Virus record (IMG/VR): IMGVR_UViG_2864522212_000004
Location: 1 to 64,000 of that record
Origin: a virus
Taxonomy: Duplodnaviria > Caudoviricetes
DNA length: 64,000 nucleotides
Strand: one strand, 5' to 3'
In this document: positions 1 through 64,000 of the stretch, one piece after another
How the letters are laid out: each line of letters starts with the position of its first letter
How positions within the stretch are numbered: position 1 is the stretch's first letter
The notes under the pieces: model-generated
What the model was told of the DNA's origin: nothing
Database searches by the model: none
What the model saw: only the letters and a program-made list of their open reading frames with translations
Position numbers and translations under genes: made by a program

Positions 1-348
1 TTATCGGCTCTTTCTCTGAGATTGATGGATGTGCTTCCTGTTCAATCGTATGGTCGGACTTGGTTCCTTCCGCAGGATTTTCGGATTTTGCCTAGGCTCT
101 GTTTCCCCGGCGGATTCAGCTTCACGGATGGTTCGAACGTCAAGCTGGTGAAAGATGAGATGGCGGATATAACGGGCCCAAACCGTGAAGATGTATCCGG
201 TCGCGCAGATTATGACCGATATGGTGACGACTGATTCCCTGGAGTCGATGAACCAGTCCTGCGGAACGATGAACATCGCATATAGGACGGCTATGAGGAT
301 AGCGATGAGTCCTATCACGGTCTGGACTAGCACTTGTCTCAGGTTCAA
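1..348 (-). CDS. Small two-TM membrane protein
   Basis: 115-aa ORF with two hydrophobic stretches and a basic tail; start overlaps the stop of the upstream gene. Confidence 0.65.
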   Translation of the reverse strand: MNLRQVLVQTVIGLIAILIAVLYAMFIVPQDWFIDSRESVVTISVIICATGYIFTVWARYIRHLIFHQLDVRTIREAESAGETEPRQNPKILRKEPSPTIRLNRKHIHQSQRKSR

Positions 349-1391
349 CGCATCCTCCGATCATGTTCGCCCCAAGCGTCGATGGAGCTTTCGGCTATGC
401 TCTGCGCCATCTGAAAATTCTCGGGCACCGGGAAAACAAAAAGTCTGACCATGTGGTTTCCCGTCATGAGATTCGGCAGACGTACGAAAGCCACTCCCCT
501 GCAATGCTGGCTGTTCACATCCGGCCAGGCTCCGATGTGGGTTCCCGAATGCAGTATGGTGTTCACCGTTTCCGCCGCATTGTCAGGGTCGGCGGTTTTC
601 ACCCCGTACGGGTATGCGATTCCGGCGATGATGGCGAATCTTTCATACGGACGGTAGGCTTGTCTTTTCCACTGTTGGAAGGCCAGTTCGATGAGTTGTG
701 CGCGTACTCGTTCCCGTATGCCGAAGCTGCCTCCCCTCCCCCATGTGGCTGATTTCCGTTCGCCGTTCTGTCTGGCGATGAGGTCACTATCAGTATAGTT
801 GCTGGTTATCCACTGTTTGTCGGGAATCGTGAATGACACCGAGTATCCGTCGTGCCATGCCGGCGGATTGGGATTATTTCGCCAATGCTGGTCGATGTTC
901 GATGCGAGACGTGAGGTGATCTGGTATTTCGGCATTGATTCCGGCACCGGGATGATGAGCACGCTCAGCCTGTAATGGTTGGCTGGCGCCGGTGTTGGCA
1001 GTTGGATGTATACGGTGCTGTGCCGGTGCTGGCTGTCATCGTCGTCCCAGAGTCGGGCATCACTGCCACCGTCGATGATGGGTTTGATGGTTTCGGCCGC
1101 TCTCGCCGGGAAAATGTTTTTCTGGCTTGGACAGGCTACGCCTATAAGGGCGATGAACCGTTCCACTTTCCAGGCTTTTCCTGTTTTCTTGAGGTTGCGC
1201 CATTCGTTTTTCGCGTAGTCCCTCACCCATGCCCTTCGTCTGGCTCGCATGCGTTCCGTCTGTATGGTGTCGGTCGTACTCCACCATTCGATTGGGATGG
1301 TGAACTCGTGGGCGTAGCCTCTGCGTTTGTAGTTGGCTGGTTTTCTTGGATTGCTGGATGTTGTCCGGCGTGTTCGAGGTGCTGATGGCAT
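345..1391 (-). CDS. Tandem (two-domain) RusA-like resolvase/nuclease
   Basis: Internal duplication (F[TS]IP..W, AAET, SQH); RusA-like segments 'AAETIKPIIDGGSDARLWDDDD' and 'DPDNAAETV...GAWPD'. Confidence 0.65.
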   Translation of the reverse strand: MPSAPRTRRTTSSNPRKPANYKRRGYAHEFTIPIEWWSTTDTIQTERMRARRRAWVRDYAKNEWRNLKKTGKAWKVERFIALIGVACPSQKNIFPARAAETIKPIIDGGSDARLWDDDDSQHRHSTVYIQLPTPAPANHYRLSVLIIPVPESMPKYQITSRLASNIDQHWRNNPNPPAWHDGYSVSFTIPDKQWITSNYTDSDLIARQNGERKSATWGRGGSFGIRERVRAQLIELAFQQWKRQAYRPYERFAIIAGIAYPYGVKTADPDNAAETVNTILHSGTHIGAWPDVNSQHCRGVAFVRLPNLMTGNHMVRLFVFPVPENFQMAQSIAESSIDAWGEHDRRMR

Positions 1392-1417
1392 TGGCGTTGG
1401 TTCTGTCGTCTTTACTG

Positions 1418-1440
1418 TATGTGGACATATTCAGTATAAC
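1418..1440 (-). promoter_or_regulatory. Conserved 23-bp promoter/operator motif, copy 1
   Basis: Minus strand GTTATACTGAATATGTCCACATA, 27 bp upstream of the 345..1391 start. Confidence 0.8.
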
Positions 1441-1451
1441 GAGCAAACGTT

Positions 1452-1490
1452 AAAAAAGAAGAGAGGATCATCGTGCTGGATGGTCCTCTC
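1452..1490 (-). terminator. Intrinsic terminator after the exonuclease gene
   Basis: Hairpin GAGAGGATCATC/GATGGTCCTCTC with a T-rich tail on the minus strand. Confidence 0.6.
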
Positions 1491-1507
1491 CGTCAACCCT
1501 CAGGCAA

Positions 1508-2437
1508 TCAGCTGGCGAGATCGCAGAGCATGTTTTCCGCAGTCAGCAGCTGCCAGTTCTGGAACGAAACCTCCTTGACCTTCTTGTTGAAACCATGTCG
1601 GAGCGCATACTTCGCGGCGGCGTCCACGGGGTCTGGAGTGTTCTCTGCGTAGCCTTCCTCCTTGGCTTTCTTGACCATCAAGGCGATGCCCAAGAGTGCT
1701 TGGCGGATGCTGGTCGCGGCAAGATTCGTGATCGGATTGTCATCGCTGATGCTGAAAGGCTGCCAGTCGCAGGCATCGGTTTTTTCGAATACCCAGAATT
1801 GCATGGTGCTGGGAGCCTTGGATCCACGGTCGAAGGCGTCCGGCTTGCATGCGGCTACCGCGGCACGGTAGAAAACGGTCTGAATGTGATAACCGTAGTT
1901 GATGACTTCCTTGGCGAATGATTCCGCGTCGGCCTTCTGGGCGGTTTTCAAATCGACCAGGTAATCGGTGCCGACGGGAATCAGATCAGGCTTCGCCTTG
2001 AGCATCAGACCGGTTTGACGGTCCTTCCATTCGATGCACTGTTCCTTGGTTCCCTGTTCGATGATTTCCATGTAATCGGGGTATTCGGGCATGAGACTGG
2101 TCTGTTCGATGCCTTCCTTCATGCGTTTGAGCAGTTGCATGTCATTGTAGGAGACGATGATGTTTCCTGCTTCCAGCTGGTCTGCTCGCCACTTCTGGTT
2201 GTCTTTGCTCCTGAAGCTCTCTCCCTCAGGCAGGCTGACAACGTCGCTGGTGCCGAGCAGGTAAGCGTGGAACGCCGTACCGAACTTCATGGCGTCGGTG
2301 GGCTTGTGGTCGTCGTTGAGACGGTGATATGCCCAGTCGGCCGGGTTTTTCAGGAATTGTTTCAATTGGCTTTGGTCGATTGATTTCAACCGGAAGTAGC
2401 CGGGGTCGTCGATGTCGATGATTTTCGCGTAGGCCAT
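1508..2437 (-). CDS. RecE-like (Exo VIII / DUF3799-type) PD-(D/E)XK exonuclease
   Basis: Motifs SQLKQFLKNP, AMKFGTAFH, KAKPD...LVDLKT, YGYHIQ..FY. Confidence 0.85.
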   Translation of the reverse strand: MAYAKIIDIDDPGYFRLKSIDQSQLKQFLKNPADWAYHRLNDDHKPTDAMKFGTAFHAYLLGTSDVVSLPEGESFRSKDNQKWRADQLEAGNIIVSYNDMQLLKRMKEGIEQTSLMPEYPDYMEIIEQGTKEQCIEWKDRQTGLMLKAKPDLIPVGTDYLVDLKTAQKADAESFAKEVINYGYHIQTVFYRAAVAACKPDAFDRGSKAPSTMQFWVFEKTDACDWQPFSISDDNPITNLAATSIRQALLGIALMVKKAKEEGYAENTPDPVDAAAKYALRHGFNKKVKEVSFQNWQLLTAENMLCDLAS

Positions 2438-2512
2438 TGGTGTCTTTCCTTCTTGGATTCAAGTTCCGGGCATGCCTATGGACGGAGCATGCCGGAACGG
2501 TATGTGGGGAGG

Positions 2513-3160
2513 CTACTTGTTGTTCACTGGATCGGATTCGGCGATTTCCTGGGCTGACATGTCAGCCTCGTCGACGTACACGCTGGTGTTGCCACTTTCC
2601 GGATCCACGACGACGTGAGGCTCGTCGTAGGTGATGGGTTCTCCGGTCGTCTCGTCGAACTCCGGGCTGACGGGCACCGGGTCGGAGAGGTGGAGATATC
2701 CGCCATCGGCTTTCTGCTGGGCGCGGTTGACCTCTTCCCAAGCGTTCTCCCAGTTGAAGAATTCCTCCGAATAACCCGGGTATGGTTCCTTGTTCTTGGT
2801 TTCCCAGTCGAGGAGCTGCTTCGGTGTGACGGGTTGCGAGGGGTGGAATTCCTCGGTCAGTCCTTCGGGGATCGGCACTGTGTAGTCGCTGAGACGGTCC
2901 TCGTCGTCTTCGTCGGGTGCGACGAATCGGACTTTCGCTTTGATGGGGGTGTTCATAGGTTGCTCCTTTTCCAGTTTTTTCCTGATTTGGATTGCTGTTT
3001 CGAGATATTCGATGAGCTGATGGTATACGGCGTAGGACAGGCTCATGGGGTTGTCCTCGTACTTGCTGTACGTGTTGACGCTCATGCCCAGCAGGTCGGC
3101 TATCTCGTTTTTGGTTTTTCCTGCTAGCTGGCGCAGGCGTCTGATTGATAGCTGGTTCAT
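2513..3160 (-). CDS. XRE-family HTH regulator with acidic C-terminal extension
   Basis: IRRLRQLAGKTKNEIADLLGMSVNTYSKYE; ATG at 3160 with GGAGAGG RBS. Confidence 0.8.
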   Translation of the reverse strand: MNQLSIRRLRQLAGKTKNEIADLLGMSVNTYSKYEDNPMSLSYAVYHQLIEYLETAIQIRKKLEKEQPMNTPIKAKVRFVAPDEDDEDRLSDYTVPIPEGLTEEFHPSQPVTPKQLLDWETKNKEPYPGYSEEFFNWENAWEEVNRAQQKADGGYLHLSDPVPVSPEFDETTGEPITYDEPHVVVDPESGNTSVYVDEADMSAQEIAESDPVNNK

Positions 3161-3332
3161 TCGCCTCTCCTGGATGCAGTGGTCGGACTGGTGTCGTCCA
3201 GTCTTCTGGTTGTGTTCACGCTCCCATTGTACAACATGCAGAAAACTGCGTTTTTCAGCATTCTCTAACAAGGAGAAACGCCTTGGAAATAAAGGCAACA
3301 CGCCGAATAATATACATGTTCAGATAACTGCG

Positions 3333-3354
3333 TATATTTGAATATGTCCACATA
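3333..3354 (+). promoter_or_regulatory. Conserved motif, copy 2 (variant -10)
   Basis: TATATTTGAATATGTCCACATA upstream of the SSB gene, between divergent XRE and SSB genes. Confidence 0.7.
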
Positions 3355-3432
3355 GAAAAAAGAAGAGAAGACGAAAACTCCCATCCTCAATGCACTGTGG
3401 AGCGATCGTCAAATCGTCAAGGAGGAACCATC

Positions 3433-4608
3433 ATGGCAACAGAACTGCTAACTCACGCGAAAACCGGAGTCATCCAGATGGGATGGCCCAAGCTCTACGA
3501 GGCGGTCGCATTCAAGGGAAACAAGGACGATGACAAGTCCGCCAAGAAGGACGATAAGAAGAAAAACGAAAGCACGCCTGCATACGGGTTCCCTGTGCTT
3601 CTCGACAAGGATGACCCCGATCACATGCGAACCGTCCGAATCCTTCAGAAGCTGAGCAAGAATGCGGAAGCCAACGCCATCGCCTTGAAGAAATGGGGCA
3701 AGAAGGATCGTATCGTTTCCAATGACGGTCTCAAGGATGCCGACGAGGATGAAATCCTTGACGGTGATAAAACCGTCCTCATGACCGATAAATATCCGAA
3801 TCGAGCCAACCATTTTTATGTGAACTTCAGTCGTAGCTCCAAGGCTGGTCGTCCCGGAATCCGCTACATCGACGATGAAGGAATCCTGCGTGAGCTCCCC
3901 GAACCGATTCTCGGGACAAAGGAGGACATTCAGGCCGCTCAAGCCAATCTTAATGATGCCCGAGCCGCTTACGCTACGGCTGATGAAGACGCTCGGGAGG
4001 AGGCGAAGACGCTCGTTCTGGAGGCGACGCGCAATCTTGAGGAGGCTCAGGAGCGTGATGCCAAGGCCAAGGAAGTCAAGGTCTTATGGGATAAGCTGGT
4101 GTATCCCGGTCAGAACGTGCAGGCTTCGGTTACGGCACGTGCGTGGAAGACTCAGACCGGTAGCGGTGTCAGCTATCGTTTGGATAATCTCACGATTGTT
4201 GGCGGAGGCGTGCGAGATGGAAGCTTCGAATACGATGAGGACTTCACCGATGAGGATATCGAGGCTCTTATCGCTTGGCGAGACAAGCATGTGAACGCAA
4301 AGCCTTCCAAGGCCGATGATGAGGCGGCCCTTCTTGCGGATACTGACTTCGATGAGGCTGATTCCGATGATGAGGTGGACGAGGATACCGGTGAAATCGC
4401 GGTCAAGCCACGTCGCAAGGCTGCCGTTTCCCGTCGTCGTCCGAAGCCTGTCGAGGTTGAAGATGATGACGTGGACGAGGACGAGGACGAGGAGGAAGCT
4501 CCGCGCCATCGTCCGAAGAAGACCTCTTCGCGGGGCCGTCGTAAGCCGGCTCCTGTCGAGGTTGAAGATGATGACGTGGACGATGAGGATTATCCCGACA
4601 TGTTCTGA
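3433..4608 (+). CDS. Phage-type (gp2.5/DUF2815-like) single-stranded DNA-binding protein with coiled-coil insertion and long acidic tail
   Basis: WPKLYE, YGFPVLLDK, LKDAD, FYVNFS...PGI, VYPGQNVQASV, GVSYRLDNL; acidic tail ending in F; GGAGG RBS. Confidence 0.7.
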   Translation: MATELLTHAKTGVIQMGWPKLYEAVAFKGNKDDDKSAKKDDKKKNESTPAYGFPVLLDKDDPDHMRTVRILQKLSKNAEANAIALKKWGKKDRIVSNDGLKDADEDEILDGDKTVLMTDKYPNRANHFYVNFSRSSKAGRPGIRYIDDEGILRELPEPILGTKEDIQAAQANLNDARAAYATADEDAREEAKTLVLEATRNLEEAQERDAKAKEVKVLWDKLVYPGQNVQASVTARAWKTQTGSGVSYRLDNLTIVGGGVRDGSFEYDEDFTDEDIEALIAWRDKHVNAKPSKADDEAALLADTDFDEADSDDEVDEDTGEIAVKPRRKAAVSRRRPKPVEVEDDDVDEDEDEEEAPRHRPKKTSSRGRRKPAPVEVEDDDVDDEDYPDMF

Positions 4609-4611
4609 TGT

Positions 4612-4660
4612 TTGACGTCCTCCCCACGCCTAAAGGCGGGGGCACCCTCACGGCAAAACG
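4612..4660 (-). mobile_element. 49-bp non-autonomous IS200/IS605 derivative (left/right-end hybrid, single hairpin)
   Basis: Minus strand CGTTTTGCCGTGAGGGTGCCCCCGCCTTTAGGCGTGGGGAGGACGTCAA; near-identical to both ends of 13155..13251. Confidence 0.75.
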
Positions 4661-4668
4661 ATGGGATT

Positions 4669-4712
4669 AACGGGAAAGCCGAGGTCAATTGCCTCGGCTT
4701 TCCCGTTTTTTT
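4669..4712. terminator. Terminator hairpin between convergent genes
   Basis: AACGGGAAAGCCGAGG-TCAATTG-CCTCGGCTTTCCCGTT followed by a T-run. Confidence 0.8.
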
Positions 4713-6979
4713 CAGCCGACGTTGCCGCCACTGTTGCCCTTGGGTGGCGTCTCCTGCTGCGGTTGCGGGGATACCCCTCCCCCACTGTTGCCGGTTGATC
4801 CGCCGGTTGATCCACCAGTCGAACCATATCCCCCGCCCCAGTAGTACATGTTCCCGTATGGATTCTGCTGAGGCTGCTGCGCCTGCTGCTGCTCCTGTTG
4901 GGCTTGGGCCTGTCGTTCCGCTTCCGCTTTTGCCTTGGCCTCTTCCTCGGCTTTCTTCTTCGCGTCCGCATCCTTCTTGGCTTTATCCACTTTGGAGATG
5001 AGGTTCTTCAGCTCGGTCGAAGCCGAAATAGCGTCGGACAGGTTGTCAGACGTTATTTCCGTGCTTTTCCACTGGGATGCGAGGCTTTGCATCTGCTTCT
5101 TGTCGTTGCCGTCAGGAGCGTCAGCAAGACCATTTGCCTGCTGTACCAGACCGTCGAGTGTCGTTCTGGTTTCCTTGGCTTTTGCCTGCATTGCATCCGT
5201 GTAGGTTCTGTTGGTTTTCTCATATTCGCCGTCCAGTTTTTCCAGGGCCGATGTGATGTCTTTTTCAGTCATCGGATTCCCTGTGGTTGTTTTCTGGAGG
5301 GCTTCCATGGCTTTTTGCACGTCGCTGTTTTCCGCGACGGGACTGGCTTTGATCGTGGAGACCAGGTCATCGGCCTTCCGTTTCCTCCCGTCCCATTTGT
5401 TCTGTGCCTTCACCAGGGATTGTTGGCGCTGTTTGCGGTCGGCTTCGGCCTGCTGTTCCGCGACGTGAGTGGTGTATGCGTGATAGGTGTACGCTCCCCC
5501 GCCTATCAGTGCTCCGAGGCCTATGAGTATGGCGGCCGCGACTGCGATAATCTTTATCAGCGTTCCACCATTTCCCCTATTTTCTGTATCAGTGTTTTCC
5601 TGTGGGAATGGGGAATCATACTGGTGTTCAACTGGGAAGACATTTTCCTGTGGGAATGGCGGATTGTCGAATTGTTGCGGGGGCATGCCATTCGTTTGCT
5701 GGCCTGTATTCCACTGATCGTTCGATTCGTCGTCCGTCTGGCTCCAAAAGTCATCTCCCGTCTGGAATGTTTGCGTTGGGTAATCATCCGCGCCAAGGCT
5801 TCCGGCGGATGGGGACGATGTTTGTGGTCCCCCCTCCGGAGGTTCGGATGGGTCATCCCAAAGGTCGAATGGATCCGCAGAGTCCGTGTCCTTCGGGTAT
5901 GTTTCGCCAGTGTCCTGTCTTACTGGGGAACTGTCTTCCTGTTGGAAGGACGAACTGTCATACTGTTCTTCTGTTTCGCTGTTCCATTGATTTTGCATAG
6001 GAACATTGGATGGGAAAACAGTTTCAATGTCTCCCTGTTCCTGCATATCAACGTTTTTCTTTGAATCTGCGGAACTGTCTTGAATGATGTTGTCGTCTCG
6101 ACGTTCGTTCTGTTCCGTTGTCGGTTCGCTGGAATCGTCCGATTGCAGGTCGAATTGCTCGAACGGGTCGTATTCCTCCGGGCCTTTTCCTTGTTCCCGT
6201 GTTTCCTCATTGTTCTGCGGAAATGCGGAAACAGCAGACTGTTCTTCTGATTTCTTGTCGTTATGGTCTTCTGCTGAGTCGATGAATTCCTTGAACGGGT
6301 CGTAGCCGTTGGCGAGTAGGTCTATCTGATCGGGGTTTTCCGCATTCTCCTGTGGAGTCGTATCCGCAGTGTCCTGTTGAACTGGGTCGACAGTGTTCTG
6401 GGGGGCTGTCGTCCTGATGGGACGTGAAGCTGTGCCTTTGCTGTCCTGCGAATCTGTCGTTTTGTCGGACTGTGGAACTGTGTGTTCAGTGGAATGAGGA
6501 ATCGTTTCCGCGTCTTCCTGTGAAAGTGATGCGCTGTTGGAACGTGAAACAGTGGAATCATTGGAACGTGAAAACGGTTCCTCTTTCTCCTGTGTAGACA
6601 ATTGACTGTCATCCTGTTGGAATGGGTCTACGTCTTCCTGTTGAAATGGGTTGCTGTCGGACTGATGGGTTGTGCTTTCGTCAGACTGTGGAAATGAGTC
6701 ATCAAAATACTGTGGAAACGTGTTCGCATTTTCACCGGGAATGGATTCCCTGTTGGATTGCGGAACTGTGGGTACATTGGAACTACTTCCTGCACCATCG
6801 CCTTTCTGTGGAAGCGTTTCCGCATTGTCCTGTGGGAATGTGGAACCAGTGGAATGTGACGCTGTGCCTTTGTCATCCTGTGGAGCTGCATCATCATCCC
6901 ACAAATCATCCATCAACAGGGAATCATCCAACTGATTCCCCGCCGTCAGCCAATCATCATCCTTCGCCAACATCAACAC
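4712..6979 (-). CDS. Single-pass membrane protein: acidic octapeptide-repeat N-terminus, TM helix, helical coiled-coil C-terminus
   Basis: 755 aa; 8-residue periodic 'xx(F/V)PQxxx' repeats; TM 'IIAVAAAILIGLGALIGGGAY'; last gene of the FtsK operon. Confidence 0.75.
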   Translation of the reverse strand: MLMLAKDDDWLTAGNQLDDSLLMDDLWDDDAAPQDDKGTASHSTGSTFPQDNAETLPQKGDGAGSSSNVPTVPQSNRESIPGENANTFPQYFDDSFPQSDESTTHQSDSNPFQQEDVDPFQQDDSQLSTQEKEEPFSRSNDSTVSRSNSASLSQEDAETIPHSTEHTVPQSDKTTDSQDSKGTASRPIRTTAPQNTVDPVQQDTADTTPQENAENPDQIDLLANGYDPFKEFIDSAEDHNDKKSEEQSAVSAFPQNNEETREQGKGPEEYDPFEQFDLQSDDSSEPTTEQNERRDDNIIQDSSADSKKNVDMQEQGDIETVFPSNVPMQNQWNSETEEQYDSSSFQQEDSSPVRQDTGETYPKDTDSADPFDLWDDPSEPPEGGPQTSSPSAGSLGADDYPTQTFQTGDDFWSQTDDESNDQWNTGQQTNGMPPQQFDNPPFPQENVFPVEHQYDSPFPQENTDTENRGNGGTLIKIIAVAAAILIGLGALIGGGAYTYHAYTTHVAEQQAEADRKQRQQSLVKAQNKWDGRKRKADDLVSTIKASPVAENSDVQKAMEALQKTTTGNPMTEKDITSALEKLDGEYEKTNRTYTDAMQAKAKETRTTLDGLVQQANGLADAPDGNDKKQMQSLASQWKSTEITSDNLSDAISASTELKNLISKVDKAKKDADAKKKAEEEAKAKAEAERQAQAQQEQQQAQQPQQNPYGNMYYWGGGYGSTGGSTGGSTGNSGGGVSPQPQQETPPKGNSGGNVG

Positions 6980-6987
6980 ATCCTATG

Positions 6988-8835
6988 TCATAGACCTTTT
7001 TCGGCAGATAGGCGCCCGATATTCATAGCGGCATCGATGGCGCTCATGTGCGGCACATCAACGCCAGCCGCATACAGTTTGCTCGCATGCGCCGCAGCGG
7101 CGGCACCCTTCAACGGCTTGTCACGGTCTGCGACATCACGCCCGTCCTCGCCGAAACCGTCTGTGGGGAACCCGTCGTCCTCATCCCCGCCGGGGTCAAT
7201 CATGCCGTCATCTGGTTTTTCTGCGGCGGTTGGCAGGGCATTTACGATTTCATCCCATGACCAGTGTCCCGAGTTCATGTCGCCTTCCGGCGGTCGGATT
7301 GCGGTCAGACGTTCACGCAGCAGATCGCTGTATGATTTCCTTTGCTTCTGGTTCTCCTCGTAGAAGCCCTTGTAGATGACGGGTTTCATGCCGGGAAGCC
7401 TGATAAGGCCGGCTCCTCTGGAGATTCCCGGTTGCATGATGTTTTCCGGTATCTCGGGGAAGTCCTTCGCTCCTCCCAGCAGCTCTTCGACAGCGGTGGA
7501 GGGTTGCAGGGTAGGGGAGATGACCGTGGTCAGATTGACTCGCATACCGGGGTCGAAACCGTCCTGCAGGCGGGTCGATTGTCCGCAGAACAGGAAGCAG
7601 ACACCGGAGAACCGGGCTTTCTGGGTGATCTTCATCGCGTACGTGATATTCGCCGCATGGATGCTTGCCTCATACTCGGCTCGGATGCGCATCGGATTGT
7701 CCTTGCTGACCTTTGGAATGGTGACGCTTCCGGCCCATTGGGCCACCTCATCGCACACAAGCAGCAGCAGGGGGTTCTTTTCCTGTTCTTCCTTGGGAAG
7801 CCCCCACCAGTTTTCGACACCGTACTGTTTGATGAGTTTCGACCGGTAGGAGCAGATCTCAAGCACATGAATCAACGTCGCGGCAGCCGATTCGGGACTG
7901 TCACAACCCCAGCCGTGGGTGATGACCCATGGGCGGCACCATTGAAAATCGACGCTCTTGTCCTCGTCGTCGCAGATGGCAAGCTGGAATCCGGCTTCCA
8001 GTGCGGCGGCGATGAGCGTGTTGATGACAACGCTTTTCCCGCTGTTGGCTGCGGCGGCGACCATGATTCCCGGGCCGGACTTCCAGTCGAGTGACAGCCA
8101 GTCGCCGGTTTCGCGGCCTCGTTCGGGCAGCTTCATGCCCAGATAGGCGTGACGTAGGTCGTTTTTACCGATCAGCTGTTTCGGGCAGGTTATCATCGCA
8201 GGAAAAGTCGGGGGAGTGCCGGGATACACCATGATGACGCCTTTTTCGGGGTCGGCCTTGAAGAACCAGCCTTTTTTGCCGACCACTTCGACGGCTTCCT
8301 GCATTCGCTTGTCGTATACGGAGGCCTGATAGGTGACGGTGTTCTCCTTGATGCGGATTTTCCAACCGTTCTCAGGAGTACGTGAGATACGAATTTCCCA
8401 AGGCTTGACCTTGAGAACGTTCGCGAATATACGCCGGGTGGCTGCGGCCTTCTCGTCCAACTGTTGGAGCAACACAAGGAATTCGCTGGAACTGATTCGA
8501 ACGAAATCGACGACGGAATAGCCTTCGTACTGGGGTTGGCTTTCCAGGTTCTGCACCGTCTTCTTCTGGGAAGCCGTGTCCGCGCATTCGCTGTTGCTGA
8601 GTCTGACGGCTTTGATTCCGTTGTTGATATCATCGGAATCCATATCCATCGGCGCGATGATCGCGTACCGGTTGTCGGAATCGACGCTGAATACGCTGTA
8701 GCCTTCAAACTCAGGGTTCTTTGCGGCTTTCTCTTGGATGAGGACGGTGAGTTTGATCATGTCGTCCGGATTGGTTTTATCAAAACCATTGGGGAAGAAT
8801 TTTTCGAGAGGGATTTTCTTTCGACGGTCGGCCAT
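6988..8835 (-). CDS. FtsK/SpoIIIE-family ATPase (soluble)
   Basis: Walker A-like AAANSGKS, Walker B LLLVCDEVAQ, KARFSG...GQ, PGISRGAG; ATG 8835 (MADRR) with AAGGA RBS. Confidence 0.85.
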   Translation of the reverse strand: MADRRKKIPLEKFFPNGFDKTNPDDMIKLTVLIQEKAAKNPEFEGYSVFSVDSDNRYAIIAPMDMDSDDINNGIKAVRLSNSECADTASQKKTVQNLESQPQYEGYSVVDFVRISSSEFLVLLQQLDEKAAATRRIFANVLKVKPWEIRISRTPENGWKIRIKENTVTYQASVYDKRMQEAVEVVGKKGWFFKADPEKGVIMVYPGTPPTFPAMITCPKQLIGKNDLRHAYLGMKLPERGRETGDWLSLDWKSGPGIMVAAAANSGKSVVINTLIAAALEAGFQLAICDDEDKSVDFQWCRPWVITHGWGCDSPESAAATLIHVLEICSYRSKLIKQYGVENWWGLPKEEQEKNPLLLLVCDEVAQWAGSVTIPKVSKDNPMRIRAEYEASIHAANITYAMKITQKARFSGVCFLFCGQSTRLQDGFDPGMRVNLTTVISPTLQPSTAVEELLGGAKDFPEIPENIMQPGISRGAGLIRLPGMKPVIYKGFYEENQKQRKSYSDLLRERLTAIRPPEGDMNSGHWSWDEIVNALPTAAEKPDDGMIDPGGDEDDGFPTDGFGEDGRDVADRDKPLKGAAAAAHASKLYAAGVDVPHMSAIDAAMNIGRLSAEKGL

Positions 8836-9545
8836 CAGTTTTCCTTTCTCTTGTAGATGGGGGTATGGAAAACCCGGAGTGGCCTGTCTGATGTTTCGTA
8901 CAGGCAATTGCGGGCCTGTTTGAAGTCCAAATGCCGGTTGAGATAGGTGAGGGTTTCGGCTTCACGGGTGTTTTCGGCGTGGAAAAGAGGTTGCGTGTGC
9001 GGGCCGAGCTGTCCGGCCGGATGGAATAGCACATGGTTGCCGGCGATAAGCCGGTCGTAGAGCTTTTGACCCACTGTGGATGGGTGAATGCTGCTGCGGA
9101 CCATGACCACGTTGACGTTCGTTCCGGGTGCCATTTCGATGATTCGGCTGAGTTCGTCGGAGATTTGACTGCCGACGTTTAGCAGATTCATGTCCAGGTA
9201 GCCGTTGTGTACGTCATAGTCATCGAAGGCGAGCAGTATCGGCTTGACCGGCTCGGGTTCGCCCTTGATGCGCCGTCGCTGTTCCATGCTGACCCGTTGC
9301 ACTATTTCCAGTAGCTCATAGGGTTGCCGGTAGCGTCCGCACATGATGGTGGGGGAGGGTGGGATGCTATCCCACTGGTCGGTGAAGGTTACGAGCGTGC
9401 CGTCCGAATCTGCCTGTCGGATGATGCTGTCAAGCAGCATGGTTTTCCCGCTTCCGTCGGGCCCGGTGATGGTGAGTGGCGTTCCCGTGGACGTGTCCCA
9501 TCCAAGGTTTTTCCCGTGAACGTCTGTTCCCAGGTTGATGAGCAT
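8835..9545 (-). CDS. Small, divergent FtsK-like P-loop domain protein
   Basis: MLINLGTDVHG...ITGPDGSGKT; PILLAFDDYD Walker B-like; translationally coupled to the next gene. Confidence 0.7.
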   Translation of the reverse strand: MLINLGTDVHGKNLGWDTSTGTPLTITGPDGSGKTMLLDSIIRQADSDGTLVTFTDQWDSIPPSPTIMCGRYRQPYELLEIVQRVSMEQRRRIKGEPEPVKPILLAFDDYDVHNGYLDMNLLNVGSQISDELSRIIEMAPGTNVNVVMVRSSIHPSTVGQKLYDRLIAGNHVLFHPAGQLGPHTQPLFHAENTREAETLTYLNRHLDFKQARNCLYETSDRPLRVFHTPIYKRKEN

Positions 9546-9568
9546 GTTGTTTCCCCTTTTGTGTTTGG

Positions 9569-12500
9569 CTACCAGTCGACTTCTTCGATGTCGTCCCCGT
9601 CTTCGGAATCGGCATCGTTGTTGTCTGGGTGGTGGAGCATGTCGTGGAGTTCGTCCATGTCGTTGATTTCCTCGCCGGCTGTCTGTGGATCCGTTCCTTG
9701 GCTGAGCAGCTTGGAAAGTTCGTCTTCGGACACTTCGCCGTAGGTTTCCGCTTCGGATGGCATGAACCGCGAATAGTCGATGGGTTGCGGGGGAGTGCGG
9801 TCGGCGAACAGTTCCGCCAACTTTTCTTGGCCTCCCGACCACCATGTTTGGACGGCCAGCAGTTCGCCTTGCGCGGTTTCGAAGATTCCGCGGCCCTGCG
9901 GGATTTTCCCGCCTTCGCCCTTCAACGACTGTTGGAGCCGGTTCGCCTCTCTGAGGTTCTGCGCGCTGATGATGCCCGCCGTGGAGTCCATGCCCAGAAG
10001 GATTCGGCCGAGCGAACGGAAGAACGCGTTCGCGTTGTACGGCTTCATGTCATCCATGGTCAGACGCTGGGCGCCGAGGATGACGCTGATGCCTGCGGTA
10101 CGCCCCTGCACGACGATTTTGCCGAGAGCGCTCATGGTGCGTCGTATCGAATTGTTCGTCGCGCTGACGGCCGCATTGTCGTTGGCCAGCTGGATGTCCC
10201 TGTTCGGGTTCTGCGTGGTCTTGCCGGCCTCTTGCAGGTAGCTGTTGAATTCGTCGAACACGATGTCGATGGGTTTCGTGTGGGCAAGCTCTTCCTCATT
10301 GAGCTGGCTTTTGTCGAGATCGTAGATGCTGCCGACACCATACCGGCTGAACAGTTTCACCCGTTGTGCCATCTCGTCGCGCAGCCAGGCGATGACGGCT
10401 TCGGTCTCACGCATCTGCCCCAAGCCGACGAACGCCAACGCCAACGGTTTCGCCCATTGAGTGAAGTCGATGCAACCCTTGGATGGGTCGATGAGGATGA
10501 TGTCATGGCCTTTGAGCAGCGCTTCGGCGACCACGATCTGCGCGATGGAGGATTTACCGGTTCCGGATTTTCCGCTGATGAGCAGGTGGAACGTGTCCTT
10601 CATGCTCCAGTAGACCGGTTTGCCCATATCGTCCACGCCCAACGGGAACATGCGTGGTTTCGACTGGCGGGCGAAATCCCAGTCCGCGTTGACCATGGTG
10701 GGGAACGGGCTGCGTTTCGCCAGCACCATGTCGTACAGGTTCGAACCGTGTTCCTCGCCGCGCGGGAGGATACGCCCGTAGGCGTAGTCTGCGCTGGTCA
10801 GGAATTTGCCGATGTTCCGTGAGGGCTTGTCCACGTCCAACCCGGCCGGAATCTGGAATCGTGCCAACAACACGTCATGGTTGCTGGGCAACGCGCCGAG
10901 GCTGACCACATCGGGGGTGCGCCCGCTGGGATCGCTGACTCCGGCCACGCCCCACGAGTCGCTTAAGGCGAGTTCGATGAGATGCTTTTGCTTTGATCTG
11001 CGATTCCAGTGGCTGATGTCCCTGACATCCAGGCACGGGTCGTCGCACAGCCATACGGTCGCGCTGTCGGCTGACCGCCATTCCCAGTAAATATGTTTCG
11101 CCCCGACCGACGATTGGATTCTGGCGGACTGTTTGCGGGCGTCTTCCACGGTCGCGCCGTTGCCTAATTGGAATTGGATGCTCCAAATCGGCTTGTCTTT
11201 GCTTTGCGGAGTGCAGGCCGTGATGTTCACGGACGCTTTTGCGGGAAGCACGTCGATGAGGGTTTTGAATATCAGCGCTTCCGCATATTTGCGGTGCAGG
11301 GGGGTGTTGCCGGTCAGCTGGTCGATGCGTACGGGCGCGCTTCCGGTGGACCAGATCAGTCCGGCCATGTCGGAGCCTTCGTCCACGAGTCCGATGAACC
11401 GTGCCTCCGGCTGCAATGGGCCAAGGTCGCAACGCTCGTAGTCGGCCGGCGTGGCTGGTGCGGTGAGTACCAATGGCAGGTAATGCAGTTGCCAGCCGTC
11501 GCAGTCCTGGGTTTTCTCATAGTCGTAGATGGGTGCCGGTGGATTGAGTTTCGACGGGAGGCATTTGACCCAAGCGGACTGGTCGCTTTTGAACCGTTTG
11601 GAAATGGTGATGTAATCGTCAAAGGCTTTCTTGTGGGTCATGCCGTCCGGCCGCCACTTGTTGCCCTTGTCGGATAGTTTCGCATCGTCGAATGCGACCA
11701 GGTGGAACTTGTCCTGCAGGTCGGCGAACACCGGCATCCGCAGAGTCTCGGCAGGCGATCCTTCTCCCTCCAGCCAGTCGAAGCTGATGCGGTCGATGGA
11801 ATCCCCGCCCTGCGGTGGGGTGATGATCTCCAACAGCCAGGCGGCTTTACTGTCGTCGGCGCTCACATCATGAGCCAACGTCAACGGGGCGCGTTTATGC
11901 CAGATGAAAGCGGTTTGCGCATAGGCGATGTCGGCGACGAGAGAGGCAAGACCTTCGCCGGCCTTTCTCTCCGCGATGGAGGGGATGCAGGATTCGTCCA
12001 TGCCAAGCGCCAGACGGACACTGGACGGGTCGAACTGTTCCGCCCCTTTCTTCTTCTGCTTGGCGGACAGTAGACACACGAAACGGTATCCGTCCGCCAA
12101 TGCCGGCGCCCGCAACGCTTCCACGCCGAGCTTGAAAACTCCTTCGTTCGAGCGAGGCTTGCCGTCCGATCCCTGCAGACGAATCCGGTAGACGATCAGA
12201 GGATTATCCGAAGAACCGATTTTGTTGACCTGCGTCAGATAGGCTCCCGACCATGCCTTCTGCAAATCGTCCCCGGCAAGCCAGCCGTCAAGCAGCTGTT
12301 GCCCTTCGACCAGCTCACGCCAGTATCGGGACTGCGGTTTGCGCCCCAACAGCCAGACGAGTAGCAGGAACACGAACCCCGGAAGCGTCACAGCGCTCAG
12401 CCAGCTCATGTATCCCGCCAACACGAAAACCAGGACCCCGGCGAAAACCAGCAATGGCATGGAGACGGACAAAAGCCGCGCCCAGACGGGCGATTTGGTA

Positions 12501-12967
12501 AGGAACGCCGGAATACTGACGCCCTTGTAGACATGCCTACGGTCAACGCGCCGATTCCTGTAATGCGACCAGCCTTGGGCGAGCATGAAACCGAACAGGC
12601 CATCCACCAGGGCAATCCAGACGGCACCGTTCAATCCCAATAGCATGCCGGCCATCCAGCCCATCCACCAGGAAACACGTCGAATCTCCAGCCAATCCGC
12701 ATTCGGCATGAGACCGGCAAGCATGTCCTTCCAACGGTGGTAGACCATCATCTGTTTGTCGGATGGGGGATCCTTGCGACTGCCGGAAGCGTTGACCGGA
12801 TACTGTTGTGTGATTCCTCCGGCGAGCATGCCAAGCCAAAGGAACGGGACCAAGGGCAGGCGCCAAAAGAACCAGAGGATAATTCCAAAGACAAGAAACA
12901 GCGAAAACCAGACGCCACTCGATATAGGACGGGTCTGTGTTCTGCTCCTGCTGTTTCTGCTTGCCAT
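9569..12967 (-). CDS. Membrane-anchored FtsK/SpoIIIE ATPase (probable conjugative coupling protein/DNA translocase)
   Basis: N-terminal TM helices; FPLGVD..G, HLLISGKSGTGKS, ILIDPSK, IVFDEFN, QGRTAGI...AQR, GRG. Confidence 0.88.
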   Translation of the reverse strand: MASRNSRSRTQTRPISSGVWFSLFLVFGIILWFFWRLPLVPFLWLGMLAGGITQQYPVNASGSRKDPPSDKQMMVYHRWKDMLAGLMPNADWLEIRRVSWWMGWMAGMLLGLNGAVWIALVDGLFGFMLAQGWSHYRNRRVDRRHVYKGVSIPAFLTKSPVWARLLSVSMPLLVFAGVLVFVLAGYMSWLSAVTLPGFVFLLLVWLLGRKPQSRYWRELVEGQQLLDGWLAGDDLQKAWSGAYLTQVNKIGSSDNPLIVYRIRLQGSDGKPRSNEGVFKLGVEALRAPALADGYRFVCLLSAKQKKKGAEQFDPSSVRLALGMDESCIPSIAERKAGEGLASLVADIAYAQTAFIWHKRAPLTLAHDVSADDSKAAWLLEIITPPQGGDSIDRISFDWLEGEGSPAETLRMPVFADLQDKFHLVAFDDAKLSDKGNKWRPDGMTHKKAFDDYITISKRFKSDQSAWVKCLPSKLNPPAPIYDYEKTQDCDGWQLHYLPLVLTAPATPADYERCDLGPLQPEARFIGLVDEGSDMAGLIWSTGSAPVRIDQLTGNTPLHRKYAEALIFKTLIDVLPAKASVNITACTPQSKDKPIWSIQFQLGNGATVEDARKQSARIQSSVGAKHIYWEWRSADSATVWLCDDPCLDVRDISHWNRRSKQKHLIELALSDSWGVAGVSDPSGRTPDVVSLGALPSNHDVLLARFQIPAGLDVDKPSRNIGKFLTSADYAYGRILPRGEEHGSNLYDMVLAKRSPFPTMVNADWDFARQSKPRMFPLGVDDMGKPVYWSMKDTFHLLISGKSGTGKSSIAQIVVAEALLKGHDIILIDPSKGCIDFTQWAKPLALAFVGLGQMRETEAVIAWLRDEMAQRVKLFSRYGVGSIYDLDKSQLNEEELAHTKPIDIVFDEFNSYLQEAGKTTQNPNRDIQLANDNAAVSATNNSIRRTMSALGKIVVQGRTAGISVILGAQRLTMDDMKPYNANAFFRSLGRILLGMDSTAGIISAQNLREANRLQQSLKGEGGKIPQGRGIFETAQGELLAVQTWWSGGQEKLAELFADRTPPQPIDYSRFMPSEAETYGEVSEDELSKLLSQGTDPQTAGEEINDMDELHDMLHHPDNNDADSEDGDDIEEVDW

Positions 12968-12990
12968 GATTTTCAATCTATCTTCGAGTT

Positions 12991-13017
12991 TTGTTATTAA
13001 CCGAAGATTTATTGAAA
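12991..13017 (-). promoter_or_regulatory. Transfer-operon motif copy A
   Basis: TTGTTATTAACCGAAGATTTATTGAAA, 23/27 identical to 26360..26386, at the same distance from the start codon. Confidence 0.6.
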
Positions 13018-13154
13018 TTAACCGATATTGGAAAAAACGAGTACGGCAATCCTGTTCGTCCGAGGTTCAGTCTTTTTGTTTGCTCTGAGGTTCGCTGGCA
13101 AGCGAACCGACTGGATTCTTCTGTTCCGAGGTTGAAACAGGTGCAGGAGAGCGT

Positions 13155-13251
13155 TTGACGTCCTCCCCACGGTTTAAACCGGGGGATTCCTCCCACCCTG
13201 ACGGTGATTCCTCCCCACGCCTAAAGGCGGGGGCACCCTCACAGCAAAACG
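13155..13251 (-). mobile_element. 97-bp non-autonomous IS200/IS605 derivative (PATE-like, two hairpins)
   Basis: Left-end hairpin plus right-end hairpin GGAATCCCCCGGTTTAAACCGTGGGGAGGACGTCAA resembling the 43757..43791 right end. Confidence 0.75.
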
Positions 13252-13299
13252 GTAATATCACTTGTAATATCACTTGTAATATCACTTGTAATATCACTT
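13252..13299. repeat. 4 x 12-bp AT-rich tandem repeat (GTAATATCACTT), likely origin unwinding element
   Basis: Four perfect copies next to the iterons. Confidence 0.8.
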
Positions 13300-13346
13300 G
13301 GGGGTGCCTCTTAGCCCTACTGCCATAAGGGCTGAGAGGCCCTGTC

Positions 13347-13581
13347 GGTGTCAAAATTCTAAGCGAGGGTGTCAAAATTCTAAGAGTCGGTGTCAAAATT
13401 CTAAGCGAGGGTGTCAAAATTCTAAGGCTGTGACCGCTCTGATCGCAGGCAATCGAGGTATGGTTCGATGGCATTCGCAGAGATGGTGTCAGAATTCTAA
13501 GAAAGGTGTCAGAATTCTAAAACTGGTGTCCAAATTCTAAATTTGGTGTCAGAATTCTAAGAAAGGTGTCAGAATTCTAAG
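13347..13581. repeat. Iterons of the plasmid origin: 9 x GGTGTC(A/C)(A/G)AATTCTAA
   Basis: 4 copies at 21-bp period (13347-13426) and 5 copies at 20-bp period (13485-13581), immediately upstream of repA. Confidence 0.88.
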
Positions 13582-13675
13582 AAAAACGCGGTAAAATAAC
13601 GACGAAAAGAAAAAAAGATACCCGCACCGTTCGTACCGGCCGGGTATCTGGCAATCGCTGAAACGGAGCGACCAC

Positions 13676-14725
13676 ATGACCAATAATAACGCCATCACCA
13701 CAACGAAAATGAACACGGGCGCACCACCTCTCATGGCGAAACTCTCCCTCTTCCCCGTGTCAAAACCAGGCGCATCCTACATAGAGAGAACAAACGGGCG
13801 AGAAACCGTGCGCATAACCCCCAGCCGACCCGAAGAATGGGTCTACGGGAAAACCCCGCGACTAATCTTCCTCTACGTGCAGTCCATGATTCGCATGAAG
13901 AACAATCCCGACGTGGATCAGGACACCCACACTGTTGTCTTTCGTGGCAGCTTCCAGGAATTCTGCGACAACACCGGGATCTCGAACCATTCCGGCTGTC
14001 AGAAGGAGACGGAGGACATGCTGATGAACTTGGCGCGAACATCGATCTCCATCATGAACACCGACGAGAATCGCGAGAACAAGGGCGAATGCACGCCGTT
14101 CACCGTCGCCAGAAAAGGTCGGACGCAGTTCAGGCCGGAACAGGACATCATCGCGTCAATCCAGTTCACCGACGAGATGTGGGCCGAACTGGCGAAGCCG
14201 AGCGTCCCGCTCAGCATGGATATCATCTCGCGTCTGGGAAAATCAGCAAGGGCGCTGGACGTCTATATATGGTTGACATACCGCACATACCGGCTCGACC
14301 ACGTCGCCTACGTTTCATGGCGTCAACTGTATGACCAGTTCGAGGGCACCGGCCTGCCGTTGAAGGACTTCCGGCGCAGGTTCAAGCAGGCGTTGTCGAA
14401 TGTCTTGGAGGCGGCTCCGAATTTGAAGGCCGAACCGTTCAGGCATGGGATCAAGTATTATCCTCGCACCGATGCTCCGATTCGACCGGTCAAGCAGAAC
14501 GAGACCGGGGATATGCCGCTTGAGGCCGAGGTGGTGGACGAGGGCAAGGGGGCTGCGCGTCACTCGCATTCCGCCGACTGCGAGCATGTTCGGAGGCTGA
14601 TGTCCGATTGGATGGGCGGCATGTTTATTGGTGTTGAGGCTGATCGTGTCGCTTCTCGTTTGGCTGGGTTGTTGGATTCCGGGTTGTCTGGTGAGGATGC
14701 TGTGTCTCGGGTTTTGTTGGGTTGA
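13676..14725 (+). CDS. repA: Plasmid replication initiator (RepA_C family)
   Basis: YGKTPRLIFLY, SVPL...LGKSARALDVYIWLTYR, VSWRQLYDQF, FRRRFKQAL; adjacent iterons. Confidence 0.85.
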   Translation: MTNNNAITTTKMNTGAPPLMAKLSLFPVSKPGASYIERTNGRETVRITPSRPEEWVYGKTPRLIFLYVQSMIRMKNNPDVDQDTHTVVFRGSFQEFCDNTGISNHSGCQKETEDMLMNLARTSISIMNTDENRENKGECTPFTVARKGRTQFRPEQDIIASIQFTDEMWAELAKPSVPLSMDIISRLGKSARALDVYIWLTYRTYRLDHVAYVSWRQLYDQFEGTGLPLKDFRRRFKQALSNVLEAAPNLKAEPFRHGIKYYPRTDAPIRPVKQNETGDMPLEAEVVDEGKGAARHSHSADCEHVRRLMSDWMGGMFIGVEADRVASRLAGLLDSGLSGEDAVSRVLLG

Positions 14726-14789
14726 CACACCGATTCGCTAATGTATCGCAAAAGATATAATATAGGTATATTAGCGAAAGGAAGCCATC

Positions 14790-15665
14790 ATGAAAACCCT
14801 CGACGAGATGATCAGGGAATACCGGATCGAACTGTACAAAGCCTGCGACGGCCGTATAGGACTCCAAGCATGGAAATACAAAGGCAAGCCAGGTGCCGAA
14901 GAAGAGATTCGCGCCAACAAGGACGCCTTGGTAGCCGAACTCGTACGTCGAGAACGGAAGCGGAAAACAAACGAGGAACGCAAACACCGCGAACATATCC
15001 TCAATCTGCAGAAGGAATACCCGGTCAACCTGCCCGACCTCAACGTGGGTGACCTGGTCGCGTGGTATGACCAGCGAATGCCGTTCAGCTATGGGATCAG
15101 GCGCGCCGACTCCATCTGCACAGGCGAGGCATTCGACTGGGATCCGGAATACGTGATTATCCTGAGCTTGGACCACGGGGAATCGCTGGCCGAAGAACTA
15201 AGCGTGGAATGCTGGCAGCTTGACGCATTCCAGGCTGGCGAACCACTGGGGCTGGGACATGATGATTACGAGTTGCAAATGCACAAGGTCATTCGCGACT
15301 GGATCGAAGCGCACAAGGAACGTCGAATTTCCGCAAGCCACCCCACCACCACCTACTATCACATCGAACGCGACGAGGCGATTGCACTGGCAGGCAAGGT
15401 ACGTGAGGCCGTCGCAGTGAAAGCCCAAAGCATTCTCGACAACAACATCAAACGCCATATCGATGTCATCAGCCGATACAACCACCAAAACGAGAAACCG
15501 CTGACCGAAGCCGAGGCCCGCAAGCTTTGGAAGCGCGACAACGATATGTACAACGAGGGTGGCTCCGGATACGTATACGACTATGTGAGCCGCGAACGGG
15601 CCGAGGAATGCGTGGCTTGGCTGCAGGAGCATGATGTGACCGATATTCCGGCCATCAAGGATTGA
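14790..15665 (+). CDS. Hypothetical protein
   Basis: 291-aa ORF, AAAGGAAG RBS, TATAAT upstream. Confidence 0.7.
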   Translation: MKTLDEMIREYRIELYKACDGRIGLQAWKYKGKPGAEEEIRANKDALVAELVRRERKRKTNEERKHREHILNLQKEYPVNLPDLNVGDLVAWYDQRMPFSYGIRRADSICTGEAFDWDPEYVIILSLDHGESLAEELSVECWQLDAFQAGEPLGLGHDDYELQMHKVIRDWIEAHKERRISASHPTTTYYHIERDEAIALAGKVREAVAVKAQSILDNNIKRHIDVISRYNHQNEKPLTEAEARKLWKRDNDMYNEGGSGYVYDYVSRERAEECVAWLQEHDVTDIPAIKD

Positions 15666-15679
15666 AAGGCAGAGGAAAG

Positions 15680-16366
15680 ATGAGCCAGTACATCACGGTC
15701 AACGAATACGCCGCCCTCCACCACAAGCAGCCCGTCAGCGTGAGAAAACTCGCTCAACGAGGTTCCCTGAAAAGCGCCAAGAAAATCGGCGGCGTCTGGC
15801 TGATTGACAAGGAGGAGCAGTATCCCGACCATCGGCGCAGCGGAAGCGTCAAATCGTTCGAAATGGTTCGTGGCATGTACCTCGTGGATGAAATCGCCTA
15901 CGTTGAGGGACTGCCATCCACCTATGTGCGGATAGGCGACCAATGGTGCAAGAAGGACGTGTTCAGGCGCCAGTTGGACAAGACCAATCCGGAACCGACG
16001 CCGGTGCCGTATGATCCGTTCGCGGGGGAGGACTCGGAACGCAAGATGAATGCCGGCTGGTTCGAGGCAGCCCAGAATTTCGGATGTTTGCCGCGTGACA
16101 CGGATTTCGTGCGCAAGGAGCTTAAGCGTGCGGCGACCCCGGACGAGCTTGCCGCTGTCGCGGCGAAGTTCGATGCGGTCAAGAAAAGCGAGCGTACGAA
16201 CGTGCTCGGCAGGTTCTATGGGCCCGAATACGAGTACACGGTTCGTGAAGCGGTGCTTGAGTTGCCTGATGGGGTTAACGCGATGTCCGTCGAGCATGAG
16301 TTTCGTCGGATGGGTATCGAAGCAGATAATTACGCTCCGGGAGTTGTCGCCGTGCGTATCGGATAA
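15680..16366 (+). CDS. Protein with N-terminal excisionase-like HTH
   Basis: YITVNEYAAL...VRKLAQRGSLKSAKKIGGVWLI. Confidence 0.65.
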   Translation: MSQYITVNEYAALHHKQPVSVRKLAQRGSLKSAKKIGGVWLIDKEEQYPDHRRSGSVKSFEMVRGMYLVDEIAYVEGLPSTYVRIGDQWCKKDVFRRQLDKTNPEPTPVPYDPFAGEDSERKMNAGWFEAAQNFGCLPRDTDFVRKELKRAATPDELAAVAAKFDAVKKSERTNVLGRFYGPEYEYTVREAVLELPDGVNAMSVEHEFRRMGIEADNYAPGVVAVRIG

Positions 16367-16397
16367 TCGTATTACGAAAATATGTTACGATATAGTC

Positions 16398-16613
16398 ATG
16401 GGAACAGCAGAAAAACTAGAAGCCACAGACATTCGACCTGGAAGACCTCGACTCGGAGGATACGACGAAGCCACCGCCATCATCAACTTCAAAGTCCCCG
16501 CATCTTGGAAGACCGCGATGGCCCAAGAAGCTAAAAGTCGAAATCAAAACCTGTCCGATTATCTAAGGGAAGTCACATCACTTGGATATTCGGCGATGCA
16601 CGCCGGAGAGTAA
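16398..16613 (+). CDS. Ribbon-helix-helix DNA-binding protein
   Basis: GRPRLG...IINFKVP...AQEAKSRNQNLSDYLRE. Confidence 0.65.
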   Translation: MGTAEKLEATDIRPGRPRLGGYDEATAIINFKVPASWKTAMAQEAKSRNQNLSDYLREVTSLGYSAMHAGE

Positions 16614-16634
16614 TAAGAGCATTAGGGGAGCACC

Positions 16635-16943
16635 ATGGATGAGAAACCCATATACGAAAAATGGCATATCGGTGACGAGTATAGAAAACTCGTCAAGGGA
16701 GCTCTGGTAAATCATCATCGATATGATCGATTCATCGAGTCTCCTATGCGTATGCGAGAAGTTATGCACGAGTTCATGGCAAACCGTTCCATCTCTGAAG
16801 TCGCCCATGATGCCGGCGTGAACGAAACCGTCGTGCAGAAGCTTATCGATGATGGCATGGCCCCATATCCAGACACCAGGCGAGTAATGAAAGCCTTAAA
16901 TATTCATGCGACAGCTTTGCCGGCGGAATGCGTGACAGCTTGA
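16635..16943 (+). CDS. HTH antitoxin (HipB-like)
   Basis: SISEVAHDAGVNETVVQKL HTH; overlaps hipA. Confidence 0.6.
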   Translation: MDEKPIYEKWHIGDEYRKLVKGALVNHHRYDRFIESPMRMREVMHEFMANRSISEVAHDAGVNETVVQKLIDDGMAPYPDTRRVMKALNIHATALPAECVTA

Positions 16944-18238
16944 AGAGGGGCGACAGACTTAATGTCTGGATGAACGGCCGGCATGTTGGCGTATTCGCGG
17001 CGCTCAAGAATGGCGTCGGCTTCGAATATGATCCGGATGCGCCGCGAATCAGCTTCAGCCTGCCGAAAGACGGCAGCTGGAGAAAGGACGCTCCGGAAAA
17101 TTTCCTGCTCAACCTGCTTCCTGAATCCGGTGCGGCAAAATATGCCATGATGCAGTCCATTGGAGCGAAATCCCAGGAACCATTTGATTTGCTCGACAAT
17201 GTGGACTCCGCTGGCGCCCTAGTATTCTCCCGTAGCGACGAACAACCGTCGCTATCCTCCGCTTCTGTAGTGGAGGCGACGGATTCGGACATAGCGGCAA
17301 GAATAACGGCAGTCAGACATTCTCCGGACTCATGGTTCTTCAAAGACAAGGATGCGCGATTCTCTCTTGCTGGAGCTCAAGGCAAGTTCACGCTCTCGCG
17401 CTTCGATGATGGCTGGGTATGGCCTAACGGTGTCATACCTTCCACGCACATTCTGAAGCCGTCGAGTTTCCACGATTCCGATGATGTTGAGCATGCGACT
17501 ATGCTGCTCTCTAAAATGGTTGGGATTGAAACCCCGGAGTCGGATATCCAGGAATTCAACGGCCAGCAGACTTATATTGTGGAACGGTTCGATCGTCGTA
17601 TCGAGAATGGTATGCCGGTTCGTCTGCCGATGGAGGATATGGTGCAGGCATTGGGCCTACCATCATCCGAGAAGTACAAGGTGAGTGCCGTCGATACGCT
17701 GACCACCCTACGGAAGATGGATTCGTCCGGCAGACTGGGGGAGGAGTGGCTGCGACGATTGGCCTTCAACGTGGCTGTCGATAATTGCGATGCGCATGCC
17801 CGTAACTATTCTGTCATGCCCACTTCGCCTGACGGTGAATCCTGGAAGTTGAGTCCCGCATATGATGTGATGACCACGACGGTATGGCCGGGGTTGACGG
17901 ACAAGCTCGCGATGCCGTTCTCTGGCGCGGAGCATGCCAGTGAAGTGACGCCGGACCATTATGCGAGGTTGGCCGATTATTGTGGATTCGATCCTGATGT
18001 CGCACGAGACGAGGCTATCCGCATCAGCGACTTGGTCCGGTTGAATGCGCGTACTGCCTATATGGATCTGGAGCCGGAACTACGAGACAAATTGCTAGAC
18101 AAGATTCGTGTCGCGAACAGTGACATGCCAAGCCCGCAACGCTTCATCCTGCCCGACAACGGCATGGTGCATGTCGTCTCCCATGATCGCGATGGGCATC
18201 CGGTGCATGACTATTGGCGGCGCAAACCATCCAGATAG
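16928..18238 (+). CDS. hipA: HipA-family kinase toxin
   Basis: SLAGAQGKF, PSTHILKP, YIVERFDR, DNCDAHARNYS, LSPAYD. Confidence 0.92.
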   Translation: MRDSLKRGDRLNVWMNGRHVGVFAALKNGVGFEYDPDAPRISFSLPKDGSWRKDAPENFLLNLLPESGAAKYAMMQSIGAKSQEPFDLLDNVDSAGALVFSRSDEQPSLSSASVVEATDSDIAARITAVRHSPDSWFFKDKDARFSLAGAQGKFTLSRFDDGWVWPNGVIPSTHILKPSSFHDSDDVEHATMLLSKMVGIETPESDIQEFNGQQTYIVERFDRRIENGMPVRLPMEDMVQALGLPSSEKYKVSAVDTLTTLRKMDSSGRLGEEWLRRLAFNVAVDNCDAHARNYSVMPTSPDGESWKLSPAYDVMTTTVWPGLTDKLAMPFSGAEHASEVTPDHYARLADYCGFDPDVARDEAIRISDLVRLNARTAYMDLEPELRDKLLDKIRVANSDMPSPQRFILPDNGMVHVVSHDRDGHPVHDYWRRKPSR

Positions 18239-18348
18239 GACAATGCGGCCACTGCTGGTGTTGATTTGCTTGTCGGTGAATTCTGTCACAGAATAAGGTC
18301 AGGCAAACGAAGCAATGCAACTGCATATAACAGAACGCTGAGCATGGA

Positions 18349-18816
18349 TTGGAGGTGGTCGCAATGCTTACCTTGCTGGCAATGATTGGACTTTTTCTTC
18401 TCGTTCTTGGATTGGTGATAGTCCTGTTGATGGGAATGTTCTTCAGCAGCGACATGGGCGGCATATTCGTGAACGTGTTCAACTATGCGACTTCCACTGG
18501 GATCGCTGATCTGGTGACCGTTGGGGTCATGCTCATCATCCTGTTTGCGGCTTTCGCGGTACAAGCCGTTATCTGGTTCTTCGTCACCGAGAGGATGTTG
18601 GATTCTGCGCTCCCGCTGATCGTCCAAATGATCATCGAACTGATTGTTTTCATCCCGATTCCTGCGTTCTTCTTCATGGCTTGGGGCTTGGAGTATCGTT
18701 GGGCTGGTGTCCTATGTGTTCTTATCTTCGCATTGCCGGCCGTGTACGACCTGGGTTCGAACGTGTACATCAAACTTGAGGAGATCAAGGAAAACAAGAA
18801 CTCGAAGGTTGATTGA
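18349..18816 (+). CDS. Four-TM membrane protein
   Basis: Strongly hydrophobic ORF; exact start uncertain. Confidence 0.65.
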   Translation: MEVVAMLTLLAMIGLFLLVLGLVIVLLMGMFFSSDMGGIFVNVFNYATSTGIADLVTVGVMLIILFAAFAVQAVIWFFVTERMLDSALPLIVQMIIELIVFIPIPAFFFMAWGLEYRWAGVLCVLIFALPAVYDLGSNVYIKLEEIKENKNSKVD

Positions 18817-18850
18817 TACTTCGCCCGAAAAACCTTTCTCTCAGTGGACA

Positions 18851-18883
18851 GAATGCCTCCGATTCGGATAATCGGAGGCATTC
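18851..18883 (+). terminator. Hairpin, probable terminator
   Basis: GAATGCCTCCGATT-CGGAT-AATCGGAGGCATTC. Confidence 0.55.
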
Positions 18884-18939
18884 GCTTTCCTGGGAAGGAT
18901 ACGCTGGAACCACACGTTTTTTTGGATTAGGAGTCGAGG

Positions 18940-19911
18940 ATGCACGGAACATTCAGCAGGCCTATGAAAATACTCGCCAGTGTTATTACAGTGGCGGTTC
19001 TCGTCGCTGGCATCCTGGCTTGGAGTACGTGGCGTAAAAAAGTCACTGCCGCGGAACACCAGCAGGCGCAAGCCCAACAGTTGAAAAAACAGCAGTCGGA
19101 GGAACGCAAGAAAGCCGCTGAGGCTGCCGCAAATCAGCTGACCGATGAGGAGAAACAACAGTACACGGATCTCGCCATCAAATTCGAACAGGCAGCCCGC
19201 AACTGGGGGAGTGACCCCACGATCAATTTGGACTCGCTCAGCCAACATGATGCTCAACAGGTAATCGACCAGTTGCGGACACCGGACATCGGAAGCAATC
19301 CTCTACCCGCTCTGAGCGCTATCCCCGCGGATAAGAACGATGGGCCTGATGCCGTCAGCTATCCATGCGAAGAGGAATATGAAAACGCTTGTAAAGCGTA
19401 TCCGACAATGAAAGCATGGTGGAACAGTGAGGCGTTGGCGACCGGCAGCCGGTGGACGGACGGACCTCACGTGACGGTCAACGAAGACCGAACGGTCACG
19501 GTCACAGGAAAGGTCGAATCCATACTTTTGCAGGACGGTGATTCCTTTAACAATGGGAGCATCTGGGCATTGACTCCAGCTTGGAGAGACTACGACATCA
19601 ACGATGAACTCACCATCGCAAACGGGAAAATCAGCGGCATGAACATCAACGGCGACAACCCTTGGTGGATTAATCCTTGGCTGACACGCTGGGACAATAA
19701 CATGGCCGACGATTTGAGCGAGGGGACCAGAATAGCCATCCCAGTGAAAGGCGACCCCGAGATGGGCCTCGCCCATTCCAGCATGACGCCCATCCTTAAG
19801 GGACCTGTCACGCAGTCGGACTTGGATGGCAAGGTTGACTGGCATCTTTGGGATAGCATTCCCATGGCATCGGTTGGGGGAGGCTGCCAGAATCCGGGAT
19901 ACTGCGGCTAG
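18940..19911 (+). CDS. Membrane-anchored extracellular protein
   Basis: N-terminal TM (ILASVITVAVLVAGILAW), coiled-coil linker, extracellular domain. Confidence 0.7.
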   Translation: MHGTFSRPMKILASVITVAVLVAGILAWSTWRKKVTAAEHQQAQAQQLKKQQSEERKKAAEAAANQLTDEEKQQYTDLAIKFEQAARNWGSDPTINLDSLSQHDAQQVIDQLRTPDIGSNPLPALSAIPADKNDGPDAVSYPCEEEYENACKAYPTMKAWWNSEALATGSRWTDGPHVTVNEDRTVTVTGKVESILLQDGDSFNNGSIWALTPAWRDYDINDELTIANGKISGMNINGDNPWWINPWLTRWDNNMADDLSEGTRIAIPVKGDPEMGLAHSSMTPILKGPVTQSDLDGKVDWHLWDSIPMASVGGGCQNPGYCG

Positions 19912-21209
19912 TTCTTCCAGCTTTTCTTCCGGAAGAACACGTTGCCGGCACCATCGAACTGCTTTTGCGTGAGCCAGCGGCTGTTGTACCCCTCCCATGG
20001 GCCGCTTCCGTCCGTGCCGTAGTTTCCCTCGCTGATTCGGATCTTCCATCCGTTTGCGTCCTGCTTGACTTCTTCGACCACGGCGATATGCCCGGAGCTC
20101 ATATCACCTCCCAAAGCACCGCCGTACTGACTGACGCCATCCCCCGGGTGTGGACTGGAATCGACTGTGTATGCAGGGTCGGAGGCGAGATGCACATGGA
20201 CGTCACCACCCACGGGGGTGTTCCAGTTTGCCACGTCATGGTGGTGAATCACCCATAGTCTGACAAGTGCATACCAGTAGCACTGGTAATGTCCGCCGTT
20301 GGCAAAGGAAGTGAATGGCCCGTAGTCCCCGTCGTGACACACTTTTGCGTCAGTATCGCACAGCCAGCCAAAATTACGGGTTTTGCCTATAGGAGCCCCG
20401 CCCACGGAGCCAACGACGGCACTGCCTCCATCACCATCGTCGTCGGATGAGCAGGAAGCTTGAACGACATTGTCGGAACCACTGGAATCGTCGCTTGCCT
20501 TCCCAGTGAAATCAATCGTACTAATCTCCGGTGAATCATAGTAGGAGCGCGCATACTTCTTACGTTCCTCTTCATGCCGAGCGTTCCACGCTGGGCGCGC
20601 ATACCCGGCAAGCCATGCGATTGAGGCGTCCTCCGGATTATCCGCATGCAGCCACCATTTGTGCAGGTCATGGTCGGTGACGTTGTACCCTTCGGCCTCG
20701 ATGTTATCCAGATAGAAGTTGTTCCAATCGGATTTGGACGTGTCAACCAGCATTTTTATCTGCACGTCGGCATCAGAGTCTTTGCCAGACACGTTATGCT
20801 GATCCATCCATGCCTGGATTTTGCTGCGCGGTGTCCACTGATTCAGACCGAAGCCACGCAATTCGGGATTGGTCTCGCCTACCTGCTCCTGTTCCGGATT
20901 CATCCCAGATTCGAACTGGATCACACCAAGAACGCCTGCTGTGCTGGCTTTCGAATACCCGGCTTTGGCGAATGCCTCGGCTATGGCCACCGCGACCTTG
21001 TTGGGGGCTATCGATGTGGTCCCGGTTGTCGAATCATCATCTGATGAGGTGCCGCAATCATATTCTGCGGCTGATAATGACTTTCCGACGTTGCTGGTAA
21101 GGGCCGCGACACTGCCGGAAATGGCACTCACCACGTTCATGACGATAAGACCGTTCAACCCCACCAGCAATGCGGCTCCCGCAGCCATGAGTTTTGTACT
21201 GGTTTTCAA
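19908..21209 (-). CDS. Conjugative cell-wall hydrolase: phage-tail-lysozyme domain + CHAP domain (VirB1-like role)
   Basis: AGVLGVIQFESGMNP, GFGLNQWT; CHAP QCYWYA...GHIAVVE...ISEGN. Confidence 0.88.
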   Translation of the reverse strand: MKTSTKLMAAGAALLVGLNGLIVMNVVSAISGSVAALTSNVGKSLSAAEYDCGTSSDDDSTTGTTSIAPNKVAVAIAEAFAKAGYSKASTAGVLGVIQFESGMNPEQEQVGETNPELRGFGLNQWTPRSKIQAWMDQHNVSGKDSDADVQIKMLVDTSKSDWNNFYLDNIEAEGYNVTDHDLHKWWLHADNPEDASIAWLAGYARPAWNARHEEERKKYARSYYDSPEISTIDFTGKASDDSSGSDNVVQASCSSDDDGDGGSAVVGSVGGAPIGKTRNFGWLCDTDAKVCHDGDYGPFTSFANGGHYQCYWYALVRLWVIHHHDVANWNTPVGGDVHVHLASDPAYTVDSSPHPGDGVSQYGGALGGDMSSGHIAVVEEVKQDANGWKIRISEGNYGTDGSGPWEGYNSRWLTQKQFDGAGNVFFRKKSWKN

Positions 21210-21248
21210 AGGATGACCCCCTTACGGAAGGCAAAAGTCGGTAAAAAT

Positions 21249-22010
21249 TTACCGTTCTTGGAATGGTCGGAATTCCACGTCGACGAACACGTTGTAATCG
21301 TCTTGGAGAAGATTCGCGGCATGTTTCCCTGCTTCGATGATCTCACCTGAAGAACGATTCTCATCCCATGATTCAAACAAGGCCCTCAAAGCGTTGGTTT
21401 CCTCATTGGGATTCTTCAACGCGAATCCCAAAAGCCGTGCGGTGTTCAGATCCTTCAACAGCGGAGCCGCTTCGGAAGCCCAATCGGATGCCGCATCCCA
21501 GAGCTCGTCTGCTACGGAGAGGGGATATTCGACATCATATGCAAGCACATCACCGTCTACATCCTCATGCAGGATGCCCGCTGAAGTATATGCGGCGATG
21601 ATGGTGAGCATATACACGCTTATGTCGCTTCCATCCCAGGCGTGATTCAGTGGAGGATTCAGCAACGGATACTTGAGCACGTCATGATTCGCGAATAGCT
21701 CATTCTCGTGAAGCAGGAATACGGGGAGGCTGATCACGGGGGAGTACAGGATACGGTTTTCCACTCCTCCGTATGGGTCTCCGTCAGGTACCGCATACAC
21801 TTTGGATGCGGTATCGCTGAGACGTTGGATGTATCTGCTGGGGCGTTCCAATAGGAGAGGACGTCCGCTACCGAAACCAGGGAACAGCAATGGTTTCAAC
21901 TGCTGCTGTTCCTCCGGCTCCGGGGTCAAAGGGGTAACGGCAGATGATTTCTCCGACTTGTCGGAAGCCGGTGTGGAAAATGAGTCATCGAATATGTCTT
22001 TGTATCCCAT
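21249..22010 (-). CDS. Hypothetical protein in the transfer operon
   Basis: 253-aa ORF between the VirB4-like gene and the hydrolase. Confidence 0.7.
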   Translation of the reverse strand: MGYKDIFDDSFSTPASDKSEKSSAVTPLTPEPEEQQQLKPLLFPGFGSGRPLLLERPSRYIQRLSDTASKVYAVPDGDPYGGVENRILYSPVISLPVFLLHENELFANHDVLKYPLLNPPLNHAWDGSDISVYMLTIIAAYTSAGILHEDVDGDVLAYDVEYPLSVADELWDAASDWASEAAPLLKDLNTARLLGFALKNPNEETNALRALFESWDENRSSGEIIEAGKHAANLLQDDYNVFVDVEFRPFQER

Positions 22011-22016
22011 AAGGGG

Positions 22017-25000
22017 TCACTGCTCCTTGTTCTTTCGTTGTTCTCGTGCGATCTTGTCCGTGGCGGTGGTGCTGATTTCCTTCAACAATGCCGGAGGAAT
22101 CACGATTTCCACTGGAATAGGCTGCTTGGACCCGTCCTTGAAATAGGCGACGGCTCCGCGAACGGTCTTCCCCGTCGACGCGCTTACCAGACGCTTCAGA
22201 CTGTTCGGGTTCGGCTGACCGTTGTCCAAAGTATCATCGGCTCCCATGCGCTGCAAGATCCGACCATTGGGGTCTTCGATGCCTAGGAGTCGTTCCGCTG
22301 ATTTGGCCGGACTGACCGTGCCATTGGCTTCCTCCGGGTTGTCCAACGCCAGAAGGAGGGCGCGGCTGATGCCGCCGGTCAAGTCGGCATCGATGAACTC
22401 CTGCACTTTCTGACTGATGATGACAGGCGTGAATCGTTGCGAACGGGCCATACGCACCCATTGTTCGAAGGTTCGGGAAGCTCCCTTGTCCTTGCCCATG
22501 AACACCCATGCCTCATCGACACCTACCATGCCATCGCGGCCTCGAACGGCGGTGCCGGCTCCCATGACGACCATTCGCAACGTCCACTGGCGGATGCGAG
22601 CGGTCATGGAATCATCTTGGCCTTCGGGGATGAGTGAACGGTCTCCGGCATTGATGAGGGTCAGGTTTTGGCTGATCGTCAACGGCTTGGTGTCATTATC
22701 GGTGCCGAAGATAAGACGTAGTCCCTGGTTCGCCTTCAGGTTCATGCTGATTGTCGAAAACACCTCGAGGGTGTTGGAAGGCAACCCAATGGACTCCGCC
22801 GTGTTCCCCGCTTTGATGGTCTTCGCAACAGCTTGGGCGGCGACAAGCAGAGCCCGGCCTACGCAACGCGCCCCGTGTTTGACGCCGTAATCCAGCATGG
22901 CTGTCATGGCGGATTCCATCTTTGTGTCACCGCCAAGAATGTTCGTCATCATCAGGACGGCGATTTCCTTGGCCTCCTCCACATTCGGAATCACGTTGAA
23001 CGGGTCGAACGTGCCGTTAGCCACATCGGAATCCAACCGGATGACCGTACCACCCTGCGAACGGGTCGCATCCTCCAAATCATTACCGGCCTTCGGATTA
23101 ATGTAAATGCACGGGGTCTTGCCTTTACCGTCACGCGCGTCAATCTTCGACCATTGCAGAAACAGGCTGAACGACGCCATCGTATTATGGGTCGGCACGT
23201 AATCAGCGATGAGGAACGAATGGTCAGGGCTTCCAACGGTCAGACAACGATGAGGCGCGTTGGATATCTTCCTGATGTCTTTGACGTATAGCCATTGCTG
23301 GGTTTGTCTCAACGTCGTAGGGATTAAAGCCGCTTTGCGTTGCAAAGAGAATACCGGCAGATCCGTCGTGAAGGTGATGCGATAACGATCCTGAGCCTCG
23401 TGACGCACACCATCAGCCGTGTATCCTGCTTTGTTGAGATGGGGTTCGTGAACGACGATTCCCAGAGATCTTAGCAGGCGCACCATTCCTCGGACAATCG
23501 GCAGATGATCGGCGGACTGGGTGAACTCTATATTCCCATTTGAGGAGATGGTCCCATCCTGATCCAGCAACCCCTGCACGAGGGAGAGTCTTTGCTCGAT
23601 GCTCGCCGAGAAGTAGATCTCAGGAATGCGTTTTTCGCGGAGTATCCCCATATCGCGAAGAATGGAGACAAGCCCCTTCACATTCACGACCATCGGCGTA
23701 TTGATGCTTCCTAGAGAAAATCCCGCAGAGGTGAGACAGGACTTCACATGCTGCAAATCACCATTCCTGTTATCTGAAGCGATGATTCCAGTGCCGATAC
23801 TACCGTCGGCTAACCAAGCCCCTAAAACCCATGGGTCAAGTGGCAGGTCGGCTTGCGGGTTGGTAACAGGCATCGCGGCTCGGATTGCCCATTGCGCACG
23901 ATTGCCTGAATCCTTTAGACCAGACGCAAGCATGTCTCGCGTAGTCACAACCTGTTCACAATATCCAAGGGAATTGGTCTCGTTGAAGGCCCCCTCATAA
24001 CGAAGCATCATGCGTTGCCCTATGGCTCTGCATGCTTCTCGAACGTTGTATACAGATACCGAATCATGACGCATTCTGTCGGAGTGAATTCGTTCTTCCG
24101 TATCCCACTCACTGATTGGATTGAGCGTTTTTATGACAGATTCGATAGAGGAACGGCTTGGTGAACGATTCTCGAGCATCTTCTGTATGTCAGTGATGCT
24201 GATGCCCTTCGGATAGTTATCTTCCAAATGCTTTCTTAGGACATCCGCACGCTCCCTGGCGAGATCGTTCCATCTTTTCGCATGCTGCGCCACGTCATCA
24301 TAATGTGCAATCAAAGCCCGAAGAGCTTCCTGCATGTTATAGCGCCTACAGTTCTGCCGAGTCTTAAAAGGTTTTTTTGTATCCGCTATCGCGCGGTCTC
24401 GCTGTTCTTGATGAGATTCAACTCCCATAAATCGCAGCGCTGCGGCAATGGTCCTGGCATTGCTCTCTCCGCTCCACCAACGACTCGTTACTGGATGGAC
24501 AAACTCTGCAAGCTCGTTCACGCTCATGGTTGATTGGGCCGGTAGCGCATCAGACATCCGACATAGCTCATCGTATGTCTCCGACAGCATGTTCTTACGC
24601 TGTTGGGATTTCAAATGTTTTGGTTTTCTGAATTTGTTTCGATCTTTGAAATCGGAGACGATCCACTGGTGGTTCCCGCTGGCTTTTATCGTTTGACCGT
24701 CACTGAGGGTGACTTCGTAAAGATCTTCCGTGTGAATCGGATGAAGCTTGAGGAGTGGATAAGGTTTTCCGTCCCGCCCGTAGACGAGGTCTCCCTCATG
24801 CAAATCGCTGATCTTAGCCATTTTTCCATGGGGGAAGCTAGCCTGAGGGGGAACCGGAATTGTGGAGGAAATGTGAACGGCCTTCCCGCTTCCTGTATCT
24901 CCGATAATAGCCAAAATTGGACGCCTGTCCTTGTCCTGCACGGTTGTTGTCCCGATATACACCGGTTGCCTGTTGGCTTCGGACAATCCGACAAGAGCTC

Positions 25001-26336
25001 CGTCCCTGTCGCCTGCTTTGGCGAAACTGCTCACGCCTCCTCCCGCGACGCATGTTGCGGCCCAGTGGATCTCATAGGGGGTCATGCGTACGTTCGAACA
25101 GGCCTGCATGCTTTTGAACGCCATCAACTGTTCGCTAGCCGTCGTCAGATTGACGAACTCGATGTTGGGGATACACCCCAAAGCGTCGATGGCCATCTGC
25201 TCGTTGCCCGCCACGCAGGTGGCGACGCTCAGATCAATGATGCTGGGCGGCATGTCCGGAGTATTGTAGATTGCCTTCTTATAATCCAAACGCTCCTTGA
25301 TTTCGGTCATATCACCGGGGGCTTCATGGCCTTTCTCGTACCGTTCCTTAATGCTTTCGTCGATGGTGCGGCTGTTGCGTCGAATCTGGTCGGCGGTGAC
25401 TTTCGCCGGTTCGACTTTGCCTCGGATGCTTGTGGCGACCGCATTGGCTCCGCCGGCTCGTCCGACTTCCATGAGTCTAGCAATCCACAGGTTGTTTGGA
25501 TCCGTGATGCTGCTTTGGTTGAAATCCGCCGTGCGTGCGAAGCAGATGCTGGCCGGGTATTCTTCGTCGATATTCCACTCGGTGCAGTCCACGCCATTGT
25601 CGTACAGGTTTTTGGCGTGGGCGCAGGTCGCGTTATCCGGGAAGAAATGCACGTGTGCGTTCTCCGCCAGGATAGGCAGGGCCGACGAGTTGGCGCGCCC
25701 CACCCACCATGATTCCATCATGGCGACCAGCTGTTCGCGTTCCTGCTCATCCATGATGGTGAATGGTTCCAGCCCGGCGTTGAGCATGATTCGTTCGATA
25801 TTATGCGCGTCTGGCAGATACTCTTCGAACATTGGGCATCCGTTTGCCACCGAATAGCACATGCGGTCGTACCATGTCAGGGCGCGTTGCAGCATGCCGG
25901 GCTTGCGATTGTTGCTATGATCCCCGACCAGTTTCAAAGGAACGCCGATGACCGCGAACTGCTTGCATACCTTCTGGCTACGGTAGTACTGCGCCTGGTA
26001 TCGTCCGAGGTCGGTGTCCCTCATGCTGGCCGGCGGACTGTATCGGACGGGCATGGATCCGGTGAGTAGATGGAATTCGCGATATTCGCTTTGAAGCATG
26101 TAACGGTAGCGCATACCGGCAACCGTGACCTGATTGGCGAGGCCGTCGAAGAACGCCATCAGCTGTTGCGCGGCATCGTTGCGTTTCCGGTCGTTGGCTC
26201 CATCCAGCAATGCAGTGCTCCAGGGGATGCGCGCGTACAGCCATACGGTGCGATCCGGCGTGGCAGAACGGAGCAGCCCGTATTCGCTGGCCGGGCTTAT
26301 AAAGCTTTCTGGACGGTAGAAGTTTCCTCGTGGCAT
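22017..26336 (-). CDS. VirB4-like conjugative ATPase containing an intein
   Basis: Walker A GDTGSGK|T split by the intein; YINPK, VGVDEAW, RMARSQ...ISQ; next to a CHAP hydrolase. Confidence 0.82.
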   Translation of the reverse strand: MPRGNFYRPESFISPASEYGLLRSATPDRTVWLYARIPWSTALLDGANDRKRNDAAQQLMAFFDGLANQVTVAGMRYRYMLQSEYREFHLLTGSMPVRYSPPASMRDTDLGRYQAQYYRSQKVCKQFAVIGVPLKLVGDHSNNRKPGMLQRALTWYDRMCYSVANGCPMFEEYLPDAHNIERIMLNAGLEPFTIMDEQEREQLVAMMESWWVGRANSSALPILAENAHVHFFPDNATCAHAKNLYDNGVDCTEWNIDEEYPASICFARTADFNQSSITDPNNLWIARLMEVGRAGGANAVATSIRGKVEPAKVTADQIRRNSRTIDESIKERYEKGHEAPGDMTEIKERLDYKKAIYNTPDMPPSIIDLSVATCVAGNEQMAIDALGCIPNIEFVNLTTASEQLMAFKSMQACSNVRMTPYEIHWAATCVAGGGVSSFAKAGDRDGALVGLSEANRQPVYIGTTTVQDKDRRPILAIIGDTGSGKAVHISSTIPVPPQASFPHGKMAKISDLHEGDLVYGRDGKPYPLLKLHPIHTEDLYEVTLSDGQTIKASGNHQWIVSDFKDRNKFRKPKHLKSQQRKNMLSETYDELCRMSDALPAQSTMSVNELAEFVHPVTSRWWSGESNARTIAAALRFMGVESHQEQRDRAIADTKKPFKTRQNCRRYNMQEALRALIAHYDDVAQHAKRWNDLARERADVLRKHLEDNYPKGISITDIQKMLENRSPSRSSIESVIKTLNPISEWDTEERIHSDRMRHDSVSVYNVREACRAIGQRMMLRYEGAFNETNSLGYCEQVVTTRDMLASGLKDSGNRAQWAIRAAMPVTNPQADLPLDPWVLGAWLADGSIGTGIIASDNRNGDLQHVKSCLTSAGFSLGSINTPMVVNVKGLVSILRDMGILREKRIPEIYFSASIEQRLSLVQGLLDQDGTISSNGNIEFTQSADHLPIVRGMVRLLRSLGIVVHEPHLNKAGYTADGVRHEAQDRYRITFTTDLPVFSLQRKAALIPTTLRQTQQWLYVKDIRKISNAPHRCLTVGSPDHSFLIADYVPTHNTMASFSLFLQWSKIDARDGKGKTPCIYINPKAGNDLEDATRSQGGTVIRLDSDVANGTFDPFNVIPNVEEAKEIAVLMMTNILGGDTKMESAMTAMLDYGVKHGARCVGRALLVAAQAVAKTIKAGNTAESIGLPSNTLEVFSTISMNLKANQGLRLIFGTDNDTKPLTISQNLTLINAGDRSLIPEGQDDSMTARIRQWTLRMVVMGAGTAVRGRDGMVGVDEAWVFMGKDKGASRTFEQWVRMARSQRFTPVIISQKVQEFIDADLTGGISRALLLALDNPEEANGTVSPAKSAERLLGIEDPNGRILQRMGADDTLDNGQPNPNSLKRLVSASTGKTVRGAVAYFKDGSKQPIPVEIVIPPALLKEISTTATDKIAREQRKNKEQ
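23184..24881 (-). mobile_element. 566-aa class-3-type intein with LAGLIDADG homing endonuclease
   Basis: Starts with Ala after GSGK and ends PTHN before Thr; block B ASGNHQW, block F RCLTV, block G THN; LGAWLADG and LVQGLLDQDG. Confidence 0.88.
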
Positions 26337-26359
26337 ATATTCCACGATAGATTTTGATG

Positions 26360-26386
26360 TTGTTATTAACCGATATTCTATTGAAA
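26360..26386 (-). promoter_or_regulatory. Transfer-operon motif copy B
   Basis: TTGTTATTAACCGATATTCTATTGAAA, 23 bp from the VirB4-like start. Confidence 0.6.
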
Positions 26387-26422
26387 ATACCCGTTTTTCG
26401 GTTGGTGGCGATATCCAAAAAA

Positions 26423-26451
26423 AATATCCCGACCGCAATGGTCGGGAGATT
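26423..26451 (-). terminator. Intrinsic terminator
   Basis: TCCCGACC-GCAAT-GGTCGGGA hairpin with a T-run on the minus strand. Confidence 0.6.
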
Positions 26452-26466
26452 AGGAAAGGTTGCCGG

Positions 26467-26793
26467 TTAGTCGTCCACGCCGACGCAGTCCTGGTTGACT
26501 AGTTCACGCACGTGATCGACGGCCCGCTGCAGTTCCGGTGTCATGTCGAAGTCATCGGTACGGTAGAAGGCCGAGTTGCCGTTGGATTTACGACTGGCGC
26601 TGACCGCGACGTTGGTCACCGTCATCTTGCCCTTGTCGTCACGGTCCAAGTGGACGAACAGGGTCCTTGCGGTCAGCTCGCGACGTCCCCCCGCATATTT
26701 CAGTGTCCCTTGGACGGTGATGTTTGGTTCCAACTGATATGCCACGTCTGCCGTGTATCGGATGCTTGGGATGCTGGATATGATTTTCGACAT
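26467..26793 (-). CDS. Hypothetical protein
   Basis: 108-aa ORF with GAGG RBS. Confidence 0.6.
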   Translation of the reverse strand: MSKIISSIPSIRYTADVAYQLEPNITVQGTLKYAGGRRELTARTLFVHLDRDDKGKMTVTNVAVSASRKSNGNSAFYRTDDFDMTPELQRAVDHVRELVNQDCVGVDD

Positions 26794-26795
26794 GA

Positions 26796-27326
26796 TTAAC
26801 CCTCGTTTCGGGTGATGTACATGCAATTCATGTGAGTGGTTTTCAGGATTTCGCGCAGAGGGGTTTCTTTGACGACGCCTCCGCCCTTATATGCTTGGAT
26901 GCTGTAATCGTCGATGGGGAACTTGGTTTTTATTTTCGACACGTGCTCGAGTTTCACCCAGCACCGCGCTTCGGGGATGGTGAGGCTTGGCGGCGCTGTG
27001 AACCCGTCATAGTCATTCATGCCGTAAGCGTAATATGCGCCTGAATCATGAATGTCGGCCTCAATGTAAGTGTCATCCGTCATCCATAAGAACGCTTTTT
27101 TACATGTGTTGACGGTCAAATCGGACACGTTGAACTTGAGAGGGAACAGCACTTTCCCGTCGGATTTCTCGGCATGCTCCTCTATGTAATCCAGAATGGT
27201 TTTATCCAGATCCCAGTTATACCGGCAGGTGATTCCGTCGGCGAGTTTGACCGATTGCCGTCCTGGATAGGATGACTGTTTCTTGTAGCGCACGAAGAGC
27301 GCTCGTCGATCGTATAGTGTTGCCAT
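26796..27326 (-). CDS. Hypothetical protein, paralog of 29156..29638 (possible PUA/EVE-like fold)
   Basis: Shared pattern TI..(F/Y)..HA...G.(L/V)LF...LW...AP...A..W(L/V).L..V; AAAGGAAG RBS. Confidence 0.65.
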   Translation of the reverse strand: MATLYDRRALFVRYKKQSSYPGRQSVKLADGITCRYNWDLDKTILDYIEEHAEKSDGKVLFPLKFNVSDLTVNTCKKAFLWMTDDTYIEADIHDSGAYYAYGMNDYDGFTAPPSLTIPEARCWVKLEHVSKIKTKFPIDDYSIQAYKGGGVVKETPLREILKTTHMNCMYITRNEG

Positions 27327-27504
27327 AAGTCTTCCTTTTATGCAGATGTTTTCAGTATAACAGCCACGACAGAGGGTGACGTGCTCCCGCCACCTGACCG
27401 CTTCGCGATCTGAGGTGGGGGGGGGCTTCCTGCTCAAGGCTCGTATCCGAGTCAGTGTCTACAGGCTATTCCCGTGCGCCCCACGGTTCTCGTAAGTTTT
27501 TTTG

Positions 27505-28626
27505 TTATCGTTCCTGCATGAGTCGTCGTGTTTCGTGCATGATGTTGGTCGCGGCGTTCACGTCCCTGTCATGCCAAACGCCACAGTCAGGGCATGTCCA
27601 TTCGCGGATATGCAGGTCCTTCGTATCCTTATTGCGGTATCCGCAATCGGAGCATAGTTGACTGGACGGGTAGAACCTGTCTACCGTGACCAGCTGCTTG
27701 CCTTGCCGTTCGAGCTTGTATGCGAGCATGGTGCGGAACATGCCGTACCCGTTGTCCATCGTGCTTTTGCCGAGTGTGAGGGATTGGCTCATGTTCTTCA
27801 TGTCCAAGTCCTCCACGCCGACGCAATCATATCGGGCGGCGAGCCGGTTGGCCGTCTTATGCAGGAAGTCGGCTCGCTGGTTCCCGACCTTGGCGGCGAG
27901 CTTGGCGATGCGCCGCTTCTGTTTCACCCAATTACCGGACCCTTTTACCATGTGGCTGAGTCTACGTTGCTCGCGCATCAGCCGTGGCTCCATCCGCCGG
28001 TAGAAACGCGAATAGTCGGCTCGTTCGCCGTCGCTGGACACGTACAGGCCGTGGGAGGAGTAATCCAATCCGACGATATGCACGGGTCGGACGGGTTCGA
28101 GTGCTTGGGTCTCGTACTCGAACAGTATCGTCGCCGTGTATTCGCCGTTTTTGCAATGCTCGATGGTCACGCTCTTCAGTTTCCAGTCTTCGGGTATGCG
28201 TTTATGCTGGCGGACGCGCACAATCCCTACTTTCGGTAGTTTGAGATGCCTGCCTCCTTCATCGAGGGTGACGTTGTTATTGCTGTTGTTCGTCGTGTAG
28301 GTCTGACGATTGCGATGCTTCGCCTTGTACTTCGGGAAGCCGATGTGCTTGGGGTCGCGGAAGAAGTTCCTGTACGCCTTCGCCACGTTCAATTGGGCGT
28401 TGCACAGTGCGAGGCTGTCCACCTCACGCAGGAACGGATACCTGTCCTTGTACTGGGCGGGAGTCGGATTGCACGACTTACCCGTAGCCTTATAGGTGCC
28501 GATGCGGGTTTCAAGCATCTGATTGTAGATGAACCTCGCACAACCGATGGTGCGGTCAATCAATGCCGCCTGAGCCCTGTTCGGGTACATGCGGTACTTG
28601 ACCGCGCAATGACGTTTCACCTGCAT
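27505..28626 (-). CDS. tnpB: TnpB RNA-guided endonuclease
   Basis: KYRMYPN, RuvC GLDY / VGVEDL / DRDVNAA, CxxC zinc finger. Confidence 0.95.
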   Translation of the reverse strand: MQVKRHCAVKYRMYPNRAQAALIDRTIGCARFIYNQMLETRIGTYKATGKSCNPTPAQYKDRYPFLREVDSLALCNAQLNVAKAYRNFFRDPKHIGFPKYKAKHRNRQTYTTNNSNNNVTLDEGGRHLKLPKVGIVRVRQHKRIPEDWKLKSVTIEHCKNGEYTATILFEYETQALEPVRPVHIVGLDYSSHGLYVSSDGERADYSRFYRRMEPRLMREQRRLSHMVKGSGNWVKQKRRIAKLAAKVGNQRADFLHKTANRLAARYDCVGVEDLDMKNMSQSLTLGKSTMDNGYGMFRTMLAYKLERQGKQLVTVDRFYPSSQLCSDCGYRNKDTKDLHIREWTCPDCGVWHDRDVNAATNIMHETRRLMQER

Positions 28627-28640
28627 GATGGTTCACCTCC

Positions 28641-29039
28641 TTACTTCCTGCCTTGGTTCTCGATGTATTTGCGGATGACTTCGATTGGCGCGCCTCCTGT
28701 GGTCAGTAGGCAGAAGCTGCGGCTCCAGAAATACTCCTTCCACAGTTTCTGCCGAATCTGCGGAAACTCCTGCTTGAGCAGACGACTCGACGCGCTCTTG
28801 TAAGCGTTGATGAACTTGCTCAACTCGCTCTTCGGCTGGGCACGGAACAATACGTGCACGTGGTCCATGTCGTGGTTCCATTCCTCAACGGTTATCCCAT
28901 ACTTGGGTGCGATGTACTCGAATATCTCACGCGCACGCGCCGAAACGATGTCGTCGAACACCTTGCGACGGTATTTCACGACGAGCACGAGATGATAATA
29001 CAACAGGAACACCGAATGATGATTCGACTCCAATTCCAC
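28641..29039 (-). CDS. tnpA: IS200-family Y1 transposase
   Basis: YHLVLVVKYR, DHVH HUH, FWSRSF, KYIENQ. Confidence 0.95.
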   Translation of the reverse strand: MELESNHHSVFLLYYHLVLVVKYRRKVFDDIVSARAREIFEYIAPKYGITVEEWNHDMDHVHVLFRAQPKSELSKFINAYKSASSRLLKQEFPQIRQKLWKEYFWSRSFCLLTTGGAPIEVIRKYIENQGRK

Positions 29040-29155
29040 TGCAATCACCTCGTTTATAACATATACGACTGATTACAGTATAACATATATAGATACGCCA
29101 ATTCATCCCCCGCCTACGCTTCACTTAGAGGCGGGGGATGAATTGGCGAGGAAGG

Positions 29156-29638
29156 TTAAATAGGGCGGATTATGAACGTGGCTGCATTTGTTTCCATCGC
29201 ATCCGCCAGCGATATCTTTTTGGCGTTGTAGCCCAATCTCTCGAACTTGTCCGGATCGAAATCTCCCAATTGCTGCACATTGTCCAACGCCAACCAGTAG
29301 TTGGCAGGCGTTCTTCCCCATGGGAATGGTGCCTGATAGTGGGATTTCGGATTCCAGGTTTTTGGATTGTATGCCTCTCCGAAATTGGTCACCGTTCCAA
29401 CGAGTTTGATTGCGCTTTGGGGTGACCAGAGCAGCAAATAATGAAAACCGATTTTGTTTCGCAATGATTTAAAGTTGCCGACGAACAGCAGTCTTCCCTC
29501 GTGCTCGGCGGCATGACGGAGGAATTCCTCGATGGTGGTTTGCGGGCTAAAATAGGAGATTCGCCCTCGTGGGGCGTGGCCTATTCGTAGCATCAAGGTA
29601 AGTCCGTCTATCTTGAGGGGTTCAGTCTGCGATGTCAT
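29156..29638 (-). CDS. Hypothetical protein, paralog of 26796..27326
   Basis: 160 aa; its stop codon is part of the IS target TTTAA. Confidence 0.7.
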   Translation of the reverse strand: MTSQTEPLKIDGLTLMLRIGHAPRGRISYFSPQTTIEEFLRHAAEHEGRLLFVGNFKSLRNKIGFHYLLLWSPQSAIKLVGTVTNFGEAYNPKTWNPKSHYQAPFPWGRTPANYWLALDNVQQLGDFDPDKFERLGYNAKKISLADAMETNAATFIIRPI

Positions 29639-29674
29639 AGAACAATCTTATCACATGCGGATATATTCAGTATG

Positions 29675-29947
29675 TCAGGTAAGTGTCTTCAGCTCGTACA
29701 CAACCAATTCAGGCGCCTCACGAACCCGACCGAAAAGCTCATGACCACGCTTCGACCGCTCGATCGCACGTATCACCACCTCCGGAGCGGAACGGATATC
29801 CAATCGATCTTTCCCGACCCTATCCGCCCACAAATTCTGTATCACCGTCAACTCGACACGATTAACACTGCGAATCTGCAAAGACTGCCGCTCGACCCGA
29901 TGCAATCGTACATATTCAGCGGCCACATCAGCCAACCCGACACCCAA
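29675..29947 (-). CDS. Hypothetical protein
   Basis: 90-aa ORF, TTG start with AAGGA RBS. Confidence 0.45.
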   Translation of the reverse strand: MGVGLADVAAEYVRLHRVERQSLQIRSVNRVELTVIQNLWADRVGKDRLDIRSAPEVVIRAIERSKRGHELFGRVREAPELVVYELKTLT

Positions 29948-30277
29948 CTAATTCTTCCTTTCTCGACGAAACGCATATACCAAAGAGGGGACCATGGACG
30001 CGGCCGCAAAAACAAGCGAAGACACCGCCAAGATGAGCCTCCACATCAAAGGCACCCCAACCGCAAGCCAGGAAACCAACTGCATCCCCAACAACCAGAA
30101 CACCGCGAAAACCAGCATTCCCAGCACGAGCGCCCAGCTCAAACGTCGTTCCTTCCGACGCTTTCTCGCTATTTCGCGCCGCGACGGTTCGACGGTACTG
30201 CCACTGATTCGAGCCGGTTCCAGAATGATCGTCGTAGTCGCCCCGATGGTTTCGCCGGCGCTGTTTTCCTTACTCAC
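29948..30277 (-). CDS. Two-TM membrane protein
   Basis: Basic stretch followed by two hydrophobic helices; start uncertain. Confidence 0.55.
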   Translation of the reverse strand: MSKENSAGETIGATTTIILEPARISGSTVEPSRREIARKRRKERRLSWALVLGMLVFAVFWLLGMQLVSWLAVGVPLMWRLILAVSSLVFAAASMVPSLVYAFRRERKN

Positions 30278-30603
30278 TCGGGCTCCTTTTCTGGATTCTG
30301 GATTCTTTTCTGACGTTCGCATTCATGTCTCAAGGGCGGATACGTGTCGGCTATGGCGTTCAATGTCGCCGTCCGAAGCTCGACATACCTCTCCTGATCC
30401 AAGTCATGGCGCTGCTGGTCGTAATCGGTCAACGCATGCCGGGCATAATTGACCATCCAGCGTTCCAAGACGAATGGATTTGGCTCCTTACCGGCATCCC
30501 TGACCATGTTTCTGCGACGTAGCTCGTAATGGTGGAGCTTTGCCGCGTCTCGCAGGTTACCGTAGGGGATGAGTCGCACGTGTACTGTTAGTTTTTCGCA
30601 CAC
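30274..30603 (-). CDS. Hypothetical protein
   Basis: ERWMVNYARHALTDYD; directly downstream of a conserved motif copy. Confidence 0.6.
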   Translation of the reverse strand: MCEKLTVHVRLIPYGNLRDAAKLHHYELRRRNMVRDAGKEPNPFVLERWMVNYARHALTDYDQQRHDLDQERYVELRTATLNAIADTYPPLRHECERQKRIQNPEKEPE

Positions 30604-30632
30604 TTCAAGGTTGTGCCTTTCTGGTCTGGCGT

Positions 30633-30655
30633 TATGTGGACATATTCAGTTTAAC
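30633..30655 (-). promoter_or_regulatory. Conserved motif copy
   Basis: Minus strand GTTAAACTGAATATGTCCACATA. Confidence 0.75.
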
Positions 30656-30697
30656 AAGCAAAATATCAGGAAAGAATAGAATCCAGTATGCCCGGGA

Positions 30698-31288
30698 TTA
30701 GGCTCCGAGGAAATACTCCTTGCACATAATCTGGTACAAGGCTTGCTCTTGCGTCGCGTCGGAGAGAGCTCGATGCTGTTCCACGTCTGCCACGTGATAG
30801 CGTTTGATCAGATCCGCGACCCTGTGGTGGCGAATTTCCGGATGGATGTCACGGCTCATTTCCAAGGTATCCAGGAATGGGTGGTCGAACAGGGGACGAT
30901 TCGGCCAGGTTTCCGCCGTGGCCCAGTCGAGGAATTTCAAATCGAACGTCGCGTTGTGTGCGAGGAAGGGCGTTTCGAATCCCAGCCACCGTTCGAACTC
31001 TTTCATCGCATGCTTGACAGTCGGTTTGCCGCTCACGTCGTAAGTGGTGATTCCCGTCAATTGCGTGATGTGTGGCGGGACAATCATTTGCGGGTTGATG
31101 AGTTGGCTGTAGGTGTCGACGATTCGTCCGTTCTTGACTTTCACGGCGCCGATTTCGATGAGTTTCGCGCCATCTTCCGGGTTGAGGCCGGTGGTTTCGG
31201 TGTCTACCACGACGTAGTCAAGCAATGGCGCCTCCAGCGGCGGGATGCGTCGTGGATCGTCGCTTCGGTATTTGTCCCAGTAGCTCAT
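30698..31288 (-). CDS. DEDDh 3'-5' exonuclease (DnaQ/PolC-exo-like)
   Basis: VVVDTETTG, AHNATFD, HRALSDA. Confidence 0.92.
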   Translation of the reverse strand: MSYWDKYRSDDPRRIPPLEAPLLDYVVVDTETTGLNPEDGAKLIEIGAVKVKNGRIVDTYSQLINPQMIVPPHITQLTGITTYDVSGKPTVKHAMKEFERWLGFETPFLAHNATFDLKFLDWATAETWPNRPLFDHPFLDTLEMSRDIHPEIRHHRVADLIKRYHVADVEQHRALSDATQEQALYQIMCKEYFLGA

Positions 31289-31313
31289 TGGGTGTTCCTG
31301 TGTTCTCTAAGAT

Positions 31314-31336
31314 TATGTGGACATATTCAGTATAGC
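31314..31336 (-). promoter_or_regulatory. Conserved motif copy
   Basis: Minus strand GCTATACTGAATATGTCCACATA upstream of the exonuclease. Confidence 0.8.
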
Positions 31337-31349
31337 AGACAAATCGATG

Positions 31350-31550
31350 TCAGGCAGGAACCTTCCGACCGCGACCGTCGCCAAACAGCGTGAAAAGCAG
31401 ACTCGCACGATTCGGACCAACCTGCTTGTCGGACAACACGCATTCCATGCAAACCGGACCATACACACTCGGCACCAAACCCATCGTGCTTCCGCAAAGA
31501 AAGCATCCAGCGGGCTTGGTCAACACATCATCATTCAGCTCGACAATCAA
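31350..31550 (-). CDS. Small zinc-finger protein
   Basis: CFLC...CMEC. Confidence 0.5.
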   Translation of the reverse strand: MIVELNDDVLTKPAGCFLCGSTMGLVPSVYGPVCMECVLSDKQVGPNRASLLFTLFGDGRGRKVPA

Positions 31551-31573
31551 TTGTCCTGCCTTTCAACGATTCC

Positions 31574-31858
31574 TTAATCCTTTTCTTCTTCGTCCGCAGC
31601 CTTCTCACTCAACTGCCGTACGGACGGAGGGCGCTTGTCCCGGATGGAATCAGGGGAATGAGAGCGGACGGCGCGCAACATCGCGGAGGCCATCTGCCGA
31701 TACTCGCACCTCAGCCAGACGAGAGTCTGCTGCCAGCAGCGGCCGACAGTCGCACTGTCCTCGACGAGATTCCACAGGCGCATTTGCTGGGCACGTAGCG
31801 CCATAGCCGCGGTCTCCACTTGCGTGTCCTCGGGCTGCCAGTCTTTTCGGTTAGGCAT
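31574..31858 (-). CDS. Hypothetical protein
   Basis: MPNRKDW...; coupled to the upstream gene. Confidence 0.5.
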   Translation of the reverse strand: MPNRKDWQPEDTQVETAAMALRAQQMRLWNLVEDSATVGRCWQQTLVWLRCEYRQMASAMLRAVRSHSPDSIRDKRPPSVRQLSEKAADEEEKD

Positions 31859-32636
31859 CAGCCGTAATCCCGTCTCCGAAACCATGCAGGGCATGTATCA
31901 GATTCTTGACGGAAAATGATTCCGCCTCGCGGTTGACGATTCGACGATTCAATCCGAGAACTACGTCTTCGACCTGTCTGCGGACATAAGGCTCCAACGG
32001 GGGGAGAGGGGGCGTTTTGCGGGTATCTGCAAGAAGGCCATAGTCTCTTTCCAGATCGGCAAGATTCATTCCATGCAATCGGATGCGACGGAGCAACGTG
32101 ATCTCATCCGCATCCAGCAGACACGGCCAAGCTTCCGTTCCTGACTGGATATGACGTACTCCGTTCAGCAATCGTGCGGTCTCGGCCATGGATTTATTGC
32201 GTTTCGCGCTCTTCATGCCCGGCCAGTGTCGCAAAACGGACAGGTTCCCGCGAGCATCATCCAAAGCCGTCTTGACGACATTGCTGGTGGTCAACCGATG
32301 GGCGAAAGGCTCGATGGCGCGAATGAAGCCGGCGTCCAGCAGAAAGCATTCGGTCGGCAATGTCAACGATTCCAATAGGCTACGATGGCCGTCGAGCAGT
32401 CCGTCGATATAAGAAAGAGGTGTGAGGATTCTGATATCGAGGTCACGCATGTTCTGAGTCGTTCGAGCTTCGCCGAGCAGTATCTCCCAAGGCTGCGGCA
32501 TCGTGATGACGCAAAGCGAGGGCTTGTTGTCCTTCGCCGCTAAACCATGCGCGTAGTCTCCTTCTATCCATGCGGAAATGATGCGTTGCTGGGGGAATTG
32601 CTCCAGTGCTTTTTCGATGCTGTCGATGTTGTTCAC
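31851..32636 (-). CDS. Degenerate Pol-beta-superfamily nucleotidyltransferase-like protein
   Basis: IISAWIEGDYAHGLA resembles GS.AYGL but the DxD is missing; GTG start overlaps the upstream stop. Confidence 0.5.
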   Translation of the reverse strand: MNNIDSIEKALEQFPQQRIISAWIEGDYAHGLAAKDNKPSLCVITMPQPWEILLGEARTTQNMRDLDIRILTPLSYIDGLLDGHRSLLESLTLPTECFLLDAGFIRAIEPFAHRLTTSNVVKTALDDARGNLSVLRHWPGMKSAKRNKSMAETARLLNGVRHIQSGTEAWPCLLDADEITLLRRIRLHGMNLADLERDYGLLADTRKTPPLPPLEPYVRRQVEDVVLGLNRRIVNREAESFSVKNLIHALHGFGDGITADA

Positions 32637-33118
32637 GCCGTCAGTTCCATTCGCTTGGCAATTTCGTTGCGCCATGTCTGCACCAGCAGTCGGATATGCC
32701 ATCCCGTACCGAGGTCGGCATTTTCCAAGTCGAATGGATCCCAATTTTTCGCAACGATACGAATGTCCCCTGATGTGCAATCATAGGAGTAGTCGATGGA
32801 TGTGGTTCCGAGCTGAATTTTCGTTGTGCAGTAGGTTTCCGGGTTATCCACGAAGACTTGGACGACACTCCCGGGCAGTTTTGTGTCTGCCTTGTTTTGG
32901 ACGATTCCGGTGTTGTTTGGGTTTGGGATTTTATATGTGGCTTCGTGGACGATGGAGATCAGTGCGGAGAGGAACCTCTGTTTTAGGGAGAGGTTGTCGC
33001 AGTAGGCGCACTTGGTGATGGGCTTGCCGGATCTTTCGAGTCGCAGGCTTCCGCATTTTTCACACTCGTATAGGGTGTAGGTCTTTCGTGCGTCTGTGAC
33101 GTCTTGTATGGGTTGCAT
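32633..33118 (-). CDS. Zinc-ribbon protein
   Basis: CEKCG...CAYC; first gene after a motif copy. Confidence 0.65.
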   Translation of the reverse strand: MQPIQDVTDARKTYTLYECEKCGSLRLERSGKPITKCAYCDNLSLKQRFLSALISIVHEATYKIPNPNNTGIVQNKADTKLPGSVVQVFVDNPETYCTTKIQLGTTSIDYSYDCTSGDIRIVAKNWDPFDLENADLGTGWHIRLLVQTWRNEIAKRMELTA

Positions 33119-33147
33119 TTTCCTTTGGTTTTCTCTTTCAATCTTTT

Positions 33148-33213
33148 TATGTGGACATATTCAGTATAACATGTAAAATACAATATGGTTGTTATACTGA
33201 AGAAGTCCACATA
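33148..33213. promoter_or_regulatory. Back-to-back divergent pair of conserved motif copies
   Basis: 33148-33170 (minus, perfect) and 33191-33213 (plus, GTTATACTGAAGAAGTCCACATA). Confidence 0.82.
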
Positions 33214-33228
33214 AAAAGAGGAGGAGCG

Positions 33229-33672
33229 TTGACCAATCCGAAGAAAAACGGAGACCTGATGCTGCGGGTCCGGTATGACAGCGGAGCCGAACTCGCGGGT
33301 CCGGCTGTCATCACCGACGAGGGAGCCTTGCTTGTTTCGTTGGGCGGCGCCGCTTCCATGCTTGTGCAACGCGCGGATGGTAGTCTGCCGCCGCACATCA
33401 CCTTCGTGGATATACGGCCTAGTCATGTGGGATACGGGCTGCCGCTGACCGACGACATGGCGTACATGGCGGTGACCGCCATGCTGCGTGATGCGGTGGG
33501 CCTGCCGTTGAACGAGGCCGCTGACCGGTACGAATCCTGGCTGAACCGGGTGAGTCGGGCCGCGATCGAGAAGTGGGTGGACTCCCTGTCCATGCGCGAA
33601 TCGACCCAATTGCATGTGAAATACCTGGGCCGTGACGGTGCGGGCCATCCGAAGGAAGAGGAGGACGCATGA
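33229..33672 (+). CDS. Hypothetical protein, paralog of 36938..37405
   Basis: TTG start with GGAGGAG RBS; shares LPLTDDM...KEEEDA. Confidence 0.65.
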   Translation: MTNPKKNGDLMLRVRYDSGAELAGPAVITDEGALLVSLGGAASMLVQRADGSLPPHITFVDIRPSHVGYGLPLTDDMAYMAVTAMLRDAVGLPLNEAADRYESWLNRVSRAAIEKWVDSLSMRESTQLHVKYLGRDGAGHPKEEEDA

Positions 33673-33745
33673 CGCTGATCGAGCATGAGGCGCGCGAATA
33701 CTCCGATATGCGGTACATCATGCGCAAAGCCGAAATGAGCATCAA

Positions 33746-34105
33746 ATGAGCGTAAGAGTGGAAACAACCTACTTGGCGACATGCGACTACCCGGACTGTC
33801 ACATGACTTACGACTTCTGGGAGTTAACCGAGGAAGACGCAATCCTTGAAGTTATAGACAATGGAGAATGGCTATGCCTGTTCGCCGGTGACAATAAGCC
33901 GAGATTCTTCTGTCCCGCGCACTTGCGATACGTGCAAAACTCGCGGAATGTCTGGTCGAACGTATTTTACGATTCCAACAGTCCATACACGCAAACGACC
34001 TCGCACGCCTTGAACAGGTTCTACGAGGATATGAGCACACCGCAACCACTGCCAAAACTGCAATGCGATGACACCATACTCGCCGTTCTGCAAAACGAAA
34101 ACTAG
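33746..34105 (+). CDS. Phage-like CDxxxC...CPAH zinc-binding protein
   Basis: CDYPDC, FCPAH; related to 34592..34909. Confidence 0.6.
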   Translation: MSVRVETTYLATCDYPDCHMTYDFWELTEEDAILEVIDNGEWLCLFAGDNKPRFFCPAHLRYVQNSRNVWSNVFYDSNSPYTQTTSHALNRFYEDMSTPQPLPKLQCDDTILAVLQNEN

Positions 34106-34115
34106 GAGTGAAACC

Positions 34116-34304
34116 ATGACTACGAACGTGATTGATGCAATCCGCGAGAAAGAAGCTGATGCGCACGCAGAGCGGGAAGAGGCGTTTGCAGAGAGGAATC
34201 GGTTAAACCAAGCGTTTTTTGACGGGAAGCTTATCGCATACGCGGAAGTACTCAGGCTGCTCGGGGAAGACTTGGAGGAAAACGATGGCTACGAACGTAA
34301 CTGA
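34116..34304 (+). CDS. Small hypothetical protein
   Basis: AGGAG RBS, coupled to neighbours. Confidence 0.55.
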   Translation: MTTNVIDAIREKEADAHAEREEAFAERNRLNQAFFDGKLIAYAEVLRLLGEDLEENDGYERN

Positions 34305-34617
34305 AAAAGACAAGACCCTGAACGACGTAATCGAATGGTGCGGGGAACAGGTGTCCGGAATCGAAAAAAAGATTCCCACGGCGTCGGACGCGGATTTCCT
34401 CAACGGCGAACGATGCGCACTGCTGGCCGTCGCGGCGTATTGCGGAATAGGCGTCTGTACGGGCATGCACCCGGAATGCGTGCACTGCACGGTCCGCCAG
34501 TTGGAGCAGGCGCAGGCCGAAGGCCCGGCAACTCCCGACGTCTCGCCGAGCGACGCATACCGTCGGACGCACGCAAAGGGACGGAGGCTCGATGGCAAGA
34601 ATCAAAGAAACGTTTGA
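34285..34617 (+). CDS. Hypothetical protein
   Basis: GGAGG RBS, MATNVTEK. Confidence 0.5.
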   Translation: MATNVTEKDKTLNDVIEWCGEQVSGIEKKIPTASDADFLNGERCALLAVAAYCGIGVCTGMHPECVHCTVRQLEQAQAEGPATPDVSPSDAYRRTHAKGRRLDGKNQRNV

Positions 34618-34909
34618 CAGCCGCGCTTGGTTCATGCTCGAATGCGATGACCACAACTGCGAACAACGGTTCGACGACAGCCAATGGTATGCGTACGAGG
34701 ACGATCTGCTGGCCGACGCGAAGGACGACGGCTGGCAGATCCTGTACAAGGACGAGCATCCCGAATTGGAACGCGACATGCACTACTGCCCGGCGCACCG
34801 GCTGCCCGAATGCGCGACATGCACGAACAACATGATCGATTCGACCGGCTGGAAGAACGGACAATGTCCCGAATGCATCAAGGAGGAGATCCCGATTGAA
34901 CGGTCATGA
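34592..34909 (+). CDS. Phage-like zinc-binding protein
   Basis: CDDHNC, HYCPAH, CATC, CPEC. Confidence 0.65.
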   Translation: MARIKETFDSRAWFMLECDDHNCEQRFDDSQWYAYEDDLLADAKDDGWQILYKDEHPELERDMHYCPAHRLPECATCTNNMIDSTGWKNGQCPECIKEEIPIERS

Positions 34910-35756
34910 TTTCACGCGCGAACAGAACATGGAGGCTCGTATCAGATTGGCTGCGGCGCGCCGCGAACTGGCGGATGCGGTCAACGATGCCACGACCGGC
35001 ATCGGCTGTCTGACCTGCGACGACCCGCAGACCATGAATCATATCCGCGCATGCTGGAAACGAATCTACGACCGGTATCTCGAAACGGACAGTCTGATCG
35101 CCGACCTGGCCGCCTGTGCGCGAAACATCACGGACGGCGGCGAATGGAAGCCGAGTGAACTCGCAACGGAATCGAAGCCCATAGACATGGCCGAAGGATG
35201 CGCCTGCTTCACCGCGGAGACCCCGGACCGGGTCCTCATCACCCCGTCGGAGCCGACGCCGGGCGAGAACACGGCGAAACGTCTCGCGAACACGCTGAAC
35301 GCCCTGACGGGGGATGTTCTCCTGGATGCGACCGGCATCCGCCTGCTCGGCACCCGATTCCTGTTCGCCTACCATGGCCGGCTCGACAGGCCCGTCGATT
35401 ATGGCGTGAACCTGACCAGCATGAGGTTCCCCGACCGGCTCGGCCTGCTCGACCGGGCGGACCGGCATCCGGGGTTCCTCCCGTTGCGCCCCGTCGTCGC
35501 CAACGGGACCGGCGCATTGGAACGGTCGGGACGCGAACTGTGGGCGATCACCGCGCGTACGCTCGGCCGGCTGCCGCACGGACGGTTCTTCGTGGATCTG
35601 ACCATGTTCGCGGACCATCCGAAGATACTCGAACGGTTCGCCGTCCGTTACGGGAAATACCTGAAAGACAACCGGACCGCCCTGGACGCGGCCATCATCG
35701 ACCCGACCGGCCTCGTCGCCCGCCACGTCGCCACCATCAAACCGAAATGGGATTAA
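34896..35756 (+). CDS. Hypothetical protein
   Basis: 286-aa ORF, AGGAGGAG RBS. Confidence 0.6.
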   Translation: MNGHDFTREQNMEARIRLAAARRELADAVNDATTGIGCLTCDDPQTMNHIRACWKRIYDRYLETDSLIADLAACARNITDGGEWKPSELATESKPIDMAEGCACFTAETPDRVLITPSEPTPGENTAKRLANTLNALTGDVLLDATGIRLLGTRFLFAYHGRLDRPVDYGVNLTSMRFPDRLGLLDRADRHPGFLPLRPVVANGTGALERSGRELWAITARTLGRLPHGRFFVDLTMFADHPKILERFAVRYGKYLKDNRTALDAAIIDPTGLVARHVATIKPKWD

Positions 35757-35957
35757 GCAATGGGCTATGTTCGAATCATGTGGGTCGGAGCCAATCTTCT
35801 CGCACTCATTCCTCTGGCGCCGCTGCTCAGATCGAAAGACCTGAGGTTAGGACGATTGCATGCGGCCATCGCGTTCACAATCATGTTCTCGGAGCTGGTT
35901 TCGTGGCTGTTGTTCCTCGGCCTATCCGTTTTGGAAGGATTTTTCTGATGGACTTAT

Positions 35958-36005
35958 CGAATCGCGCCGTAAGACCACAGGCTTCAGTCGTGGGGAGGAA
36001 GTCAA
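35958..36005 (+). mobile_element. ~48-bp IS200/IS605 mini-element or solo end
   Basis: AAGA-CCACAGGCTTCAGTCGTGG-GGAGGAAGTCAA, preceded by TTAT; left boundary tentative. Confidence 0.6.
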
Positions 36006-36139
36006 TTGCCTGAATCGGGGATCGTCGGACCGGCCGAACCTTGCGACGGCCGCGACGGGGAATGGCCGGTGGAATGGGACGGCGGGCACGGTCTGCTCGT
36101 CGTCCGCAGGTTGAAGGCCGAACTCAAGGAGATTCGCTG

Positions 36140-36256
36140 ATGCACAGAGGATTCTGCACGGATTGCGGCGCGTACGCGGCCTTGGGCGAAAACGACAGAT
36201 GCGCCGCCTGCGACGCATGGCGTCACAGGGAGGAGGAAAGGCAGGATCATGTCTGA
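36140..36256 (+). CDS. Tiny zinc-finger protein
   Basis: CTDC...CAAC, AAGGAG RBS. Confidence 0.45.
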   Translation: MHRGFCTDCGAYAALGENDRCAACDAWRHREEERQDHV

Positions 36257-36941
36257 ATGGTGGGACCGTTACCTGTTCGACGATCTGATTGGGTTGGAGG
36301 CCGCGGCCGTGGCCTCGGACGGCAGCCGGCATATCGGCCCGTTCGTCCGTTTTGGGGATTATCTGACGGTAGACGATACATGCGTCTTCACACGGAAGGA
36401 CAAGGGCGATGGCGTGCGGCTCATGGAAGAAGTCGACCATGTGCGTCTGCGTCCCGAGGAGCCGTTCTGGCAGGGTCGTTTTCTGGACGAGCTGGAAGGA
36501 GTCCGGGTGCGCGTCGAATTCGGGGGACGGCGTGGGGCGTTCGAGGGGCCGCTGGAACCGTTTGACGGCGTATTGGGCCTCCGGGCCGGCGGCCGTGGCA
36601 TGGAATACGTGTTCGGCGATTCCGGCTACCGGTTCGCCCAACCGGGCTTCGTCAGGGTCAGACCTGTGGAAGACCAGCCGGACGAACCGGTGCCGGCCAT
36701 CAACGCCTCCCGTCTCATCGAATCCCGGACCCTGCTGCGCGTGGCCCGCCGTCAGCTCGCCGAAACGGAGAATCTACTAACCCAATCATTTTCTCGGCTA
36801 CCGCGTTTCAGCAAAGAGGATGCCAGCCGAATGGAAGCCCGCCGGCATGATATCGAAAACAAGATGTTTGAGCTGCGCGAACTGATTGGCGAACAATCGT
36901 ACGATCTGAACTCAATCGAATCGAAAGGACAAACAAGATGA
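36249..36941 (+). CDS. Hypothetical protein with C-terminal coiled coil
   Basis: 230-aa ORF with RBS. Confidence 0.6.
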   Translation: MSEWWDRYLFDDLIGLEAAAVASDGSRHIGPFVRFGDYLTVDDTCVFTRKDKGDGVRLMEEVDHVRLRPEEPFWQGRFLDELEGVRVRVEFGGRRGAFEGPLEPFDGVLGLRAGGRGMEYVFGDSGYRFAQPGFVRVRPVEDQPDEPVPAINASRLIESRTLLRVARRQLAETENLLTQSFSRLPRFSKEDASRMEARRHDIENKMFELRELIGEQSYDLNSIESKGQTR

Positions 36942-37405
36942 ACGATGGAAAAAGGCAAGTCATGGGCGAGTCGAAACCAGACGAGAATCCTATTGCCACC
37001 ATCCATTACGAGAACGGCACGGAGCTGACCGGAAAGGCCGTCACCCTACAAGATGGAACAGTTGGAGTCAGGATTCCCGGCGAATTCTTCAAGACGGCGC
37101 TCCTGCCTGACGGTTCGATGCCTGATGGCGTCAAATCGGTGGATATCGGCCCCAAGCATGTGGAGGGCGGTCTCCCGCTGACCGACGACATGGTCTGCAT
37201 GGCGGTCACGGCCATGCTGCGCGACGCGGTCGGATTGACGTCGGGCGAGGCATCGGATGCGTATGAGACATGGCTGAACCGGGCGAAAAGGGCCACAATC
37301 GAGCATTGGGTGGACTCCCTGCCCATACGCGAATCCACGCGACTGCATTGCAAGTATCTCGACCGTGACGGAGCCGACTATCCGAAGGAAGAGGGGGACG
37401 CATGA
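36938..37405 (+). CDS. Hypothetical protein, paralog of 33229..33672
   Basis: Shared C-terminal ~80 aa. Confidence 0.65.
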   Translation: MNDGKRQVMGESKPDENPIATIHYENGTELTGKAVTLQDGTVGVRIPGEFFKTALLPDGSMPDGVKSVDIGPKHVEGGLPLTDDMVCMAVTAMLRDAVGLTSGEASDAYETWLNRAKRATIEHWVDSLPIRESTRLHCKYLDRDGADYPKEEGDA

Positions 37406-37629
37406 TGTTGATCGAGCATGAGGCGCGAGTCGGACTGCCGCGCATGTGGGAGCATCCCAGACGCACCCGCACCCGGCGCGGCGGCGTCGTGGCGAGCATG
37501 GTCGGCGGATATACGGCGATACTGCTCGTCCGCCAGCCGAACGGCGTGGAGAACAGTATTCGCAGGCAATGCTCGACCCTGAACGAGGCCGAAAAATGGC
37601 TGGACGAACAGATGGGAGAGGACGAATGA
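37402..37629 (+). CDS. Small hypothetical protein
   Basis: ATGA coupling on both sides. Confidence 0.55.
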   Translation: MMLIEHEARVGLPRMWEHPRRTRTRRGGVVASMVGGYTAILLVRQPNGVENSIRRQCSTLNEAEKWLDEQMGEDE

Positions 37630-38963
37630 GCGGCCGCGAGAAACCGGATGCGCCCGGACTGTGGCGGGATGCGAACGAGAAAACGGTCGTGGCCTGCATG
37701 GAATCCGGCGAGCTCGCGATACGGGATGCGGACACCGGCGAGATCCTGTCCGCGGGACAGCTGGAACAGGCCGCACCGTTCCAGCGAACCGAATGGAAGG
37801 GGATAGACCTGACCAGGGCCGGGTTCTCCGCCATGCCCGACACGGCGGGATGCTGGAGCGACGCGAACGGCACGCTCTGGCTCATCACAGGCGGCGACGG
37901 GATCGACGGGCACATCTTCCGGCTGAAGGAAGAGGGCCGCGAATGGGAATGCGCGCCTTGTTCCGGCATCACCGTGAGGATGCTCCACGAATGGGGCCCG
38001 TGGGCACGCTGCGACTTCAATCCGAAGGATGATGAAGCCGTTCGTTTTGACTGGTGCAAGCCGTGGATCGCCGATCATGGTTGGGATGATGATATGTCCG
38101 AACCCGCATCGTCTCTGCTGGCTCGTATCAAGGAGATTCGGAAGAGTCTGCCGGAGGAGAACGGCCTGTGGAGGTTCGGACATGCCGGGTCCGGCGTCGT
38201 CTTCGGGGACGGCGGCGGGAAGCGCCTGTTCCTGTTCGATTCGGGCGGAGGTTTCCTGGACGGGGGTTTGGGCTCATGCACACGGCTCCGACTCGGCATT
38301 CCGGTCGGTTCCGCGCCGATCCCGAACCTGCCGGGCGTGTGGATGGACAAGGACGGGAACCTGTTGGCGGTGTCCGGGGAACGTCGGGTGAGGATTTGGA
38401 ACAACCATGACTGGATGGCCGAAGAGCTTGACGACGATTCCGGGGAACCGTCCGCGCATGGCCCGTACACCCGGTATTCGCTCCAAACCGTCGAAGAGGT
38501 CCCATGGAAGCCGGAATCCGGCGATTCCACTCCGATCCATGAGGGGAGCCGCACCGTGCATCTCCCGGATGTCCGATCGTTCGGCCGTCTGGAACGGGAC
38601 AAGTGGCTTGCCGTGAAGAACCTTGAGGAGAGCGCCGAACTGGTGGAGGCCTGCAAGCAGTGGCTGAAGGCCTGTGATCCGGCCGATCCGAGCAGCATCG
38701 GCGACCAGTTCGACGACCATGCGAACTGCCTCGCCTGCTACGGGGTGAACGTGGGCGGCGAACTCGGCGACGACCGGGACAAGGCGAAGGCCGGCTGGAT
38801 AGGCCATGTGCGCGACCAGCGTCGCCAAGCCATGCTCGACGAGCTCGCCGACGTGCTGCAGACGGTAGGCAACCTGATCACGGCGTTCGGCATCACCGAT
38901 GAGGAGGTCGAACGGGCGATGAGCGACTGTCTGGAACGCAACAGGCGGAAAGGACGGCTCTGA
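37626..38963 (+). CDS. Protein with repeated G-x-W-x-D-x-x-G units and a C-terminal MazG-like NTP pyrophosphohydrolase domain
   Basis: KNLEESAELVEA...LDELADVLQ...RNRRKGR; N-terminal PGLWRDAN, AGCWSDANG, PGVWMDKDG. Confidence 0.7.
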   Translation: MSGREKPDAPGLWRDANEKTVVACMESGELAIRDADTGEILSAGQLEQAAPFQRTEWKGIDLTRAGFSAMPDTAGCWSDANGTLWLITGGDGIDGHIFRLKEEGREWECAPCSGITVRMLHEWGPWARCDFNPKDDEAVRFDWCKPWIADHGWDDDMSEPASSLLARIKEIRKSLPEENGLWRFGHAGSGVVFGDGGGKRLFLFDSGGGFLDGGLGSCTRLRLGIPVGSAPIPNLPGVWMDKDGNLLAVSGERRVRIWNNHDWMAEELDDDSGEPSAHGPYTRYSLQTVEEVPWKPESGDSTPIHEGSRTVHLPDVRSFGRLERDKWLAVKNLEESAELVEACKQWLKACDPADPSSIGDQFDDHANCLACYGVNVGGELGDDRDKAKAGWIGHVRDQRRQAMLDELADVLQTVGNLITAFGITDEEVERAMSDCLERNRRKGRL

Positions 38964-39217
38964 TGGAGACCACGAGAATCTGGGATTCCCGCAACAACAG
39001 GCATGCGACGGTCGAACACGAGACGTTGAGACCATGCCCGTTCTGCGGCGGCACGCCACGAATCGACGATGATGTGGACGATACGACGGAACGGTACACG
39101 GTGCGCTGCGACTGCGGCGGGAGCATGCCGGGCCGGTACGTTCCGATCGACCCATCGTTCCAGACCCGCGTCACCTGCCTGCATTCGGCGGTCGAGAAAT
39201 GGAACAGGAGAGGCTGA
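38963..39217 (+). CDS. Lar-like (restriction-alleviation family) zinc-finger protein
   Basis: LRPCPFCGG...VRCDCG...AVEKWNRR. Confidence 0.75.
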   Translation: METTRIWDSRNNRHATVEHETLRPCPFCGGTPRIDDDVDDTTERYTVRCDCGGSMPGRYVPIDPSFQTRVTCLHSAVEKWNRRG

Positions 39218-39549
39218 TGGACTACACGGACAGCGGCTTCAGGGCCGGTTTCCGACGTGGATTGCGTGTCGCATGGGATGCGATGCGCTTCCGCCCGCTC
39301 CGGCATGAGCCGTGGCCGTCGCCGCCCATGCCGTCCCTGCGCGACCATCTGGAAGCGTACGGCGGCACCCGTATGAGCCCGGCCGATTTCGACCGGTGCG
39401 AGACGGACTGGTATCGGATGCTTGACGAACGGAACCGCATGTTCGACCGTTACCTGCTGGGCATGCGCTGCGCACGGTATGCGGTGTCCGGCATGTGGAT
39501 TATCGCGTTCGCGATTGTCGGGCTGACCCTGGTCGAAGTGTCGTCTTGA
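39217..39549 (+). CDS. Hypothetical protein with C-terminal TM
   Basis: TGATG coupling, GGAGAGG RBS. Confidence 0.55.
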   Translation: MDYTDSGFRAGFRRGLRVAWDAMRFRPLRHEPWPSPPMPSLRDHLEAYGGTRMSPADFDRCETDWYRMLDERNRMFDRYLLGMRCARYAVSGMWIIAFAIVGLTLVEVSS

Positions 39550-39554
39550 ACCGG

Positions 39555-39857
39555 TCAGAAGTTCTTCCCTCCACGACCGAACAAGGCATCGTGCGAGCCG
39601 GTGCGGGTGAGCACGAGGCACAGTTCGCCATGATCGATCCGGTAGATAAGAAGCCAGTCGCCCTCGATGTGGAGTTCGCGAAATCCGAGCCATTCGCCTT
39701 TCAACGCATGGTCGCGGTATTCGCGCTGCAATGTGTCCGCATCTTCGGCCATCAGAGTCTGGAGCGCCTTGCGCAGCTTGGCCGGGTCGTAGTGTTTTCG
39801 CTTCAGTCGCTTCCAGTCTCGTTCGAAGGTAGGCGTCCGGGATATGTCGTTAAGCAT
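39555..39857 (-). CDS. yafQ: YafQ-family (RelE superfamily) mRNA interferase toxin
   Basis: YRDHALKGEW.GFRELHI..DWLLIY...RTGSH. Confidence 0.92.
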   Translation of the reverse strand: MLNDISRTPTFERDWKRLKRKHYDPAKLRKALQTLMAEDADTLQREYRDHALKGEWLGFRELHIEGDWLLIYRIDHGELCLVLTRTGSHDALFGRGGKNF

Positions 39858-40134
39858 CGAGATCCGCCATCAGATCGTCCACGCTGCCGAACCTTTTGCC
39901 GATGCCGTTCAGCGCCTCGTGTCTCGCCTGCCTGTTTTCGGCAGCTATGACCGCTTGCCGGTAGATGCGGTAGTCGTGCGCGTTGATGATGAAATAGGTG
40001 GGTTCTCCGTTGCGGAGCACGGTGACAGGTGTATCGTCCTCAACTTTGGCGAACTCGCTGCTTGCCCCCGCATGCCCGAATTTGCTGATCGGAACGATTG
40101 TGTCCAATGGGACGGTGATCGTTTCTGCTGCCAT
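39850..40134 (-). CDS. Phd/YefM-like antitoxin
   Basis: IVPISKF...PVTVLRNGEP; tail GKRFGSVDDLMADL; overlaps the toxin. Confidence 0.8.
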   Translation of the reverse strand: MAAETITVPLDTIVPISKFGHAGASSEFAKVEDDTPVTVLRNGEPTYFIINAHDYRIYRQAVIAAENRQARHEALNGIGKRFGSVDDLMADLDA

Positions 40135-40286
40135 CGCAAACCTCCAAAAGGAATATATACATATATGTATACAAATGTACACCCATTTTGTAATATCCAC
40201 CATCCTTCCGAGAAGAGCCGGAACATTCCGATGGCGGCATCGAAATGTGGAACGCATACGGGAACCGATGCGGAAAGGAACAACTG

Positions 40287-40760
40287 ATGGACAAAATCGA
40301 TACTGAAATCCGGTTCGCCGACATGGCGGAGGAACGGTTGCGCCGCGAGGATCCGCACTATCGTGTCTGGTCGTTCACCGATGACGATGATGTGACGGCA
40401 TTGTATCTGGGCCGCGTGGACATGAACGGGGAGCCGGTGGAACGGTACGACCGGACACGTACGATTCTCGCATTCGATGGAGACAGGGTGTTTGCGAAAT
40501 GGCATGGCGGACGCCTGTTCGAGGGCGGCCGCCTTGCCGAAGCGTGGATCGACGTGTTGAGGAGAAATCGGGAAACGAATACCTTGAAAGCCCTGTTGGA
40601 TGACGGATTGGACACGTTGCAGGAACTGTTGGAGGCGATACCGCAGGACAGTCGGCAACTTTCATGCGAGGAGCTGGTGCCACGGCTGCGCAAGGCGTTG
40701 GGTCAGGCGAAGACCTGCGGGAAACTGGAGCAACAAATCAGGGATCTGGAGGAATCATGA
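40287..40760 (+). CDS. Hypothetical protein
   Basis: AAAGGA RBS; coupled to the ATP-grasp gene. Confidence 0.6.
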   Translation: MDKIDTEIRFADMAEERLRREDPHYRVWSFTDDDDVTALYLGRVDMNGEPVERYDRTRTILAFDGDRVFAKWHGGRLFEGGRLAEAWIDVLRRNRETNTLKALLDDGLDTLQELLEAIPQDSRQLSCEELVPRLRKALGQAKTCGKLEQQIRDLEES

Positions 40761-42181
40761 CCGGCTTTCTCGACCGGCTGCTGCACGCGGATAAGCCGCG
40801 ACCGTTGGACGTGGACACGGCGGCCGCCATGCTCAGGACCACGCCCGGACTATTGCGCGAGTTCGAACGCTCCTACCATGCGAACGTGCTCGACCGGAAG
40901 AATGCGCCCACGGGACCATTGGGTCCGGACGCGAAGACCGTTGTCGAATCCCGTTCCGGACACGGGCTGTCGGACGAGGCGTTGGCGTTGGATGCGCGCA
41001 TCGTGCGCGAACTGCTGTCGGATACAGGCGTCATCCGGTTCGACGGGGAGCGTCTTACGGCGGCCCCCTCATTGGCTCCCGTCCCGGAATCGTATGTGAC
41101 GGAAGCGGACGTGGACGTATTGGAGCCGGGGGAGCGCCCCCAGTTGGCGGGCGAGCTAATCCACCGTCAGATCGATACGGTGAACTATCCGCTCCTGCTC
41201 GACATGTGGCGGCATGCCACGGATCCGAAACGTTCCGCGAGGCAACGGCATGAGGCGTACGGCATGTTCCGCACCGGCCTCGACCTGCTCGACCTGGATC
41301 CGGTCATGTACCGAATGCTCGACATGAACCCGGCGAGCATAGGCCATTGGCTGCCCGCATTGGCCAAGGCGAACGAAGGCAAGACGTTCTTCCGCATCCC
41401 GAAGACCACGATAGCCAAAGCGCCGTTGACCCTGCTGCAATTGTCGCGCGTCGAATACGAGTCGCTGACCGCCGCCACCTTGGATGTGGTGGATCGGTGG
41501 GCGCAGGCCGCGTTCCGCCTGAAACCGGACGAATCTTATTTCCTCAAGACCGGCACGTTCAGCAACAAGTATGATTTCCGCAACGCGCACGTCACCGAAC
41601 CGCACGAGGTCATGCAGATCGGCGAATACCTGTTGTACCTCCAATCCCAAGCGGTCGAAATGGCCGGACCGTTGAGCCAACCTGCCACGTACGGGGTTTC
41701 CACGACGAACGAGATGGTGGTCCGCGAATACATCCCCGATACGCATGACCTGCCGACCATCTACATGGGTCTGCCGTTGCGCTGCGAATACCGGTGCTTC
41801 ATCGACTGCGACACGGATGAGCTGCTGGGCATCCACCCGTACTGGGATCCCGAAGTCATGAACAAACGGTTCCGTGACGCGCCCGACGCCTCCAATCCGC
41901 ACATGCGGCATGATGCGGTCACGTACGCGATGCGCGAACCCTCGTTGATGCGCGAATACGGGGAGTCGAAGGACCTGGTCGCCGCTCATGTCAGGGAGCT
42001 GCTGCCCGGCCTGGGCCTGGCGGGCCAATGGTCGCTTGACATCATGCGCGACGGCGACGATTGCTGGCTCATCGACATGGCGCCCGCCGAACGCAGCACC
42101 TTCTACGAACGGACGGTGCCGAAAGGAAAGCGTCGGCCGATGGTGGAGAACTGGATGCCCGAACTGGAGGGAGAACATTGA
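40757..42181 (+). CDS. ATP-grasp-fold protein (R2K/Cdc123-like)
   Basis: YFLKTG...K, MVVREYI, EYRCFI, WSLDIM...WLIDMA. Confidence 0.65.
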   Translation: MTGFLDRLLHADKPRPLDVDTAAAMLRTTPGLLREFERSYHANVLDRKNAPTGPLGPDAKTVVESRSGHGLSDEALALDARIVRELLSDTGVIRFDGERLTAAPSLAPVPESYVTEADVDVLEPGERPQLAGELIHRQIDTVNYPLLLDMWRHATDPKRSARQRHEAYGMFRTGLDLLDLDPVMYRMLDMNPASIGHWLPALAKANEGKTFFRIPKTTIAKAPLTLLQLSRVEYESLTAATLDVVDRWAQAAFRLKPDESYFLKTGTFSNKYDFRNAHVTEPHEVMQIGEYLLYLQSQAVEMAGPLSQPATYGVSTTNEMVVREYIPDTHDLPTIYMGLPLRCEYRCFIDCDTDELLGIHPYWDPEVMNKRFRDAPDASNPHMRHDAVTYAMREPSLMREYGESKDLVAAHVRELLPGLGLAGQWSLDIMRDGDDCWLIDMAPAERSTFYERTVPKGKRRPMVENWMPELEGEH

Positions 42182-42182
42182 C

Positions 42183-43791
42183 CGGTTTGGCGGCGCAAGC
42201 CCCGTCTTTTAAGGCTGGGGTAAGCCGCTACTTCTTTGATTAGTCACTGTTTCCGTGGTAAGGTTTATAGTATGAGTCAGAAGGTACGAATCATCAAAGT
42301 CAGGCATGCGGGCGCATCCGTGTACCTTGGCGACGATTCATGCCGCAACCACTGTTGGACGCGCAATCCCGAACGTATCATGGACTGGCTGTGCGATGGT
42401 TGGCGTACCCGTTTCAACCAGCATCGGGGGCATCGGACTGTCCGCCGTTACATGGAGGATATGGAGTCCCATGAGCGCATGTGGGTGGACGTTCCCTTGG
42501 GTGGAGCGACCGTCGGGGAGCCTTTCAAGGACAGCGAGGCCCGAACCCGGTGTTCTTGGCTCGCATGCATCCCCGCCGCCGTTCTCGCCAGCCCCATGCG
42601 CGTGGAGAATTCGGAATGGTATGCCGGATTGAAGCGCAAGAAGATTAATGGCGGTCGTATTCCGGGGTTCAAATCCCGCAAACGCGACCCCCAGTATTTC
42701 GTATGCTGGCGCAACCAGACCAAGACCGGCAACGCCGTCTACCATCAGGTGTCACGCAAGCGTGGCGTGGTCGTCATCACCGGAAGCGTGAAAAAGGAGT
42801 TCCGCAAGCCGGGCGAAACGGGATGCCGTTGGAGGCTCTCCATCCACGTGCGCGTCAGCCAACCCGTCAGGGATTACACGAGCGTGGCGGTGAATTGGAC
42901 GGAACGCACTCTGGCGTTCACCAACGAACCGTCGCCCATCCGACGGAATGCCACTGGCAAGCAGACCGGTATCGACCGTGGCTGCGTACACACATTGGCC
43001 TTGTCGAATGGAACCATGCTGGACATGCCGCAACCGTCCGAACGGGAGAAGCGCGAGTATCTGCGTCTGCAACGCAAGCTCGCCCGACAAGACATGACCA
43101 ACAGCCGACGTGGTGGGAAAACCGCGAAATTCCAGTCGAAACGACGCAAACTCACATTGAAGCGCATGAGTTCGATACGCCGCCGAGTCAACAACCGCAA
43201 GGACGATTGGGTTGCGAAGACCACGACCCGACTGGTCGAAGACTACGACCTCATCGCCTTGGAAGCGTTGGACACCCGGCAAATGACCCGCAAGCCGAAA
43301 CCGAAACAGGACCCCAACCATAGGGGACGCTACCTGCGCAACGGCTCGGCGGCCAAAGCGGGATTGAACCGCAGCATCCTCGGCAACCGTTGGACGGATA
43401 TCCAGAACAAACTCGAATACAAGACCCGTCTCGCCGGGACCCGGCTCATACTGGTCAACCCGGCGTACACGTCCCAGACCTGCAACCGTTGCGGCCATGT
43501 CGCATTGGAGAACCGTGAGAGCCAAGCGGTCTTCCAATGCGTCAACTGCGGTTTCAAGGCTAATGCGGACATCAACGCGGCCAAGAACATCCTCGACCGC
43601 GCGATACACACACAACCGGCATGGACGATGCCGAGGGCGTGGAGGGACACGCTTCCCGCGAAACCTGTGTTTCACGGGAAGGTTCCGTTGAAACGCCAAC
43701 CCCTGCCACACATGTGGGAAGACTCTCCGAATAGGGGATTGTCTCACATGCGACAGGAATCCCCCGGCTTTAGCCGTGGGGAGGGAGTCAA
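42183..43791 (+). mobile_element. tnpB-only (IS1341-type) IS200/IS605 element inserted in codon 2 of an ATP-grasp gene
   Basis: Target TTGAC (guide CAAG before the left hairpin); right hairpin with guide GAAT ending TCAA. Confidence 0.85.
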
Positions 43792-44836
43792 CGGCTGGCT
43801 TATCGACATCATCCCCGAGGAATGCCCGCCCGACGTGATGGACGCGCCGGAAGCGTATCGCGCCGCATGGGGACGATACGTCGGCGAGGTTGTGCCGGGC
43901 GACGGGGATCCGGAGGATTGGCGCGAACAGGCGGCGCGCCTGGAGGCCGCGGCACGTATCCTCCCGGACCCGCATGTGCGCGTGGCCGGCCGATCGTACG
44001 GGGGGCCTGACCCGATGACGCTCGCCCATTACGGCGTGGTAAGAATCAGGCCGTATATGGATCAGCTGACGTTGCCCGCCTCGAACGTCGACCGGTGGGA
44101 TCTCATCCCCGCGTTGCGCCCGTTTCTGGGACGCGACGTGCAATCCGTCCCCTGCGACGGGGATGCGATCGATGTGGCGGCGCGGGGCATGCTCGACCGG
44201 CATCCCGGTGCGGGTGTGGTCGTCAAGTTCATGCTGCGTGAGAAGCGTCTGCCGCTCGCGTTCATCGACCCGGACGGCACGTTCGAACAGTCGGACGAGT
44301 ATGGCGGGAAGCCGGAGCGTATCCCGTTCGCCGCATGGCGGTGGGCCGGCTATGACCTCGCCCTGTTCGAGGGCGAGCCGGACGCGGCGCTCGTCCAGCA
44401 GCGGGTGCGCATGCGCTACGAGTACCGGGTGCAGGTGATCGGCGGGGAACCGGTATGCGGGGCCGGCTGCATCGAACGGTTCACGCCCGCCGACAACACG
44501 GGCGAACGGTATGATCCGCGGATGGAGGAAACACGCAACGACGGGCGCATCGAATCGCACCCCGACATCGCACGGTTGTATGAGGCGTTCGCACTCGAGG
44601 CGGCGCATGCGATACGCGGCGAAGTCGAAGGCCCATACGTGATGGACCTGTATCTGGATGATGCCGGGCAGCCGCATGTGATCGAACTCAACCCGCAGTC
44701 GAACAGCGGCCTGTATGCGCTCGACATGGACGCATTGCTGACGGCGATACGGGACAATCCGGAGCAGTTCATGCCCGACCCGTCGCGGAGCGGCATGCCC
44801 GGCTGCCTGGGCGTCAGGGAGGAGAGTGTGGTTTGA
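42272..44836 (+). CDS. tnpB: TnpB fused in frame to a DUF4343-like ATP-grasp protein
   Basis: RuvC GIDRG / IALE / NADINAA, CNRC..CVNC; no stop before the right end; then EYRVQVIGGEPV, YVMDL, VIELNP..NSGLY. Confidence 0.85.
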   Translation: MSQKVRIIKVRHAGASVYLGDDSCRNHCWTRNPERIMDWLCDGWRTRFNQHRGHRTVRRYMEDMESHERMWVDVPLGGATVGEPFKDSEARTRCSWLACIPAAVLASPMRVENSEWYAGLKRKKINGGRIPGFKSRKRDPQYFVCWRNQTKTGNAVYHQVSRKRGVVVITGSVKKEFRKPGETGCRWRLSIHVRVSQPVRDYTSVAVNWTERTLAFTNEPSPIRRNATGKQTGIDRGCVHTLALSNGTMLDMPQPSEREKREYLRLQRKLARQDMTNSRRGGKTAKFQSKRRKLTLKRMSSIRRRVNNRKDDWVAKTTTRLVEDYDLIALEALDTRQMTRKPKPKQDPNHRGRYLRNGSAAKAGLNRSILGNRWTDIQNKLEYKTRLAGTRLILVNPAYTSQTCNRCGHVALENRESQAVFQCVNCGFKANADINAAKNILDRAIHTQPAWTMPRAWRDTLPAKPVFHGKVPLKRQPLPHMWEDSPNRGLSHMRQESPGFSRGEGVNGWLIDIIPEECPPDVMDAPEAYRAAWGRYVGEVVPGDGDPEDWREQAARLEAAARILPDPHVRVAGRSYGGPDPMTLAHYGVVRIRPYMDQLTLPASNVDRWDLIPALRPFLGRDVQSVPCDGDAIDVAARGMLDRHPGAGVVVKFMLREKRLPLAFIDPDGTFEQSDEYGGKPERIPFAAWRWAGYDLALFEGEPDAALVQQRVRMRYEYRVQVIGGEPVCGAGCIERFTPADNTGERYDPRMEETRNDGRIESHPDIARLYEAFALEAAHAIRGEVEGPYVMDLYLDDAGQPHVIELNPQSNSGLYALDMDALLTAIRDNPEQFMPDPSRSGMPGCLGVREESVV

Positions 44837-44930
44837 TGACGCATCCAGAACCGAAGCGGGCTCAGCTCCTCTCAGAGGACCCGTCTGCGTCCCATCGGCT
44901 CATACCTTTGACGGCGAAAGGAAAACAGGA

Positions 44931-45132
44931 ATGGCTGAACGGAACATGAACGACGATTTCGTCTATCGCAACCAGGTCGGCACGGCCATCGACCAGCTGC
45001 GCCTCGCCTTGAAAACGGCGGATACGGGGGCGGATCCGGCTGCTGAACGGCGCTTTGCAGAACACGGGCAATGCGATCGGGCAGCTCGCCCAATTCAACG
45101 CGGACGGCACGCGGCGGCCCCCACGAGAATAG
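44931..45132 (+). pseudogene. Small gene apparently frameshifted at a G5 run (~45026-45030)
   Basis: MAERNMNDDF...TADT continues plausibly as RIRLLNGALQNTGNAIGQLAQF...* in another frame. Confidence 0.4.
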
Positions 45133-45153
45133 GAACCGCGCACCCGGGCTACC

Positions 45154-45582
45154 ATGGGGATAATGCTTGATTCCATCCGCTACCGGCTGTACGCCGTCGA
45201 ATCCGAAACATCTGAACCGTCCGGCACGACGGCCCGCATCAAGCTCGAATATCGTGCCGGGAACATCACGTACGGGCTGGAACTGCGGGAACCGTTCGGA
45301 CCGGGCATCGTCGCCGACGAGGCGCGTTCGTTCGATCCCGGCAAGCCGATGGCGATGCCGCCAGTCTGGCTGCTCGTCCGCGGGGACGCGACGCCCGAAC
45401 GCGGATTGCGATGCCTGACCCTGGCCGTCACCATGCTGGATGGCGTGGATGCGGACGGGAACGTGCATGCGGGGGTCGAGGTCTCATATCCGTGCGGCCT
45501 TCCCGAGGATGCGCTGAACGGCGCCCGGTTCGCCCTGTGGGTGCTGCGCGATCTGCTGGATGGAGGAAGCCAAGAATGCTAG
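45154..45582 (+). CDS. Hypothetical protein
   Basis: 142-aa ORF with high GC3. Confidence 0.55.
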   Translation: MGIMLDSIRYRLYAVESETSEPSGTTARIKLEYRAGNITYGLELREPFGPGIVADEARSFDPGKPMAMPPVWLLVRGDATPERGLRCLTLAVTMLDGVDADGNVHAGVEVSYPCGLPEDALNGARFALWVLRDLLDGGSQEC

Positions 45583-46070
45583 ACGAGATGCTTGCCCGCG
45601 AGCTTGAGGAACATTCGTTCTGATTCCGGAATGTGCTGGAAACCGTTGTTCTCGTAGAATCTAGCTGCGGCTGAATCCACGGGATCCACTATGAGGGCCC
45701 TCGCCCCGAGTTCGGAGCTGATGTTCAAGGAACGTATGACCGCATCGTGCAACAGTTTCCTGCCGAGGCCTTCGCCTTGGAAACGTCTGTCCACGCCGAG
45801 CATGCCGAGCAGTATCATGGGCACTCGCTCGGGAACGTTCCTCTGTAGCCATCCGCCGGCGATATTGGAGCGTTCCATTGCGTGTGCGCTGAGGGAGTAG
45901 AATCCGGCGAGTTCCCCTGATTCGGCGTAGGTGACGTACGCGACGGCCGTTCCCTGTTTTTCGGCAGAACGGGATCTCGTGGACAGCCATTCATCAATGA
46001 GCGTAATGCCGCAGTCAAAGCCATCGAGCATGTCGGAGGACTCTATGCGCCGTGGTGTGGTGAATCTCAT
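45579..46070 (-). CDS. GNAT-family acetyltransferase toxin (TacT/AtaT-like)
   Basis: FDCG...WL, GFYSL, LLGMLGVDRRFQGEGLG..LL, FYENNGF. Confidence 0.92.
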   Translation of the reverse strand: MRFTTPRRIESSDMLDGFDCGITLIDEWLSTRSRSAEKQGTAVAYVTYAESGELAGFYSLSAHAMERSNIAGGWLQRNVPERVPMILLGMLGVDRRFQGEGLGRKLLHDAVIRSLNISSELGARALIVDPVDSAAARFYENNGFQHIPESERMFLKLAGKHLV

Positions 46071-46345
46071 ATCCAGTCGGGTTCCATTTCGATGAGATCC
46101 TTCGCGGCCTTCGGCATGGGTCTGTCAAGCGCCTTGAGAAATTCGTCGAATGCCTTGGAGGGCAGACGGGTGACGGTCTCCTCTTCGATATCCCGGCGTG
46201 CGTCGGTGACGAGATGGTCGATGGCCCATTGGGTTATGGAGGAGCCTTTGAGAGAGGCCGCTATATCTATGGTTTGGCGCTGTTCTGGCGTGAGGCGCAT
46301 GTTGAGGCGTGAGCTGCGTGCCGGTTCCGTAATAGTGCTTGTCAT
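46067..46345 (-). CDS. DUF1778 RHH antitoxin (TacA/AtaR-like)
   Basis: RLNMRLT...IDIAA...FDEFLKALDRP. Confidence 0.9.
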   Translation of the reverse strand: MTSTITEPARSSRLNMRLTPEQRQTIDIAASLKGSSITQWAIDHLVTDARRDIEEETVTRLPSKAFDEFLKALDRPMPKAAKDLIEMEPDWI

Positions 46346-46498
46346 ACCGTGTATTGTACGTCAACTTGACGTACATATCAATACATTGGATACGCAATAA
46401 CATCAAAGACTATTCATTTGTTCTTTGTATAGTTGGCTATCGTTTTCTGGCGTGAGGACGCCGGCCTTTAGGCCGGTGGTGAAACGCCTTTACCTTTG

Positions 46499-46915
46499 TC
46501 ATGCTGGTCGGTTCTGGTTTTCGATGTATCGTCTCAACGTGTCGAGCGGGGCACCTCCGGCGGTTCCCGCGTAGTAGCTTCCGCTCCATAGCCGTTTCGC
46601 CCGCCAGTAATGTTGGGCGAGTTCGGGGTAGTCGCGTCTCATGTACCGGCTTGACACTCCCTTCAGCGAGTTGACGAGTCGGCTGACCTCCACGGTCGGC
46701 GGGAACGAAACGAGCAGGTGGACATGATCCGTTTCCCCATTGAATTCCTCGAGCCGGCAGTCGAAGCTTTCGCATACGTCGCGGAATATCCGTTCGAGCC
46801 TGTCCAGATGCCGGTCCTCGAACACCTTGTGCCGGTATTTCGTGACGAAAACCAAATGCACATGCATGTCGAAGACACAGTGTCTTCCTTTACGTAGCGA
46901 GTCATCGTTTGTCAT
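46499..46915 (-). CDS. tnpA: IS200-family Y1 transposase
   Basis: HLVFVTKYR, DHVH, LWSGSY, YIENQ. Confidence 0.95.
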   Translation of the reverse strand: MTNDDSLRKGRHCVFDMHVHLVFVTKYRHKVFEDRHLDRLERIFRDVCESFDCRLEEFNGETDHVHLLVSFPPTVEVSRLVNSLKGVSSRYMRRDYPELAQHYWRAKRLWSGSYYAGTAGGAPLDTLRRYIENQNRPA

Positions 46916-46937
46916 GAAACCAAGTATAATTAAAGGT

Positions 46938-48188
46938 ATGGCGTCCATCAAGCGATACAGGTATCGCGCCTATCCGACCAAGGGCCAGGCGCATGCCCTG
47001 TCATGCCTATATGGATGCTGCCGGTTCGTGTATAACCGGTTCGTCGCCGTCCGCGAGACCATGTTCAAGGTCGGAGGCAGGATGCCCACGTTCACCCAGT
47101 TGGCGAGGGACCTGACGCAGTCGAAGAATGATCCGGACACCAGTTGGCTGAAAACCGTGTCCGCCGTCCCGCTCCAGCAGTCTCTGAGGCATGCGCGGAC
47201 CGCGTACGACAACTACTTCGCCTGGAAGAAAGGCGACAGAAAAGGCCCCGAGGTCGGCAAGCCCACGTTCAAGACCCGGCGCGGCACCCAGTCGGCCGAG
47301 TTCACCCTCAACAGCCGGTTCAAGCTCGAACACGAGCCTGGATGCAAATGGGCGTTCCTCACCCTGCCTAAGGTCGGACGCGTCAAACTGCGTTGGACTC
47401 GAGACCTGCCCACCGTGCCGAAGACCGTGACCGTCATCCGACGCCCATGCGGACGATACGAGGCCAGCTTCACCACTATCACGACGTCACGCATCACCCC
47501 CAAGGCACTGCACGCCGAGGCGGGTGTGGACATCGGACTGCTCTCCCTGGGCGTAGTCAGGCGTTCGGACGGCACCTGCGAGGCCATTGAAAATCCTAGG
47601 TTCCTGAAGAACAGCGAACGCAGGCTTAGACACCTGGACCGGGAGCTGGCCCGGAAGAGGAAAGGATCGCGCAACTACGAGAAGGCCCGCACCCGCCGTG
47701 CGCGCGCATACCAGAAGGTCAAGGACACCAGGCTCGACTATCTGACGAAGACCGCCAGAAGGCTCATCGACGAAAACCAAGCGATAGCCCTCGAAACGCT
47801 CTCCATCACCGGCCTAGCCAAGACCCGACTCGGCAAAAGCGTGCTCGACGCGGGATGGGGCACCCTCATCCGGCTTGTCACCCAGATGGGCCGGGAGGCG
47901 GGTCGTGACATCCGCAGGATCAGCCGCTGGTACGCCAGCACGCAGACCTGCTGTGTATGCCACGTCAAGGACAAGCCCAAACCGTTGAACATACGCGAAT
48001 GGGATTGCCCCAACTGCGGCGCACGCCTCGACAGGGACGCGAACGCCGCGGTCAACATTATGCTCGCCGCCGGACTGGCGGAGAGTCTAAACGCCTGTGG
48101 AGGGGACGTAAATCGGAAGCTGGCAATGCCGGCCGCAACGTCGACCCCGATGAAACAGGAACCCTCCGAAACGATTCCCCTCCATTAA
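46938..48188 (+). CDS. tnpB: TnpB RNA-guided endonuclease
   Basis: RYRYRAYPT, GVDIG, IALETL, DRDANAA, zinc finger. Confidence 0.95.
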   Translation: MASIKRYRYRAYPTKGQAHALSCLYGCCRFVYNRFVAVRETMFKVGGRMPTFTQLARDLTQSKNDPDTSWLKTVSAVPLQQSLRHARTAYDNYFAWKKGDRKGPEVGKPTFKTRRGTQSAEFTLNSRFKLEHEPGCKWAFLTLPKVGRVKLRWTRDLPTVPKTVTVIRRPCGRYEASFTTITTSRITPKALHAEAGVDIGLLSLGVVRRSDGTCEAIENPRFLKNSERRLRHLDRELARKRKGSRNYEKARTRRARAYQKVKDTRLDYLTKTARRLIDENQAIALETLSITGLAKTRLGKSVLDAGWGTLIRLVTQMGREAGRDIRRISRWYASTQTCCVCHVKDKPKPLNIREWDCPNCGARLDRDANAAVNIMLAAGLAESLNACGGDVNRKLAMPAATSTPMKQEPSETIPLH

Positions 48189-48236
48189 GGGGAACGTCGT
48201 AGGAATCCTCTGCCTTCAGGCAGAGGAGGAAGTCAA

Positions 48237-48641
48237 ACCAGCCCCGATCCGAACGGACTGGCGTTCGCGGTCATCGAATCGCGTATGTTCATTGTCTGGC
48301 AGGCGGCGGTCGGCGGACGACTGAAATCAGACTACCGTTTCAGCAACACGGTGGTTTGGAACAACCTGCCCCTGCCCGCCCTCGACGATGAAACCCGCAC
48401 CGCATTGATCGAGGCCGGCAGAAACGTGCTGGTGGCGCGAGCCAACCATCCCGGCCAGTCCCTGGCAGACCTGTACGATCCCGACTACATGCCGACCGAC
48501 CTACGCGCCGCCCACCGGGAATTGGACAAGGTTGCGGACGTGGCGTTTGGCGCGAGGAAATGGTTGAAGGACGATGATGATGCGCGTCTGCAAGTGTTGT
48601 TTAAGTCATACACGCATATGACAGGTAGCAGTGAGGTGTGA
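48237..48641 (+). pseudogene. C-terminal remnant of an MmeI-like (Type IIL) restriction-modification enzyme
   Basis: GGRLKSDYRFSNT.VWNN.P.P, SLADLYDP..MP..L..AH..LD; begins at the IS right end. Confidence 0.8.
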
Positions 48642-49081
48642 CAGTGGTAGACAAAAATCTAATCGTAGACACCATTAGTCAAATAGGTTCAGTCGCATTA
48701 GATGCGGCCCGAGATAATGCAATAGACAATGTCAATGAGGAAGTCAATCAGGCGTTAGCTTTCGAACGGAAACAGGAAAGGAAGCATGTTGCTCGTGTAT
48801 TCGCTGAATTAGGTATTGACAGGCAGAAGGCAATCAATCTTCTCGTCTTTGAATGGGATACAGATAGAAGAGACGCTGAAGAGCTGATGTTGGAGGCTCA
48901 TCGCATTTACTGGCCTTTGGAACGATTGAAACGCCATTTGAGAAACGAGGATTGGACCATGTCCGAAATCAGCGATTTTCTTCACGACTATGAAGTTGCG
49001 CGACAATTGAGAACCAATAGAAGGCTGTCTGATCTGACCGCTGCTGGTCTAGTCGATTGGCTCCAAAAGAATCAGGACTGA
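48638..49081 (+). CDS. Hypothetical protein (lower GC)
   Basis: GTGA coupling with the MmeI remnant, GAGGTG RBS. Confidence 0.6.
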   Translation: MTVVDKNLIVDTISQIGSVALDAARDNAIDNVNEEVNQALAFERKQERKHVARVFAELGIDRQKAINLLVFEWDTDRRDAEELMLEAHRIYWPLERLKRHLRNEDWTMSEISDFLHDYEVARQLRTNRRLSDLTAAGLVDWLQKNQD

Positions 49082-49141
49082 TTGCATTGCAATGTGGCCT
49101 ATCTGTCTTGTACGGGATCAAGGAAGACTGGCCACATTGTT

Positions 49142-49507
49142 CTATTCTTCTGGCTTGCTGAGGCCGACTCCCGTCTGTACGCCGAATTCGAATTGTTCCA
49201 GCTTGTCCGCGAATGTATCCAATTCGATTGCCGATACACGGCCGGTTATGCTTGCACCGTGGTTTGATACCCTGATGCCATAACGATTTCCTCCATCGTC
49301 CCAAACATCGAATCGCAGGTCTTCTATTCTCTCTAGTTTGTTCGCGGATGGTTCCTTAAGCACGCTGTCGATAAGCGTAAGCAGCGTATGTGCAGCATTC
49401 GGAGACAGATTCAAACGGTAATGCAGCAGACCATCATCAAACTCGATTTCGATTACGTTCGAATCGAGTCTCGTGCAGTTCAAGGAAATATCAGGCATAT
49501 TCCCCAA
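49142..49507 (-). CDS. Hypothetical protein
   Basis: 121-aa ORF. Confidence 0.5.
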   Translation of the reverse strand: MGNMPDISLNCTRLDSNVIEIEFDDGLLHYRLNLSPNAAHTLLTLIDSVLKEPSANKLERIEDLRFDVWDDGGNRYGIRVSNHGASITGRVSAIELDTFADKLEQFEFGVQTGVGLSKPEE

Positions 49508-49582
49508 GATATTGGCAAAGGCAGACCGGGTTCTTGGCGTGGGCTTCTTTCGGAAGAAATACGGGCCAAGAACCCATGAATG

Positions 49583-50428
49583 TCAGTGCTTCTTCTTTTT
49601 GTTTCCGCCGTCGACCCAGTCGAAAGCGGTCTTGAATGCTTCTCGTGCGGTGTTGGTCTGATCGTAGTAGTCGCTGCCCATGTCGCTTTTCTTATAGTCG
49701 ATGACGGTGTTGTTCACGTCTCCGCGACCGTCTGAGAAGGTGACTCGCCATCCTTTGCTGCCACCTAGGTAGAAGAGTTTCGCGCGACGATGGTTGTTAT
49801 CGGCGTCGGTTGGCCACACCTGCGGGTACGTGTTGCCGGTCAATTCCAAATCGGGGTGGCCTTGGAGAGCCATGTTCGCGCCTTCCTCAGCCGACTGCGG
49901 GTCACAACCCTTGGACTCCAAATACTCGCCGAAGGAATAATCCATGTCATCCGTGTAGGTGAGTTCCGGATTGGTGAGATACACTTCGGCATCACCATCT
50001 TCGGCGGCTTCACTGGCAAGTTCGGACATTTGCTGCGGGTCGTTCCAAGCATCCTCGTTGCCATCCATGTAATCGTTGCCCCATGCGATATACCGGTCGC
50101 GATCCAATTCCGGCAGCTTCTCGAACTCCTCACGGCTGACGTACAGGCCGGATTCCACGCGATAGCCTTCATCATCGGGGCCGAACTTACGTTCCGAGTA
50201 CTCCCTGTTGGCGATGTCGATAAGCTTCTGATCCAGTTCCTGCATTCGCTTCACACCGGTCTCATAGGTTTCAACCGGCGCGCCGCCGGTATTCGATTGC
50301 TGATTCTGTTCGAATCGTTCGAGTACGTCACCGGTCGGCATGCTGCTGGTTTTGCCTTCATCCGCATAAGTGCCGTCACGGTTTCGACGTTGCTGTTTTG
50401 CCTGTGCTGATTTTCTGGAGTCGACCAT
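49583..50428 (-). CDS. Acidic hypothetical protein with shared N-terminal leader
   Basis: MVDSRKSAQAKQQRRNRDGTYADE...MPT...LERFEQ; AAGGAG RBS. Confidence 0.75.
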   Translation of the reverse strand: MVDSRKSAQAKQQRRNRDGTYADEGKTSSMPTGDVLERFEQNQQSNTGGAPVETYETGVKRMQELDQKLIDIANREYSERKFGPDDEGYRVESGLYVSREEFEKLPELDRDRYIAWGNDYMDGNEDAWNDPQQMSELASEAAEDGDAEVYLTNPELTYTDDMDYSFGEYLESKGCDPQSAEEGANMALQGHPDLELTGNTYPQVWPTDADNNHRRAKLFYLGGSKGWRVTFSDGRGDVNNTVIDYKKSDMGSDYYDQTNTAREAFKTAFDWVDGGNKKKKH

Positions 50429-50512
50429 TGTTTCTCCTTGCTATTTTGGGTTGAATGTTTGATGTCGTAGGGAGGTTGTCTATTTACGTTTTCGAGCTGT
50501 CTGCCGTAACTC

Positions 50513-50983
50513 TTACCTTTTGTTGTTTGTCAGAACGTTGAAGAATGACCGCTGCCGTTCATCCAACCATGTGGGGGAATGGCCGGCGTCAATATCCGAT
50601 TGCTTGATCAGGTACGCCACTCGGTTTGGGGTTGAGCTTTTCGCGTCGCGAAACTCGTACACTGTGTTTCCTGTCGGAGTGTTCCTTCGGTGTATGCGCC
50701 ATCCGTCGATTGATGCGTCATCCTGTTCGTCGAATCCTCCGGAGAAACCTACATAGGGGGAGTTGTCGAGTGCGTCCATCCCCTCGGCCCACAGTTCACG
50801 ATTCTCTTCGCTCATGGTCCCGTCGTAATAGGATGCGGGCGGAGACACGACGGATGTTTGCCGCTCATATTTTCGTATGGATTCGTCGGTTGGCATACCG
50901 GATTGACGGTGCTCGTCTCGGAATCGTCCGGTGTTGGGGTCTCGCAGCTGTTGGCGGGCTTGGATTGATTTGTTGGCTGGCAT
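50513..50983 (-). CDS. Hypothetical protein with shared N-terminal leader
   Basis: MPANKSIQARQQLRDPNTGRFRDE...GMPT...IRKYER. Confidence 0.72.
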   Translation of the reverse strand: MPANKSIQARQQLRDPNTGRFRDEHRQSGMPTDESIRKYERQTSVVSPPASYYDGTMSEENRELWAEGMDALDNSPYVGFSGGFDEQDDASIDGWRIHRRNTPTGNTVYEFRDAKSSTPNRVAYLIKQSDIDAGHSPTWLDERQRSFFNVLTNNKR

Positions 50984-51091
50984 GTTGTTTTTTTTTTCGT
51001 TGGAAGGGGCTGTCGTGTTTTTCTGGTTCCACGTTATCTATTGTTTTCTGGTTTTCTCCTGTTTCTTCGTTATCTCACCACCAAGATATCT

Positions 51092-51114
51092 GTTATACTG
51101 AGTATGTCCACATA
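51092..51114 (+). promoter_or_regulatory. Conserved motif copy
   Basis: GTTATACTGAGTATGTCCACATA preceded by T (extended -10). Confidence 0.8.
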
Positions 51115-51136
51115 AAGATAATGAAAGAGGAAACCA

Positions 51137-51469
51137 ATGGCACTCACCATCGAAGAACAACACGAAACCAACGACCTCGACCACGACATCCTCGCCACCC
51201 GCGAAGTCACCTTCATTTGCGGGCACAAGCGCGTCTACGAGGACATCAGCGCCTGCCAGAAAAGCTGGATGGAACGCTGCCAACGGTGCCCCAACTGCCA
51301 GTACAAGCGCGACAAGGCATACGTCGAAAAGCTGTCTGCCGAAATCAACTCACCAGAACTCCTCGAGATGTGGCTCAAAGAAACCCCTCCTACTAAGACC
51401 AGCAGGAAAGGAGCCATCAGACTATTTAGGCAAGGAACCTCAATAAACACTGACTTTTCCGCGCCATAG
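51137..51469 (+). CDS. Small zinc-binding protein
   Basis: FICGH...CPNC; GAGGA RBS. Confidence 0.6.
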   Translation: MALTIEEQHETNDLDHDILATREVTFICGHKRVYEDISACQKSWMERCQRCPNCQYKRDKAYVEKLSAEINSPELLEMWLKETPPTKTSRKGAIRLFRQGTSINTDFSAP

Positions 51470-51573
51470 CATCTTGTGTGAGCATGTCCAGTAGTTCACC
51501 TACTTTGGGTCTTGCAGCTTTTGCTGTCGTAGGATCATTGGTTTCTATGAAACGTCATTCTATGTGGACAAAT

Positions 51574-51609
51574 AATCCTCCGGTGCCGTATGGCATCGGG
51601 GGATTTTTT
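51574..51609 (+). terminator. Intrinsic terminator
   Basis: AATCCTCCGGTGCC-GTAT-GGCATCGGGGGATT followed by a T-run. Confidence 0.65.
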
Positions 51610-51643
51610 ATTTCAAACCTTGCATGATTTTTTTCATTTACAT

Positions 51644-51666
51644 GTTATACTGAATATGTCCACATA
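51644..51666 (+). promoter_or_regulatory. Conserved motif copy (perfect)
   Basis: GTTATACTGAATATGTCCACATA. Confidence 0.82.
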
Positions 51667-51683
51667 GAATGAAAGAAACCACA

Positions 51684-51851
51684 ATGAACACGTACAAGAA
51701 CTTCGAAAAAAACGCCAACATCATACTCGCCATAACATGCGTCCTCTGCGCATGCTTCATGTGGAGAGTCACAGGGCTCGCAATGGTCATCGCATCAATC
51801 GGATTCGCAACCTCAGGAACACTGATGATTACCCACTTCGTGACGCGATGA
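51684..51851 (+). CDS. Small two-TM protein
   Basis: MNTYKNF..., hydrophobic; follows a motif copy. Confidence 0.55.
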   Translation: MNTYKNFEKNANIILAITCVLCACFMWRVTGLAMVIASIGFATSGTLMITHFVTR

Positions 51852-52141
51852 GCATGTTCTGGATTGGATATGCCGCCGGATTCGTCACTTTTCCCGTCGT
51901 ATTCGGCCTTCTGGCGTTGGGCTTCCTTCTCCTCGTCCCGCATTGGCCGAACCCGACATGCGGCCTGTCCTGCATTCCCTGCGATGAGACCCTCATCGAG
52001 GATGACAGTACGCGTACGGTATCCGGCTTCATCGCCGAAGTGAAATACGTCATCCACGGTCTGACCCGCCGGCATCGCATCAACCACAAGGCGTGGATGA
52101 AGGCGGGGAAACCGAATCTGGGGTGGAAGCCGGTGGCATGA
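51848..52141 (+). CDS. Small membrane protein
   Basis: ATGA coupling, N-terminal TM, CxxC. Confidence 0.55.
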   Translation: MSMFWIGYAAGFVTFPVVFGLLALGFLLLVPHWPNPTCGLSCIPCDETLIEDDSTRTVSGFIAEVKYVIHGLTRRHRINHKAWMKAGKPNLGWKPVA

Positions 52142-52155
52142 CGGGTTACCTGATC

Positions 52156-52464
52156 TCAGACCAGTTGCAGGGTGCGCCCGTCCGGCATGATCGCGTTGAC
52201 CTGAAGCCTGCCGCCGATGGCGTCGAGATAGCGGCGCAGCGTACGGATTTCGGTCTTGTCGACGTCGCCGGATTCGAGGCTGCTGACCCGCTTCTGGCTG
52301 ACGCCCATGCGTTCGGCGAGCTGCTTCTGGGTCACGTCCTGCTGTTTGCGCGCTTCTTTCAGCTCATACAGGCGCATCTCCTCAAGAAGCTGTTCCTTGC
52401 GCTCGTCGATGGTCTTCTGGTCAAGGCCGTGATCGGCCTTGAAGTCCTCCAACGTGTAGCTCAT
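52156..52464 (-). CDS. XRE antitoxin (HigA-like)
   Basis: LKEARKQQDVTQKQLAERMGVSQ.RVS.LE...TLRRY..AIGG. Confidence 0.88.
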   Translation of the reverse strand: MSYTLEDFKADHGLDQKTIDERKEQLLEEMRLYELKEARKQQDVTQKQLAERMGVSQKRVSSLESGDVDKTEIRTLRRYLDAIGGRLQVNAIMPDGRTLQLV

Positions 52465-52820
52465 TTCGTGTCCTTCCCATGTTGTTCTTCCAGCCACCGG
52501 ATGTACCGTCGTTCGGCTTCGCGGATGGCTGTCTTATACCATTTGTTCCATTTGTTCTGTTTGTCTCCGCCGACCAATAGGACCGCTTTGCGTTCCGGGT
52601 CGAAGACGAACAGGATTCGGACTTCGCTTCGACCTGTCGAACCGGGTCTCAGTTCCTTCATGGAGCCGATGATGGAGCCCTCGATTTTCCCCACCAGGGG
52701 GCGTTTGAGGTTCGGTCCGCGTTCCCGAAGGAGGTCAAGGGCCGCGTAGACCTGGTAGGCGGTCTGTTTGTCAAGTCCGTCAAGCCAGTCCTTGATGGGT
52801 TCCATCTCTATCTGCCACAT
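52461..52820 (-). CDS. RelE/ParE-family toxin (HigB/Gp49-like)
   Basis: GPNLKRPLVGKI...MKELRP...RILFVFDP.R.AVLLVGGDK. Confidence 0.9.
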   Translation of the reverse strand: MWQIEMEPIKDWLDGLDKQTAYQVYAALDLLRERGPNLKRPLVGKIEGSIIGSMKELRPGSTGRSEVRILFVFDPERKAVLLVGGDKQNKWNKWYKTAIREAERRYIRWLEEQHGKDTK

Positions 52821-52876
52821 ACCCATAAATATACCATATAAGGTATATAAAGTAAAGTCGGAAACGAGAAAAAGCA

Positions 52877-53473
52877 ATGACCAAATGCAAGAAACCAACG
52901 CCGTACGATCCGAAGCTCATCGCCGAACGATGCAACCCGTTGGCCCTGCGGCTCGGCTGCGCGGCCGGCTGCTGGAAGGGCGAGAATTTCAAACAGTGCG
53001 GCAGGCCGCCGGTCGCCATCCGCCGTTGGACACGCGACGACGGGTACGACGATAGCGAATTTTTACCCAAGGAGGGCGTCTACGGACCCGCGTGCAAGCT
53101 GCATGCCAACCATGATGTCGTCCCGCTATCGGAGGTGTTGAAGGCCGTGGCCGATGCCGGCTGCTGGAAGCATGATCCGTCGCTCATGCCACCGCTATCG
53201 GGCGTATGGCCATACGACCCGATGCGCGTCTTCGCCTTATGCGACCCGTCCTGGCTGCGTCTAGGATGCACGGCCGGCGTATCCCGCGACGGCGACTACG
53301 AATCCTGCGGCAAACCCGTGGTCGCGATCCGCCGTTGGATGCGGACGGACGGCCCCGACTGTGAGGATATGCCCGAAACCGGCTGGTACGGGCCCGTATG
53401 CAAGACGCACGCCAACCATGATGTCGTGCCATTGGCCGTCATATTGGACGTGATGACGGGAGGCAGGCGATGA
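52877..53473 (+). CDS. Protein made of two tandem Cys/His-rich repeats
   Basis: PYDP...C.P..LRLGC.AG...CG.P.VAIRRW...YGP.CK.HANHDVVPL, twice. Confidence 0.7.
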   Translation: MTKCKKPTPYDPKLIAERCNPLALRLGCAAGCWKGENFKQCGRPPVAIRRWTRDDGYDDSEFLPKEGVYGPACKLHANHDVVPLSEVLKAVADAGCWKHDPSLMPPLSGVWPYDPMRVFALCDPSWLRLGCTAGVSRDGDYESCGKPVVAIRRWMRTDGPDCEDMPETGWYGPVCKTHANHDVVPLAVILDVMTGGRR

Positions 53474-54126
53474 TAAGCACATACGACTGGTTCATCGCCC
53501 GATGCAAGGCGGTCATCAACCATTCCAGGCCGCCCGAACCGCCGATGCGCGTCCGCCTGCACGAGGCGGGTCATGCGGTCGCCGGCCACCGGTTCGGATA
53601 CGTGCAGCAGGGCATCATGCTGTGCATCGGCTGGTGGGCCGTCGGCGTTGCATTGTCCCCCCGCCAGCGGGCCGACATCGACGTGTACGGCCTGATGGGC
53701 GGCTTTATTCTCACCTGCGTGTTCGCATGGATCATGGACCGGCGTCAAACGGCTGGCAAGGAGACTTTCCCGAAGCTGCGCGATCAGATTGCCGACTTTG
53801 CGGTCGAGTATATCGCTAGCGAATCCTATCGGAAGAACAAGGATAAGGAGGATGAGATTGGACGACCGGCCTATGTGAGCGGCGAGGCCGCATGCAACAC
53901 GGTGGACATCGCCACCGCTTTGGGCGGCGGATTCCATGTCAGCTTCCCGCCCGGCCGCGGCACCATGACGTTGATCAAGTATTTCCCGGACGGCTCCGAT
54001 GTGAGCATTGAGGTTGGCGACGATCGGGCCGCCGCCTCGAACAGCCGGTTCGAAACCGTCGAATGGGATATCGAGGACGGAATACCACAGAAACTAGTGG
54101 ACATGTTGCACCCTAAAGCGGGTTAA
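53470..54126 (+). CDS. Mosaic protein with N-terminal HExxH (HEAGH) peptidase-like fragment
   Basis: RLHEAGHAVAGHRFG followed by apparently unrelated segments. Confidence 0.5.
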   Translation: MISTYDWFIARCKAVINHSRPPEPPMRVRLHEAGHAVAGHRFGYVQQGIMLCIGWWAVGVALSPRQRADIDVYGLMGGFILTCVFAWIMDRRQTAGKETFPKLRDQIADFAVEYIASESYRKNKDKEDEIGRPAYVSGEAACNTVDIATALGGGFHVSFPPGRGTMTLIKYFPDGSDVSIEVGDDRAAASNSRFETVEWDIEDGIPQKLVDMLHPKAG

Positions 54127-54273
54127 TGCCACGGTTTTCAGATTTTCTTCAAGAATCGTTCTTTGAACGAATGATAATCGTAGTATCCGTCCGGTTTTCC
54201 TCCACCCAACTTCGGAACAGGAAAAGCCGGTCAATCTTCCAGAACGTTGTCTTAAAAAAAGGATGCTGCGCCG

Positions 54274-54585
54274 ATGCGAAGAATTAAGATATTCATCGAT
54301 AACACCATTATTCCCGCAGACATATACGCCGGGCAGAAAATCGCTTTCATCTTCCTGCCAGCAGGCCGTCAAACAGCTCAAGGTCGTGAACAAGTCGTGC
54401 ATCAAGCCTCAGTGGAGAATGAGAACGGGCGCGTAATCAACGTGACCTGGCAGGCTAAAGGCTGGTTCAACCGGCTTGTCACCCGGCATTCGCCTCTTCT
54501 TCGCCGTATGCTCGGACAACCCGACACCTACCGGTTCGACGATAACATCGCCTCTCCGGAATTCATTCAGGAGCGTGCAGATTGA
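54274..54585 (+). CDS. Hypothetical protein
   Basis: 103 aa, coupled to the CHAP gene. Confidence 0.55.
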   Translation: MRRIKIFIDNTIIPADIYAGQKIAFIFLPAGRQTAQGREQVVHQASVENENGRVINVTWQAKGWFNRLVTRHSPLLRRMLGQPDTYRFDDNIASPEFIQERAD

Positions 54586-55334
54586 GCAGGGCAGCACATA
54601 AGACCGTTCAACCAGTAAGCCGATCAGCCGCAAGAAGGAAGAACCGGTTCCAACGACGTGTCGCCCTCTGCCTGATGTCGGCAATGATTTTGTCAGGCGG
54701 AATGGCATGTCTTTTTCTGCCGCATAATGAAACCGCATACGCAGGTGAACGTTTCAACCAGTCCACCGCATTAACCACGGAACAGTTGACGGCATCAAGC
54801 ATCGATGATGCGGCTAGCAGGAGCAGCCAAAGGGAAGACCTCACAGTGGACGGCACATGGGATATGGGCGACCGGCCGGAGGGCAAGCTCACCATCATCC
54901 ACGCGGACAATCCAGTGGTCCGTGACCTGATCAACGGGCGCGACGAGGATCAGACTCCGACCGGATTCAATCCGGACCATGCGACCGGCGACACGGGCAA
55001 CGCGTACGCGTACGGGCAATGCACATGGTGGGCGTACGTGCGGCGCACGCAACTGGGATTGCCGGTCGGCAGCCATCTGGGGGATGGCGGCATGTGGGCC
55101 GATTCCGCCAAGGCGCTCGGCTATTGGGTGGATGATACTCCCCGACAAGGGGATGTGATTGTGTTCAGCCCGGCGCAGGTCAACAACGCATGGGGGCACG
55201 TCGCCATCGTGGAGAAGGTCAACGGCGACGGTTCCATCGAGATTAGCGAAGCCAATGTGAACGGGCAGGTCGGCCCGTTCCGACGCACCATCGAAGCGAA
55301 ACAGACGCATGCATACAAGTACATCCACTATTAG
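54582..55334 (+). CDS. CHAP-domain cell-wall amidase
   Basis: NAYAYGQCTWWAY, GHVAIVEKV, ISEAN, YIH; N-terminal TM. Confidence 0.92.
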   Translation: MSRAAHKTVQPVSRSAARRKNRFQRRVALCLMSAMILSGGMACLFLPHNETAYAGERFNQSTALTTEQLTASSIDDAASRSSQREDLTVDGTWDMGDRPEGKLTIIHADNPVVRDLINGRDEDQTPTGFNPDHATGDTGNAYAYGQCTWWAYVRRTQLGLPVGSHLGDGGMWADSAKALGYWVDDTPRQGDVIVFSPAQVNNAWGHVAIVEKVNGDGSIEISEANVNGQVGPFRRTIEAKQTHAYKYIHY

Positions 55335-56031
55335 AAGAGCTCCCATTGTCCTGACGGTTCTCCTGCCAATCGTCATGCTCGCCATGCCGACGATCCCGGC
55401 ATGGGCGGACGCCGTCGATCCGGCTCCAATCCACATGGCGAGCAGTGTCAGATCGTTCCCGAAACACTTGGTTCCGCATCGTTCGTTCAGTGAGGCCGTA
55501 TCGACCGACGTGGACGGCTCATGGGGAGGCATCGAAACCTTGGACGTGCCGCATACGGAAAGCCCCGAGGAACAGGCCACGCGCATCCAAGCCGAACAGG
55601 CGCGACAGTCGGAGGCCGCGTCACGCGCCGAACCACGCCCACCGGCCGCAACCCCTGTCATATCGACGCCGACAACAGGCGACAAGGAGAGACCAGACTC
55701 GGATACGGCCTCCGCCCTGGTCTCCTACGCGCTCCAATACCAGGGCGCGCCATACATGTACGGGGGCAATACGCCTGCCGGCTGGGATTGCAGTGGTTTC
55801 ACCCAATACGTGTACGCGCGGTTCGGCATCCACTTGCCGCACCCGTCCGGCATGCAGGCCACGGTCGGCACGCCCGTTACCGACCCGCAGCCGGGCGATC
55901 TCATGGCAAACGCGGGACATGCGGGCATTTACATCGGCAACGGTCTGATGATCCATGCGATGAACCCGATCGACGGCACGAAGGTCACGGCCGTCATGCC
56001 CGGCATGGGATATTATCGCCTGCTCGGCTAG
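55309..56031 (+). CDS. NlpC/P60 peptidoglycan endopeptidase
   Basis: Signal peptide; GAPY.YGG..P.GWDCSGF, HAGIYIG...IHA. Confidence 0.92.
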   Translation: MHTSTSTIRRAPIVLTVLLPIVMLAMPTIPAWADAVDPAPIHMASSVRSFPKHLVPHRSFSEAVSTDVDGSWGGIETLDVPHTESPEEQATRIQAEQARQSEAASRAEPRPPAATPVISTPTTGDKERPDSDTASALVSYALQYQGAPYMYGGNTPAGWDCSGFTQYVYARFGIHLPHPSGMQATVGTPVTDPQPGDLMANAGHAGIYIGNGLMIHAMNPIDGTKVTAVMPGMGYYRLLG

Positions 56032-56162
56032 GGCACGCCTATACTTTGTTGAAAGGGGTCGGCACGCGTTTTCCGGGTTCTCTGTCCGAAATGACGCGCG
56101 CCGACCCTTCTTTATCACCGGTTGTTGTTGGCGTACGGGTTTTGCGTATTGCCTGATGTTTT

Positions 56163-57320
56163 TTAGTTTAGGGTGGCGGTGCCGGTGGATAGCGGGATTA
56201 GTTGGGAAAGTAGTGGGCTGATCCATGCCCATTCGGCGAATAGTAGCGTTATCCAGAAGAATAGGCAGGTGGTTGCACGTAGGATGATCGGGCCTGATTG
56301 GATGCGCCAGATTAGTGTCATGAGGTTCCATGATGTTGTTTTCTTCTGGCGGTCTTTGTGCCAGATGAGCCATGACAGGCCTGTGAGGATGCACCAGATT
56401 GTTAGTGTTGCGGTGAACAGGAGTTGGCTGACTGGAGCGTATTTGCTGGCTTTTTGGATGCTGCGTGTGATAGTGGCTTTTGCTTGCTGTATGGGAGTTG
56501 ATTGTTTGGAGGCGAGTTCTTTTGGTATTCCGTCAGCAGTGTTGGCCCAATATTTGAACCGTCCGCGGACGATGAGTCTAGCACTCAGACTGTCCTGTTC
56601 ATCTAGCGAGTATTTACAGGTGGTGAGTGTGATGAGGCGCGCGTCTTTTTGGTCTGTCTGGTCGGCGATGACGGCGGCATCATCGGGGGTCGTCATCCAA
56701 GATGATTGCATTTCATACACGTACCAGTGGTCGGCTGTCTGAATGATGATCGGATCCCCGGGTTTCAACGTGTCCGCCGGCCCTAGGTCACCGGGGGTGC
56801 GGTGTCCGGCGTAGGAGCTGTTGCCGATGCTTCCGGGCATGACGGTTCCTTGGTAGTGTCCGATACCGTAGTTGTCAAGGACTTTCAGATCGGTGCCTTC
56901 TTGGATGGCTCGTTGCCATTCGGCGCCGAACCGGGGGATTCGCATCCAGCCGATCACTGTCGAGTATTCGGGTTCCGGCTCGGTGGGTGGTTCTCCGGTT
57001 TGGGGTTTGGCGATACGGGTTGAACCGTCAGTTTTAGTGGGTTGGGCTGTTTTGAATCCTTGGTTGGTGACGATGGTCTGTTGCGTGTGGATCTGATCCA
57101 TTCCGTTGCCGATGTACACCCATCCGACGTGCATCACTAGGATGATGGCGAGAAAAATCGACATGCCTGCGAACAATTGCAACAGCCGGTAACCCACTCC
57201 TTGTGATTGTCTGTCTTCTCTCTTAGGAACGGTGTTCTCTTCAATATTCCGGAGCGAAATGTCTTCAGTATTGTGCTGAGGACGGAGTCGGCCTGGTCTT
57301 GAGGCGGCATGTCTTCCCAT
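56163..57320 (-). CDS. Sortase (class E-like)
   Basis: IPRFG, GHY, AGHR, LITLTTC...RLIV; N- and C-terminal TMs. Confidence 0.9.
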   Translation of the reverse strand: MGRHAASRPGRLRPQHNTEDISLRNIEENTVPKREDRQSQGVGYRLLQLFAGMSIFLAIILVMHVGWVYIGNGMDQIHTQQTIVTNQGFKTAQPTKTDGSTRIAKPQTGEPPTEPEPEYSTVIGWMRIPRFGAEWQRAIQEGTDLKVLDNYGIGHYQGTVMPGSIGNSSYAGHRTPGDLGPADTLKPGDPIIIQTADHWYVYEMQSSWMTTPDDAAVIADQTDQKDARLITLTTCKYSLDEQDSLSARLIVRGRFKYWANTADGIPKELASKQSTPIQQAKATITRSIQKASKYAPVSQLLFTATLTIWCILTGLSWLIWHKDRQKKTTSWNLMTLIWRIQSGPIILRATTCLFFWITLLFAEWAWISPLLSQLIPLSTGTATLN

Positions 57321-57406
57321 TAGTCTTTTTCCTTTCTTCCCGGATACGGTTTAGTTGACTAACTTCCGTTTTACCGTCTCACTGCTTGGAACGAATGCTA
57401 TCGTCG

Positions 57407-58075
57407 TTAATCACCTTGTCGGAGGCCGCCTGATCCGCCTGCGAATCGGACCGGGATGTCCGCGCATTTCGCCGTCTCCAACAGGAGACGGAACAGTCGG
57501 ACGGTTTCCTCCCTGCCCTCCATAGGGTCGAAACGGATGCCGTCGCCTTTCGACATGGCGGTCTCCAGCATGTACGCCACCTGACCGTCCGCCCCGATGA
57601 ACGCGAGACCGGAACCGTTCTCCACCCACGCCTCGCGGATCGTGTCCCATCGGAAGTTCAGATATCGGCCGAATCCACGGAGGACATCTGCGCCGATCCA
57701 CATGGACCGGCAGCAGGCCAAGAACTCCGCCGACGTGATATTGACGTTGAAGCCGTTCGATGTATCGCCCATCATGAATCCCACCTGGTCGCCGTCCTTC
57801 CCCTCCACGAACGGGACGAGGGTGGCGAGGACGGCGGCAAGAAGGGCGAGCAGTGCGTGATCGCCGTCCTTCAGCGGTGTCCGCTCCCCGTTCACGATGC
57901 TCATGTTGACATGGTTGAACGCCTCCACGATGGCGGCGGACTCCTCGAAGGCGGCGGGCATATCCCCGTCACCGGTCATGCGGAACACACCGTCCGGGTC
58001 GAACTCCCAATCATATTCGACCGGATTGTTGCAGGTCTCGTCATTGGTCTCCACGATGATGCGTTCGACGCTCAT
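57407..58075 (-). CDS. Hypothetical protein
   Basis: Last gene of a coupled leftward run; AAGGAG RBS. Confidence 0.6.
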   Translation of the reverse strand: MSVERIIVETNDETCNNPVEYDWEFDPDGVFRMTGDGDMPAAFEESAAIVEAFNHVNMSIVNGERTPLKDGDHALLALLAAVLATLVPFVEGKDGDQVGFMMGDTSNGFNVNITSAEFLACCRSMWIGADVLRGFGRYLNFRWDTIREAWVENGSGLAFIGADGQVAYMLETAMSKGDGIRFDPMEGREETVRLFRLLLETAKCADIPVRFAGGSGGLRQGD

Positions 58076-58665
58076 TGCTTCTCCTTGTCCAATACGGTTC
58101 TGGATACTTTCAGATATCGTGTGCCGCCCGACTGGCGTAGCTGGCGGTTGTTGATGCTGTCGATGACCGGGGCTGGGGGATCCGTATACGATTCATGCGC
58201 CCGGACGATCACATGATGATTCGGGTTGAACCCGGAGTACAGGTGCGTGATCGCGAAGGTCGCCGATAGTACGTCCAGATCCTTGAAATCGTAGATGGTG
58301 TCCGTTCGGAACCCGTCGATGCCGGTCGGCGGTTCGACCGGTTCGAGACCATGGACGCCGAACATCGCCACCCTGACCCTCATGTCCGGATCATGCTCGA
58401 ACAGGTGCGCATATTCGTCGCGCAGCACATCATATTCGGCTATCGCCCGTTTCGCGGTCATCGGCATGCTCTCCGGGTCGGCAAGCATACGTTTCACGAA
58501 CGCAATGCCCTCGTCGGTGATGATCCGGTCATGCTGCCCGAAATCGACCAAGCCGCGTTCCTTCAACGCGTCGAAACCATAGGGGCCGGTATACCACGAG
58601 TCTTCCTTGAGCCTGTCGACGGCGAAAAACAGCATGGCGTACTGGGCTTTCGTGATGCTCTTCAT
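58072..58665 (-). CDS. Hypothetical protein
   Basis: ATGA-coupled ORF. Confidence 0.6.
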   Translation of the reverse strand: MKSITKAQYAMLFFAVDRLKEDSWYTGPYGFDALKERGLVDFGQHDRIITDEGIAFVKRMLADPESMPMTAKRAIAEYDVLRDEYAHLFEHDPDMRVRVAMFGVHGLEPVEPPTGIDGFRTDTIYDFKDLDVLSATFAITHLYSGFNPNHHVIVRAHESYTDPPAPVIDSINNRQLRQSGGTRYLKVSRTVLDKEKQ

Positions 58666-59450
58666 CGATTGTTCCCCGTCCATTGGCTCAGGTATCCGCG
58701 CACGTCGGCCGCCGTGCCCTCCCTGTCGGAGTCGAAGCCGTCCGGCTGCCAGGTGCCGTCCGACATGATCAGCAGGTCCAGACTGATGGGATGGTCTTCC
58801 GCACCTTGGCTTTGGAATATGACGGCGCCGGTTTCGACCGGGTCGCCGTTCGAGAACAGGTCATCCCAGTACACGTCATCCGCCTCCAATGCCTCGACCC
58901 TGCCAAGACCGGCGACGGTCTTCCGGTAGCCATCGAGAATCTTCCCGCGATTTCTGACCGCTTCGATCAGCCGACTTGCCGCATGCGTCGGATCGGCGGG
59001 CAATAGCGCACGGAACACGCTTTCGCCGACCTCGAACACCAGATAGTCCGGATCCGAAGAGCGCGTGGCGGGGATACCTGAATCGTTCAACCGTTTCACG
59101 GCCTTGTCGGCCTCGTCCATGATGCCGCGGTCCTTGCGCCACTGGTCGTATCCGACGTCGAACAGGACCGTCATGGTCGTCTCATAGTCGGTGTCGAAGG
59201 TCGTTGTTTTCGGATGCCACCAGCCGTCGGAAACCGTCCAGTGGATCAGGTTCCCGTCGAATTCAAGGCGAATGCGCCAGTAGTCGAACGGTCCGCTTCG
59301 TGTTTCGAATGTGGATTTGCAGTCGAACAGTCTTCTCAGGTTCGACCATTCGTACGGTAACATCGGCGTGATTCTGAGCAGAATGATGTTGTCGGCCATC
59401 AACCAGTGACAGTCTGCGAAGAAACGAATCTCGGGCGTGACGACGCTCAT
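58662..59450 (-). CDS. Hypothetical protein
   Basis: ATGA-coupled ORF (MSVVTPE). Confidence 0.6.
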   Translation of the reverse strand: MSVVTPEIRFFADCHWLMADNIILLRITPMLPYEWSNLRRLFDCKSTFETRSGPFDYWRIRLEFDGNLIHWTVSDGWWHPKTTTFDTDYETTMTVLFDVGYDQWRKDRGIMDEADKAVKRLNDSGIPATRSSDPDYLVFEVGESVFRALLPADPTHAASRLIEAVRNRGKILDGYRKTVAGLGRVEALEADDVYWDDLFSNGDPVETGAVIFQSQGAEDHPISLDLLIMSDGTWQPDGFDSDREGTAADVRGYLSQWTGNNR

Positions 59451-59866
59451 TCCCTGCACCATCCTCTCTGTTTCGTCTCCACATACATGGCGTCGCGCAC
59501 CTCGGTGTCGTTCCAACCCCATTCGCGGGCGAGATGCAGGTAGTGTTCGCCTATCACATCGATGACGGATTGCAGGCCCGCACGGTCGGGCACCCCGTAA
59601 TCGTTGGCCTCCGTATTGAATTCCAGCCAGTCCGCTTCGGATACCGAACGCGGTCCGTCATGGTCGGTGATATCCGGTGTGGCCGGTTTGGGTTCCGGCT
59701 TCCATTCTGGTTGTGGCGGTGTGTAGTCGGTCCAGCCGCGCTGCCTGTCGGCCTCGCGCGCCTCCGGTTCGTCCGCCAGCCATTGCTCATGCGTTTCCGC
59801 TTCCTGCCTGTCATCGAACTGCTTGCCATCCGAAGTGGTGTATATGATGCTTGTTTCGATACTCAT
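59447..59866 (-). CDS. Phage-like hypothetical protein
   Basis: YTTSDGKQFDDRQEAETHE; GGAGG RBS. Confidence 0.6.
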   Translation of the reverse strand: MSIETSIIYTTSDGKQFDDRQEAETHEQWLADEPEAREADRQRGWTDYTPPQPEWKPEPKPATPDITDHDGPRSVSEADWLEFNTEANDYGVPDRAGLQSVIDVIGEHYLHLAREWGWNDTEVRDAMYVETKQRGWCRE

Positions 59867-60411
59867 GATTCCTCCAACTGGTATCCGATGTGGCGCAGCG
59901 CGTCCGTGATGGTTTCGCCCGGTTCGCCGCCAAGCGACCGCCCGCCATACTTGTCGTATATCCGCCATTCGTCGGGCTCGGACTGGTAGGCGTATACGGT
60001 GTCCGTCGGCTTCCCGTCCGGCGCCGTCAGTTCGATCGGCTTCGACTCGCCCCGCTCCGACCGCCATCGTGCGATGCCGTGCTTGCGTTCCATGAGCGTT
60101 AGGCTCGCGCCGTCCAGTCCGGCTTCCAGCAGGCTCATGTATTGGCTGTCATCGTTTTCGCGGATATGCCAGTCGTCGCCGTAGTTGTCCTCCATGCCGA
60201 CCAGCAGCAGGGGCAGGCCGGTGCGGCCGCGCCCCTCGTCGCGCACAATCTCGAACGGACGGTCCAACTCGTTGAACGCGGTCTGCCAGATGATCCAACC
60301 CTTGTCGCCGACGCGCGGCGAATCCGGACCATAGCCGTCGCCGTCCTGCCGATCGTCGTAATGGAACCGGTCGAGCAGCCGATGCTCGAAGCGTTCGTCA
60401 ACCGGATTCAT
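59863..60411 (-). CDS. Hypothetical protein
   Basis: MNPVDE..., GAGAGG RBS. Confidence 0.6.
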   Translation of the reverse strand: MNPVDERFEHRLLDRFHYDDRQDGDGYGPDSPRVGDKGWIIWQTAFNELDRPFEIVRDEGRGRTGLPLLLVGMEDNYGDDWHIRENDDSQYMSLLEAGLDGASLTLMERKHGIARWRSERGESKPIELTAPDGKPTDTVYAYQSEPDEWRIYDKYGGRSLGGEPGETITDALRHIGYQLEES

Positions 60412-60419
60412 CGTCCTCT

Positions 60420-60689
60420 CTACCTTTCCCCGCAATCCCAACGGTCGTAGCATGCGGGGCATTCGTATTGCGCGTATTCGGGATTCCACTTGGCGTGCTC
60501 ACGGCATACCAGACGCCAGCAGGCCTCACATATCTCGCCGCAGTTCGTGCAGTTGACGCGCCCGCAACAGGGGCATTTCCTCGCATGCTCCTCACATAAC
60601 GGTATGCCGCAACCGCCGCAGTGGTCAGCCACGTCATCCGGCTCGTACGGGCCGTGGATTGAATCTTCGCAGGTTTCGTTCGCGTTCAT
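60420..60689 (-). CDS. Cys-rich multi-zinc-finger protein
   Basis: Repeated CxxC / CxxH. Confidence 0.6.
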   Translation of the reverse strand: MNANETCEDSIHGPYEPDDVADHCGGCGIPLCEEHARKCPCCGRVNCTNCGEICEACWRLVCREHAKWNPEYAQYECPACYDRWDCGER

Positions 60690-60701
60690 GATGGTTCCTT
60701 T

Positions 60702-61040
60702 TCATTCCTTGCCTAACAGGTCAAGTCCGGCGCATACCGTCTCCCATACGGTCTTGTCGTCGAATGCGATGAGCATGCCGGATATGCTGTATTCGCTCGC
60801 ATGAGGCAACGCGTCGCCGCAATCCACGGCCGCACGCCAGGTGCCGTCGAACATGCCGTAGTCGTCCAGATCGCCCGCATACGACACGTCCGACGGCTTC
60901 GCATGGCCGAGCCGTCGGAATTCCTCGTCGGTAAGAAAGCGCCATTCGCGCGTATCGCGCACGCGCAGGTCGTCTCGGTTGGTTTGCAGTGTAGCGAGTA
61001 TCGCCTTGCGGGCGGTCGTGTGGAAAGATGCTGTTTTCAT
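60702..61040 (-). CDS. Hypothetical protein
   Basis: AAGGAG RBS, coupled. Confidence 0.6.
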   Translation of the reverse strand: MKTASFHTTARKAILATLQTNRDDLRVRDTREWRFLTDEEFRRLGHAKPSDVSYAGDLDDYGMFDGTWRAAVDCGDALPHASEYSISGMLIAFDDKTVWETVCAGLDLLGKE

Positions 61041-61663
61041 GATGATCGTCTCCTTTTCGTCCGTTCTACGTGCGACGCGAATTCCAATGCCTTCTCGCCC
61101 TTGTCGGTCAGCGCGTCGAACACTTGGTCGATGTAGTATCTGCGTTCCAGCACGCCCAGCTCCCGTAGTCGTTGCGATTCCTCCGCCGGTTTGACCACGC
61201 CATACGGTTTAAGGTCTTTCAGGATTGCGATGTCCCGCCCGTCCAGCAGCGGCGGGTCGTCGGGTTCCAGCAACGCTTTCAGACGGTTGGCCTTGTCTTC
61301 CATGTCGGATACGGCGACGGACAGCGAATCAGGCATTGGCGTATCCGTACCGTCGCACAGGCTCGCCCACTTTTTGCGCTTGTCTTTCGCCTTGTCGAGG
61401 TATTTGTTCGCTGTGAGGGTGATTATCCGCACGCGGAATTCGTCGAAGTCGCAGACTCCTTTATGATGGTCGTAATCCCGCCAGACGAAGGTGCCGTTCG
61501 GACGAATCGAGCATTCAAGGAACACGTACACCTTGTTAGGGTTGCGGATGTCCGCTACGTAGTCGGAGTATTCCGATTCGACCAGAGCGAACTCCACGCC
61601 TTCCTTGCCCAGCCTGTCCAATAGGTCGCGGATGGATTGCAGCGTCTTCTCGATTTTCAGCAT
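61037..61663 (-). CDS. Hypothetical protein
   Basis: 208 aa; C-terminus possibly winged-helix-like. Confidence 0.6.
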   Translation of the reverse strand: MLKIEKTLQSIRDLLDRLGKEGVEFALVESEYSDYVADIRNPNKVYVFLECSIRPNGTFVWRDYDHHKGVCDFDEFRVRIITLTANKYLDKAKDKRKKWASLCDGTDTPMPDSLSVAVSDMEDKANRLKALLEPDDPPLLDGRDIAILKDLKPYGVVKPAEESQRLRELGVLERRYYIDQVFDALTDKGEKALEFASHVERTKRRRSS

Positions 61664-61666
61664 TGT

Positions 61667-62206
61667 TCAGTCCTTGTCCAGTCGGTGCACGTTGGACAGC
61701 ATGTGCGATGCGGCCTGACGGCGCGTCTCATACGGGGTGCCGAGTTCCTCGCCCAGCAGCCACCCCTCGAACACGGACACCGGGTCGTGTCCGGAGTATT
61801 TGTTGCAGGATTCGCACACATGCATGTAGTGTTCGGCCATGTCTTCCACATCCTTCGCCTCCTGTTCGTCGCCAAGCGTGTTCCGGCACCATTCGGCGGT
61901 CCTGTCGAACTTGTCTTTCAACCGCATGAGCCGGTCGGTGCGCGACATGGGCGAGGACAGCAGTCGGGCCAGTTCGTCCAATGCCTGCTCCTCGCCCATG
62001 TCGGCTGTATCGAGGACGGTGTTATCCTCGACAAGCTCGTACTGCGTGCGGACGATGCGGATGGTGTCGCTGTCGGGAAGGTTGACGGTAATCTCGTATC
62101 CCGCTTGGGGGTCGCACGCGGTGATGCGTCCGAACTGGTGGTCGTTGTACACATGCCAGCCCGTCAGTGTGCGGGTGACGGTGATGAGGATGTCGCGTGT
62201 TTTCAT
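61667..62206 (-). CDS. Hypothetical protein
   Basis: MKTRD..., in the coupled run. Confidence 0.55.
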   Translation of the reverse strand: MKTRDILITVTRTLTGWHVYNDHQFGRITACDPQAGYEITVNLPDSDTIRIVRTQYELVEDNTVLDTADMGEEQALDELARLLSSPMSRTDRLMRLKDKFDRTAEWCRNTLGDEQEAKDVEDMAEHYMHVCESCNKYSGHDPVSVFEGWLLGEELGTPYETRRQAASHMLSNVHRLDKD

Positions 62207-62306
62207 TTTGTCAGTTCCATTCCTTCGGCGCGACGACAATCCAGCCGTTCCGCTTGAAAGCGTCGAGTACATCTTCCGTGACCTGTTCCATAGTGTCCGT
62301 CATGAG

Positions 62307-62498
62307 TCAGTCCTCCACATTTTCGGTCTTGATGACCTGTGCGTCACTGTCGCTGAGTTCGACCTGTTCGCCTAGACGGTATTCGTCGGCGTTGTTGAGG
62401 AGTTCGTTGATGGCATCCTGTTCGGTGGAGTCGTCGTCGAGTTCGACGGTGAAGGTGCCTGAGTAGGTTTCCTCATAGTTGATGGCGTAGCGCTTCAT
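62307..62498 (-). CDS. Small acidic protein, first gene after a motif copy
   Basis: MKRYAINY..., GAGGA RBS. Confidence 0.6.
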   Translation of the reverse strand: MKRYAINYEETYSGTFTVELDDDSTEQDAINELLNNADEYRLGEQVELSDSDAQVIKTENVED

Positions 62499-62516
62499 GG
62501 TTTCCTCTTTCGTTTT

Positions 62517-62539
62517 TATGTGGACATATTCAGTATAAC
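62517..62539 (-). promoter_or_regulatory. Conserved motif copy (perfect)
   Basis: Minus strand TGTTATACTGAATATGTCCACATA heading the ~5-kb leftward run. Confidence 0.82.
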
Positions 62540-62611
62540 AGACAAATAGGATAAGACAAAACCCGCCTCCCCAAAAAAAAGGAAACGGGTCGGCGAATAT
62601 CAAAAAAACTA

Positions 62612-62905
62612 GGGGTGTGTTTACCCTATTTAAGTTTTGCGTGATGATTGTCGTATGCGTACGCCGAGGTATGACATCACGCCTGACCGGTTCATGAGGG
62701 TCGCGCATCCGTTGCCGCGATAGCACGGCAACGTGGCGGTCGACAACCACACGTTCGTCAACGCCCTGCCGTGGATGTGCCGCACGGGAGCCCGTGGAGG
62801 GACCTGCCGGAGTGCTGCGGCAAGTGGGTCACCGTCTGCCAACTGTTCAACCGCTGGTCCAGGAACGGCGCGACAGGGCGCCTGTTCGCGGCATTGCAGG
62901 AGAAG
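62612..62905 (+). pseudogene. Degraded IS5-family transposase remnant
   Basis: VDNHTFVNAL.WM.RTG, then frameshift, PWRDLPE..GKW.TV...FNRW; CTAG at the left end. Confidence 0.7.
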
Positions 62906-62909
62906 CGGA

Positions 62910-63593
62910 TCAACGGGGCGGAATCTCAGCCACACCAGACTTTCTGTTTTCTTTTTCCTGCTTTCGTGCCTTGTCCCATGCGGCTCGGTTCCATGGGAGT
63001 ACCGGCTTCTTCGGCGGCTCCCCGTATTCCGGTAGGATGAACGTGTAGCCTGTCTCGCTGGTGGATGCTGTAAGCCGCGTTATGGGAGCGCTCCACCGTC
63101 CGGAAGCGTGTGCGTTGAGTTCCGCGCGCTGCCGTTCGAGCCGTTGGCCTGTTTCCTCCAGCTCGTTGATGTCAGGGTTTGAGGTGGGTGGGATGATTCG
63201 TTTGATGGTGACGTTGCCGGACTGGTATTCGACGGTCTGGTAGTCGTATAGGCCGAAATCTTTTTCGAATCCCGAACTGTGCGTGACCGTCAGGGTGCTG
63301 TTGTCGGGGCCTGTGAAACGGCGTGTGTCCTCATGGTAGCTGCCATATCCGTCGGCGTTGCCGTCATGTTTTGTTCCGGCTTCCGTCCATCCGTCCGGCA
63401 GCGTGATTGGTGGTGGGGTGATTTTGCCGTGCTTTTGCAGGCGCTGGAGTACTGGGATCTGCGAGGTCTGTTGCTCGTATGCGCTTAGTGTTGCCGCGTC
63501 GGGGAAGCCGAAGCTGTTGAGTTCGTCTGCGAATCGTCCGTCTGGGGTGCGTCTCCGGCGTTTCGCTTGTGCTGTTCGGCTGGATGTCGTCAA
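62910..63593 (-). CDS. Hypothetical protein with shared N-terminal leader
   Basis: MTTSSRTAQAKRRRRTPDGRFADE...GFP...LSAYEQ; TTG start. Confidence 0.68.
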   Translation of the reverse strand: MTTSSRTAQAKRRRRTPDGRFADELNSFGFPDAATLSAYEQQTSQIPVLQRLQKHGKITPPPITLPDGWTEAGTKHDGNADGYGSYHEDTRRFTGPDNSTLTVTHSSGFEKDFGLYDYQTVEYQSGNVTIKRIIPPTSNPDINELEETGQRLERQRAELNAHASGRWSAPITRLTASTSETGYTFILPEYGEPPKKPVLPWNRAAWDKARKQEKENRKSGVAEIPPR

Positions 63594-63680
63594 TGTTTTG
63601 GTGTTCTTTCGACGAGTGTTGTTTGTCTTTGATTCTAATCGCGCCTTGAAAAAAAAGGAAGCAGGCCGGACGAAAGCAAA

Positions 63681-64000
63681 TCAGCCAAGAAGAGGCACTG
63701 GATAGAATCCGCTCTCCGAATACATGAGCAGAGACCCGTCGCCGATGGGAGTACCGTTGCTCATCGTGGAGAAAGTGTCGCAGAACCACGCATCATGCTC
63801 AAGCAATACAGTCGGAACAGGCGTATGCCCGACCACCTGAGTCAGGTGCATGTCCCCGTCTTCGGCGAACTCGCCGCGATCGCACCATAGGGGAGAAGGC
63901 GTTCCTGCGCCGCCGCGCGCCGGGCCGATGTCCGTCATGGGCACGACCAGTGAGGCCGGATGGAGGAGCATTCGGTTCAAGCGATCCGCGACTTCCTCGA
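63681..64000 (-). CDS. Metallophosphoesterase, C-terminal part (runs off the window)
   Basis: SPLWCD, QVVGHTPV, WFCDTFS. Confidence 0.7.
   Translation of the reverse strand, partial: EEVADRLNRMLLHPASLVVPMTDIGPARGGAGTPSPLWCDRGEFAEDGDMHLTQVVGHTPVPTVLLEHDAWFCDTFSTMSNGTPIGDGSLLMYSESGFYPVPLLG

Follow-up and report, generated by a model that had tools for sequence, protein, structure and literature searches.

In the IncP-1 plasmid RK2, the proteins KorA and KorB are plasmid-encoded dimers that act on true palindromes, at promoters that have -35 boxes. The gp71 repressor of mycobacteriophage L5 has about 30 asymmetric 13-bp sites ('stoperators'), most of them intergenic and remote from any promoter, through which the prophage is silenced. 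The early promoters of phage T5 (PN25 and its relatives) are very strong and are read by the host polymerase, with a conserved transcribed region adding to their strength, and T7-type promoters are about 23 bp long and highly conserved. In the megaplasmid pMP7017, a 34-bp motif lies over the -10 box in 19 copies and drives 56 genes (Dineen et al. 2024, PMC10832533). It was read there as a presumed plasmid-specific regulon, having first come to light in RNA-seq data of a stable carrier, at six genes with high expression, and a transcription-factor site was also suggested, with inhibition versus enhancement of transcription left open (PMC10832533). Expression of the motif-driven genes of pMP7017 ranges from high to below threshold.

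Here we analyze a sister plasmid of pMP7017, with which it shares DNA that is 92-98% identical. The window is a stretch of 64,000 nucleotides from a record of 136,254 bp; the source element belongs to the pMP7017 family of megaplasmids, comes from Bifidobacterium longum and is classed by IMG/VR as a provirus. A preliminary description of the window had reported a 23-bp promoter and operator repeat, and our search finds GTTATACTGAATATGTCCACATA at exactly the eight places claimed, with zero to two mismatches each, compared with no match in 100 shuffled sequences and a chance expectation of 0. The three variant copies (five mismatches each) and the half copy that had been described are also present, the latter without a -10 box, so that the window holds 8 near-perfect copies, 3 variants and 1 half copy (Table 1). 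Scanning beyond the window brings the whole record to 19 copies, which occur on both strands and are scattered from 1.4 to 130 kb; with copies spread record-wide in this way we see no clustering by oriT of the leading-region type, the position of oriT itself not having been located. Each copy points toward a gene, as had been stated, with the start codon 15-29 nt downstream, which is within the <60 bp of the published motif, and there are many copies per plasmid. The copies match the published consensus (...TATACTGAATATGTCCACATAAAA...), and the pMP7017 motif has the same sequence (AWAYATGYTATACTGAATATGTCCACATAAAAWA), the same place over the -10 box, 19 copies, orthologous genes downstream and a plasmid-only distribution. 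The repeated 23-bp sequence is real and is already published as a promoter motif of the pMP7017 family. What is new relative to that motif is the missing -35 element, the asymmetry with its unconserved left arm, the distant lineages and the likeness to a DnaA box, all absent from the pMP7017 paper, together with a wider set of targets.

Table 1. Motif copies and neighboring features in the window.
Feature	Position	Strand	Context
Motif copy, perfect	1418..1440	-	Upstream of gene 345-1391 (348 aa, no Pfam family), conserved across all plasmid groups
XRE-family protein	2513..3160	-	HTH_3 at residues 6-55 plus conserved C-terminal domain, function unknown
Single-copy element TTCGGCGTGTTGCC	3294..3307	-	Between XRE and DUF2815 genes; conserved in groups A, C, D
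Variant copy	3332..3354	+	-10 is TATATT, block displaced one base; upstream of 3397-4608 (DUF2815/Enc34-type ssDNA-binding protein), divergent from XRE gene; XRE/motif/DUF2815 layout retained in groups A, A' and B
Degenerate copy, 5 mismatches	27339..27361	-	First operon gene 26796-27326; operon includes 22017-26438 (VirB4-like AAA_10 ATPase with homing-endonuclease/intein-type domain) and 19908-21209 (lysozyme + CHAP hydrolase)
Degenerate copy	29654..29676	-	Upstream of 29156-29638 (160 aa, function unknown); product conserved in groups B and C
1-mismatch copy (TAAACT)	30633..30655	-	Upstream of 30274-30603
1-mismatch copy	31314..31336	-	Upstream of 30698-31288, DnaQ-like 3'-5' exonuclease (RNase_T); group B orthologue of this promoter (G001 8921+) retains motif
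Perfect copy	33148..33170	-	Upstream of 32633-33118; back to back with 33191+
2-mismatch copy	33191..33213	+	Both mismatches within palindrome left arm; drives operon starting 33259, last gene Lar (38963-39217)
1-mismatch copy	51092..51114	+	Upstream of 51137-51469
Promoterless block (half copy)	51561..51571	-	TTGTCCACATA; adjoins terminator hairpin; perfect actinobacterial-type DnaA box (TTGTCCACA)
Perfect copy	51644..51666	+	Upstream of small ORF 51684-51851
Perfect copy	62517..62539	-	Precedes ~10 small ORFs, 62498 down to 57407, no Pfam family; several 80-88% identical in groups B and C

The genes behind the motif form a plasmid-wide, plasmid-specific set of operons, as the preliminary description had proposed, and this set includes ssDNA-binding, exonuclease and anti-restriction genes; Pfam confirms the identities given to the DnaQ-like exonuclease, the Lar protein and the XRE protein. 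Two further statements do not survive. The motif was said to be missing before transfer genes, but a degenerate copy leads the operon of the VirB4-like ATPase and the lysozyme/CHAP protein, and the restriction to accessory operons fails with it, since beyond the window copies also precede parA and ssb, and the tmRNA/tRNA region is likewise headed by one. The promoters of repA and repB are without the motif, and it is these two promoters alone that the published reporter data concern.

Among 72,556 plasmids of PLSDB the motif occurs in only 6, all of them Bifidobacterium megaplasmids with 15-19 places each, and it occurs in none of 50,697 phage records. In a sample of 401 genomes, drawn from the GTDB order of an Arthrobacter genome and within which Bifidobacterium chromosomes were not singled out, three have single matches and one has 10 copies on four contigs. 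These plasmid, phage and genome scans agree with a motif that is restricted to pMP7017-type plasmids and not found on chromosomes. It extends to distant relatives, which carry 10-57 copies overall though their proteins are only 40-60% identical: there are 34 copies in G003 (57 by a looser pattern), 30 in G005, 19 in G002 and 10 in G001, with 6-14 copies in G006-G008, and a reversed-pattern control on these relatives gives 0 matches. The small core proteins that differ least from lineage to lineage are membrane proteins; identity between lineages is only 30-55% for the partner of ParA and for the XRE protein.

Comparison of the copies defines which letters are held. The extended -10 box that had been claimed is there, with TGn directly before a TATACT-type hexamer: across the record copies T(-1) is found in 16/19, G(+1) in 19/19, A4 in 18/19 and T8 in 19/19, and the pattern of TGn plus hexamer holds equally in lineages B and C. 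No -35 element is found in these promoters, the best match averaging 2.8/6 compared with 2.4/6 at random positions, and upstream of -8 the information content is near zero. Across 408 instances grouped into 15 orthologous sets, the sequence is polymorphic from -40 to -9 and nearly invariant from -7 to +23; the left arm of the proposed palindrome (motif positions 13-15) is one of the motif's most variable parts. Logos from all lineages have in common TAyaCTG at -12..-6 and GTYCACAYA at +1..+9, separated by lineage-specific letters at -5..-1, and the distant relatives share only TGnTAYACT-G-N5-GTYCACAYAAA. Judged by these alignments, what is conserved at the core is a -10 box together with a block at the predicted +1 that runs in one direction only, and not a palindromic operator; the +1 is itself a prediction, and the published transcription starts are estimates from RNA-seq coverage rather than base-resolution positions.

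A uniform element of some 23 bp, present in many copies, confined to plasmids and lacking a -35 box could also be a dedicated promoter, comparable to those of the T7 type, for an activator, sigma factor or RNA polymerase that the plasmid encodes. We regard this as most improbable. In its upstream half the element is a textbook example of the extended -10 box that the housekeeping sigma factor uses, and activators seldom bind downstream of the start. Furthermore, no polymerase or sigma factor match to Pfam appears among the large proteins scanned, which are part of the large proteins encoded, and the annotation of a related plasmid names neither. Such a factor would also have to exceed by far the conservation of every soluble core protein that we see.

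Now we consider the operator that was originally proposed, a palindrome TATGT-CC-ACATA bound by a dimeric XRE or RHH repressor that silences the accessory operons until they enter a repressor-free recipient. The 5+5-bp inverted repeat is present in 9 copies of the record, and its position over +1 would suit repression. As a conserved unit, however, it fails: the left arm is lost in all distant relatives and also in orthologous promoters of the pMP7017 type, even though the XRE recognition helix there is identical, the changes in the arms are non-compensatory, and the half-site centers are only 7 bp apart. Dyad symmetry of the KorA type, retained across copies and relatives, is not what we observe. 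As in RK2, a short conserved site is fixed in many strong plasmid promoters of both backbone and accessory operons; unlike in RK2, the symmetry is not conserved, there is no -35 box and no plasmid-encoded reader is known. The targets, with parA, the transfer operon and the tmRNA/tRNA region among them, also argue against this operator, as does the RHH candidate at 16398-16613, for which no Pfam family match was found. Finally, because the motif was first seen at six genes that a stable carrier expresses strongly, its promoters are not silent after establishment, and the published steady-state expression in established carriers speaks against strict silence until entry. The palindromic-operator model as first written is thus weakened by the lineage comparisons, and we hold it to be very unlikely. 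Of the operator-over-+1 idea, a promoter-type element joined to a conserved block over the predicted start is supported.

A monomeric repressor encoded by the plasmid may still be compatible with the +1 block. In this alternative a protein of the plasmid, such as XRE, binds the block at all copies, possibly as a monomer on an asymmetric site like gp71 of mycobacteriophage L5, and throttles otherwise strong promoters, giving a burst on entry and a lower steady state in the manner of KorA/KorB. The block covers the predicted start, it carries as much information as is usual for a transcription-factor site, such as Dineen et al. also proposed, and the targets include establishment-type genes (ssb, Lar, methyltransferases, exonuclease). 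The XRE gene is present in all four lineages, adjoining a diverging motif copy in A, A' and B, and its recognition helix varies roughly in step with the variants of block and flank: SVNTYSKYE goes with GTCCACA in A and C, and STSTYKRWE with mainly GTTCACA in B. Yet GTYCACA stays constant while the helix changes, and four lineages cannot separate covariation from shared descent. That the XRE protein represses the motif promoters, as first suggested, is not supported, for in most lineages its own promoter is without the conserved block; a different, single-copy conserved element adjoins the gene (TTCGGCGTGTTGCC, Table 1), which we infer to be a candidate local operator of this protein. A few promoterless intergenic blocks are oriented with transcription and resemble stoperators (G000 134720+, G003 48054+ and 82498-), but promoterless 9-mers are near their chance number (about 4 expected in 136 kb). 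The likeness to L5 lies in an actinobacterial mobile element with tens of one-directional sites oriented with transcription; unlike in L5, nearly every site here is coupled to a -10 box, and carriers express the genes. Against a plasmid repressor we also set the unconserved dyad symmetry and the discovery of the motif at six highly expressed genes of a stable carrier, its consensus showing no degeneracy over the core. On balance we consider this alternative unlikely, though far from negligible.

The account toward which we lean, with moderate confidence for the whole, is a promoter and start-site cassette read by the host. The comparisons show its anatomy: an extended -10 (TGnTATACT) for the main sigma factor of the host, without a -35; then a G and five further bases, mostly A/T, which vary with the plasmid lineage; and finally the one-directional GTYCACAYAAA, whose first base falls on the predicted transcription start. 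Every plasmid protein drifts, yet the -10 box and the +1 block hold constant, from which we infer that conserved host machinery, and not a plasmid-encoded dimeric repressor, most likely reads both. Such a cassette would give strong expression in any bifidobacterial host with no activator needed, and the +1 block would tune that expression, either by letting a monomer-type host protein bind over the start, with DnaA as the best sequence match, or as an initial transcribed sequence or 5' leader that is kept fixed. For the latter, the early promoters of T5 offer a likeness in that sequence just past +1 is conserved; they differ in having -35 boxes and in belonging to a lytic phage of E. coli, and an effect on strength in Bifidobacterium is hypothetical. 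The span of expression in pMP7017, from high to below threshold, implies some control beyond what the host-read cassette provides. A conserved 9-bp block over +1 occupies the classic position of a repressor operator, an observation that we counted against the host-read cassette.

The +1 block resembles the DnaA box TTGTNCACA, which it matches at 9/9 positions in lineage B, mostly 8/9 in lineage A, that of the window (ATGTCCACA), and mostly 7/9 in lineage C; in G003, 20/57 sites are 9/9, and the block of lineage D is a poorer match (TGTCAAAACA). It matches TTGTCCACA, the DnaA box of M. tuberculosis and S. coelicolor (PMC4285127 Table 1), a type of box also listed for the oriC of B. longum (PMC2430713), and its sole degenerate position is position 5 of the box, the N of TTATNCACA. 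DnaA is a universally conserved host protein able to repress or activate transcription (PMC8203912), and the boxes of known DnaA-controlled promoters (dnaA autoregulation, stimulation of lambda pR; PMC8203912) are asymmetric 9-mers with a GTYCACA core and a free fifth position, as here. Known cases involve one or a few boxes per promoter at few promoters, whereas here 20-57 candidates are fixed at +1 plasmid-wide, and Dineen et al. sought DnaA boxes in the replication region only (PMC10832533). Other comparisons count against DnaA: the oriC of a genome carrying a related element relies mainly on TTATCCACA and TTATTCACA, in which box position 3 is A, as opposed to the G that never varies in the motif, so that window copies reach only 7/9 against that oriC consensus, and exact TTGTNCACA is not enriched in the record (2 observed versus 3.9 expected). 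We found no DnaA domain IV encoded by the plasmid; any DnaA reader would therefore have to be that of the host.

The reader of the +1 block may be host DnaA or a plasmid-encoded protein, or the block may act at the level of RNA or RNA polymerase (RNAP). That it is a working DnaA box with host DnaA as its reader is, on the sequence match, a tentative and rather doubtful proposal. If it were true, host DnaA would sit on the start sites of 20-57 promoters per megaplasmid and about a quarter of the plasmid's genes would be tied to the replication-initiation state of the host; the megaplasmid would be a large DnaA sink, and no plasmid-encoded regulator would be needed.

The repeated 23-mer of the preliminary description is real: eight copies with 0-2 mismatches lie where that description placed them, with matches in 0/100 shuffles, and the half copy is confirmed and has no -10 box. 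Across the whole record (136,254 bp, the window being bases 1-64000) we count 19 copies at ≤6 mismatches, including the three variants described earlier, and every copy is oriented toward a start codon 15-29 nt ahead of it. For most genes placed first after a copy, Pfam returns no family. In IMG/VR the record is listed as a provirus, with a CheckV completeness of 63%. Its sequence, however, places it among the conjugative megaplasmids of the pMP7017 family: over 25 kb it shares 92-98% identity with six megaplasmids from Bifidobacterium longum and B. breve, including pMP7017, and its genes include parA and those for FtsK/SpoIIIE-type translocases, for a VirB4-like ATPase and for a cell-wall hydrolase. 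The viral collection likewise holds many sister contigs of this megaplasmid.

The motif is a rediscovery of a published one. Dineen et al. 2024 (PMC10832533) report for pMP7017 a 34-bp motif, AWAYATGYTATACTGAATATGTCCACATAAAAWA, overlapping the -10 box, so neither the motif nor the broad concept of a regulon spanning the plasmid is new; a 2021 paper on pMP7017 replication does not treat the motif. The motif was first detected at six highly expressed genes, and with 13 copies found later it is predicted to drive 56 genes, or 24% of coding capacity (PMC10832533). In the authors' view the motif is probably bound by a transcription factor and 'may inhibit or enhance transcription'; they state that it is absent from bifidobacterial chromosomes (PMC10832533). 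The RNA was taken from a stable carrier in mid-log growth, in which expression of motif-driven genes is high, moderate (Lar), low (the methyltransferase after ssb) or below threshold (most cas genes) (PMC10832533). These data argue against strict silence of the operons once the plasmid is established, and against the earlier proposal that they stay silent until entry into a recipient. What we add to the published work is the missing -35 element, the asymmetry of the motif, a wider family and a likeness to the DnaA box.

Inspection of the promoter reveals how compact it is. Information content upstream of motif position -8 is near zero, and a -35 element was sought and not found, the best match averaging 2.8/6 against 2.4/6 at random positions. 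The extended -10 box, TGnTATACT, is formed by T(-1)G(+1), and G1, T8, G9, A10, C20, A21 and T22 do not vary. We sorted 408 instances, drawn from metagenomic and viral contigs, into 15 sets of orthologous promoters: positions -40 to -9 vary freely, -7 to +23 are almost fixed, and the polymorphism inside the motif falls mainly at positions 13-15, within the left arm TATGT. The right half, GTCCACATA, is more conserved than this arm. The conserved block is directional, begins at the expected transcription start and follows the -10 box after a fixed six bases (in lineages A, A' and B, seven at the promoter divergent from the XRE gene; A is the lineage of this record). We rejected a hairpin reading, as the two palindrome arms show no compensatory changes.

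The genes behind this promoter are more varied than the 'accessory operons' to which it had been assigned. The complete sister plasmid NZ_CP084013.1 has 21 copies, which head parA (a variant copy), ssb, a DivIVA-SecE-SecG-dcm operon, the region upstream of a tmRNA gene and 20-tRNA array, an exonuclease gene, an RNA ligase-containing operon with Lar as its last gene, and an operon of a VirB4-like ATPase and a hydrolase (a degenerate copy).

Features located by coordinates; XRE denotes the candidate repressor, DUF2815 an ssDNA-binding protein
Replicon	Position (strand)	Feature	Observation
Window	2513-3160 (-)	XRE protein	C-terminal two thirds (YTVPIPEGLTE...EPYPGY...WEEVNRAQ..ADG) conserved more than the helix-turn-helix domain, with no Pfam family
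Window	3294-3307	TTCGGCGTGTYGCC, single copy, conserved between XRE and DUF2815 genes	Candidate local operator
G008 (related contig)	3311-	TTCGGCGTGTYGCC	
G004 (related contig)	63592-	TTCGGCGTGTYGCC	
Window	22017-26438 (-)	1473-aa VirB4-like AAA_10 ATPase	Pfam Hom_end (homing-endonuclease domain) at residues 938-1031; the transfer ATPase seems to be interrupted by an intein
Window	51561-51571	Half copy of the motif	
Window	57407-62498 (-)	Run of ~10 small ORFs after the copy at 62517	No Pfam family; some of the proteins are 80-88% identical in lineages B and C, against 40-60% for the plasmid backbone, which suggests recent exchange or strong constraint
Whole record (G000)	102993-103987	ImmA/IrrE-type peptidase	100% identical to NZ_CP084013.1 18316-19406; the gene immediately upstream, likely its partner, only 41% identical; together they look like a swapped specificity module
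NZ_CP084013.1	148367-154236 (L012:28368-34237)	tmRNA and tRNA region	Motif copy ~560 nt upstream of the plasmid tmRNA gene (tag ANTVSSSRFTLVA), TnpB remnant between them; 20 tRNA genes in a run on the same strand as both
G004 (IMGVR_UViG_3300049638_000780)	31968-, 49208-, 62580+	Examples from its own promoter family of 11 copies	GTCTTTCC-TTGACA-...-TATCCn-nGAA-TGTCAAAACA; a -35 box, yet a similar block at the start
Distant relatives	L241:12661-12819, L243:13092-13208, L242:7264-7643	21-22 bp tandem repeats, e.g. TTTTGCACGAGAATCCTAAAC x8	2-3 kb from the XRE gene; look like iterons

Our main new result is the presence of the motif in distant relatives. Starting from homologues of the XRE protein, we reached contigs of the viral collection that share only 40-60% identity with the record in their core proteins. 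The complete 188-kb contig G003, which has terminal repeats, holds 34 copies (57 by a looser pattern), and there are 30 in G005, 19 in G002, 10 in G001 and 6-14 in G006-G008; a reversed-pattern control gave 0 copies. The consensus is TATACTGAATATGTCCACATA in lineage A, TATACTGGAATTGTTCACACAAA in lineage B and (ACGTGA)TAYACTGTAANAGTCCACACAAA in lineage C, and common to them is TGn-TAYACT-G-N5-GTYCACAYAAA. A fourth lineage (G004), a more distant relative, uses a different promoter family, which has a TTGACA -35 box and whose ending, TGTCAAAACA, falls at a similar position. The palindrome, in which an operator had been seen, is present in lineage A alone: orthologous promoters of pMP7017-type plasmids carry, for example, GTTAATCTGGGTTTGTTCACATAA where lineage A has GTTATACTGAATATGTCCACATA, despite an XRE recognition helix identical to the record's. 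The original proposal is thus partly supported, as far as it describes a promoter that is specific to the plasmid and has a control block at the start. We find no support for a palindromic operator, for the repressors that were named, for a restriction to accessory operons or for silence until entry.

In the collections searched, the motif is also narrowly distributed. Searched against 72,556 plasmids, a 34-nt copy matches six Bifidobacterium megaplasmids only, at 15-19 places each (19 in pMP7017), and it has no match in 50,697 phage records. A 15-base pattern gave only single chance matches among the matches listed for genome contigs. Of 401 genomes sampled from the GTDB order to which an Arthrobacter genome belongs, three have single matches and one has 10 copies on four contigs (TATACTGAATATGTCCACACA on C4, C23, C27 and C36 of G332), which probably belong to another lineage of the same plasmid family.

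Now we consider what reads the block. Its conservation exceeds that of every plasmid protein, and because the plasmid proteins are conserved less than the block, we favour a host reader, or a role at the level of RNA or of RNA polymerase. The small core proteins best kept between lineages are membrane proteins, which we set aside since they are not DNA binders. Between lineages, identity is only 30-55% for the ParA partner and the XRE protein; the ParA partner is RHH-like by eye, but at 30-34% identity we rejected it. The XRE protein is a possible reader on thin evidence: changes in its helix from lineage to lineage loosely parallel the block and flank variants, a pattern that four lineages do not let us separate from shared descent. 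Neither it nor the RHH protein is supported as the repressor originally named. The XRE gene's own promoter has no conserved block, and beside the gene lies a different single-copy element, conserved across lineages that share only 39-55% identity in their XRE proteins. XRE self-regulation through the block is not conserved.

A host reader could be DnaA. The block equals positions 3-9 of TTGTCCACA, the DnaA box of M. tuberculosis and S. coelicolor (PMC4285127), a box type also listed in B. longum oriC (PMC2430713), and its sole degenerate base is box position 5, the free position of TTATNCACA. In G003, 20 sites match TTGTNCACA at 9/9, and the orphan at 51561 matches TTGTCCACA perfectly; a search of the plasmids found no encoded DnaA domain IV. 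Against DnaA count the A at box position 1 in the window copies and the oriC of a genome with a related element, which uses mainly TTATCCACA and TTATTCACA. We regard DnaA as a rather unlikely reader. By a rough background model GTYCACA is depleted outside the motif, to which we give no weight.

The promoter is a possible compact tool for Bifidobacterium engineering, with no need of a -35 element. Roughly a tenth of surveyed microbiome samples, mainly those of infants and mothers, contain megaplasmids of the pMP7017 type (PMC10832533). About a quarter of the genes on these megaplasmids are predicted to depend on this one promoter type. A host reader such as DnaA, if true, would be an unusual case of a plasmid that couples the bulk of its cargo to the cell cycle of its host. 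The reader's identity would explain how these megaplasmids set expression in a new host.
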